From a virus (taxonomy: Duplodnaviria; Caudoviricetes), in the IMG/VR virus record IMGVR_UViG_3300032214_001577, positions 1 to 42,028 of that record: a DNA stretch of 42,028 nucleotides. One strand, 5' to 3'. Within the stretch, counting starts at the first letter, position 1. The number at the start of each line of letters is the position of its first letter. Under the pieces are notes generated by a model, which saw only the letters and a list, made by a program, of their open reading frames with translations, did no database searches and was not told where the DNA came from. This document shows positions 1 through 42,028 of this stretch, piece after piece. Position numbers and translations under genes: made by a program.

Positions 1-633
1 ATCATCAACATGGCTTTTATTAAAGATAGTTATCCAAACATAACCTTGGATGATATTCGTCTGGCTATTCGATACTCTTTAAACGGAACTTTAGGAATGA
101 ATCCTGAAGCATTTGGTTCTTTTTCACCATTGTACATTAGCAAGGTCATGAACGCTTATTTGAGTTATAAGAAAGAGGAAATACATGCTATGAATCTACG
201 CAAGAAGTATTATGATGATAGAAACAAATTTGAAGAAGAACCGACACATGAAGAAAAAATTAAAGAAAGAAGAACCTTCATTAAATGGTTCATCAAAAAA
301 ATAACTGAGGAGGATAAATATGTTGCTGACTTTCAAAATGAGGTTTGGAAATTGTTGGGGCGCAAGCAGTTTATTGTACCCAGCGAAATAGACTGGGAAG
401 ATGCTGAAGAAAAAGCCGAAATATTGACCAATCGAAACGTGTACTCAGTATTCGCCAAAGTCATGGATAACATGAAGCCCGATGAGAAATTAGAAGAAAA
501 AGCAAGGCTCAAAGAATTGTACGGGAGATTTTACATCATGAAGCAGTTTTTCACAAAAGTTACCGACATTGATATGTGGATTGCGGAATTATCCGATGAA
601 GATATTATACCTTCGTCTTCGACAAAACAATAA
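1..633 (+). CDS. hypothetical phage protein, possibly replication-associated; probably 5'-truncated
   Basis: Frame is open from base 1 (first ATG at 10). Helical, charged protein; the YPNITLDDIRLA...FSPLYISKVMNAY segment recalls Bacteroidota phage replication-module proteins (unverified). Confidence 0.5.
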   Translation: MINMAFIKDSYPNITLDDIRLAIRYSLNGTLGMNPEAFGSFSPLYISKVMNAYLSYKKEEIHAMNLRKKYYDDRNKFEEEPTHEEKIKERRTFIKWFIKKITEEDKYVADFQNEVWKLLGRKQFIVPSEIDWEDAEEKAEILTNRNVYSVFAKVMDNMKPDEKLEEKARLKELYGRFYIMKQFFTKVTDIDMWIAELSDEDIIPSSSTKQ

Positions 634-655
634 TCACTATATTATTTTCAAAAAT

Positions 656-898
656 ATGAAAATGCCAGTCGTTAAAATAGATGAAGAACAAATCATGGAG
701 ATGCATTCTATCATTTGCGAGGAGTTGACCGAAATGTTAATACAAAGAGCAAATGAAGATGACCCAACTGAATGTGCTTGCTTGAAATGTCTTTCAGGTA
801 GAGCAATGACCAAGACAATGGAATATTTGAAAGAAAATAAAATTGTTGAAGTCCGTTTGACGCTTAGTCCTTATGCGGACAGAAGAAACATAAATTAA
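656..898 (+). CDS. small hypothetical protein with a CxCxxC motif
   Basis: The ATG at 656 is preferred over 569 because it avoids overlap and has an A-rich leader; ECACLKC motif. Confidence 0.6.
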   Translation: MKMPVVKIDEEQIMEMHSIICEELTEMLIQRANEDDPTECACLKCLSGRAMTKTMEYLKENKIVEVRLTLSPYADRRNIN

Positions 899-899
899 T

Positions 900-1529
900 A
901 TGGCACAAGGAATTTATAAAATAACCGAAACATTCGAGCAGATGCTCTGTGATTACACTGGCGCTCCGTATGCGGTTGCGGTGGATAATCAAAGCAATGC
1001 TTTATTTTTAGCACTTTACTACGAAAAGGTTTGCGGTTTGGAAATCACTATTCCAGCCAGAACTTATCCAAGTGTTCCTTGTGAAATCATTCATGCAGGT
1101 GCAAAAGTGAATTTTGAGCCAGTAGAGGGCAAAACAATTAAGGGTTCATACCAACTTAAACCAACCAAGGTTTGGGACTCTGCTTTGAGTTTTGATGCCG
1201 ATATGTATAAGCCAAATACTCACATGTGCTTGTCTTTTACAGGCCCGTACAAAACTTTGAAGTTATCCAAAGGGGGAGCAATATTGACCGATGACAGAGA
1301 AGCGTATTTTTGGTTTAAAAGAGCAAGATTCAGTGGTCGAAATGAGATGTCTTACCACGAAGACCAGTTTGACATGCTGGGATGGAATTTCTACATGATG
1401 CCAGAACTTGCTACCAGAGGTGTATTAATGATGAATCAATTTTACAATACGGATGGAACTAAAAAAAGGTTTCCAGATGTTGAATTACCTTATCCAGATT
1501 TAAGTCAATTTGAGGTTTACAAAAAATGA
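900..1529 (+). CDS. compact DegT/DnrJ/EryC1/StrS-family PLP aminotransferase
   Basis: FE..LCDYTGAPYAVAVDNQSNALFLAL; PARTYPSV; WDSA (PLP Asp); SFTGPYKTL..KGGAILTDD (PLP Lys); GWNFYM. Confidence 0.85.
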   Translation: MAQGIYKITETFEQMLCDYTGAPYAVAVDNQSNALFLALYYEKVCGLEITIPARTYPSVPCEIIHAGAKVNFEPVEGKTIKGSYQLKPTKVWDSALSFDADMYKPNTHMCLSFTGPYKTLKLSKGGAILTDDREAYFWFKRARFSGRNEMSYHEDQFDMLGWNFYMMPELATRGVLMMNQFYNTDGTKKRFPDVELPYPDLSQFEVYKK

Positions 1530-2131
1530 AATTTGATTACATCGAAATAGGCACATCGGATTTTGAAACCATGTGCCAAGAACATCCCAATTTAGTTGGA
1601 TTAAGTATAGAGCCTTTGGACATTTATTGTAATAGGCTACCAGCCCAAGAAAACCTGATTAGAGTAAATTGTGCAATAAGTAATTTCAAAGGTCATGGCG
1701 TAGTTTGGTACGTTCATCCAGATGACATTGATGCATACGATTTGCCACAATGGTTAAAGGGTTGTAACTCTTTTAATTCGATACATCCATCGACTAAAGC
1801 AGAACTTGATAAAAGAGAATTATCACATCTGTTTCGATTTAAATACGTAGAAGTCCTGACATGGAAAGACTTGGTTGCAAGATATGACATAACGCACGTG
1901 AATTATTTGAAAATAGACACTGAGGGTCACGACCTTGTTATTATAAACAACATGCTTGACTGGGCAATTAAGTCTTCGAGGTGTCCAGACGAAATATTAT
2001 TCGAAAGTAATATTTTGATAAATGAAGACGAATTGAAATGCACTTTGGAGCGATTGAAATGTTTTGGGTACGAAATAATTTACACTAACAACGAAAACAC
2101 ACTTGTAAAAAAAGTTAGGGTCGAGGGATGA
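1526..2131 (+). CDS. FkbM-family methyltransferase
   Basis: YIEIG, SIEP, VNCAIS, YLKIDTEGHD and ILFE motifs. Confidence 0.8.
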   Translation: MKFDYIEIGTSDFETMCQEHPNLVGLSIEPLDIYCNRLPAQENLIRVNCAISNFKGHGVVWYVHPDDIDAYDLPQWLKGCNSFNSIHPSTKAELDKRELSHLFRFKYVEVLTWKDLVARYDITHVNYLKIDTEGHDLVIINNMLDWAIKSSRCPDEILFESNILINEDELKCTLERLKCFGYEIIYTNNENTLVKKVRVEG

Positions 2132-2895
2132 TGAAGATAGACAAAATCATATTTTCAGTGGATGACAATCCAATGTATTTGGGATTTTGGAAGTTTATCA
2201 GCAAATGGACGAGAGAAAGACTTGGAGTGACTCCAGTGTTATTTCACATAACTGATGAAGAAACAGACTTTTATGAGGATGATTTTGGAATAGTAAAGAA
2301 GTTCAAATCATTACCTGAGTTCACCAGTTCTTTCCAATGCAGGATGATTAGAATGTGGGGAACACGTTATTTTATGGATGAGTTTTGCATGACTGGTGAC
2401 ATAGACATGATGATGATTGACAAGGAGTATTTTCATCGTGATTTGCATTTGTATGATGAAAACTCATTAGTCATTTATAGCAGTGACGCTTACGATAAAA
2501 ACAGATTTGAGTGCATCAATGAATACGCTTTGGATAGGTATCCTATTTGTTATAATTTGGGAAAAGGAAGCGTTTTTGAAAAGATTCTGGGTACTTATGA
2601 ATCTTTTGAAGATTACTGCAAAATCACTTCAAAGCATCATTATTTAATTGACCATTGCGATGAATTGTACTTTGGTCATAGGGTAAATAATTTTGAGCAT
2701 GGAGTAAACGTAATCAAACTAAAAAGAGGGTTTAGAAGTTGCTTCATTTGTCCCAATAGATTTGAAAGACCTTCGTTTCTTTCCATCGATGAGCAGTTAC
2801 AATTACGCAATAAAGAAATCATTGACATACATTTAATGCGTCCATACGAACTCTATGAAACCCAAATTAACATTTTAAAAGAATTGATTGTATGA
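2128..2895 (+). CDS. putative GT-A fold glycosyltransferase
   Basis: MTGDIDM DxD motif, late DE and DIH motifs, cluster context. Confidence 0.55.
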   Translation: MMKIDKIIFSVDDNPMYLGFWKFISKWTRERLGVTPVLFHITDEETDFYEDDFGIVKKFKSLPEFTSSFQCRMIRMWGTRYFMDEFCMTGDIDMMMIDKEYFHRDLHLYDENSLVIYSSDAYDKNRFECINEYALDRYPICYNLGKGSVFEKILGTYESFEDYCKITSKHHYLIDHCDELYFGHRVNNFEHGVNVIKLKRGFRSCFICPNRFERPSFLSIDEQLQLRNKEIIDIHLMRPYELYETQINILKELIV

Positions 2896-3827
2896 GCAGA
2901 GAGGTTTATTTAATAGGATGCCATGTTGAGAATGAAGAGCAGTCTAATTTGTTGAGAAGACTGGTTTCTCATTTGAATTTCTTCAAAAAGGATTACGTTT
3001 TGGTTAGTCATACTATGTTGCCATCTGACATAGTAGAAAAAAGCGTAGGATTCATTTATGACACGTCTAATCCCGTATTTCGTAGGTGGGATTTAGAAAA
3101 CGCTCCCCTATTTAATTTTTTTGCTCCAAGTTTTAAGATTTCATCGAAATACATATTGTATGGCGCTTCGCCTTACTATCATGTTGGAGTTCTTAGGTTG
3201 TTGTTAAATGGAATTAAATATGTTCAAACCTTGGACTACGATGTTGTGCATTGGATTGAATATGATATGTTTCCAGATTTTGACAGAGCAAATGAAAATG
3301 TAAATTTAATTGCTCAGGGAAATCAATTCGTTTTTCATGGTCTGGGAAGTTTTTTCAGTTTTGATTCAAAAGTTATCATTCAACCTGAATTTTTGAATTC
3401 TAACGATGACGTTTTATTTAGTTTATTGAAAGAGAATGATTATGTTGCTGAAATCGTCATCATGAACAAAGTATTTCAACCAAGTGCATTTAAGGTGTTT
3501 GATGTATTAAAAAGTTCTGGTGATTATAGTCAAAATTTTGACCAAGTTCCCGTTCACTGGTCGTTGTTTTCTACAATTAATAATGAATTACACATTTTTC
3601 TTTTGAACAGACAGAAAAGGGAAATAAAGGTGGATTATTCCTACAACAGTTTTAATTCTACAAGAATTTTGATACCTCAGATGTATCATAGAAGCCAGTT
3701 GGGATTTTTGAAATTAGATGGGACAAGCAGTTTCAAAATATCTGTAAACGATAAACTTTACTTTGAAATAGAAGCGAGTAGTCAATCTGTTTATGATAAA
3801 CTAATCAAGGATACTAAGGTCTGGTAA
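2892..3827 (+). CDS. putative glycosyltransferase-like protein, paralogous to the C-terminal domain of 4421-6199
   Basis: LVSH..., IYDTSN and WIEYD motifs align by eye with LISN, MYDSND and RMEADD of the neighbour. Confidence 0.5.
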   Translation: MSREVYLIGCHVENEEQSNLLRRLVSHLNFFKKDYVLVSHTMLPSDIVEKSVGFIYDTSNPVFRRWDLENAPLFNFFAPSFKISSKYILYGASPYYHVGVLRLLLNGIKYVQTLDYDVVHWIEYDMFPDFDRANENVNLIAQGNQFVFHGLGSFFSFDSKVIIQPEFLNSNDDVLFSLLKENDYVAEIVIMNKVFQPSAFKVFDVLKSSGDYSQNFDQVPVHWSLFSTINNELHIFLLNRQKREIKVDYSYNSFNSTRILIPQMYHRSQLGFLKLDGTSSFKISVNDKLYFEIEASSQSVYDKLIKDTKVW

Positions 3828-4424
3828 ATGTATAAAAAACTTGCGTTATATGGTGCTGGGGGTCATGCCAGTGAAGTCATTGCTCAATTAAAAAGCATGA
3901 ATTATAAGGTAGACAAGTTGTTTGTGGACGAGCCTTATGTAAAAGATGGATACCACTCAATTGAAACTTTTAATCCAGATGATTATCTGTTGATGATACC
4001 AGTGAGTGATTCGTTTGCCAGAGAAAAGATGGTAAAAAAATTACCATCAAATACGGAGTTTTTCTCTTTCATACACCCAACCGCCTTACTGATGGAAGCG
4101 GATACTATAAAATTGGGTAAAGGGTGCTTTATCGGTGCATATTCTATTTTGACAGTAGACATCACCATGGGCGACCACGCAATTTTGAATCGAGGGGTAC
4201 ACATTGGTCACGGGTGTAGAATTGGTGACTATTTCAGCGCAATGCCGAGTTGTGTGGTTTCTGGCGATGTGGTCATCGGTAATCGGGTTTATTTGGGTAC
4301 AAATTCATCTGTGAAAGAAAAAATAAAAATTTGTGATGGTGTGACGATTGGTATGAATAGTCCAGTTCATCACGACATCAAGGAATCAGGGATTTACGTA
4401 GGAGATAATTTAAGAAAGATATGA
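3828..4424 (+). CDS. PglD/NeuD-like sugar acetyltransferase (hexapeptide repeat)
   Basis: N-terminal YGAGGHA, IHPTA, left-handed beta-helix hexapeptides, IGHGCRIGD. Confidence 0.9.
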   Translation: MYKKLALYGAGGHASEVIAQLKSMNYKVDKLFVDEPYVKDGYHSIETFNPDDYLLMIPVSDSFAREKMVKKLPSNTEFFSFIHPTALLMEADTIKLGKGCFIGAYSILTVDITMGDHAILNRGVHIGHGCRIGDYFSAMPSCVVSGDVVIGNRVYLGTNSSVKEKIKICDGVTIGMNSPVHHDIKESGIYVGDNLRKI

Positions 4425-6199
4425 GTGACATCAAAGTAAGTATAATAATTCCAGCGTACAAGTTCTGCTATTTTATAGACCAATCGGTTTTGTCTGCTTT
4501 ATGGCAAGAAACAAACTTTGAATTTGAAGTTCTGGTCAGAGATGATTTTAGTCCAGATAAAACCAATACAGTTTTAGAAAAAATTGCCCATCGTTATCCC
4601 AGATTAAAATATTTTCATGCTACTGAAAACTGGGGATTTATGAAGAACATTCAGTTTTTATTAAATCAGGCTAAGGGTAAGTACGTGGCTTATCTGGATG
4701 GAGATGATTATTATTTCGCTCAGGACAAACTACAAAAAGCGGTAGATTTTTTGGAAGAGAATCCTAAGTACTCAATGGTTTCGTTTGGTTATTACCGAAA
4801 ATTAGAAAGTGGGGAATTTAGCCCAGACAAACCATGGGAGTTTTTCGGCCCGTTAGATGATACTATTGACGTAAACCAAATAGCAGAAGTGAACAAGGTT
4901 CAGTGGGGTAGGGTGTTTAAGAACTTGCCTAATCTGGTTAAGCCATGGATGTATAATTTGCCTACGCTGGATTGGGCATTGAATTACGAAGTTGCCAAAA
5001 GCGGTTTGGTTAAAAATATTGACGAACCATGGGGTGTGTATCGTCAAAGCAGTGTGGGTCTTTTTAATCCTTTAAGTGAAAAAGAAAAAAAGGATTTGGA
5101 CTTAAAGGTGAAAATGGAAATTCAAAAACAACATAAAAATATAGAAATGAAAACGATAACGATTGTAGATTCTTTTGTGTATTCTGAGAACGTCAGGCTT
5201 AAATTGGAAGCATTTGTTAAAATGTTAAATGAAGATGGTCACGATATTTTGCTTATCAGTAATACCGTTGTTGGTGAAGAAATTTTAAAGCATTGCAAGT
5301 ACTACATGTACGATAGCAATGATAGGTTGTTTCAAGACATTTTTGAAGATGTGAAAGATGTAAATCTCTGGAAAATCATTGATGGTTTCAAAGTGAATGA
5401 GCATACTTCTGGTCTTCAAAAACATGGATTGTCGGTGATGGTTAACTTCTTTAATGCGGTGAAAATGGCTAAATCATTAGGGTATACTCATTTTCAAAGA
5501 ATGGAAGCCGATGACTTGTTTGGAGAAAAAAGTCGCCAATGGATTTGCCAAGTGCCAGAACTGGTTTTACGTGAAGGTAAAAAGGGACTTTACTATTACA
5601 ATAATACCCCATCGGTTGAGCAGGAGGATGTATCGTTCCACTATCAGTTTTGTGAAATTGAATTATTCCTGAAGTCGGTAACGCACATAGAAAAACAACA
5701 AGACTATTACGATTATCTGGTCAGAGAGTTCAACCGACCTAAATTCATCATCGTTGAAGAATTCCTTTACAGAGAATTGAAACGAAATTGTTGGGATGAA
5801 CTTTTGATTAGATATACTGATGACCAAAGTTTGGACTTTTCGGATACCCACTGGAATACCGAAATCAGTATTTCAAACATGAGTGAGAAATATCGTGGTT
5901 GCAGTACCCGTCTTTACAAGCACTGGGGCATGATGGAAAATGAAGAACATTATGATAGAGGTGGTCGAATTGTATTTACCTATAACTATACCGAAAACAC
6001 GGTTGAGCGAGTTATTGAAGTCGTTGGAATGGATGATTCAATTCATACTTTAAGGCACGTGGTTTACGGAAAAAGAGGTTGGTCTTACAACATCATTGAT
6101 TGGGAATTTAAGGCTATTAGAGTTTACCAAAACGATGAATTCCTCTACGAAGAAAGTAACTTAGAAGAATATTGGTCACGAATCGTTTTCAATAATTAA
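4421..6199 (+). CDS. GT2 glycosyltransferase fused to a second GT-like domain
   Basis: VSIIIPAY, RDDFSPD, AKGKYVAYLDGDD; second domain begins at MKTITIVD (5147). Confidence 0.85.
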   Translation: MSDIKVSIIIPAYKFCYFIDQSVLSALWQETNFEFEVLVRDDFSPDKTNTVLEKIAHRYPRLKYFHATENWGFMKNIQFLLNQAKGKYVAYLDGDDYYFAQDKLQKAVDFLEENPKYSMVSFGYYRKLESGEFSPDKPWEFFGPLDDTIDVNQIAEVNKVQWGRVFKNLPNLVKPWMYNLPTLDWALNYEVAKSGLVKNIDEPWGVYRQSSVGLFNPLSEKEKKDLDLKVKMEIQKQHKNIEMKTITIVDSFVYSENVRLKLEAFVKMLNEDGHDILLISNTVVGEEILKHCKYYMYDSNDRLFQDIFEDVKDVNLWKIIDGFKVNEHTSGLQKHGLSVMVNFFNAVKMAKSLGYTHFQRMEADDLFGEKSRQWICQVPELVLREGKKGLYYYNNTPSVEQEDVSFHYQFCEIELFLKSVTHIEKQQDYYDYLVREFNRPKFIIVEEFLYRELKRNCWDELLIRYTDDQSLDFSDTHWNTEISISNMSEKYRGCSTRLYKHWGMMENEEHYDRGGRIVFTYNYTENTVERVIEVVGMDDSIHTLRHVVYGKRGWSYNIIDWEFKAIRVYQNDEFLYEESNLEEYWSRIVFNN

Positions 6200-6205
6200 G
6201 GAGTC

Positions 6206-6421
6206 ATGAAAAACCTGATGTATAAAATGGTTGTAATTGCTTCAAACCTTGTGGCTTTCCCTTGCCTACTGGTGGTTATCGTCATTTACCTTTATCAATT
6301 TCATAAGGCAGAAAAAGAATTTCCTAAATATCAGGATGTGGTGATTTTTTACGAATCCACATTTCCTTATTGTTTTTTTATTGATTTTATTGCTATTTGG
6401 TATTTTCTTTTTGTAAATTAG
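6206..6421 (+). CDS. small two-TM membrane protein
   Basis: Two hydrophobic segments in 71 aa; fills the intergenic gap. Confidence 0.55.
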   Translation: MKNLMYKMVVIASNLVAFPCLLVVIVIYLYQFHKAEKEFPKYQDVVIFYESTFPYCFFIDFIAIWYFLFVN

Positions 6422-6431
6422 CATCATTGTA

Positions 6432-6447
6432 TTATTTTTGAAAATAA
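6432..6447 (+). promoter_or_regulatory. TTATTTTTGAAAATAA quasi-palindrome containing a Bacteroidota -7 box (TATTTTTG)
   Basis: Identical 16-mer at 16375-16390; a 15-nt reverse-complement copy at 642-656. All three lie directly at or before start codons. Confidence 0.45.
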
Positions 6448-6452
6448 TAACC

Positions 6453-7088
6453 ATGGCGACAATTGCATTAGGAATACCGACAATAAACCAAGCGGAACTT
6501 TTACAACCGACTTTGGAAAGATATAGCGATAACTGGTATGGTAGACATACTTACATTATCGACAATGGCAATCAAAACTTAAATCCAGTTGGGTCTAAGC
6601 AAAGGATTGTGAAGATGCAAAACAATTTGGGTGTTGCAGGAAGTTGGAATTTGCTATGCAGAACCATTTTCGGATTTGGCTATACGCATATAGCCATTTT
6701 GAATGACGACATTTTCTGGAACAAAACTGCGGATGACATCGAAACTTACATCGAACAAAACCCAGCAGATTTTTACGTTGGAATGGGTCAGTGGTGTTGT
6801 TTCGTCTTGCCCTATGACACCTACGCTAAAGTTGGTTTGTTTGATGACAAATTCGTAAACGCTTATTTCGAAGACAATGACTACGAACATCGTATGAAAC
6901 TATTGGGTTTGAGCGTTCACAAATCAGAATTTTTTAATCCTGACGAGTACAAGCAAAGCCAAAGTATTAGAAAAGACCCCACTCTAAATAACAACTTCGA
7001 AAACAACAAAAATCGATATATTCAAAAATGGGGTGGACTTCCAAAAGAAGAAAAGTTTAGTACTGCTTTCAATAAAGTTCTGGTGTGA
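6453..7088 (+). CDS. GT2 glycosyltransferase
   Basis: IIDNG, NLGVAGSWN, ILNDD, GLFDDKF..AYFEDNDY; ATG at 6453. Confidence 0.88.
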   Translation: MATIALGIPTINQAELLQPTLERYSDNWYGRHTYIIDNGNQNLNPVGSKQRIVKMQNNLGVAGSWNLLCRTIFGFGYTHIAILNDDIFWNKTADDIETYIEQNPADFYVGMGQWCCFVLPYDTYAKVGLFDDKFVNAYFEDNDYEHRMKLLGLSVHKSEFFNPDEYKQSQSIRKDPTLNNNFENNKNRYIQKWGGLPKEEKFSTAFNKVLV

Positions 7089-7291
7089 TGCGTAAAATTT
7101 TAATTAACACATGCAAGATGATTTATTACTTAGGTGCTTTACCTATGGTATTATTTGTTTATGCTATTTTTCTTAAAGCAAATGCTGAAGACCTCAAGCC
7201 AGAAAATGAAAAACACTTTCTTAATGTAACCCTACAAAAATGTATAATTGTGTACTATGTCGCTCTCGCACTGATGCTGATTTGGAGATAA
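7085..7291 (+). CDS. small two-TM membrane protein
   Basis: Two hydrophobic segments; same layout as 6206-6421. Confidence 0.55.
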   Translation: MMRKILINTCKMIYYLGALPMVLFVYAIFLKANAEDLKPENEKHFLNVTLQKCIIVYYVALALMLIWR

Positions 7292-7305
7292 ACACTTTAC
7301 CAAAA

Positions 7306-7566
7306 ATGAGAAATCCCAAGATTTACATCATAAGTGTTTACCGAAAAAAAGCCATCTTAGACCTTGGAGAACCTATGGAGTTTATAAGTTTTGTGGATGT
7401 TAATTCGGCTCTGTATGAGGCTAAATTGGACGTTTTAGAAGCACAGAAATTCACCTTGGAAGAAGCATCTTATGTAGTAACTGCATTAAGTAAGATGTTA
7501 CCTGAGTTTTTTATGATAAATTTGAATCCCAGTTATCATGTACAAAAAGAATTCGGAAGGGTATAA
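7306..7566 (+). CDS. hypothetical protein
   Basis: ATG at 7306 after an A-rich leader; coupled to the next gene. Confidence 0.5.
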   Translation: MRNPKIYIISVYRKKAILDLGEPMEFISFVDVNSALYEAKLDVLEAQKFTLEEASYVVTALSKMLPEFFMINLNPSYHVQKEFGRV

Positions 7567-8185
7567 GTTTTATTTATTGATTGGTGTTATAGTTGTTTTA
7601 TTCATGTTGCTATGGATGAAAAACAACACCATCGATTCATTAAAAAACATAAATTCAGAAATCACTTATGAGATTTCTAAAGATGGAAAGTATATGGCTA
7701 CCCAAAGGCAAAACATTATGAATTTGGAAGATGCTATAAAATCTGGATTGCTTGAAAAAGAGCGATACATGAAAAACATTAAAAGTCAGACAAGAATAGA
7801 AACAACCACTATAATTCAAGAAAAGTTAATCCCGTATCATGATACAGTTGAGGTTTATTTTGACACGGTGGATAAAAGATATTGGGTAAAAACGCCAGCC
7901 CCTATACGCTATCAAGACTCTTTCAATTTATTGAGTGGTAAGTTTACCAAAGACGGATTTAAATTGGACACCTTGGAAACAAAAAACGAATTTAGAGTTT
8001 CCATATTTGATAAGAAAAATGGGTTTTTCAAAAAGCCTACTCCAGTAGTAGAAATCAAATCGAACAATCCAAACACAAAAACTACCAACATAAAAAACGT
8101 AACTATCGAACAAAAAAAACCATTTTACACAAAGTGGTGGTTTGTTGGTTCTGTGGGTGTTTTGTTGGGATATTTTGTCATTTAA
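7538..8185 (+). CDS. membrane protein with N- and C-terminal hydrophobic anchors (spanin-like architecture possible)
   Basis: N-terminal FYLLIGVIVVLFMLLW and C-terminal KKPFYTKWWFVGSVGVLLGYFVI. Confidence 0.55.
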   Translation: MYKKNSEGYKFYLLIGVIVVLFMLLWMKNNTIDSLKNINSEITYEISKDGKYMATQRQNIMNLEDAIKSGLLEKERYMKNIKSQTRIETTTIIQEKLIPYHDTVEVYFDTVDKRYWVKTPAPIRYQDSFNLLSGKFTKDGFKLDTLETKNEFRVSIFDKKNGFFKKPTPVVEIKSNNPNTKTTNIKNVTIEQKKPFYTKWWFVGSVGVLLGYFVI

Positions 8186-8213
8186 TGCTTCGCAAACATG
8201 TTATTTTACAGAT

Positions 8214-8873
8214 ATGAATTCTACATACAATCAAATCAGCGCAACCGTTTATTCAACGGCTGAAACACAAAAACAATCTTACGAAATTGGCGAATACTTA
8301 AAGGAAAACAACATCGAAGGTGATGTTGTAGAATTGGGTGTCGCAGCGGGAGGTAATTTCGCCACCATATTGCTTGGATGCCGAGATGCAGGCTTGAATA
8401 AAAAAGGATGGGGCTTTGATAGTTACCAAGGTATTCAGTTGGCTGGTAAAAAAGACACCAGTCAGCCTGGTATTGGAGAAATAACCCATGATGTGAATGT
8501 ACCAGACGAAGCACTTTTGGTATCAAGTGGTATCACGGTTCACTCGAAGGAGAATGTGATAGGCAATTTGACATCTTGGGGTTTATATGACAATGTTGAA
8601 TTGGTAGAAGGTTGGGTACAACATACCTTACCAGAATATGCTGACAAAATTGATAAAATTGCGGTTTTAAGATTGGACATGGATATTTACTACCCGACTA
8701 AAATTGCTTTAGAATATTTATTCGAAAAGGTGGTTGATGGCGGTGTTGTGGTAATTGACGATTGGGCTTTGGATGGAGCAAGGTTGGCTTGTGAGGAATT
8801 TTTTGAAAGCATCAACTACAAACCCAATTACATTGAAGTACCGAATTCAACTCCAGTATATTTTTACAAATGA
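8214..8873 (+). CDS. TylF/MycF/NovP-family sugar O-methyltransferase
   Basis: GDVVELGVAAGG, GFDSYQG, LVEGWVQHTLP, LRLDMDIY, GGVVVIDDW; ATG at 8214. Confidence 0.9.
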   Translation: MNSTYNQISATVYSTAETQKQSYEIGEYLKENNIEGDVVELGVAAGGNFATILLGCRDAGLNKKGWGFDSYQGIQLAGKKDTSQPGIGEITHDVNVPDEALLVSSGITVHSKENVIGNLTSWGLYDNVELVEGWVQHTLPEYADKIDKIAVLRLDMDIYYPTKIALEYLFEKVVDGGVVVIDDWALDGARLACEEFFESINYKPNYIEVPNSTPVYFYK

Positions 8874-9580
8874 AATTCACTTTAATACACCCCAGCAGGA
8901 ATCGTCCATCCATGGCGATGGATACCATTTTAAAATGGACTCAAAGAGCCAGTCCTGATGCTGATTACGAATATTTGATTTCAATTGATGACGATGACCC
9001 TAAATACAATTTGTATCACGAATGGTTGTACAAAGTTGTAGGGGACAAAATTAAACTTCATGTAAACGTCAATAAAAACGCAATTGAAGCAATAAATAGA
9101 GTTGCTCATTTTGGTAGAGGTGAGGTATTTATCATCGTTTCTGATGATTTTGAATGTCCTTACGAATGGGATAAATTGCTATCTGCTAATCTTTTTGATA
9201 AGACTGATTTTGTTGCTAAAGTGAATGACGGAACTCCATCATGGATAGTTACTTTGCCCATAGTTCACAAAGAATTTTACAATCGATTTGGATACATTTA
9301 TAACCCAGAATATCAACACATGTTCTGCGATACCGAAATGACGTGTGTTGCTGGTTTGATGGGCAAGTTGGTTTACTTAGACCATTTAGGATTTGTTTTT
9401 GCTCATAAACATTACACCCAACCAGATGGAATGACGAAAGATGAGGTGAATGAAAAAAATGATTCTACTTGGACTCATGGAGAATCTGTTTTCAGAAGAA
9501 GATTAAATGAAAATTTTGGTCTGAAACCAGAGGAAGTTGTTTCAAAAAAGATTTTAGAAAAATTGGCTCACTGGGTATGA
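8870..9580 (+). CDS. GT2-like glycosyltransferase
   Basis: LIHPSRNRP, ISIDDDD, IVSDD, FCDTE and HKH motifs. Confidence 0.8.
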   Translation: MKFTLIHPSRNRPSMAMDTILKWTQRASPDADYEYLISIDDDDPKYNLYHEWLYKVVGDKIKLHVNVNKNAIEAINRVAHFGRGEVFIIVSDDFECPYEWDKLLSANLFDKTDFVAKVNDGTPSWIVTLPIVHKEFYNRFGYIYNPEYQHMFCDTEMTCVAGLMGKLVYLDHLGFVFAHKHYTQPDGMTKDEVNEKNDSTWTHGESVFRRRLNENFGLKPEEVVSKKILEKLAHWV

Positions 9581-10128
9581 AATTAAGTATTCTTATTTGT
9601 ACAATTCCATCTCGTTCAGAGATGTTGAAAAAACTGACCCAACAACTCATGTTGCTATTGGGTAAGTATGATGAATCAGAATGGGAAGTATTGATTCAAC
9701 CAGATGAGAATATAAACGTAGGTCGGAAAAGAAATATTCTGCTCCAGAAAGCGTCAGGTGACTTTGTGGTGTTCATCGATGATGACGATGAAATTCATGA
9801 TAACTATATCGATGCATTTATGCATGCGATTAATTGTAATCCTGATGCGGATTGTATAGGTTATCGGGGTTACATAACCTTTGATGGCAATTCAAGAAAA
9901 GATTGGGTTATTTCTAAGGAATGCGAAACGTGGCACGAAAAAGATGGGGTTTATTACAGAACGCCAAATCATATAAGTCCCGTCAAAAGAAAGATTGCTT
10001 TGCAAGTTATGTTCCCACAAAGTGATTTTGGTGAAGACTATGTGTATTCTATGGGAATTTTACCTTATTTGAGAACTGAAGTATTTATTGACGAACAATT
10101 GTACCATTATAAATTCATGGCAAAATGA
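9577..10128 (+). CDS. GT2 glycosyltransferase
   Basis: LSILICTIPSR, GRKRN, GDFVVFIDDDD, FGED. Confidence 0.85.
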   Translation: MKLSILICTIPSRSEMLKKLTQQLMLLLGKYDESEWEVLIQPDENINVGRKRNILLQKASGDFVVFIDDDDEIHDNYIDAFMHAINCNPDADCIGYRGYITFDGNSRKDWVISKECETWHEKDGVYYRTPNHISPVKRKIALQVMFPQSDFGEDYVYSMGILPYLRTEVFIDEQLYHYKFMAK

Positions 10129-11432
10129 CCCAGTTAAGCATTTTGATACCATCAATACCAACGAGGTTCGGTAGGGCAAAAGCCTTGTACGAGAAAATTT
10201 TGGCGCTGGTGGGCGATAAGGACATCGAAATCTTGATGCTTACCGATAATAAAAAGAGGACGATAGGCGAAAAAAGAGAAGCGTTGAAAAATGCTTCAAA
10301 CGGAAAGTACTTCATGTTTGTAGATGATGACGATGACTTGCTGGAGTTAGAAGATTTGTATCAAGCAACTTTTCAAGACGTAGATGTTATTACTTTCAAA
10401 CAACGATGCTTGAATGAAGATAAAACTACTTTCACCATTACTTTTGGCTTGGGCAATGAAATAGAACATAACAATTTCAGAGGTCGTTATTTAGATTGCA
10501 AAAGACCCCCATTTCATATTTGTGCATGGAATGTCCGTTTTAGGGATTACGAATACCCACCAGTTAATTATGCAGAAGATTGGGGATGGTTGCAACAAGT
10601 TCTACCTCTGGCAAAAACCGAATTACATGTTCCAAAGATAATTCATTCATATAATTTTGACCCCAAAGTAACGGAAGCCAGCACTGAATCAAATATTGTC
10701 TGGCAAAACCCGAACACCAACTCATCAATAGTTTTACCCACACGAAATAAAAAATACAGAATGGTTACAAAAACTGGAAAAACCAGAGCAATAGTAAATC
10801 TGGTAAATAATAACGCAAATTACATGGATTGTCAGAAAAGATTGGAGCAGAGCGCTTTGAACAATCCTGATAAATCTTTTGACTTTTTCTGTTTTCAGAA
10901 TGAAAGCGAAGTGAAAGCACCACCACATCATGATAATCCTTACGCCTTTAAGATTTACGCAATTGAGAAGATGCGTGAAATGGGCTATAAGCAAATTGTT
11001 TGGTTAGATGCGAGCATCGTATTGGTGGCTGATTTTTCACCAGTGTGGGAATGGATTTTTCAAAAGGGTTTTTTCTTTGAAGAAGCAGGACATTGGGCAG
11101 GCAGTTGGTGTAACCCAGAAACCCTGAATTATTTCGGTATTACGAGGGAGCAGGCTATGACAATGCCGATGTTTGCAGCGGGATATTGTGGATTTGATTT
11201 TGAACACGGGCTGGCTCAAGAGTTTTTTGCAGAATGGAAAGAGAGCATGCTGAATGGTTGTTTCAGAGGTTCATGGACAGACCACCGACATGACATGACT
11301 TGCGCTTCAATTATTGCTAATAAGCATGACATGGTGAAAGATTACTCTTCTGGTGGGCAATATTTTGCTTACATCGGTGAAGTATATGGTACTCCTTTGC
11401 CAACCGTTGTAGGACACCTTATAGGAAGATAA
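10125..11432 (+). CDS. GT2 glycosyltransferase fused to a second GT-A-like domain
   Basis: N domain: LSILIPSIPTR, GEKR, GKYFMFVDDDD, YAED. C domain (from 10761): YAFK, VWLDAS, DHRHD. Confidence 0.85.
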   Translation: MTQLSILIPSIPTRFGRAKALYEKILALVGDKDIEILMLTDNKKRTIGEKREALKNASNGKYFMFVDDDDDLLELEDLYQATFQDVDVITFKQRCLNEDKTTFTITFGLGNEIEHNNFRGRYLDCKRPPFHICAWNVRFRDYEYPPVNYAEDWGWLQQVLPLAKTELHVPKIIHSYNFDPKVTEASTESNIVWQNPNTNSSIVLPTRNKKYRMVTKTGKTRAIVNLVNNNANYMDCQKRLEQSALNNPDKSFDFFCFQNESEVKAPPHHDNPYAFKIYAIEKMREMGYKQIVWLDASIVLVADFSPVWEWIFQKGFFFEEAGHWAGSWCNPETLNYFGITREQAMTMPMFAAGYCGFDFEHGLAQEFFAEWKESMLNGCFRGSWTDHRHDMTCASIIANKHDMVKDYSSGGQYFAYIGEVYGTPLPTVVGHLIGR

Positions 11433-12046
11433 TGAAAGACGAGAAGTTTGATATTTCCTTGTACAACGATGAGTTTTTCGAGTGGCACTTAAAGTACGCC
11501 AGAGAATACTCTATGGTGACTATGGATTGGCTTTTAGAGTTCGGACGACCATTTCAATCAGTTGTAGATTTTGGTTGCGGAATCGGAAGTTATTTGGAGT
11601 CTGCGTTTGCAAAAAATATCACCAAAATAAAGGGTTACGATATTGGAGGGGATTACGCAAAGAAATATACCCCTGAACACATTCAGCCGTTCATTGAGTA
11701 TTTGGATTGCACAAAGCCCATGGTTACTGAAAAATACGATTGTGTTATTTCATTTGAAACCGCAGAGCATATTGAACCTTCAGGCACGAATCAGTTCTGT
11801 GATAATTTGGTCAATGCTTTGGGCGAACACGGATATTTATTTTTCACTGGCGCTCCAGAAGGTCAAGATGGTTGTGGTCACATAAATTGCCAAAGTAAAG
11901 CATTTTGGACGTTGAAATTTTTGGAACGGAATTTACAAATGGATGCAGTTATGACATCAATAGTTGCTCTTGAATGGAAAAGACTTGGCGCTCCTAACTA
12001 CATCTGTGACAATTTATTAGTTTTTAAGCATGATACGGACATATAA
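11432..12046 (+). CDS. class I SAM-dependent methyltransferase
   Basis: VVDFGCGIG, SFETAEHI, GQDGCGHIN. Confidence 0.85.
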   Translation: MKDEKFDISLYNDEFFEWHLKYAREYSMVTMDWLLEFGRPFQSVVDFGCGIGSYLESAFAKNITKIKGYDIGGDYAKKYTPEHIQPFIEYLDCTKPMVTEKYDCVISFETAEHIEPSGTNQFCDNLVNALGEHGYLFFTGAPEGQDGCGHINCQSKAFWTLKFLERNLQMDAVMTSIVALEWKRLGAPNYICDNLLVFKHDTDI

Positions 12047-12590
12047 AGACATTCAAGGGTGGTTTGATTACGAAAACATTTACGACAATCAAATTGATTT
12101 GTTAAAAGATGGGGATACTATTGTTGAGGTAGGTTGTTGGTTGGGGAAATCAAGTTGTTACTTGGGTCAGAAAATAAAAGACTCAGGAAAGAAAATTAAG
12201 TTATTCTGTGTTGACATCTGGGATTATGATGATAATGACCCTTACTACCATACGTTTAAAAATACTCACCCAGACTTGATGAAAGTTTTTAAATCAAATG
12301 TTAGCAAATTGGGATTAAGTGATGTCATTTTCCCAATTCAAGGTAGTTCGGTTAACGTAGCACAAACTTTCCATCTTGAGTCCGTAGATTTCATATTTTT
12401 AGATGGAAACCACAATTCTCCTTTTATAGAGGAAGATTTAACTATGTGGTATCCTATTCTGAAAAAAGGAGGTTGGATTGCAGGTCATGATTATATAGAT
12501 TCTTCTGATGTTTATCGTGCAGTCAACAAATTTTTCGAGGGCAACGCAAATCAAGATGGGTCTTGCTGGTTAAAACAAAAAAATAACTGA
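12030..12590 (+). CDS. class I SAM methyltransferase (Methyltransf_24-like)
   Basis: VEVGCWLGKS, DFIFLDGNH, GGWIAGHDY. Confidence 0.88.
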   Translation: MIRTYKDIQGWFDYENIYDNQIDLLKDGDTIVEVGCWLGKSSCYLGQKIKDSGKKIKLFCVDIWDYDDNDPYYHTFKNTHPDLMKVFKSNVSKLGLSDVIFPIQGSSVNVAQTFHLESVDFIFLDGNHNSPFIEEDLTMWYPILKKGGWIAGHDYIDSSDVYRAVNKFFEGNANQDGSCWLKQKNN

Positions 12591-12784
12591 TGATAATTTT
12601 TGAACCTCAAAATAGAATCGAAGTGGTAACTCCAAAAGGAGAAGGATTTATTTGGTTGGTTACTGAATATGGTACAGAAACAGATACCATTTATACTATC
12701 ATTTTAAAAGAATCTGGAGAGATGTGGCAAATGACTCATAAAGACTTAAAAGTAAAAAACAATTGGACGTTTAATCATAAATAA
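12590..12784 (+). CDS. small hypothetical phage protein
   Basis: Translationally coupled 64-aa ORF, beta-rich. Confidence 0.6.
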   Translation: MIIFEPQNRIEVVTPKGEGFIWLVTEYGTETDTIYTIILKESGEMWQMTHKDLKVKNNWTFNHK

Positions 12785-12785
12785 C

Positions 12786-13421
12786 ATGTATACTCAAAAT
12801 AATGAAGAGGAATTAGTCAGGGCTTATTTTTCTGACAAAGACACTAAGCAAATGTTTTTGCTGGACATCGGTGCAAACGATGGTGAAACTTTTAGCAATT
12901 CAAGACAACTGATTCTTGATGGATGGAATGCAGTTCTGGTTGAACCAAGCCCTAAAGCGTTCACAAAGTTGAAAAAACTTTATCCCAGAAATGCAAAAGT
13001 AAAACTCAAGCAATTTGCAATTGCGGAAAGTACGGGAGAAGTTGCTTTTCACGAATCTGGTTCTTGGAACGAAGATGAGAGTGATGTTGCTCTTTTATCT
13101 TCAATAAAAGAATCTGAATTGCAAAGATGGGGTGATAGAGTATCATTTACCGAAACCAAAGTTCAGGCGTATTCTTTCGAAGATTTCCTGAATAAAGAAA
13201 ATCTTTCAGAGGTAAAGTTTCAGTTTATATCAATTGATGCAGAAGGTGTTGACTGGGAAATTTTGAGTCAAATCGATTTAACCAAATTGGGTTGCGAATG
13301 CTTGTGTGTTGAGTGGAATGGTATACCTGATTTGTATACTAAGATGAAGGATTATTGTGAAAAGAATCACAACATGAGGGAACATTCCAAAAACCCAGAA
13401 AATTTGATTTTTATACGATAA
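12786..13421 (+). CDS. FkbM-family methyltransferase
   Basis: LDIGANDG..FSNS, LVEP, ISIDAEGVD, CVE. Confidence 0.9.
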   Translation: MYTQNNEEELVRAYFSDKDTKQMFLLDIGANDGETFSNSRQLILDGWNAVLVEPSPKAFTKLKKLYPRNAKVKLKQFAIAESTGEVAFHESGSWNEDESDVALLSSIKESELQRWGDRVSFTETKVQAYSFEDFLNKENLSEVKFQFISIDAEGVDWEILSQIDLTKLGCECLCVEWNGIPDLYTKMKDYCEKNHNMREHSKNPENLIFIR

Positions 13422-13441
13422 TATACGAATAGATACGAATT

Positions 13442-14071
13442 ATGTACGCAGACTGGCTTTTAGAAGATAGACTACACGAATATTTTGCAGGGGAAAACCC
13501 AAAGTTTTTGACTGCATTGGACATCGGTGCAAATGATGGTGTTTACTTATCAAACACCAGACAAATGATTTTGAATGGTTGGAATGCCGTATTGGTTGAC
13601 CCAGCAGAGACTGCATTTAAACGGCTTTTATCATTGTATCATATGAACCCCAAGGTTTTGTTGTGTAATGTAGGAATTGGGGTTGAATCAAAAAAACAGA
13701 CCTTTTTTGAAAGCGGTAGTTATCAAAATGATTCTCAGGATGTTGCTTTATTTTCGAGTGTGGTGGAATCAGAAACCAAAAGATTTCCTGGAGTTCCCTT
13801 TACTGAAAAGGAAATAGACATTATGACATGGAGCGATTTTTTGAGTTTTTATGGACTGAAATATTGCAAGTTTGATTTCATCAGTATCGATGCAGAAGGA
13901 TTAGATTGGGAAATTTTAAAACAAATCAATTTGAGTTATTACAGATGTCGTTTCTTGTGCATCGAATGGAATCAAAGACCTGAAGATGAGTTGAAAATTA
14001 CGAATCACGCCAAATTATTTGGTATGCGACTTTTGGAAAAGAATAATGACAACTTGGTTTTTGTCAAATGA
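13442..14071 (+). CDS. FkbM-family methyltransferase, tandem paralog of 12786-13421
   Basis: LDIGANDG..LSNT, ISIDAEGLDWEIL; FxESGS and DVALxSS are shared with the upstream copy. Confidence 0.9.
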   Translation: MYADWLLEDRLHEYFAGENPKFLTALDIGANDGVYLSNTRQMILNGWNAVLVDPAETAFKRLLSLYHMNPKVLLCNVGIGVESKKQTFFESGSYQNDSQDVALFSSVVESETKRFPGVPFTEKEIDIMTWSDFLSFYGLKYCKFDFISIDAEGLDWEILKQINLSYYRCRFLCIEWNQRPEDELKITNHAKLFGMRLLEKNNDNLVFVK

Positions 14072-14835
14072 TAAGTGTTGTAATATCATATTGCTCCAAC
14101 GATAAACAATTCATACAAACACTATTAAATGAGTGTATGGAATTCTCCAGCGACATTGTCGTAGTATCCACTAATCATTTTTTAGATGGCAACTACGACT
14201 TGGAACTGGAAGACTTAACACAACCTTGCGTTAAGCATTTGATATACCCATGGGATGTAGACAAAGACCCAAAGTATTGGCACAACCACAATCGATTTTT
14301 AGGGCTTCAACAAGCGCAGAATGATTACGTGTTATTCTTAGATGCCGATGAAATACCTGACGGAAAATTGATGAAGCAATTTTTGGATTCTGGAGTTCAT
14401 TTGTCTGTGCCAATAATCAGTTTTGAGTGCTATTGGTATTTCAGACAACCTGAGTTTCAAGCAGTTCAGACGGAGAGATGTGGTGTTTTATACCATCGGG
14501 CATATTTAACAGAAGAACTTATTTATCATCCGATGGAAAGGTGGTCATTTGAAATGACTCAAACTCCAAGGTTGAACATGGCAAGATTCGACAATCAAAT
14601 TATCATGCATCATTTTTCTTGGGTAAGAACCAAAGAGCAAATGTTGAAAAAAGTTGAATCTTGGGCGCACAAAGGTGACAAGCACTGGGTATCTTTGATT
14701 GAAGAAGAATTTCAGTATTCATTCAGAGGTCGTGACTTCGTTCACAATTACAAATTTATTGAAGTAGAAAACACATTTAAAATCGATATATATGGAAGAC
14801 AAGAAACCACAGAATCCAATTCAGTATGCTCATAA
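14068..14835 (+). CDS. GT2-like glycosyltransferase
   Basis: ISVVISYC, YVLFLDADE, HHFSWVR. Confidence 0.8.
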   Translation: MISVVISYCSNDKQFIQTLLNECMEFSSDIVVVSTNHFLDGNYDLELEDLTQPCVKHLIYPWDVDKDPKYWHNHNRFLGLQQAQNDYVLFLDADEIPDGKLMKQFLDSGVHLSVPIISFECYWYFRQPEFQAVQTERCGVLYHRAYLTEELIYHPMERWSFEMTQTPRLNMARFDNQIIMHHFSWVRTKEQMLKKVESWAHKGDKHWVSLIEEEFQYSFRGRDFVHNYKFIEVENTFKIDIYGRQETTESNSVCS

Positions 14836-15118
14836 ATATGAACTGGCTGATTATCCTTTGATTAAAGGGGGAAAGCAACTTATGAAGGATGGAAATCCTT
14901 GCAAATGTCACAAAGCAAATGTTCAGATGATTCCAAACATGGCAAATCAATTAGTACCATTTTACGAACATTGTACCACACATTGTAGTAGAGCGATTTT
15001 GGGAGTGGAAGGCGACCAAGTGGTATTTGTTCAAAATTGTGAAGTGATTGCTCAAAAATTCAAAATTGAAAATGCCACTGCCAATCAACCAAAAGCCAAA
15101 CTCGAAATCATCAAGTAA
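14792..15118 (+). CDS. Cys/His-containing hypothetical protein
   Basis: CKCH, HCTTHC and a further Cys; possible metal binding. Confidence 0.55.
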   Translation: MEDKKPQNPIQYAHKYELADYPLIKGGKQLMKDGNPCKCHKANVQMIPNMANQLVPFYEHCTTHCSRAILGVEGDQVVFVQNCEVIAQKFKIENATANQPKAKLEIIK

Positions 15119-16358
15119 ACGAATTTTGGCTTACATGGACTGGAACTCCCCCACGGGTTTCGGTAACGTGTCTAAGAACATCATTGATAGAATCACTCAA
15201 TTCTGCTTAGATAACAGAGTTGAAATCGATATTTGTGCAATAAACTATCGGGGAGAATCTAACGTACAATACAACGAGTGCGTTAAAATTTTCAACTCAA
15301 AAGATTACGCAAAAGACTCAAAAGACTTGTATCTCAATAGAACGGGATTTTTGAAACTCTTGTCTTTACGACCTTATGATGTAGTTTGGATGATGTACGA
15401 TATTAACGTGATTACTCCTTTGATGCCCACTATTCGGGAACTCAATGAAAGGCAAAAAAAAATCACCCAAAAAGGATTTAAAACCATTCTTTACACACCT
15501 ATTGATAGCCCACCAGATTCAAAATGGTTCAATAATATGAGCCAATTGGATGAATTGATTACTTATACCAACTATGGTTTAGAAGAAATCGAAAAAGTAT
15601 TCGAGTTCAAAAAGAAAGTCAAAATCATTCCTCATGGATTGGATGGTGTGACCTATAAGCCAGTCGTAAAATCAGGTTTGAGAGAAAAATATGGGATTCC
15701 TAAAGATGCATTCGTGTATGGGGTCGTAAATAAAAATCAGCCCAGAAAAGACATCGGTTGCAGTTTGGTCGCTTTTGCTGAATTAAAGAAAAGAGTAGAG
15801 TCATTGACTGAGGTTTATCATAAAAACATAAAGCCAGTTTTGTATTTGCATACTTATCATAGTGACCCCAGTGGAATAAACATCCATGAAGTGGCGAGCA
15901 GGTTGGGTTTGAGGTTTAGCGAGGATTATTTCTTGCCAATCGAACCCAAGTATAGCAATGCCGAGTTTACACCAGAAGACATGAACGAGGTGTACAATTG
16001 CTTTGACGTATTCCTTTCTACCAGTTCTGCTGAAGGTTGGGGATTAACTGTAACTGAAGCAATGTCCGTTGGGCTACCAATCGTTTGTGGCAATCACACC
16101 AGTCTAAAAGAAATTACACGAAATGGAAAAGATGTTCACGCAGTCTTTCACCACTTTAAACATGTTCAAATCCACGACGGTAACGCCATTAGATATTGTT
16201 TGGACTCAGAGCAGGTATCCCATGAACTTTTCATACTTTTTACACACCACATCGAAAGAGGTGGGCTTGAGTATCAGGATTACTACCATCAGAAAAGTAA
16301 ATATAACTGGGATAAAATAGGGGTGAGTTGGACACAAGTTTTAAACAAATACTTGTAA
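15072..16358 (+). CDS. GT4 (GT-B) glycosyltransferase
   Basis: TGFG, IIPHGLD, NKNQPRKD, EGWGLTVTEAMSVG (EX7E); start codon uncertain (15048 or 15072). Confidence 0.9.
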   Translation: MPLPINQKPNSKSSSKRILAYMDWNSPTGFGNVSKNIIDRITQFCLDNRVEIDICAINYRGESNVQYNECVKIFNSKDYAKDSKDLYLNRTGFLKLLSLRPYDVVWMMYDINVITPLMPTIRELNERQKKITQKGFKTILYTPIDSPPDSKWFNNMSQLDELITYTNYGLEEIEKVFEFKKKVKIIPHGLDGVTYKPVVKSGLREKYGIPKDAFVYGVVNKNQPRKDIGCSLVAFAELKKRVESLTEVYHKNIKPVLYLHTYHSDPSGINIHEVASRLGLRFSEDYFLPIEPKYSNAEFTPEDMNEVYNCFDVFLSTSSAEGWGLTVTEAMSVGLPIVCGNHTSLKEITRNGKDVHAVFHHFKHVQIHDGNAIRYCLDSEQVSHELFILFTHHIERGGLEYQDYYHQKSKYNWDKIGVSWTQVLNKYL

Positions 16359-16374
16359 ATTATAGTTTGCTTTG

Positions 16375-16390
16375 TTATTTTTGAAAATAA
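16375..16390 (+). promoter_or_regulatory. TTATTTTTGAAAATAA element upstream of the HTH gene
   Basis: Exact copy of 6432-6447; includes TAnnTTTG. Confidence 0.45.
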
Positions 16391-16397
16391 CAAAAGC

Positions 16398-16658
16398 ATG
16401 GCTACTAAAGACAACTTGATTAAGGCACATTTGATGGAACATAAGATGATAACATCTTGGGAAGCCATTGAAAATTACGGGGCAACCCGTCTGGCAGCGA
16501 TTATTTTCAATTTACGCAAAGAGGGGTTTTTAATCGATTCTTACGATTATAAAGACCATGATAGACATGGAAATATTTGCATATATTCGAGATATATTTT
16601 ACTGGCAACTCCAGAAAAGCATGAAGAAATAAAAAAAATGCAATTAAAACTCCTCTAA
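16398..16658 (+). CDS. winged helix-turn-helix protein
   Basis: HL....ITSWEAI..YGATRLAAIIFNLRKEG, a common phage wHTH signature. Confidence 0.8.
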   Translation: MATKDNLIKAHLMEHKMITSWEAIENYGATRLAAIIFNLRKEGFLIDSYDYKDHDRHGNICIYSRYILLATPEKHEEIKKMQLKLL

Positions 16659-16659
16659 T

Positions 16660-16860
16660 ATGGCAAATTCAATTAAACGGAAAAATTACGTGGTAATACA
16701 CCATTTGGGAAAACATGACCGAACACCATTCAGGTCGTGGTTAAAAAGCAATAATAAACAACAACCCATTTGTCCTTCTGAAAACGAACATGCTAATGAT
16801 TGTGCTTATAATGAGGACTATCGAGAATTTATTAATTGGAAAAGGCAACAAACCCCCTAA
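16660..16860 (+). CDS. small hypothetical protein
   Basis: 66-aa ORF immediately after the HTH gene. Confidence 0.5.
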   Translation: MANSIKRKNYVVIHHLGKHDRTPFRSWLKSNNKQQPICPSENEHANDCAYNEDYREFINWKRQQTP

Positions 16861-16890
16861 AAAAGAAAGGGTGGAACATTCCGTCCCACC
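16859..16890 (-). terminator. intrinsic terminator for the minus-strand small gene
   Basis: Minus strand reads GGTGGGAC-GGAAT-GTTCCACC (8-bp stem with one G:U) followed by CTTTCTTTTTT. Confidence 0.7.
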
Positions 16891-16937
16891 GCTTACTTCA
16901 AGCCAAGTACCGCAGAGTACTCGTAAACAAGTGCTAA

Positions 16938-17048
16938 TTACTTAGCAGTCTTGTACACGAGGTAAGCGATGCCAATCAAAGCCAAGGTGTTGTGTACGTT
17001 AGTACCACCGAGCCAATTGGGGCTTTTGATGTCGAAAAATCCAGTCAT
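16938..17048 (-). CDS. 36-aa membrane peptide MTGFFDIKSPNWLGGTNVHNTLALIGIAYLVYKTAK (not in the ORF track)
   Basis: Translated by hand. A-rich leader, hydrophobic C-terminal helix, many C-ending codons, own downstream terminator. Confidence 0.7.
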   Translation of the reverse strand: MTGFFDIKSPNWLGGTNVHNTLALIGIAYLVYKTAK

Positions 17049-17258
17049 TTTATTTTGCGTCAAATTGTTTAGTTTTGACAATACAAATATGGTGAATACT
17101 ACAAAGGAAAAAAGCAAAGTTGAAGATAATCAACTTGTTATTTTTTAACAATAGATTCACTTTTTGTAAATTGCTTAAATTCAACAAGTTAGAAATAAAT
17201 GTTTCGCAGAAATTAAATTTAACTTCAATTAACTTAATTAAAATACTATTAAAATCCA

Positions 17259-18011
17259 ATGAAAAACAATTTTAAAGGTGGTATGTCCGCAAATATGACT
17301 GCTTTCGATGTGGCAAAAAAATGGAAAATTAGCCCTATCGAGTTTATGCCCATTCTGGAGAAAGGAACTGAACACGAAATGGAGCATACGGACAATGAAG
17401 ACATCGCCAGAAGAATCGCTCTTGACCACATCGTAGAAAGACTGGATTACTATGACAAACTGGAAAAGATTGAAAAGATGGAAAAAGGTGGAAGGTTTGA
17501 TGACCAAAAACTTTTGAAAGAATATAATGCAAACAAGAGCATCGGTTTTTCGGCAATCGCTCATTTAAAATCAAAAGGCTTAATTCCAAGAGCAGATGGT
17601 CAAAAAAGGAAATCTGAAAAATACATGGAAAAAGGTGGTCGAACAATAGCACAAACTCCTGCACCTGCATCTGACCGAGTTTCTGGAAGTAAAACAAATC
17701 CAAAAGGAAGTGCCAGTGACACATCTTTGGCAAGGTCAATAAAATTCAATGACTCTTTGCTTAAAGCAATTGAAAATAAGGTTAAAGCACACAATGAAGA
17801 ATACCCATCAAAAAAAGTAACAACACCCACTGCAAAAGCAGTGGTGAGAAGGGGTATGGGTGCATATAGCAAATCACACAGACCATTTATTACTGGTGGA
17901 GCGCCAAATTCCAGACAAGCATGGGGTCTTGCAAGGTTAAACAAGTTTTTACTTAAAAAGCGTGGTGTAAAAGTTAAAAGCGCTTACATCCAAGATGATG
18001 ACCTACTCTAA
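17259..18011 (+). CDS. three-module protein: DUF5661-like N domain and DUF5824-like C domain, separated by two MEKGG motifs
   Basis: KGTEHEMEHTD...IALDHI.E..DYYDKL and RRGMGAY..SHRP...AWGLARLNKFL. The DUF names are from recall and unverified. Confidence 0.6.
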   Translation: MKNNFKGGMSANMTAFDVAKKWKISPIEFMPILEKGTEHEMEHTDNEDIARRIALDHIVERLDYYDKLEKIEKMEKGGRFDDQKLLKEYNANKSIGFSAIAHLKSKGLIPRADGQKRKSEKYMEKGGRTIAQTPAPASDRVSGSKTNPKGSASDTSLARSIKFNDSLLKAIENKVKAHNEEYPSKKVTTPTAKAVVRRGMGAYSKSHRPFITGGAPNSRQAWGLARLNKFLLKKRGVKVKSAYIQDDDLL

Positions 18012-18379
18012 TGGCTAAAAAACAAAATTTAGGAGATTGTTACGAAGTTGCTGGAAGGATGGCAATTTTGGGTCTTTCCAAAGCACCGAATGGAGAAAAA
18101 TTCTTGGGTAAACCCATGGTAGTTCATGGAGAAGTTGAAGGTCAGGGTAAAATTAAAGGATTAAGGTATGGACATGCGTGGGTTGAAGACGATGTTTATG
18201 TTTATGATTTCTCTAATGGTAAAAATTTGATGCTATTAAAAGAAGTTTATTATTATCTGGGAAAAATCAACCAAGACAAGCCAAAACTCTACAAATACAC
18301 CTTTCCTGAAGCACGTAAAAAAATGCTGGAAACCGAGGACTACGGCCCGTGGGACTTAATAACCGAATCAGGGTTATAA
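18011..18379 (+). CDS. small transglutaminase/papain-like Cys-His-Asp protein (candidate protease)
   Basis: GDC(10)Y, GH(55)AWVE and YD(66), in the order of the transglutaminase-like triad. Confidence 0.6.
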   Translation: MAKKQNLGDCYEVAGRMAILGLSKAPNGEKFLGKPMVVHGEVEGQGKIKGLRYGHAWVEDDVYVYDFSNGKNLMLLKEVYYYLGKINQDKPKLYKYTFPEARKKMLETEDYGPWDLITESGL

Positions 18380-18383
18380 TTTA

Positions 18384-18391
18384 TATCTTTG
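18384..18391 (+). promoter_or_regulatory. Bacteroidota-type -7 promoter box TATCTTTG
   Basis: Matches TAnnTTTG in the short gap before the ATG at 18406. Confidence 0.5.
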
Positions 18392-18405
18392 TTAAGTATT
18401 ACATT

Positions 18406-20955
18406 ATGAATCAAGTATCTTTCTCAAATATGGATGAAATAGGCACACCAAATAAACCAATTGACTCTTTTAAAAAGGGTGGGGAAATAAAACATATTTC
18501 TGGTAATGCAGGTGGTTATCTCGTAGGTAAAAGACATTCTGAAGGAGGAATAAAGGCAATCAATAAAAGCACGGGTCAGCCATTGGAAATGGAAGGTGGT
18601 GAGGTGGTGATAACCCGAAATGCGGTAAGTAGTGAAGAAAAACATGAATTCGAAGGCGAGATGCTTACGAATCGTGAGATTTTGTCACGAATAAACGAGA
18701 GTGGTGGTGGAGTTTCTTTCGAAGAAGGTGGGGAAGTTTGTCACGTCTGTGATGCCGAGTATAACTACAAGGGCAAAAAGATGAAAGACATCGATATTTT
18801 TAAAGAAATGGCAAAGGGTGGCGAGATTGACGACATTTTGCAAGCCGTTGACGAACTGGATACAGAAGATTTTGAAGCAAGATTTGATGATGAATCTGAT
18901 GCGGTTATGGAAGCGCTAAAAGACATCAACAAAAACTTTAACGGACTTAATTATTGTTTCAAGGGAAGAAAAAACACCCCTTATGAAGACAAGTATTTTT
19001 TCATAACTGAAGGAAGAACTTCTCCAGTAACCATGCTTCAGGTATTTGTTGAAACCCCACAATTATATATTAATATAATTTGGGATGACATCGTAAATAA
19101 TTTTACAGTTTTACCCAAAGATTTTAAAATATATGTTAAACTATTTGACCACATTGCGTACAAGCAAATAGGTAGTTTCAAGGCTTTTACTCTTGGTGAC
19201 CCCACGATGTTAAGGGCTTATTTTTCTGCTGATGACTATAATGTAGACACTTTTGGATGTGTTGTATTGGAGGATGAAAATCCTGAGTTGTTTGAAACTA
19301 ACAACCCAGAAGTAAGTTCAAAAACTACAAATCAAGAAATTTTGGATTACGTAACGTACTGGAAAACACTCTTACCAGAAACATTTACTCCGTTTGATAA
19401 AATAGAAAATAGGTTTGTGGGTTCTAAATTTTTCAGAGCGTATGTAATAATTCATAGGGAAAGTATTTCAAGCCCCATAGAATTGAAGTATTTCATGGTG
19501 TATGCTGGAATGAACCTCAGTCGTCAACCAAAACCAAAAATTATCAGTTTTAATTTAAGAGATGATGAGAAAAGAATTTGGAAAGTTGATAGAAATATTC
19601 CGTTTACAGAATACTTGAAAAATTCTAAAGATTTTTCTAACATGTACAATTTGGATATTGTTATTGGCTATAAAGATTGCTACAACAACTTGGATTTATC
19701 TTATATATTGAAAAATGAAATTCCAATAAGAATAAAAAATACCTCTTATGCAGACAAGCAATGTACTATCACTTATTTATTGGATGGTGATAATGAATTT
19801 GCATTTCAATTTTTGTATGAAAATGAAGTTAAAACAGTATTGATTGATGGATTAGAAGATGCCGAAATGAATAATGTGGTGATTGATTTTGTGGATGTAA
19901 ATACAGAAAAGGAAAGAAAATATATAGAAAGCAGAATAAAAGAACTGGGTTTAAAAATAAAATTGTTTCGTGCTTCTATGACTTTAGAGGAGTTTGGGGC
20001 GGTTCAAAGAGAATTAAGGAAGTATATTAAATTGCTTCAGGATGTGTATTTAAGAGAGAAAAATGCCAATCCACTTGGTTTTTTCGAACGCATGAAAGAT
20101 GCTATAAAATTGGATTTTGGAAACATCAAAGCACAATATCCACCAACAACAAATTTGTCGGTCAATGGACTTCCAAGCCAACTGACTGAACAAGAATGGT
20201 TGACTGTGAGAAGAGAAGATTTCAAAATTTGGTTTGGAGATTGGGAGCAGGCATACTATGACCAAAACTACTCAGGTGTAAGTACAATAATTGATGATGC
20301 AACGAAAGAACCTCTGGCGGTTTATCATGGAACGAATGTAAAGTTCATAGACTGGAAAATTTATGAAAGCAATACGCTTCACTACTTTGCCAAAAAACGT
20401 GAAATGAGCGAATGGTTTGCTAATTCATGGAAGATGGGAGGTAGAGCGGATAAGGCAGGAATAGAAAGCGCCCAAATCAAACAAGGAAATCCATTTCAGG
20501 GAGCATTTTTGTATAGATGCTTTTTGAATATCAAAAACCCAATCGATTTTAGCCCTTTTGGAGTTGAAAAAGTAAGATTGGCAGATTTGATTGCATATTT
20601 GAAAATTAAATATGGTGTAGGTGATTTTGAATTATGGTCTAAAAATGACTATTTCAAAAAAGGGACGGTGACTATGGAGTCTACAATATATACATGGCAA
20701 ATCATTCGTTTATGGCAGAATTTTAACACTTACGTGAGAGAGTTTACACCCTACGATGGATTCATTTTTTATGAGTACATCCCGTCAAAAGCAAACTCTG
20801 GAAACATTGAAGATGCTTCATTATCGTTCTGTGCATTTAGGACAGAACAAATCAAATTTCATGATGCAGTTTCATTTTCAACGGAAGTTGAAGATAGTAG
20901 GTTTAAAGAGGGTGGTGTAGTGAAAAATACTAATAAAACGAGAAAGCGTAAATAA
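18406..20955 (+). CDS. large modular protein with a C-terminal ART-PolyVal-like ADP-ribosyltransferase domain; four xxGG motifs
   Basis: VR..DFK.WFGDWE, EPLAVYHGT, YFA, FLNIKNP, YDG, F..EQIK; motifs FKKGG, FEEGG, MAKGG, FKEGG. Confidence 0.7.
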   Translation: MNQVSFSNMDEIGTPNKPIDSFKKGGEIKHISGNAGGYLVGKRHSEGGIKAINKSTGQPLEMEGGEVVITRNAVSSEEKHEFEGEMLTNREILSRINESGGGVSFEEGGEVCHVCDAEYNYKGKKMKDIDIFKEMAKGGEIDDILQAVDELDTEDFEARFDDESDAVMEALKDINKNFNGLNYCFKGRKNTPYEDKYFFITEGRTSPVTMLQVFVETPQLYINIIWDDIVNNFTVLPKDFKIYVKLFDHIAYKQIGSFKAFTLGDPTMLRAYFSADDYNVDTFGCVVLEDENPELFETNNPEVSSKTTNQEILDYVTYWKTLLPETFTPFDKIENRFVGSKFFRAYVIIHRESISSPIELKYFMVYAGMNLSRQPKPKIISFNLRDDEKRIWKVDRNIPFTEYLKNSKDFSNMYNLDIVIGYKDCYNNLDLSYILKNEIPIRIKNTSYADKQCTITYLLDGDNEFAFQFLYENEVKTVLIDGLEDAEMNNVVIDFVDVNTEKERKYIESRIKELGLKIKLFRASMTLEEFGAVQRELRKYIKLLQDVYLREKNANPLGFFERMKDAIKLDFGNIKAQYPPTTNLSVNGLPSQLTEQEWLTVRREDFKIWFGDWEQAYYDQNYSGVSTIIDDATKEPLAVYHGTNVKFIDWKIYESNTLHYFAKKREMSEWFANSWKMGGRADKAGIESAQIKQGNPFQGAFLYRCFLNIKNPIDFSPFGVEKVRLADLIAYLKIKYGVGDFELWSKNDYFKKGTVTMESTIYTWQIIRLWQNFNTYVREFTPYDGFIFYEYIPSKANSGNIEDASLSFCAFRTEQIKFHDAVSFSTEVEDSRFKEGGVVKNTNKTRKRK

Positions 20956-20956
20956 T

Positions 20957-20964
20957 TATATTTG
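20957..20964 (+). promoter_or_regulatory. Bacteroidota-type -7 box TATATTTG
   Basis: TAnnTTTG in the 16-nt gap before 20972. Confidence 0.45.
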
Positions 20965-20971
20965 TATATTC

Positions 20972-22447
20972 ATGAAACCAAGACCAAAAAATATAAAAAA
21001 GAAAATGAACATCATCGGTGGAGGTATTTCTACCGATATTATAAAAAAAGCGTTGGACAAGGTTAGTGAAATTCAAGCCAATGCTCAAAAAAATGAATTA
21101 ATAACAAAAATTAGTTCTAAAATGGAAACGGCTGGTTTTGTGCCAGTATTTTTAGATGGTAATTTTAAATCAGATTATGTCGATTTTCAAATAGAATTTC
21201 TTAATCCAGCATCATCAGGAATCATTATCAGCGCTAAAAATTTGAAATATAATTTGAGTTTTGTAATAGGATTAAGTTCATTGATTGATATAGATGAAAA
21301 AAACAAAGAGAATATAAAAATCGATGGTTCTATTAATTATAGTTTCAAAAGTGACAATCAAAATATAGATGATTCGGGAGTTATGTTCAATTTAAGTACG
21401 ACTACTTTAAGTACTGCTATGAATCAATTGGAAGCGATTTATGAAAAAATGGCAAAATTGTATAATGAGGAATTGTTGAAAGAGATTCAAAAGGAAGTGA
21501 AAGAAGAGAAAGAGCAGGAAAAACAAAAAGACAAACCTAAAAAAGAAGAGCAGGAAGCCAAAGATGAGCGTGAAAAAAGCGAAGATGAAGGCGATGAAGA
21601 AGATGGCGAGGACGGAGAAGGTGAAGATGGAGAAGATGGAGAGAAGGGAGAAGGAGATGACGAAAATGGCGATGGTGAGGATGGAGATGGCGATGACGGG
21701 GAAGGTGAAGACGGAGAAGAAGGTGAAGACGGAGAAGATGGTGACGGGGAAGGCGAAGATGGTGAAGGCGAGGACGGAGAAGATGGTGACGGGGAAGGCG
21801 AAGATGGTGACGGGGAAGGCGAAGATGGTGACGGGGAAGGCGAAGATGGTGACGGGGAAGGCGAAGGTGAAGACGGAGAGGACGGAGAAGATGGTGATGG
21901 GGAAGGCGATGGAGATGGTGAAGATGGAGAAGACGGAGAAGATGGTGACGGAGAAGGAGATGGTGATGGCGAAGGAGGTGACCTTACCGATGAAGAAATT
22001 GACAGATTGATAAAAAGTATTACACAAACCCAAGGACAGAATCAAAGTGAAGGTGCGGATTTCGAAGACTTTTTAGAAAAGGTAGATAAAGGAGAAATTG
22101 ATAATGACTTTACGGAACATTACAAAGACCCATCCATAACTTCACCACAAATAGTAAATACAAACACAAGTAACCCAAATCCATTTGGTCAAGAACAAGA
22201 ATATGAAGAACCACAAATAACTGGTTCTTTGCAAGCATTGGCAATGTTTAGTAATTTTGCTAACCAAGAAGATTTTTTAAATTCTTTGCAAGGAAGTAAA
22301 ACGACATTGAATGCATTAATCAATGGATTATCCCAAAATGAATTTAACCAAATTAAAACACTATTGGGAAATCCAGAATTAACTAAATTTGACCTTAAAG
22401 CACAAGCAAATCAAGACTTTGATATTATAAACAACACCCAGCCATGA
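20972..22447 (+). CDS. protein with a long acidic E/D/G low-complexity linker
   Basis: About 130 aa of EDGDGEG-type repeats; lies directly upstream of the AAA+ gene. Confidence 0.75.
   Translation: MKPRPKNIKKKMNIIGGGISTDIIKKALDKVSEIQANAQKNELITKISSKMETAGFVPVFLDGNFKSDYVDFQIEFLNPASSGIIISAKNLKYNLSFVIGLSSLIDIDEKNKENIKIDGSINYSFKSDNQNIDDSGVMFNLSTTTLSTAMNQLEAIYEKMAKLYNEELLKEIQKEVKEEKEQEKQKDKPKKEEQEAKDEREKSEDEGDEEDGEDGEGEDGEDGEKGEGDDENGDGEDGDGDDGEGEDGEEGEDGEDGDGEGEDGEGEDGEDGDGEGEDGDGEGEDGDGEGEDGDGEGEGEDGEDGEDGDGEGDGDGEDGEDGEDGDGEGDGDGEGGDLTDEEIDRLIKSITQTQGQNQSEGADFEDFLEKVDKGEIDNDFTEHYKDPSITSPQIVNTNTSNPNPFGQEQEYEEPQITGSLQALAMFSNFANQEDFLNSLQGSKTTLNALINGLSQNEFNQIKTLLGNPELTKFDLKAQANQDFDIINNTQP
21779..21862 (+). 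repeat. 4 perfect tandem copies of the 21-bp unit GAAGATGGTGACGGGGAAGGC (EDGDGEG)
   Basis: Read directly; a fifth copy is at 21734-21754, within a degenerate tract of about 21580-21980. Confidence 0.9.
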
Positions 22448-23820
22448 GCAGAAAACAAGAATTATTAGACTTCATCAATACCCCAAGTACTTCGCCAAGT
22501 ATGGCAGAACTTCAAAAAGATGCAAGAGAACAACTTGAACAATTAGAAAGAGCAGAAGCAAGCGCTAATCCAAGTGTAGATGCCGATATAAATTTTGCCA
22601 TCACAGAATTACGCAAAGCCTTACAAGAAACCAGCAAAGAAAGTTCAATTGACAAAAGAGAAGTCGAAGACATCGTCAATAAAGAATTGAAAAGTTTCAA
22701 AGTTGGAATTAAAAATCTTGACACATCAGTAAAAGATTTGATTTCTACAACTCAAACCATTCAGGTGGTAAACTGGCAAGACGTAAAAGTCATGCTGGAT
22801 GGTAAGGGAAAACCAAGAAGAATTTTTGATGTAATCTTATCGGATTTTGAAGCAGGAAACAATGTTTACTTGTATGGGGGTGCTGGTACTGGTAAAACTT
22901 ATATTGTTGGAGAAATTGCTGATTCCATCAACTATAAACTGATTACAATTAACTGTAACCAATTCACATCACCTTTGGATATTTTGGGTGGTCAAACAAT
23001 TGAAGGTTATCAGGAAGGTCGTTTAACAGAAGCATGGGGTAACTTGTTTATGCCTGAAGTGAATCCTAAAACTGGTCAACCATATTCAGGTGCGCTTTTA
23101 TTGTTGGATGAGTTGCCAAAAATTGACCCAAACACGGCTGGTTTGTTGAATGATGGTTTGTCCAAAATTAAAGACCCTTTGAAGGAAAAAGATGGTAAAA
23201 TTTTCGGGCCGACAATTACAAATGGTAGAGGTAAGGCAATCAATAAAAAGAAAATATTTGTAATTGCAACGGGTAATAGTAAATTGAATGAAGCGGACAA
23301 AGACTACGAAGCAAACTTTAAGCAGGATTTGTCTTTGCAAGACCGATTTGCTGGTTCTACTTATGAATTGATAATTGACCCAGCATACGAATTAAAGAAT
23401 ATCATGAGTGGTGTAAATGTGAATGGTCAGGTGGCTGACTTCGTTTTCATTTTTAACTTTTTATTCAAACTAAGAACTGCCATTCAGGAAAATAACTACT
23501 CATCCAGAGCGTTTGTTTCAACTCGTTCTATGGTTTCTTTCAGAGATACATACATTGCGTATCGTATCAACGAAACTATGGGTGAAAAACAAATTCCAAG
23601 ACCTAAGACATTACAAATTGCAGTACTTTCTTTTATGGATTTGTTTACAGAAGACCAAAGGATTGTTTTATCGCAAGCAGTGGACTTACCACAATTTATG
23701 ACTTTGATAGATGTCAAAAATAAATTACCACTAAGTGATTTGACGACTGACATGGATAAGCAAGAAGCACAAGCGTTAATTCAAGCGTTTGATTTGAAAA
23801 ATGCGAATAAAATTCGTTAA
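22444..23820 (+). CDS. MoxR/CobS/dynein-related AAA+ ATPase
   Basis: Walker A GGAGTGKT, Walker B LLLDE, sensor I ATGN, Arg finger QDRF, sensor II STR; N-terminal coiled coil. Confidence 0.88.
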   Translation: MSRKQELLDFINTPSTSPSMAELQKDAREQLEQLERAEASANPSVDADINFAITELRKALQETSKESSIDKREVEDIVNKELKSFKVGIKNLDTSVKDLISTTQTIQVVNWQDVKVMLDGKGKPRRIFDVILSDFEAGNNVYLYGGAGTGKTYIVGEIADSINYKLITINCNQFTSPLDILGGQTIEGYQEGRLTEAWGNLFMPEVNPKTGQPYSGALLLLDELPKIDPNTAGLLNDGLSKIKDPLKEKDGKIFGPTITNGRGKAINKKKIFVIATGNSKLNEADKDYEANFKQDLSLQDRFAGSTYELIIDPAYELKNIMSGVNVNGQVADFVFIFNFLFKLRTAIQENNYSSRAFVSTRSMVSFRDTYIAYRINETMGEKQIPRPKTLQIAVLSFMDLFTEDQRIVLSQAVDLPQFMTLIDVKNKLPLSDLTTDMDKQEAQALIQAFDLKNANKIR

Positions 23821-25334
23821 TGAGCAAAAAGTACATCATAAGTTATGGCTTTGATGCTGGGAAATTCATCAAAGAAGGCACTGAAATAGCCGAAAGGGAA
23901 AATGTATTTCAAAGCGGTGATGATACTCAAGCCAGAAAAAATAGCAGTTTAGATGATATTGGAGCAAACTGGTGGGGTTATAAGCCAAATGACCCCAGAA
24001 GTTTTAACGAGCAAATGTCTTTAGACAACATACTGATTTCTTTTTTGAATCAAGGAATGCTAAAAAAAGCGGATGATTTGTATGATAAAATATTGAGTAC
24101 TATTGATTTGGGCGGTGATTTAAAACAACAAAGAATCATTTTTACCAGTCAGCCAATTGGAATTTTTTCGTTCGCTCAAGCATCAAAAGGATTAATTCGT
24201 TCTCTGGAATATTATTGTCCATCTGAAAATAGAATAATATCTCCTGATTTGGTTTTTAAAGGTGATATAAACGGCAAAGAATATTTTTTCTTTGAAGGAA
24301 ATAATGATGAAGAAATTTTGGTTGAGCGAAGACAAGAAGGAACAACTTCAATTCTAAATAATTGCCCATTTGCGACTGCCCAGTTAAATTTTGATAGCGG
24401 TATGGTTTTGCCCTATGACAAGGATGGTAAAATCATAAATTTCTATGATAAATATAAACTTAGATATACTTCAACAACGAAAAAAGTTTACCAAGTAAGA
24501 GAAAAAAAAGGTGGAGGATATGCCCCCTATGTTGATTTGTATTGTCCAGTGGGCGGTAATTCGAATTGGACAATGGAAACCATGTTAGTACAAGCACTAC
24601 CTATGATTCTATTATCTCGTGTTTTAGAAAGAGCAGGTGTAAGGACGAGGATTTTTGCGACAAATTTTATGAAAGTAATTGGTGATACAAATTACATGGT
24701 AACTCCAATTTTAGTTAAAGAATATGGAGAACCTTTGGATTTGAACAAGTTGGCTATTTACACATCTGATATAAGACTTTTTCGATACCATTTATTTAAT
24801 TCTTTATTAGGTTGGTTTGTTGAGAATGGAGATTTGAGAAGTAATCATGGAAAGCATAGAATTCTTTCAACTTCTGAAATTTATGCTATCATGCCCCGTG
24901 TAAAAAATTATTATCAATACCTGATGGAAAAAGGAAAAATTCCGCAAAGCAATATTGATAAAGGATTAATGATTTTTGGAGGTACACCAATTGACCTTGA
25001 TTATCCACAACGTGATAAATTAAACTATGAATCAACTCAGAAAAAAATCGTCAATGAATTTTACAGAATCAGTGATTACGTATCTTTAATGATGTCAAAG
25101 AAACCTGATTCTGTAATTAAAAAAATATTTGAGCGTGAGGAGGATAGAAAAGTATCTAAACAAGAAGTCGCTCAAACTTTAAGAAATACAATAACTCAAA
25201 TTTTAGCCCCAATTCGTAGACCAGCAAATCCAACAGAAGACGATTTAATCCTCACTGACTCGGATAAAGATTTTAAGCAACAAGACGAAAAAAGGGCTGA
25301 ACTTTTAGAATTAATTAACCGATATACATCATAA
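23820..25334 (+). CDS. probable degenerate vWA-like partner of the AAA+ ATPase
   Basis: Coupled to the MoxR gene; VDLYCPVGGNSN...LERAGVRTRIF...VKEYGEPLD..RLFR beta/alpha pattern; no canonical DxSxS. Confidence 0.5.
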   Translation: MSKKYIISYGFDAGKFIKEGTEIAERENVFQSGDDTQARKNSSLDDIGANWWGYKPNDPRSFNEQMSLDNILISFLNQGMLKKADDLYDKILSTIDLGGDLKQQRIIFTSQPIGIFSFAQASKGLIRSLEYYCPSENRIISPDLVFKGDINGKEYFFFEGNNDEEILVERRQEGTTSILNNCPFATAQLNFDSGMVLPYDKDGKIINFYDKYKLRYTSTTKKVYQVREKKGGGYAPYVDLYCPVGGNSNWTMETMLVQALPMILLSRVLERAGVRTRIFATNFMKVIGDTNYMVTPILVKEYGEPLDLNKLAIYTSDIRLFRYHLFNSLLGWFVENGDLRSNHGKHRILSTSEIYAIMPRVKNYYQYLMEKGKIPQSNIDKGLMIFGGTPIDLDYPQRDKLNYESTQKKIVNEFYRISDYVSLMMSKKPDSVIKKIFEREEDRKVSKQEVAQTLRNTITQILAPIRRPANPTEDDLILTDSDKDFKQQDEKRAELLELINRYTS

Positions 25335-25336
25335 CC

Positions 25337-27739
25337 ATGGATTTAAGCAGATATACATTCCTGAATGGAAATAGTTTGGAAATAGTTTTAGGTAAAATTT
25401 CAGATATATCTAATCAGTACTTGATTTTAGAATATAGGATTGAAGAAAAAAAATCCGCATCTGGAAAAACATATTCTGTGATAAACATGTCCAGCACAAA
25501 TCAATTTTTTGATTCTTCTATTACGGGTTTATTAATAAAAGATGCATCTACAATATTGTTATCTTCAGTTTACAAAGATGATTTGGTAGGAAGCGTAGTT
25601 CGGTATGAATTGGATAAGTATTTGTTTTCTGGAATATGGTTAAACACTTACGCTCAGTTAAACATCCCAAGCCCCATTTTTTTCAATGTAGAAAATGTGA
25701 TGAATGACTTGAGAATGATGTATTTTGGTAAGCAATCAGAAACTGAAATTCTTAATTCAATTAGGAAAAACTGGTACGACAAAAAATATCAGAATGATTT
25801 GAGAATTCCTTTAATTGACATTTCGAAAAAATTTACAGATGAGTTTTCTATAATAGATGAACCAAGGGATAAAGACAAATTACTGGATTACATTGCTTCT
25901 TCAAAAAAAGAGCAAAAATTAGAAGTGCCAAGCACATTATCTAATAATTTTAATATTGTTAGACCAGATGGCGACATTCAAGACGACTTAAAATCTTATT
26001 TTAGAGAAGGCAACTTGTTTTTAGTTCAAAGAGATATACAATATAATTTTGATGTTAAAAACAATTTCATCCAATATACTTCTTATATTTTAGTTTACAT
26101 AGATGAAAATCAAAATATTTCGGATAATAAAATTAATTTCTTTCCTTCTTTATTGATTAAAAAAGATAATAAAACATACGATGGCTATTTAAACTTAATT
26201 CAAGCAAGTTATTTGGGTTTAGACAAAAGAATATTTTATAAATTAGGTGATTTTATCAGACAAGATATTCAGTTTAAAATTAATGAAAAGTATGAAATAG
26301 GAACTATCATAAATTCAAAATCAAAATATATAGTAATAGGTGCTTATTATGACTATAACAATGAATTACAATATTTAAGTGTTAGTATTAGTGCTTTTAC
26401 AAGCAAAACGGGATTGACCAATAATGCAATAAAGAAAAAAATAAAGACATGGACTGAATCTGAAATTGATGATTTAGCAAAAAAGAAAAAAGTAAGCATC
26501 GTTTCCCCAACAAAATCATCATACTTTCCAAAAGAGTATTTGTCAGAAGATATTCAAATTTCAAATCCTTTTCAACAAAAGGCTATGGTTAAGTTAAGCG
26601 ATGAATTGGATTCTGTTCGCAACAAAAATGAGGTTTTGTATAATGCTTTCATCAATGTCATTAATGTCATCAATAAAAAAATACAAGATAAAATACCACA
26701 ATCAAAATCGACATCAAAAACGGATTTGTATGGTATAAATTTGAAATCAAACGCTACCTCTAATGGTGTGTATTCTGGATTTAATTTAGAAGAAGCATTA
26801 AAAAATGGCCCTCTTGGTCAGGGATTGGGTGCGGACGATTTTATGCTTTCTGCATATTCTGAAGATTATAGTACTTCAAGTCCTTATAAATATTTTACAA
26901 ACACTGAAGATTTAATTCAATATTGTGGTAAATTATTGAAAATATTTGTAGATTTAATGTATTATAAAAAGGTGATGGGTAAATATTCAAGAGAAGAATA
27001 TTTTCGTCCTAATTTTTATAATCTACCATTATTTGCACAAAGTCTGAGCCTTTCCATAGACACTCGTTTTCCTGATTTTAGAATAAAGTTTCAAGGTACA
27101 ATTTTATATAGTTTTGCTGAGGAATTATTTTTGGAGAACATAGGTAAATTTACTATTCAGAAGCAATTGAATTTTTATGTTAATATCATTAGACAATGTT
27201 TGAATATTGCATTAATTCAAAGGTTGAAATATGAACCTTTGATTGATTTTAGACAAAATGATGATTGGAAAAAATCTTTATTATTACTGAATCCTTATTT
27301 TACTTTGGATTATGAAATTTTAAAAGCCATTAATTGTAATTATGTTCAATATCTAAATCCTACTATTAATTCTAACCAAACCATTTCTTACAATAATACA
27401 GATACTCTGTGGATAGATAAGTTGAAATATACCAATTATGGTGATATTCCAGAAGAAATTATCATGGCATTATTTACTGGTACATCAAATATCAAAATAT
27501 ATGACAAAAGCGGAATTGACGATAAAAGCAAATTGATTAATTTATTTGAAAAATATGACCAGACCAGTCTGGAGGTGTTTAATGGAGCGCCATTACCGAA
27601 ATTGTCAGTCGATACCGAAACTGATGATTTTTTGAGTCAACTTGACGAAATGGATTTCTCAGACGATAGTTTGTTTGTCGATTCTATCGTTGATGAAGTC
27701 AACAATTTGGATTTCGATGACCCATCCCTCTTTAATTAA
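25337..27739 (+). CDS. large hypothetical protein with an acidic C-terminal tail
   Basis: 800-aa ORF, very AT-rich; ends DDFLSQLDEMDF...DFDDPSLFN. Confidence 0.7.
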   Translation: MDLSRYTFLNGNSLEIVLGKISDISNQYLILEYRIEEKKSASGKTYSVINMSSTNQFFDSSITGLLIKDASTILLSSVYKDDLVGSVVRYELDKYLFSGIWLNTYAQLNIPSPIFFNVENVMNDLRMMYFGKQSETEILNSIRKNWYDKKYQNDLRIPLIDISKKFTDEFSIIDEPRDKDKLLDYIASSKKEQKLEVPSTLSNNFNIVRPDGDIQDDLKSYFREGNLFLVQRDIQYNFDVKNNFIQYTSYILVYIDENQNISDNKINFFPSLLIKKDNKTYDGYLNLIQASYLGLDKRIFYKLGDFIRQDIQFKINEKYEIGTIINSKSKYIVIGAYYDYNNELQYLSVSISAFTSKTGLTNNAIKKKIKTWTESEIDDLAKKKKVSIVSPTKSSYFPKEYLSEDIQISNPFQQKAMVKLSDELDSVRNKNEVLYNAFINVINVINKKIQDKIPQSKSTSKTDLYGINLKSNATSNGVYSGFNLEEALKNGPLGQGLGADDFMLSAYSEDYSTSSPYKYFTNTEDLIQYCGKLLKIFVDLMYYKKVMGKYSREEYFRPNFYNLPLFAQSLSLSIDTRFPDFRIKFQGTILYSFAEELFLENIGKFTIQKQLNFYVNIIRQCLNIALIQRLKYEPLIDFRQNDDWKKSLLLLNPYFTLDYEILKAINCNYVQYLNPTINSNQTISYNNTDTLWIDKLKYTNYGDIPEEIIMALFTGTSNIKIYDKSGIDDKSKLINLFEKYDQTSLEVFNGAPLPKLSVDTETDDFLSQLDEMDFSDDSLFVDSIVDEVNNLDFDDPSLFN

Positions 27740-27755
27740 ATAAAAAATTATATAT

Positions 27756-27763
27756 TAACTTCG
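27756..27763 (+). promoter_or_regulatory. -7 box variant TAACTTCG
   Basis: One mismatch to TAnnTTTG; followed by an A-rich leader and the ATG at 27778. Confidence 0.35.
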
Positions 27764-27777
27764 CAAAAACTAATACA

Positions 27778-30700
27778 ATGACTACCAAGGAAAAATACGA
27801 ATTGATTGATAAAAGCCAAGTCAGTGAAAAACTTTTGACAATCCTTCAAAATATGGAGAAATCCAGCAAAAATTTCACTGATGAAGCAGTCAATTCAAGA
27901 GTCGATTCTGCATTAGATAAAATTATCGAAGGTTTCAAGGCAAAAAAACCAGAAGCCCTGCGTACAATTACTGAAGCCAAGAAAGAGGTGAAGGAAGAAA
28001 AAGAAAAGGCTATAAAAAAGAACGAAGGCAAAGACTTTTCTGACAAAAAAGATACGGATGACAAAACTGGTTTGCCTAAAAAAGATACTCTTGAAGAGCG
28101 TAAGGAAATCATAAAAAAAGAATCTGAAACCGAAAAAGAAGCCAGAGAAAGAGCAAAAAAGGAATTAGAAAAGGAAAAGGAAAAAGCGAAAGACGAAATT
28201 GAAAGTCAGATTGAGAAGTTAAATCGATTGATTTTGGAAGACCCTGCGTTGCGTGGTTTCAATACTGGAACTGCTGCGACTGGAGGTGGAAAAAGCACTC
28301 CTATAATTGATGCCGAGCGTAAAGCCTTGCCCCGTGGTAGTAGGGTGAGTAAAAAAGGCTGGAAGAATCAATATGGTGCTTCTGATGGTGGTCGTAAGTA
28401 CTGGGAGAATCGTGAGAATCGTTCCGACAGAAAGAGTCCTGAGTATGAAACTGGAAAGCCGTATTTAGCGAAGGGTGGAAATATTGATTCATTGGATGAA
28501 CGGATGAATTTCGTTATTGCTTATAATTATGCAAAAGATAGGAAGGTAGACTCAGATAAGAGTTTTGAAGAATTTAAAGAAGAGTTTAAAAGAAAAACCC
28601 CAAAATCTGCGAAATATTCCGACAAGGTTATGAAGGCGACATACTATGCCTTACAACAAAATTACGCTAAAGGTGGAAATGTATATTCATCTGATGATAT
28701 GTACGAAATCACTATGGTTCAAGATGGTATTGAATTAGATTCAAAATTGATTCGGGCAAGAAACAAAGGAGAAGCCAGAATGATTTTTGAGGATATGTAC
28801 TTGGATAAATATCAAGATGAGTTTGGAGAGTTTGAAATTAAAATTGAATTAGCCAAAAACAAGATGTCCAGAGGTGGGGGAATCGGATTTAAGAATTTTG
28901 GTAAAACCAAAGGTAGGTTTAAATTGACATACGAAGATGATGGTGAAGAACAAAGTGAAATCTGGTCATCCTTAGAAGAAGCCACGAGTAGCGCAATAAG
29001 ATATTCAAGTCCCAAATTGGGTTATACCAACGTACACATTTATGACGAAACTGGCAAAGAGTACTTTTTCGCAGATGGTGGCTACACGGAAAGCGGTGAA
29101 AAACTCTATGAAATTGCCAACAATATGTCTGATAAGGAATTTCAAGAGGCGTTTCGCAATTTATCTGAAAAAGAAAAAGATTTGTATGAATCACTATTGC
29201 GATTGGGTGACGAGAGTAAAATTGCTCTTGCAACCGTATTAAATGAATCAAAAAAACCGAAATACGATAAACTCACATGGGATTTGCACAGATACGAAAA
29301 AGGTGGTGAAATGGCTGATGGTGGAGAAACTGAAGAGGGTAAGTATTATGTTATGGATGCAAAAGATGGCAAAATCGTTTCCAAAGGTTTTGATACGATA
29401 GAAGAAGCGATAGTGGAAAAATTCAAAATATTTGAAAAGACCGACAATTTCTTTTTAACCCAAAAGAAAATGGCTGATGGTGGAAATGTCGATTCATCTG
29501 ATGGTGATGGTGTTTTAAGTAAATACAACAAAAAGGGTAACGAGCAGTTGGTAATTATTGAAAACTTTGATGATAAGCCATATTTAGTGTATGCGGTTTA
29601 TGTAGATGGTGAATATGACCGTCGAATTAAAGTGAAGAAAAGCAATCCTTTTTTAAGTCAAAATAAAATGGCTTATGGTGGAGAAACTGAAGATTTTTTT
29701 GCTAATGGTGGTTCGATTAAAGATATTAAAATCGGTAGCAAAATTGGATTTTTAAGACCCAACACGGGTAGATATGAATATGCAGAGGTTTTATCTATGG
29801 ATGATGAAAAAATAGATTTGGTGGTAAGACACCCCAAAAGAAGCCAATTGGATAATTATTTTACGGAAACCAAAGAAAGGATAAGACAGTTTATCAAACA
29901 ACCTTCAGAGGATTGGAAAGATGGCAGAATGCTTGTGAAAATTAAATACGCCAAGGGTGGTGTAATCAAAGCCAAGAAAATATCCGATTTGAATTATATT
30001 GAAATTTTCGAAAAAATACCTCTTGGTATTGGTGCTACTTTTGCAACAATTTTGCCCGAAAATCCTGAAGGTGGTAAAATAAAATATGGTTTGATAATTA
30101 ACGATATAATTGATGGGCAAAAGCCTGAAAATTACTTTATAATTAATTTGGATGACAAATATTATTCAGATGAGCGTAAATCATTAAAATCCGCTATTAG
30201 GAATCCATATACCTATGAGGATAAATTTGAAGCGATAAAGGAAGGTAATCATTTATTGGTCATAAGTATTGAAGGTACTCGCAAGCAAGGTTTAATAGAT
30301 TTGATATATAAGACTTACATAAATAGTCGAAATACAAATGTGAGTATGGTTGGTGAAACGGATTTGCCTTTAGATTATCCACATAGATTCCGAAATGATT
30401 TCAATTTTGTGGTATTTAAGGGTGCAATATCGGATTTAATGTCAGTAGCAGAAAGGATTGAAAGTTCATTCTATTTCGAGGGGGCTAAATTATACAAAGA
30501 ACCAACTCCATACATCATGCGTATCATCTGGAACATCCCTGCTATTTTGGATTTTGAAGATGAAGTTAAAACCCCTGCCACATACATTCCTATTTTTGAA
30601 GTTGCTGACGAGATAAAGCCAAAGACATCCAAAAAATATGCTGAAGGTGGTGAAGTAGAAGGTGTTGACTTATTTGAGGATTATGATGACCAACCAGAAG

Positions 30701-31584
30701 AAGTTCAGGCTATACTTGCCAACTACGACATGGAGGATAACGATTATGAAACCATGCAAAACCTGAAAGCGGAACTTGAATCTATTGGATACACGATGGA
30801 CTTTGGTTTAGATGCCGAACCATACGACCTGCGTAAAATTGGTCAGGTAGGTAAATCTGAATTTTATGCTAAAGGTGGTATGATGGCTGATGGAGGGATA
30901 ATAAATACAAGAGAATTAAACAAAAAAATTAAAGGTTGGTATATAAAAAATTACCCTACGGATGATTTAGGACAAAAAATAAACGATAAAATCACTTTCA
31001 AGGGATTTTGGGCTTATTTGAGTCAAGGCTACAATGTTTATGATGTTTTAGAAGTATCAGATAGTGTAATAAGAGAAAGGGTCTTTGAAAAATTATCTGA
31101 AATTTATGCGGTTGACTATGATGTAGTTTATAAAATGTGGTTGCGTGGTAATGAGTACGCTGAAGGTGGTGAAGTTGATTTTAATGAAAGAATGGCAAAA
31201 ATGAGGAATGCGAATGACATTCTTGAAATGAAAGTGAAAGGTAAAATCGCTATGGCAGTTGGTATTGACAGAGCGATTAACTTGATGTCCAGAGATTATT
31301 CAATAGACCCAATAGGTATGATTGTAAGCGCAGTTCGTTCGGGTTTATTGTCATTGGATGAAATTAACCAAGATTTGGTTTCTAACGCAGAGTATGTGGC
31401 AGATAGAGTTACCGATGATTACAGAGATAGTGGACAAGGAATTGGCGGTAGTGACATGACTTATTTTACAAAAGAAATGCTGGATGACTCTGGTTATAAA
31501 ACTGGTTTTATCAATAACAGATTGAACCGAGTTGATGAAGATGGAAATGAGTTGGTAATCGACAAATATGAAATGGAATTCTAA
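27778..31584 (+). CDS. xxGG-punctuated modular protein (putative polyprotein), about 14 motifs
   Basis: LAKGG, YAKGG x3, MSRGG, FADGG, YEKGG, MADGG x3, MAYGG, FANGG, YAEGG x2, separating unrelated segments. Confidence 0.75.
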   Translation: MTTKEKYELIDKSQVSEKLLTILQNMEKSSKNFTDEAVNSRVDSALDKIIEGFKAKKPEALRTITEAKKEVKEEKEKAIKKNEGKDFSDKKDTDDKTGLPKKDTLEERKEIIKKESETEKEARERAKKELEKEKEKAKDEIESQIEKLNRLILEDPALRGFNTGTAATGGGKSTPIIDAERKALPRGSRVSKKGWKNQYGASDGGRKYWENRENRSDRKSPEYETGKPYLAKGGNIDSLDERMNFVIAYNYAKDRKVDSDKSFEEFKEEFKRKTPKSAKYSDKVMKATYYALQQNYAKGGNVYSSDDMYEITMVQDGIELDSKLIRARNKGEARMIFEDMYLDKYQDEFGEFEIKIELAKNKMSRGGGIGFKNFGKTKGRFKLTYEDDGEEQSEIWSSLEEATSSAIRYSSPKLGYTNVHIYDETGKEYFFADGGYTESGEKLYEIANNMSDKEFQEAFRNLSEKEKDLYESLLRLGDESKIALATVLNESKKPKYDKLTWDLHRYEKGGEMADGGETEEGKYYVMDAKDGKIVSKGFDTIEEAIVEKFKIFEKTDNFFLTQKKMADGGNVDSSDGDGVLSKYNKKGNEQLVIIENFDDKPYLVYAVYVDGEYDRRIKVKKSNPFLSQNKMAYGGETEDFFANGGSIKDIKIGSKIGFLRPNTGRYEYAEVLSMDDEKIDLVVRHPKRSQLDNYFTETKERIRQFIKQPSEDWKDGRMLVKIKYAKGGVIKAKKISDLNYIEIFEKIPLGIGATFATILPENPEGGKIKYGLIINDIIDGQKPENYFIINLDDKYYSDERKSLKSAIRNPYTYEDKFEAIKEGNHLLVISIEGTRKQGLIDLIYKTYINSRNTNVSMVGETDLPLDYPHRFRNDFNFVVFKGAISDLMSVAERIESSFYFEGAKLYKEPTPYIMRIIWNIPAILDFEDEVKTPATYIPIFEVADEIKPKTSKKYAEGGEVEGVDLFEDYDDQPEEVQAILANYDMEDNDYETMQNLKAELESIGYTMDFGLDAEPYDLRKIGQVGKSEFYAKGGMMADGGIINTRELNKKIKGWYIKNYPTDDLGQKINDKITFKGFWAYLSQGYNVYDVLEVSDSVIRERVFEKLSEIYAVDYDVVYKMWLRGNEYAEGGEVDFNERMAKMRNANDILEMKVKGKIAMAVGIDRAINLMSRDYSIDPIGMIVSAVRSGLLSLDEINQDLVSNAEYVADRVTDDYRDSGQGIGGSDMTYFTKEMLDDSGYKTGFINNRLNRVDEDGNELVIDKYEMEF

Positions 31585-33761
31585 TGAAAAACAACGTCCA
31601 ATTTATCACTGAAGAGCAAGCATATCGCTATATGCCCAATTCATCTATTGAAAAAGATGTTTTGGATAATGTTCGATACACGATTGACAACAACAAATTT
31701 GCTGGCAATTTCTATTCCAGTTCATGGCAGGGTGGTGGCGATGGCTATTTGTATGAATTAGATGACTATGATGGGTATGTTGTGGGTGCGCAAAAACTCA
31801 AAGAGGGTGAGAAAATTTATCGTTATTTTACCAGAAGAAGTGCAGTTTCAGGAATTAAGCCTTTGATTAAAATCAATATTGATAAGGGTTTGTTATATTT
31901 CCTGAAACCAGATGATGAGGATTTAGATTTAATAGAATTTGAAACTAAAGGTATTCCAGTCAGGTACTTAAATATTATTCCAAATGAAAAACAAGAATAT
32001 GCTGAAGGTGGTTATATGGCTGAGGGTGGGTCAGTAAATTCATTTGCGGATTTGACCAAATATGCTCAACAAAAAATAAAGGAATTCCCATTTTTATCTT
32101 CAGATATAGTTGCTTTATGGTCACTCGCTAAAGATGAAATTGCAGACGGGGAATCAGAAATGAACGAAGTTAGTCTTGCTCTGAGGGATATTAATGAATT
32201 AATTGCAGAAAATACTCAAGTTGATGAAACTGGCACTGGTGAAGAAGTTGAAGGTGCTGACTATTATGCGTTGTATCGGGGTGGTCGAGAATGGTATAAT
32301 TTTAAATATTACGAAGATGCTAAAAGCGAATACGATAAAGTAACAAAAGATAAATATGATTCTACATTATATGCATTTAAAAATGGCAAAAGAATTTTAA
32401 TAACGACAAGTGAAATAAAAAATAATAAATACGCACAAGGTGGTCAAATTAAATGGCAAGATGTGTTTACTGGTGACGGAGCATTGGTCATCTCAGAAAA
32501 CAAAATGGGGTATGTTGTAAAACCTTATGGACGTAGATTTCATTTGAGATTCCCCGATGGTTCTGAAAAAACATATTCTGCCGAAGAGTTGGAATTTTAC
32601 AAGGACGAAGAATATGCAGAAGGCGGTATGACAAAAACTACAAAAAACACAAAAAACAACATGATTTTTGATAAAAACGGGGAACGTAGAGTTGACCCTG
32701 AAGCGCTCGAATACATTGAAACTGAGGTTAAAATGTTGCCACAAACAAAGTTCATGCACACCGATACTAATGGCAAATATTCTGCTAAAAGGAAAAAATT
32801 GCATGAAGAAATAATTGGTCATTTTCATGAAGGTAAACCTTGCGTGAATAAAAGACCAGCAGTGGCAATTCTAACTGGTGGAGCGCCTGCTTCTGGTAAA
32901 ACTACTTTTATCAAAAAGTACGTGGATTTAGACCCTGACAAAGTTTATCACGTGGATGCGGATGAGGTACGTGCAATGCTTCCTGAATACAAAGGATGGA
33001 ACGCAAGTCAGACACACTTGGAAACGGCTGATATTGTCAATACTTTGATTGATGAAATCGGTATACCATGTGAACATGACTTGATTTATGATGGAACGAT
33101 GAACAAAGCAACGAAGTATGAAAAAATCGTTGACAAACTTCATAAACTCGGATACAAAGTATTTGTCATATACATTTCTATTCCAGAGCAGGTCAGCAAG
33201 GAGCGAGTAATTGCTCGTTACCAAAAATCGGGACGTTATGTACCTATGGGCGTTATTGAAGAAGTTTACGATAACGGATTGACTGCTTTTGAGAAAGTTG
33301 CTCGTGATATGGCTGATGGCTATATCAGGATTGATGGTATGACTGGCGAGGTTATTGAGCAAGGTGGTATTCCAATGCCAAAAAACATCGAGTACGAAAA
33401 AGGCGGTGAATTGGATGATGATAAGTATAAAAATGCTACTGCGCTGGTTCGTTCAGCAGAAAGATATACTGAAGTTGAAACTGGAGAACCAGTTAAGAAA
33501 GGTATGGGTATGGCACGTGCTTCCAAAAAGGATGGCAAGATGAAATACGATTCAGTAGTTGTATTCCTTAATAATGGCGAACAAGTTGTTTATGACGAAG
33601 ATGAGTTCCCCAAGTTCTTCATGAAAGATGGTGGAGAATTAAGGAGTCAAGATTACTATGATGGATTCCAGATGCAAGTGGTTCAAAAGAAGGGAATTCC
33701 AGATAAAGAAGTTCAAAAAGAAAACACAAAAATGAGATACCGTAAAGGTGGAAAATTATAA
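31584..33761 (+). CDS. xxGG-punctuated modular protein containing a zeta-toxin-like P-loop kinase domain
   Basis: GGAPASGKT, VDADE, IYDGT, R..ARY..SGRYVP; motifs YAEGG x2, MAEGG, YAQGG, YEKGG, MKDGG, YRKGG. Confidence 0.8.
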   Translation: MKNNVQFITEEQAYRYMPNSSIEKDVLDNVRYTIDNNKFAGNFYSSSWQGGGDGYLYELDDYDGYVVGAQKLKEGEKIYRYFTRRSAVSGIKPLIKINIDKGLLYFLKPDDEDLDLIEFETKGIPVRYLNIIPNEKQEYAEGGYMAEGGSVNSFADLTKYAQQKIKEFPFLSSDIVALWSLAKDEIADGESEMNEVSLALRDINELIAENTQVDETGTGEEVEGADYYALYRGGREWYNFKYYEDAKSEYDKVTKDKYDSTLYAFKNGKRILITTSEIKNNKYAQGGQIKWQDVFTGDGALVISENKMGYVVKPYGRRFHLRFPDGSEKTYSAEELEFYKDEEYAEGGMTKTTKNTKNNMIFDKNGERRVDPEALEYIETEVKMLPQTKFMHTDTNGKYSAKRKKLHEEIIGHFHEGKPCVNKRPAVAILTGGAPASGKTTFIKKYVDLDPDKVYHVDADEVRAMLPEYKGWNASQTHLETADIVNTLIDEIGIPCEHDLIYDGTMNKATKYEKIVDKLHKLGYKVFVIYISIPEQVSKERVIARYQKSGRYVPMGVIEEVYDNGLTAFEKVARDMADGYIRIDGMTGEVIEQGGIPMPKNIEYEKGGELDDDKYKNATALVRSAERYTEVETGEPVKKGMGMARASKKDGKMKYDSVVVFLNNGEQVVYDEDEFPKFFMKDGGELRSQDYYDGFQMQVVQKKGIPDKEVQKENTKMRYRKGGKL

Positions 33762-33765
33762 AACT

Positions 33766-34353
33766 ATGGACAAAGAAAAAGTTGAAATAAAGAACTTTCA
33801 CAAAAACATCATGGGGACTTTATCATTTGATATGAAGTTGCCGTCCATGAGAAAGTTTCAGGAATTTATTGTTTATCCAGTATCAAGAGAAGATGCCGAT
33901 AAACCCGTAACAATTCAAAGCGATACCAGGATAGGTGTTATTGACCTTGAAACTGGACGTGGATTAATGAGTCAATCTCACACTGGGGGTGCTTATTTTG
34001 TTCATCTGAGTGTTGATAAGAAGACCATTTTTAAATTGGATGAAACACAACTTGAATTGTTCCGTGAAAAAATGCGTAGCACATCAAGAACTGGTGATGG
34101 AATAATCAAGATGGATAATGAAGGTGCGAGTCTATTTAAAAAAGGTGGTCGTACTGAAGATTATACCATCGACATGGTAAAAAGCGATTTAAAAGTGATG
34201 GAAGAATATGCTTCAAAAATCGCATCTTTGTTGGACAAATTAGGCTATGTTGAACCTTGGATTGCTTCCAAGATTTACATCGCTGGAGAAAACATTGAAA
34301 ACATTAAACATTATCTGGAATACGAAGTTGAAGGCTTCCCTACAAAAAAATAA
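33766..34353 (+). CDS. two-module protein split by FKKGG
   Basis: ATG at 33766; beta-rich N module and helical C module. Confidence 0.65.
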   Translation: MDKEKVEIKNFHKNIMGTLSFDMKLPSMRKFQEFIVYPVSREDADKPVTIQSDTRIGVIDLETGRGLMSQSHTGGAYFVHLSVDKKTIFKLDETQLELFREKMRSTSRTGDGIIKMDNEGASLFKKGGRTEDYTIDMVKSDLKVMEEYASKIASLLDKLGYVEPWIASKIYIAGENIENIKHYLEYEVEGFPTKK

Positions 34354-34359
34354 AATCTG

Positions 34360-37300
34360 ATGAATTACGATAACTATTACAAAAATGGCGGTATGACAAA
34401 AGAAGAGTCTGTTTCCGCAATCGCTCTTAGAATTGGTGCAAGAAAAGAAGCAGTCGCCAAGTTCGTAGAACAAAATAACATTGATACCAACAAACTCAAT
34501 TCCGATTTGAAATCAGGAGAAGTTTATTTCATGGATGTCATCACTGCAATTGTTGGTATGCCCAACAATAAGTATGAGAAAGAAATCGTGAAAAAATATG
34601 GTAGCAAGATGGCTATGGGTGGCAAAACCCAAGGTTACGATGACCGTGAAGACGAAAGACTTGGGATGAAGTATGGTAAGATGTCAGGAAAAGATTTTGT
34701 TGGAAGTCATGAAATGAGGGAACATTCACGTAGGGACGATGCCAGGTTTGAAGAAAGAATGGAAAAGGGGGGTAAACTTTACACTACCCAAATGAATGTT
34801 GGTAGAGCCAAATATGTTATCAATTATCACGATGGTAGCAAAACCCATAAAGATGGAAGTCCGTTCTATGATATTGATATTTTTAGCAATCGGAAAGACT
34901 TTGATAAGGCAGTAAAAAAACTTGAGTCTGAAGGTTACAAATATCGTTATGCAGTTGGTGGCATGATGGCTGATGGTGGCAAAGTTTCTTATGATATTGA
35001 ATATAGAGATGAAGAAGGAGATACCTACGAAGCATCATTTGACACTTTAGAAGATGCAAAAGAGGAAATTAGAAAAATTCGTGAAGAAGGCGGTAGAATT
35101 ACAGAAACTTGGAAATATGTTGATGGAAAGTTCTCAGGAAGATTTAAACATGGTGGCATGATGGCTGATGGTGGTAGAATAAAAGTGGGGACTTTTGATG
35201 AAGCACAATTAAAAAAAGGTGAAGATAAAATTGCCGTTCAAAAATTGCAGAAAGAAAGCGGATTGAATTATGTAGATTCTAAAATCATAAAGAAGGGTGG
35301 AAAAATGTATTTAGATGTTTACCTAATACCAAATGAAGAATACTATAAATCATCAAAATTTGGAAATGGTGGCATGATGGCTGATGGTGGTGAAGTGTAT
35401 TATGTCAGGGATTTTTACCCAAATTATGATGAGGACAAAATCGCAAGTATTTTGAAGTCTATTGGTGCGAAAAAAGTCAGAAAAGCCAAGTTATATGGAT
35501 ACTCAAATCAACCAGATGTTGTTGTTTTTGAAGGTGATAAAAACGAGGCACAAGAGATTTTGGAAAAAGAATTTCCAGATAACTATATTTCAATTTACGA
35601 GAAAGATTGGGGTAGAAAAATGGCTGATGGTGGCGAAACTGAGCGTGATAAAAATGGCATGTTGTATGCTTTACAAGAGCATGTTTCAAGCGGTGAAATA
35701 GCAAACATCACAAACACTTCTAAATATGTGGATATTGATTCAATCAGGAGTAAAGCAATTCAATACTATATGCAAAATGGTGATAAACCATATTCGTATG
35801 CTGAACTTGAGTCTGTATTGAAGAAATTTGACCATACAAAGATGGCTAATGGTGGTAAATTAGAAGCAGGCGTTTATAGAATCGGTAAACCAAAAAGAAT
35901 TAGCGATAATTTATACGAGCAAAAGATTGTGGAAATTTTTGATAACGGAGATATTGCAACTGCCAGTGATTATGGTAGAAAGTTAGGAGATTTCAAATCT
36001 CAAATGTACCCAATAATAAACCAAGAACAATTTGAGGAACAATACAGATACGCTGAAGGCGGTGCTATCGAAGACCAATATGTAGGAAGAACTGCGCAAG
36101 ACATCTGGGATAGTTTGAGTGAACTTCAAAGACAACATTTTATTGGCGACCATGCTATTGAAATAGAAATGTTGAGCGACAAAAATTATGATGACTCGAA
36201 AAACGAATTTCCGAAAGAAATGACGAGAGAATTTGTAAAAAAAGCATATCGCTCTGACTGGGAAGGCTTGGATGAAGTTGTACAAAATAGATTTGCAAAC
36301 CATGTTAGGAAGGGTGAATACGCCAAAGGTGGAATTATTAAAGTTGGTGATAAAGTTCGTTCAAAAATATTTAGTGGCGTTGAAGGTGAAGTTGTTAGTA
36401 AAAAAGGCGATATGCTATTTATTGTAAGGCGCAACGCTTTGCCTAATGGTGATATTCAACACGATGTTTTGAGGATTAATGAAGTAGAAAAATTGGCTAA
36501 AGGTGGTAAAACTGATGATATTGATTACTCCAAACAAACTACGGACGATTTTACTTTAGGCGAAATTGTTTGGGATGTAGATAATGAAAGGTACGGAACG
36601 ATAATCGGGATTTATGATGATGATGGTTATGCTTCAAGTAAATTTGAATTAAGATTAGATTCTGATGGCGTACAACCCACTGAAAATTTGAGAAAAGTTG
36701 GTGATAAAGGTGATAAAGGGACTAAAAAACAATTGGATGAAGCAATCACACAATATGCAAGGTTGGTAAAACTATACGGCAAAGACAACGATTACCCTAA
36801 ACAAATAAAACCAGACGATTCTAAAGACGATGATAAGCCTAAAAACAAATGGGAATACACCGACAAGGATGAAATCGAATATGTAGTTGTTAAAGACAAA
36901 AACGCAAAAGAACTCAAGTTTGATGGTAAAAATGTTTTAAGTGGTGTTCATGACCTTTTAGAAAAAGGCGGTAAACTCACTGAAATCGGTAAATACTATT
37001 CAAAAAATGATGTCGTTTCGGTTGTCGTTAATGGCAAAAATATCTTGGATAAAAACACCGTTTCTGGAGTTTGGATTAAGAAAGATGCTAAACCCATGGC
37101 TGAAGATGTCGCTGACATGAAAATTGGGAAAACCACTTTGAAAAAAGGATTTAACGGATGGGTAGCAAAAACCATGGTTGACAACTTTAAAGGTTTTGAC
37201 TGGGACATCACCACAATTAAGAATTCTCGTGGTGATTTGACTACCACTGCTCAAGGTGGAAAATCGGAAGATAAAGGTGGATACAAAATGTTTACTTTTA

Positions 37301-38025
37301 TGGTATTCCAAGACCCTGCTATTCGATTGAAATCTTCTCGTCCTGCTCGTGTAACAGACAAAGTAGTTTCTGCTCAACACGAAGAAGCAATGAAAGATTT
37401 CAAAGAAAGAAAAGAAGAAATTGCTGAAATGGTTGACGAGATACAAGCCAAGAAAAAAAGTAATGATGGAGCAAAGATAACCTTCAATAAATTGGCTGAT
37501 GGGGGATATGTTGTGAGCAAAGCAGATGAAGATGGATATGTTTACATTTTGGATGCGGATGGCAAAAAGGTTTCCGATAGTAAAATACCAAGTGATATTG
37601 GTTATGGCAAGGTGAAAAATAAATTCGTTGTTAAAAAAGCAAAATATGATACCGAATTAGGCAAAAACGATGCAAATCAAATTGTTGAGCGTATGAATAG
37701 CAAATACGCCAAAGGTGGTGCTATTGGATTCGATGCTCTTGCTAAAAAGGTTGCCAAAAACTACGAAGGCGATAAAGTGAAAAAAGAGTTTCAAGATGAG
37801 TATGGTAAAACCTACGATAAGCAAGAAGCAGAAGAGGTCGGAAAAAAGGTCGCTGGTAAAGTGTATCGTCAACAACAAGCCAAAGGCAAAATGGCAAAAG
37901 GCGGTAAAACCAACAATCGTAGTGAAAACAAAATGACCCAAATTTCAAGAAAAGCCAGTGAGATTCGTAAGGCAGACGAATCATGGAGAGATGCTTTTAA
38001 TAGAGCAAAAGCAATGATTGGCTAA
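34360..38025 (+). CDS. xxGG-punctuated modular protein (putative polyprotein), about 18 motifs
   Basis: YKNGG, MAMGG, MEKGG, YAVGG, FKHGG, FGNGG, MADGG x4, MANGG, YAEGG, YAKGG x2, LAKGG, LEKGG, LADGG, MAKGG. Confidence 0.78.
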   Translation: MNYDNYYKNGGMTKEESVSAIALRIGARKEAVAKFVEQNNIDTNKLNSDLKSGEVYFMDVITAIVGMPNNKYEKEIVKKYGSKMAMGGKTQGYDDREDERLGMKYGKMSGKDFVGSHEMREHSRRDDARFEERMEKGGKLYTTQMNVGRAKYVINYHDGSKTHKDGSPFYDIDIFSNRKDFDKAVKKLESEGYKYRYAVGGMMADGGKVSYDIEYRDEEGDTYEASFDTLEDAKEEIRKIREEGGRITETWKYVDGKFSGRFKHGGMMADGGRIKVGTFDEAQLKKGEDKIAVQKLQKESGLNYVDSKIIKKGGKMYLDVYLIPNEEYYKSSKFGNGGMMADGGEVYYVRDFYPNYDEDKIASILKSIGAKKVRKAKLYGYSNQPDVVVFEGDKNEAQEILEKEFPDNYISIYEKDWGRKMADGGETERDKNGMLYALQEHVSSGEIANITNTSKYVDIDSIRSKAIQYYMQNGDKPYSYAELESVLKKFDHTKMANGGKLEAGVYRIGKPKRISDNLYEQKIVEIFDNGDIATASDYGRKLGDFKSQMYPIINQEQFEEQYRYAEGGAIEDQYVGRTAQDIWDSLSELQRQHFIGDHAIEIEMLSDKNYDDSKNEFPKEMTREFVKKAYRSDWEGLDEVVQNRFANHVRKGEYAKGGIIKVGDKVRSKIFSGVEGEVVSKKGDMLFIVRRNALPNGDIQHDVLRINEVEKLAKGGKTDDIDYSKQTTDDFTLGEIVWDVDNERYGTIIGIYDDDGYASSKFELRLDSDGVQPTENLRKVGDKGDKGTKKQLDEAITQYARLVKLYGKDNDYPKQIKPDDSKDDDKPKNKWEYTDKDEIEYVVVKDKNAKELKFDGKNVLSGVHDLLEKGGKLTEIGKYYSKNDVVSVVVNGKNILDKNTVSGVWIKKDAKPMAEDVADMKIGKTTLKKGFNGWVAKTMVDNFKGFDWDITTIKNSRGDLTTTAQGGKSEDKGGYKMFTFMVFQDPAIRLKSSRPARVTDKVVSAQHEEAMKDFKERKEEIAEMVDEIQAKKKSNDGAKITFNKLADGGYVVSKADEDGYVYILDADGKKVSDSKIPSDIGYGKVKNKFVVKKAKYDTELGKNDANQIVERMNSKYAKGGAIGFDALAKKVAKNYEGDKVKKEFQDEYGKTYDKQEAEEVGKKVAGKVYRQQQAKGKMAKGGKTNNRSENKMTQISRKASEIRKADESWRDAFNRAKAMIG
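34956..35390 (+). repeat. three exact 24-bp in-frame direct repeats TGGTGGCATGATGGCTGATGGTGG (GGMMADGG)
   Basis: Copies at 34956-34979, 35151-35174 and 35367-35390; a variant is at about 30874-30896. Confidence 0.9.
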
Positions 38026-38063
38026 AAAAAAATAAGTAAATTGCAAACTCAAAAATAGACAAC

Positions 38064-38666
38064 ATGAAAAAAATTCAAGATGTATTGGACGAAGTGGATT
38101 TGGATGTCAGTGAACTTCCAGAACCCACACAAAGAAGGATTCAAACCTACGCTTCTTTAGAAAAGCAGTTAATCGCTGCCAAATTGGAATTAGAAGCGTT
38201 GGATGAGCCTGATGCTGAAAAGCAACAAACCTATGAGGACGCTATCACGTACTTTAATGACTATGAAGCGGATGTTATCGAAAGCATTCAATCTTATGCA
38301 GTTCGTTTAAACAACGAATTGCAAGCGAAAGCCATGAAAGAAAGACGTGAGAGAGAACAAAAGGAAAAAGAAAACGAGAAGCGAATTCAAGCAAGAAAAG
38401 AAGCAGAGCAAAGAGAAAACGAAGCCAAAGAAAAAGCCAGAAAAGAACAAGAACAGAAAGTGCAAAAGGCTAAAGAAGATTTGGAAAAAGCAAATGCTAA
38501 AGCCCAAGAAGAAGCCTTGAAAGAAAAGGAAGAAGCCGAAGAAAGGGCGAGATTGGAAGAAGAAGCCAGAAAACCTAAAAAGAAATCTGGTGGCTTGGGT
38601 TGGCTACTTGCTGGACTCGGCATAGTAGCAGCAGTCGTCACTCTCGGAGCAACAAAAGACAAGTAA
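38064..38666 (+). CDS. coiled-coil protein with a C-terminal membrane anchor
   Basis: Long E/K/R/A helix, then KKKSGG-LGWLLAGLGIVAAVVTLG. Confidence 0.75.
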   Translation: MKKIQDVLDEVDLDVSELPEPTQRRIQTYASLEKQLIAAKLELEALDEPDAEKQQTYEDAITYFNDYEADVIESIQSYAVRLNNELQAKAMKERREREQKEKENEKRIQARKEAEQRENEAKEKARKEQEQKVQKAKEDLEKANAKAQEEALKEKEEAEERARLEEEARKPKKKSGGLGWLLAGLGIVAAVVTLGATKDK

Positions 38667-38669
38667 ACT

Positions 38670-38861
38670 ATGAAGGTGCAACAACAAGAATTTTTGATAG
38701 ACCCACAACCAGTGAGATTATTGGATGTTTTTGTTATTGCACCTTTTTTATTTTACACTGCTTACAAGTTTGATTTACCGAAGCCCATAAAAATGGGTCT
38801 TTATGTTTTGTCTGTGTCTACATTGGTGTACAATGGGTACAATTATTTGAAGAACTCATGA
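38670..38861 (+). CDS. small two-TM membrane protein
   Basis: Q.VRLLDVFVIAPFLFY...TLVYNGYNY. Confidence 0.7.
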   Translation: MKVQQQEFLIDPQPVRLLDVFVIAPFLFYTAYKFDLPKPIKMGLYVLSVSTLVYNGYNYLKNS

Positions 38862-39163
38862 GTTACAAAATAACCCCATACACACTTGCTCAGGCAAAGA
38901 AACTTGGAGTAGTTGTTAAGCCATCAAAGGTTAACGGCAAGAAATTAGATGTTTTTAAAAATGTAAAAGGCGAAGTAGTAAAGGTAGCAACGGTTGGTGC
39001 TTTAGGGTACAACGACTACCCAACATTTTTGCAATTAGAACGTCAGGGCAAATTCCCAGAAGGAACTGCGGAAAGACGGAGAAAAGCATATAAAATTAGA
39101 CATCAAAAAGATAGAACCATCCGTAATAGTAATGGATGGTATGCTGATAAACTTTTATGGTAA
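38858..39163 (+). CDS. basic protein, DUF5754-like
   Basis: KPS...KKLDVF...GALGYNDY...RRKAYKIRH...ADKLLW; family name from recall. Confidence 0.6.
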   Translation: MSYKITPYTLAQAKKLGVVVKPSKVNGKKLDVFKNVKGEVVKVATVGALGYNDYPTFLQLERQGKFPEGTAERRRKAYKIRHQKDRTIRNSNGWYADKLLW

Positions 39164-39169
39164 AACATT

Positions 39170-39748
39170 ATGAATATAACAAGAGAACAAATTGAAAAAG
39201 CAGTCAAAGGAAAAGGCTTTGCTTACTTTGAAAATGGTGACTACAATGTAAATATTGTAGGTGTAAGAAATGGGTCAACTGGTAAAAGAGTAACGAACCA
39301 ATTTGATGATTGGATGACGGCTTCTTACAAAGTGAATGGTGAATGGAAATTTGCTATTTGGCCTTGCACAGTAGATAATGGTGATGGCAGTGCCAGATTG
39401 GTAGAAGGTCAGTATAGAGGTAGTTTCACCATAGGTAAACATCAGGGCAAATATGATGCTTTGAAACAATGTAAACCTCTAAAAGTGTATCGTGATTGGA
39501 ATTTGAAAGATGGCACTTATGATGAGAGCAAGATTTACAACGATGTCGCTGGTTTGAACATTCACAAAGCAGGAGCAGATAGCGTAAACGTAAACAACTG
39601 GTCAGAAGGGTGTCAAGTATTCAAAAGGGAAAAAGAGTTTTTGGCTTTTATGGAAATCATTTTCAAAGCAGAAAAAATTCATGGTAAATTTTTCACCTAC
39701 ACTTTGATAAACTCTAACGATTTTGTGAAAACAAATAATTTAGATTAA
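39170..39748 (+). CDS. YkuD/L,D-transpeptidase-like peptidoglycan enzyme (putative endolysin)
   Basis: GLNIHKAG...NWSEGCQV His/Cys motif; adjacent to a holin-like gene. Confidence 0.65.
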   Translation: MNITREQIEKAVKGKGFAYFENGDYNVNIVGVRNGSTGKRVTNQFDDWMTASYKVNGEWKFAIWPCTVDNGDGSARLVEGQYRGSFTIGKHQGKYDALKQCKPLKVYRDWNLKDGTYDESKIYNDVAGLNIHKAGADSVNVNNWSEGCQVFKREKEFLAFMEIIFKAEKIHGKFFTYTLINSNDFVKTNNLD

Positions 39749-39749
39749 T

Positions 39750-40028
39750 ATGGCGACCGTCAAGAAACCAACTGCACTCCCAGTTTCGTTTGAACAATTC
39801 AAAAAGAACCCAGTCGCAGCGGTAGCGTTTTGTATGCTCGCAGCGGTTAGTTACTTGTATTTGGATTTAAAGTCTGGCTATAAAGACCAGATACAAAATT
39901 TGAATATGAAATTAGAAAATTACGATGTTAAACTGGACAAAATGAACTACGCTCTTAAAAGGAGTGATTCTACACTTGCGTCAGCAATAACCGAATTGAG
40001 AATTATAACAACGGTAAAAAAATTATGA
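39750..40028 (+). CDS. single-TM coiled-coil protein
   Basis: PVAAVAFCMLAAVSYLYL followed by heptad repeats. Confidence 0.7.
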   Translation: MATVKKPTALPVSFEQFKKNPVAAVAFCMLAAVSYLYLDLKSGYKDQIQNLNMKLENYDVKLDKMNYALKRSDSTLASAITELRIITTVKKL

Positions 40029-40447
40029 AAAAACAACTTATCATTTTAATTATAGGATTTATCATTTTGGATAATTCCATACCCCTACAAGCGATTCAAC
40101 AACCTGCGGTAGACGAAGTAGAAATGATGCTAAAAAAGATTGAGGGCAATTTGAAAATGGCTTCTCAAGTAACGTCAGTCGCAAAATCTGCTGGTGACAA
40201 ATTGGTATCAAATAAAGTACAAGAAAAAGCAGAATTGAAACAAGCGGTATCTGATGCACAAGCACAAGTTTCGGAATTAAAAAAACAAAATGAAACTTTT
40301 GCTACTCGCATGGTCGAAGCAGGAATTGATACTTCAGGGAATGTTGAAGACGTTAACTATTCAGGCCCAGTTTGGGATGATTATCAAGTATATTTGAAAA
40401 ACGGAGGAACATCCGATTTTGAATATTTTAGACTTTATAGAAAATAA
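40025..40447 (+). CDS. signal-peptide or TM coiled-coil protein
   Basis: MKKQLIILIIGFIIL N-terminus and a central coiled coil; no lipobox Cys. Confidence 0.7.
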   Translation: MKKQLIILIIGFIILDNSIPLQAIQQPAVDEVEMMLKKIEGNLKMASQVTSVAKSAGDKLVSNKVQEKAELKQAVSDAQAQVSELKKQNETFATRMVEAGIDTSGNVEDVNYSGPVWDDYQVYLKNGGTSDFEYFRLYRK

Positions 40448-40451
40448 AATT

Positions 40452-40709
40452 ATGAACTTAGACTCACTTTCCAGAAATAGTCGCTCAGTAGTAGCGTTTT
40501 TTATCATCCTTTGTGGATTTGGTATTTTATTCTCAATCATTTTTTGGGATTTTCCATCTGACCAAAAAGATATTTATTACTCCATCGCTGGTGTAGTTGG
40601 AACTTTGCTTTCCTTAGTGGTTTCTTATTATTTTGGTGCAAGTAAAACTGAATCGAATTATGAATCAAATACTTCAAATACTGATAAAGAGAATACAGAA
40701 TCTTTGTAA
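40452..40709 (+). CDS. holin-like two-TM protein
   Basis: Two TM helices ending VVSYYFGAS; near the putative endolysin; ATG at 40452. Confidence 0.6.
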   Translation: MNLDSLSRNSRSVVAFFIILCGFGILFSIIFWDFPSDQKDIYYSIAGVVGTLLSLVVSYYFGASKTESNYESNTSNTDKENTESL

Positions 40710-40733
40710 TCCAACGAATATCAAAAAATTGAT

Positions 40734-40741
40734 TAATTTTG
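40734..40741 (+). promoter_or_regulatory. Bacteroidota-type -7 box TAATTTTG
   Basis: TAnnTTTG in the gap before the ATG at 40761. Confidence 0.45.
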
Positions 40742-40760
40742 TCATTAATAAGAAATAACC

Positions 40761-40874
40761 ATGAATAACAAAATGAATTTCGGAACTGCCATAGTTGGTT
40801 TAGCAATTACTTTGGGAACTATTTATGTAGTTGCATACGTTGCTGGTAAAGGCTGGGGCAAAGGAGCAAAATAA
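40761..40874 (+). CDS. 37-aa single-TM peptide MNNKMNFGTAIVGLAITLGTIYVVAYVAGKGWGKGAK (not in the ORF track)
   Basis: Translated by hand; TAATG overlap with the next gene; A-rich leader. Confidence 0.75.
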   Translation: MNNKMNFGTAIVGLAITLGTIYVVAYVAGKGWGKGAK

Positions 40875-41380
40875 TGAAGAAGGTATTTGAGGAAATCGGA
40901 AAAGCCTCAAAAGGGGAATATGGTACTGGTGTATTATACGCTGGTGCGGTAGGACTCATACTTTCTGACATTATTCCCACTCCTGCGGATGCGATTTACT
41001 TTTACACGGAAAAGAAACTTCGTGAAAAGTGGAAGAATGGAGAAATCACACCAGAAAAATATTGGAAGAAAACTGCCATGGCGTATTACTTGTACAATCC
41101 CATCTGGTGGATTTTGGTATTAGCGGTAGTTTATAATGTTGAAGGGGATTTAAACAAAAAAGCAAAAGTAGGATTAGCATTGGCAGGTGCTGGTGCGGTG
41201 ATTGGAATAATTTATCGAAACTACTCCCAAGACATCAAGCAAATTAGAGAAGAAGTTTTGGCAACACAAGAGCCAGAACCAGAGTTTGCTGGAAAAGAAA
41301 AACCAAATCTTAAAGACCACATGAAGTCAGGTCAGTATCGACAAGTGATGAGAAGGGGTCAACAAATAAAATTCGTATAA
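40874..41380 (+). CDS. multi-pass membrane protein
   Basis: Three hydrophobic segments. Confidence 0.7.
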   Translation: MKKVFEEIGKASKGEYGTGVLYAGAVGLILSDIIPTPADAIYFYTEKKLREKWKNGEITPEKYWKKTAMAYYLYNPIWWILVLAVVYNVEGDLNKKAKVGLALAGAGAVIGIIYRNYSQDIKQIREEVLATQEPEPEFAGKEKPNLKDHMKSGQYRQVMRRGQQIKFV

Positions 41381-41381
41381 C

Positions 41382-41741
41382 ATGGAAAATACACAAAACG
41401 CAGGAGGGTCTGCGACACCTGATTTATCGGCATCTGTTAATGCTTCCAAATTGGCAAACCCAGCATCCGTTGTAACACCAACACCATCAGCAGGTGAAAT
41501 GAATGAGGGTGGTGATATTGCTCCTGAAACCACCAACGATGGAAGTCATGATTGGGGTCAATGGATAGCAATCGGTATCATCTCTTTAACAATCGTTTCT
41601 TTGGTGATGCAAATTGTGGTGAACAGAAGAAGTTTGGTAAGATTAAATCAAGAAGATAGGGATTTGAGAGAAAGGGTGAATAAACTCGAATTGAAGTTTG
41701 ATAACTTTGAGAATACACAACCAATCAGACGTGCCGCCTAA
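41382..41741 (+). CDS. single-TM protein with an S/T/P-rich N-terminus, one MNEGG motif and a C-terminal coiled coil
   Basis: SATPDLSAS...VVTPTPSA; TM WIAIGIISLTIVSLVMQIVV. Confidence 0.7.
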   Translation: MENTQNAGGSATPDLSASVNASKLANPASVVTPTPSAGEMNEGGDIAPETTNDGSHDWGQWIAIGIISLTIVSLVMQIVVNRRSLVRLNQEDRDLRERVNKLELKFDNFENTQPIRRAA

Positions 41742-41758
41742 TTGTAATTTAAGCAAAA

Positions 41759-42028
41759 ATGAATAATTGGCTTGATAATGTAACTTATGGAAATCCAGTA
41801 GATAAACTTCTGCCTTTTATGAGAGCAGGAGTTTATGATTTTCTATTACCTGACCTCAAGCAACATCCCTTTCCGAGTAATTCATGTGAAATGACTCAGG
41901 ATGAAATTAGGCTTTTAATCGAATTACAAAACTCTGAAGAACAAAAAAATCCTACAATTTTCAGTAGGTATTTAGATTATGATAATGACATTGTAGATAT
42001 GTTTAAGACTTTTTGTAAGAAAAGATTA
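41759..42028 (+). CDS. 3'-truncated ORF, possibly the N-terminus of a PAP2/haloperoxidase-like phosphatase
   Basis: Frame MNNWLDNVTYGNP... is open to the window end; PFPSNS..TQDEI resembles the PPxNxSxxTxxEL of PAP2-like proteins. The catalytic motifs are not in the window. Confidence 0.4.
   Translation, partial: MNNWLDNVTYGNPVDKLLPFMRAGVYDFLLPDLKQHPFPSNSCEMTQDEIRLLIELQNSEEQKNPTIFSRYLDYDNDIVDMFKTFCKKRL

Follow-up and report, generated by a model that had tools for sequence, protein, structure and literature searches.

The window analysed here, a stretch of 42,028 nt, probably derives from an uncultured, tailless freshwater virus of Bacteroidota with a genome of 70–130 kb. It contains five polyprotein genes and one two-module gene whose products are punctuated by a short diglycine peptide. 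The features are as follows.

17259..18011, plus strand: polyprotein 1, 250 aa; two motifs (17478-17492, 17625-17639); three modules: DUF5661, one of 49 aa, DUF5824-like
18011..18379, plus strand: papain/transglutaminase-like stand-alone protein (Cys10, His55, Asp66), without motif
18406..20955, plus strand: polyprotein 2, 849 aa if translation begins at 18406, as is likely (the ORF opens at 18349); four motifs, at 18469, 18718, 18808 and 20902
18484..18732, plus strand: module F1, within polyprotein 2
about 20308-20856, plus strand: ART-PolyVal match in polyprotein 2
20972..27739, plus strand: four motif-less intervening genes, among them those for an acidic Gly/Asp/Glu-repeat protein and an 800-aa protein
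22444-23820, plus strand: MoxR-like AAA ATPase, an intervening gene
23820-25334, plus strand: DUF7192 protein (match below cut-off), an intervening gene
27778..31584, plus strand: polyprotein 3, 1268 aa, 14 motifs
31584..33761, plus strand: polyprotein 4, 725 aa, 7 strong motifs
32628-33407, plus strand: zeta-toxin-like kinase module in polyprotein 4
33766..34353, plus strand: two-module protein with one motif at 34135-34149 (the ORF opens at 33748; likely start 33766)
34360..38025, plus strand: polyprotein 5, 1221 aa, 18 motifs
41382..41741, plus strand: small protein with a hydrophobic segment; weak motif at 41499-41513 in its N-terminal arm

The initial annotation counted about 45 motifs by hand (2, 4, 14, 7, 1 and 18 in the six genes). 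Matches to the loose pattern [YMFL]xxGG in the six ORFs number 48, against 5.34 expected and a maximum of 12 in 500 shuffles; they are distributed as 3 (17259), 4 (18349), 14 (27778), 8 (31584), 1 (33748) and 18 (34360). Of the 48, 46 also satisfy K-[YMF]-A-[KDN]-G-G-x-[VITLM], the motif's full consensus. Two matches score below 7 on a family profile, built partly from the window's own sites, and the 46 that remain (2, 4, 14, 7, 1, 18) reproduce the hand count. The strict form, [YMFL][AEK][KEDN]GG, occurs 38 times against 0.44 expected. The enzyme island at 10-16860 (27 ORFs, 5682 aa), from which the motif was said to be essentially missing, is not enriched: the loose pattern matches 7 times where 3.3 are expected and shuffles reach up to 11, and the strict form matches once. 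Stacked six-residue units and motifs near protein termini are present in the window ORFs, as first described. A weak copy beyond the range first annotated lies in the membrane protein at 41382, and stronger copies occur in seven relatives.

In a wider set of 14 related genomes we located 431 motif sites in 40 proteins. Alanine occupies P4 at 56% of these sites. The codons for the second glycine follow background usage, and both glycines are fixed, in part by definition of the pattern, while their codons vary; because the glycine codons vary freely, selection acts on the peptide and not on the codons. We rejected the idea that selection maintains a recombination site in the DNA, the repeats being degenerate and the glycine codons following background.

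The peptide delimits independent, swappable modules, as was originally proposed. Among the 44 window segments of at least 30 aa no pair is similar at E<1e-3, in keeping with the claim that they are unrelated; their size had been given as mostly about 30–260 aa, and one segment has 698 aa. Pfam domains avoid the motif, with 2 inside 34 Pfam stretches against 26.8 expected. Recognisable domains had been said to end exactly at a motif; the matches stop a little before it, not exactly there, the distance from match end to motif end being 5 aa for DUF5661, 20 aa for ART-PolyVal and 32 aa for zeta. Homology breaks at the same places: with the motif masked, 365 of 746 alignment ends fall within 10 aa of it (132 expected), whereas decoy masks gave 54 of 665 and 56 of 672 (about 107 expected). 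The modules of the 14 genomes form 213 families, most of them without a name; the N-terminal module family of polyprotein 3 is present in 13 of the 14.

Comparison at the DNA level shows the exchange itself. In lake contigs, 25 of 30 joint ends lie within 15 nt of a motif, a zone that makes up 16% of the stretch. The 66-aa modules at 28480-28677 and 29485-29682 of polyprotein 3 are cleanly absent from lake contigs, and the cassette at 37507-37719 of polyprotein 5 is replaced in L003 between flanks that are both 99–100% identical. One strain breakpoint, at 36841, is mid-module. Related genomes show further differences in the chains: the G001 orthologue of polyprotein 1 has 1209 aa, with additional ART-PolyVal, GNAT and other modules at motif boundaries; polyprotein 5 in that genome has 1828 aa and 24 motifs; and the first module of the 33766 protein recurs inside a G014 polyprotein. 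Whole cassettes are exchanged, with crossovers within motif codons. The 15-nt sequence encoding the motif likely serves as microhomology for annealing-type recombination, so that exchanges are in frame and arrive pre-tagged.

One module recurs with unusual regularity. F1, of 83 residues, with a conserved His, two Glu and the sequence Glu-x-Glu-Gly-Gly-Glu, is found once per genome in 16 of 18 records, and the two that lack it are 50% and 62% complete. All 120 F1-bearing database proteins have at least three motifs (799 in total, against 125 expected). F1 is homologous to the C-terminal domain of tape-measure proteins of Bacteroidota siphophages: its best tblastn match against all phage records has an E of 2e-4, and its profile matches four of four such proteins (E 3.5e-6 to 9e-4 at Z=1000), two of which have strong motifs on both sides of the domain. 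The profile matches neither T5 pb2 nor lambda gpH, and searches of PDB sequences and Pfam returned nothing for F1. An atlas lead from F1 to crAss_CARG1 (0.87) is unconfirmed. F1 is a candidate reader of the motif.

Tape-measure cleavage supplies a further likeness. T5 pb2 is cut after R1127 (PMC10038345), that is at R|AEGGMM, before an alanine; this is the best-scoring motif-like site in pb2, although its score of 7.4 is reached by 31 of 200 shuffles and Arg takes the place of the motif's aromatic residue or Met. In lambda gpH two sites resemble the motif, one some 120 aa and the other some 75 aa before the end of the protein (2 of 200 shuffles), and how its cleavage occurs is stated to be unknown (PMC12617516).

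The particle genes lie past the window's end. L023, 98.7% identical to that end, continues into the ATPase gene, and in G001 roughly 6 kb separate the cargo genes from the downstream genes for the ATPase and the jelly-roll protein. A P-loop protein is encoded at 60 of 61 capsid-gene loci, and its Walker A and Walker B motifs, an Arg-His pair and a Gln are conserved; library searches gave it no match, and by these motifs we take it to be a putative A32-like packaging ATPase. The jelly-roll capsid candidate is modelled (pLDDT 68) as a beta-sandwich at 55-196, with structural matches that include viral jelly rolls, all below Z 8 (best Z 6.3, rmsd 4.1, 114 aligned); Foldseek gave no solved-structure match at E<=0.001 and low-TM matches only among viral models. 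An atlas lead for the same protein is Hcp, at 0.87. Relatives further encode many small hydrophobic proteins and have inverted terminal repeats. Terminase_6N was found in 0 of 5 complete genomes (5 of 14 controls gave a match), and no terminase, portal or HK97 capsid was found among the 72 of 111 G003 ORFs scanned with PHROGs. Catalogued phages gave no sequence match to the virus group, literature searches listed no paper on the motif or the group, and a sigma-70 promoter scan gave background level. A provirus context as host call was discarded: G017:C9, the 132-kb contig placed in a Sediminibacterium bin, belongs to a free virus. The remaining three genome hits, all on short contigs, fall in bins of unrelated taxa, and binning is therefore weak host evidence.

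The same particle gene block encodes a stand-alone putative zincin, so labelled for its conserved HExxH and E-x-x-A-D residues. It is present at 54 of 61 capsid-gene loci, the seven misses ending within about 3 kb past the capsid gene, and had no match in PDB, Pfam, PHROGs, NCBIfam or 50,697 catalogued phage records. The 239 particle-block proteins hold a second motif, F-x-[NG]-A-[DN]-G, 28 times against 1.4 expected, on the arm of the jelly-roll protein and in small proteins; it shares an A-x-G core with the cargo motif. Pfam gave no peptidase match inside the polyprotein chains scanned from the window and its relatives.

The polyproteins are likely virion cargo, because they carry ART-PolyVal, zeta, GNAT and RelA modules, which are characteristic of polyvalent proteins, and lie upstream of the particle genes. 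The reading we prefer, with a probability of roughly 0.4, is that the peptide is a seam for docking and cutting (dock-and-cut) and that its coding sequence provides microhomology for recombination as well. As we infer it, packaging, cutting, enzyme and cut position would fit together as follows: beads-on-a-string proteins, their swappable modules joined by the conserved peptide, would be recognised through that peptide as the particle of this likely tailless virus is filled, and a virus-encoded protease would then cut at it and free the modules for delivery into the host. The best candidate for the enzyme is the putative zincin with its conserved HExxH, encoded among the particle genes; it could read both motifs because they have the A-x-G core in common. 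Given the homology of F1 to the tape-measure domain and the T5 cut at R|AEGG, cleavage may precede the alanine (x|A-x-G-G) rather than follow the two glycines, by analogy with pb2. The dozens of effectors first envisaged are likewise putative, many modules being small and without an assigned function. The weakness of the T5 site, the failure of the F1 profile to match T5 pb2 or lambda gpH, the mid-module breakpoint at 36841 and the presence of the motif in tailed phages that do not have the zincin of this group all count against the dock-and-cut reading.

Terminal and stacked copies bear on an alternative that we hold to be less likely, in which the eight-residue unit is a docking tag, likely a short hairpin with a Gly-Gly turn, that binds scaffold, a membrane protein or itself, the chains staying whole as multivalent cargo packed into the core. 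In thirteen of the 40 polyproteins, where 5.7 are expected, no more than 15 aa follow the last motif, and ten of these have tails of 2–4 residues that keep the hydrophobic P2' residue. In polyprotein 4 two residues follow the last motif (33738-33752), single-domain basic proteins also end in the motif and two residues, and polyprotein 2 has a basic 12-residue tail. Cutting at terminal motifs with 2–4 residue tails frees nothing, which speaks against our preferred reading, and these motifs point to a docking role too. The 32 spacers no longer than 7 aa, the majority of them MMAxGG (three stacked MMADGG spacers in polyprotein 5), the copy on the arm of the 41382 protein, and the description of the crAss001 cargo protein gp45 without cleavage in PMC10172136 favour docking as well. 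Against it, five of eight single-module ORFs are stand-alone forms of two modules without the motif, in the same gene cluster, and these equally weaken a strict loading-tag role under the dock-and-cut reading; the other three are two zeta ORFs with the motif and a 520-aa ORF without it. Moreover, the peptide is common to unrelated particle types, which makes a single shared docking surface unlikely, and T5 is cut at a look-alike site. Six ORFs of G009, G014 and G017 end in the motif and an identical 16-residue tail, a layout compatible with a removable tag and counted in favour of dock-and-cut.

Distinctly less probable is self-processing, in which F1, derived from the tape-measure domain, would itself read and cut all seams in trans, leaving the zincin to the capsid-arm motif. 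Its near-universal single copy, its conserved His and Glu-x-Glu-Gly-Gly-Glu, the motifs flanking the homologous domain and the gap in the account of gpH cleavage all suit such a role; however, the profile matches neither pb2 nor gpH, two proteins known to be cut, and 83 residues are few for a protease; catalysis by F1 is conjectural. To a broader proposal we attach about the same low weight: that peptide and F1 together are a tape-measure-derived element, freed from the tail to become a universal seam in the tailless lineage and in crAss-like phages, with F1 as the tape-measure cleavage catalyst and one sequence that both shuffles cassettes and signals their loading and cutting.

Still more doubtful is that the peptide is no more than a hinge and a seam for recombination, its flexibility allowing each module to fold or unfold on its own during ejection, its prevalence resulting from homology-driven cassette insertion. 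Crossovers in motif codons, the over-representation of the Ala codon GCT in the motif (0.69 vs 0.38) and a RecT-like gene in G003 favour it, but a hinge needs neither fixed P5, P4 and P2' residues nor terminal copies, and it sits poorly with variable codons for two glycines whose fixity is partly a matter of pattern definition.

The model of the initial annotation, cleavage after GG by a cysteine protease resembling adenain or pS273R, fares worst and is very improbable: the invariant GG and the Gly-Gly|X cuts of ASFV pS273R in core polyproteins (PMC10308890) recommend it, but P4 is M, I or L at only 15 of 431 sites, a requirement of adenovirus AVP (PMC4246237), and C5, C48 and C57 proteases were each found in 0 of 5 complete relatives, the control working only for C48. 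For the 18011 protein, such a role would be suggested by its conserved Cys, His and Asp and by the polyprotein gene on either side, and it has a best structural match of Z 4.7 (rmsd 4.0, 102 aligned). Homologues occur in only 3 of 17 virus records (the window, G001 and G014) while all fetched relatives have the motif, and we rejected it as the obligatory protease; in G014 it is a motif-bounded module, and it is likely cargo rather than an essential protease.

Should the peptide signal loading or cutting, one could tell from sequence what an entire virus lineage brings into its host, and large hypothetical proteins would split into testable parts (the 213 module families). The maturation of cargo in a likely tailless virus would also be tied to the cleavage of tape-measure proteins in tailed phages, where the catalyst, stated as unknown for lambda, becomes accessible to tests with small recombinant pieces. 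One sequence serving as protein signal and recombination seam would be an economical path to fast cassette evolution.

Among the closest known systems are the polyvalent proteins that phages and conjugative elements encode (Iyer et al. 2017, PMC5512222), likewise long chains of unrelated domains near virion genes, for which processing by a zincin-like peptidase was proposed; ART-PolyVal, zeta, GNAT and RelA/SpoT domains occur in the window and in the 28 proteins of relatives that were scanned. There the zincin is as a rule part of the chain, an embedded MPTase domain occurring in about 36% of members; the putative zincin here stands alone, and here each chain has 10–29 very small modules in a likely tailless virus. 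A shared junction motif was not seen there: 'linker' and 'glycine' occur 0 times in the main text.

ASFV pp220/pp62 with pS273R (PMC10308890) and adenovirus with AVP (PMC4246237) share Gly-Gly sites in precursors of internal virion proteins and are jelly-roll viruses with a maturation protease, as may be the case here; both use cysteine proteases, of which the searches here found none, and the ASFV products are fixed structural proteins released at few sites. The prohead-protease motif A-x-E of T4 and SPN3US (PMC10052503) is similarly short and common to many internal proteins, with several sites per chain and propeptides that also target proteins to the core, but it strips propeptides from fixed proteins of tailed phages and delimits no exchangeable cassettes. 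The membrane viruses with a single jelly-roll protein, Sphaerolipoviridae and their kin, are similar in the putative ATPase, candidate jelly-roll protein, hydrophobic proteins and inverted repeats seen in the relatives, and differ from this group in its 70–130 kb genomes, likely Bacteroidota host, long fibres and cargo polyproteins. The T5 (PMC10038345) and lambda (PMC12617516) tape measures resemble the present system in a motif-like cut site and in two motif-like sites near the end, respectively, and Bacteroidota tape-measure proteins in a C-terminal domain homologous to F1 and bracketed by the same peptide; in T5 and lambda, however, there is one cut in a tail ruler, and here there are dozens of seams in the cargo of a likely tailless virus.

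The window, a 42-kb fragment of a virus record with a GC-content of 35% and every large gene on the plus strand, contains 48 [YMFL]xxGG matches in the six polyprotein ORFs (17259-38025), against 5.34 expected from shuffles. The hand count of the initial annotation corresponds to 46 sites fitting the family profile, and its view that the motif is essentially absent from the 16-kb enzyme island was borne out: 7 matches there (3.3 expected) are background, as are the 4 (3.3 expected) in the 14 remaining ORFs beyond 17 kb. It was also right that segments between motifs are unrelated, none of the 44 window segments of at least 30 aa being pairwise similar.

A search with the 1221-aa window protein returned four loci; queries with the ATPase and the jelly-roll protein of G001, a 79.7-kb relative in which 45 of the 47 window ORFs have collinear homologues, returned 14 and 61, respectively. 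Thirteen relatives were examined whole or in large part. There were 50 candidate proteins (49 with at least three loose matches, plus window 33748); exclusion of ten, such as a methylase and fibre proteins carrying xxGGG repeats, left 40 proteins from 14 genomes. Their 425 full-context sites read, in percent, K28-[Y33 M28 F27 L9]-[A56 E15 K11]-[K33 D21 N12]-G-G-x-[V21 I20 T18 L17 M12]. Clustering of the 348 modules of at least 35 aa gave 213 families, 154 with a single member, and across the 14 genomes families recur in differing orders and differing genes. The same layout is present in G017:C9, a 132-kb virus contig whose ends (L141, L147) both carry repeats of an 11-nt unit, inverted relative to each other; it was binned in a Sediminibacterium genome, and no flanking host genes were seen in the parts examined.

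The expectation that modules are present or absent in relatives at motif boundaries is supported by protein alignments and DNA joints alike. When motifs were masked, 365 of the 746 ends of inter-genome alignments were no farther than 10 aa from a motif, against 132 expected; with decoy masks the counts are 54 of 665 and 56 of 672 (about 107 expected). Two motifs lie inside 34 Pfam stretches, both in DUF5824 matches, where 26.8 were expected. Most blocks of DNA homology between the window and G001 have a start or stop no more than 15 nt from the end of a motif; in the related stretch L003 one cassette is swapped between flanks 99-100% identical to the window. Within 27700-38100, 25 of 30 joint ends, from 4 of the 20 runs listed, fall within 15 nt of a motif, as does 16% of the stretch, several of these joints being weaker for their short sides. 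Some joints drop a single module in frame (198 nt), with 9-10 bases shared; one breakpoint, 36841 (L001, L002), is mid-module.

Second-Gly codons of the motif match background and first-Gly codons match those of other GG pairs, from which we infer that selection acts on the peptide; its coding sequence would be used as microhomology. The Ala codon GCT is enriched in the motif, and G003 carries a RecT-like gene. The motif very probably carries a protein-level signal. It is a real, lineage-wide and apparently undescribed seam that organises cassette exchange: a literature search for motif and virus group (supplements excluded) found no paper, and the available parts of PMC5894146, PMC10172136 and (by term search) PMC3482391 hold no account of either.

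Named modules are ART-PolyVal, zeta-like kinase, GNAT, RelA/SpoT, DUF5661, DUF5824, DUF2958 and DUF3140. The first four types are listed among polyvalent proteins (PMC5512222, partial text), whose testable features the cargo proteins share. Window features are:

17307-17477, DUF5661
17640-18008, DUF5824-like
18011, 122-aa protein, conserved Cys-His-Asp set, papain-like model
18484-18732, F1, an 83-residue module
20972-27739, MoxR-like AAA ATPase, DUF7192 protein and acidic repeat protein between polyprotein genes
38858-39163, DUF5754-like

The DUF5661, DUF5824-like and DUF5754-like modules co-occur here; these are families defined from large eukaryotic DNA viruses. The MoxR-like ATPase, at the equivalent place in G001, G002, G003 and G017, is a possible loading chaperone. 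The 18011 protein has homologues in just 3 of 17 virus records, one of them a motif-bounded module; it is cargo-like and probably not the general cutter.

Over the last 3.2 kb of the window, stretch L023 shows 98.7% identity; it then runs on into a P-loop ATPase gene. In G001 the ATPase gene precedes that of a 230-aa protein, whose model shows a single jelly roll preceded by a low-confidence arm, followed by many small hydrophobic proteins and an HExxH protein (54 of 61 loci; family of 557 clusters at E<=1e-10). Structure matches of the jelly-roll model are generic (Z at most 6.3), and an atlas lead (0.87) pointed instead to Hcp. Searches of five complete genomes yielded no terminase, and inverted terminal repeats are present in three records. 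The virus is therefore likely tailless and membrane-containing, and its ATPase likely A32-like, a label based on sequence motifs. A shorter jelly-roll paralogue lies 10-30 kb away in six genomes (G002 58883, G007 84117, G009 29960, G010 13359, G011 15181, G015 48295), and a tandem pair of full-length copies occurs in G012 (35917, 36642). A 4410-aa low-complexity fibre-like ORF occupies L038:6172-19404 (G006), with a similar very long region in G003. About 20 genes at window 900-16358 (glycosyltransferase, methyltransferase, acetyltransferase, aminotransferase) likely serve surface glycan modification of the particle. The host is likely a member of the Bacteroidota, because few window starts (6 of 47) have a Shine-Dalgarno-like site, TAnnTTTG, known as a promoter element, occurs in several intergenic gaps, and Bacteroidota phages account for 34 of the 40 phage records that F1 matches.

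Several observations favour cutting. In T5, cleavage of pb2 falls after R1127 (PMC10038345, partial text); the site reads R|AEGGMM and is the protein's top-scoring motif site, a score reached in 31 of 200 shuffles. Lambda gpH loses ~14 kDa from its glycine-rich C-terminal region, catalyst and site being stated as unknown in the available part of PMC12617516; residues 732 and 777 of gpH mark motif-like sites. F1 is found once in 16 of 18 records and in 1174 database proteins, and four Bacteroidota tape-measure-type proteins have a C-terminal domain that it matches; strong motifs flank the F1-like domain on both sides in two, on the far side only in one and not at all in one. A second motif, F-x-[NGSD]-A-x-G, shares the A-x-G core; 239 particle-block proteins contain 28 copies of it, against 1.4 expected, and the 40 polyproteins two. 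Finally, six unrelated ORFs (L145:10557-12766, L113:9396-12657, L129:9655-10590) end in the GG motif plus a common 16-residue tail (ending D-Y-[LV]-[KR]-[ML]-[FL]), possibly a membrane-binding tag, of which shorter Y-V-R-[IL] tails in other genomes may be remnants. As F-x-[NG]-A-[DN]-G, the second motif usually appears twice on the jelly-roll N-terminal arm and once on several small proteins (L009:1043-1735; other particle-block genes from G001 60043 onward).

Alternatively, the motif would bind for loading and the chains would stay uncut. In 13 of the 40 chains the C-terminus is no more than 15 aa from a motif (5.7 expected), ten of them having 2-4-residue tails that retain P2'; basic single-domain proteins terminate in motif plus two residues, the motif sits on a membrane-protein arm, and stacked motifs are common. 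However, five stand-alone 18011-type and DUF5824-like ORFs lack the motif, which speaks against a strict loading tag. One basic ~340-aa protein ending in motif plus two residues (L030:11981-13024; homologues in G002, G007, G015, G017), encoded well away from the cargo cluster, on the opposite strand, is possibly a DNA-binding core or terminal protein.

T4 and SPN3US propeptides target first and are then removed (PMC10052503, partial text). By analogy, the motif would be a targeting tag that is later removed, a tentative reading that fits the evidence for both cutting and docking and to which we give a probability of roughly 0.4. The adenain-type cleavage first suggested is not supported: the motif does not match the adenain site (PMC4246237, partial text), and searches of five complete relatives for C5, C48 and C57 found no adenain- or pS273R-like protease. 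In outline, the window system would be similar to ASFV polyprotein processing as described in the available part of PMC10308890.
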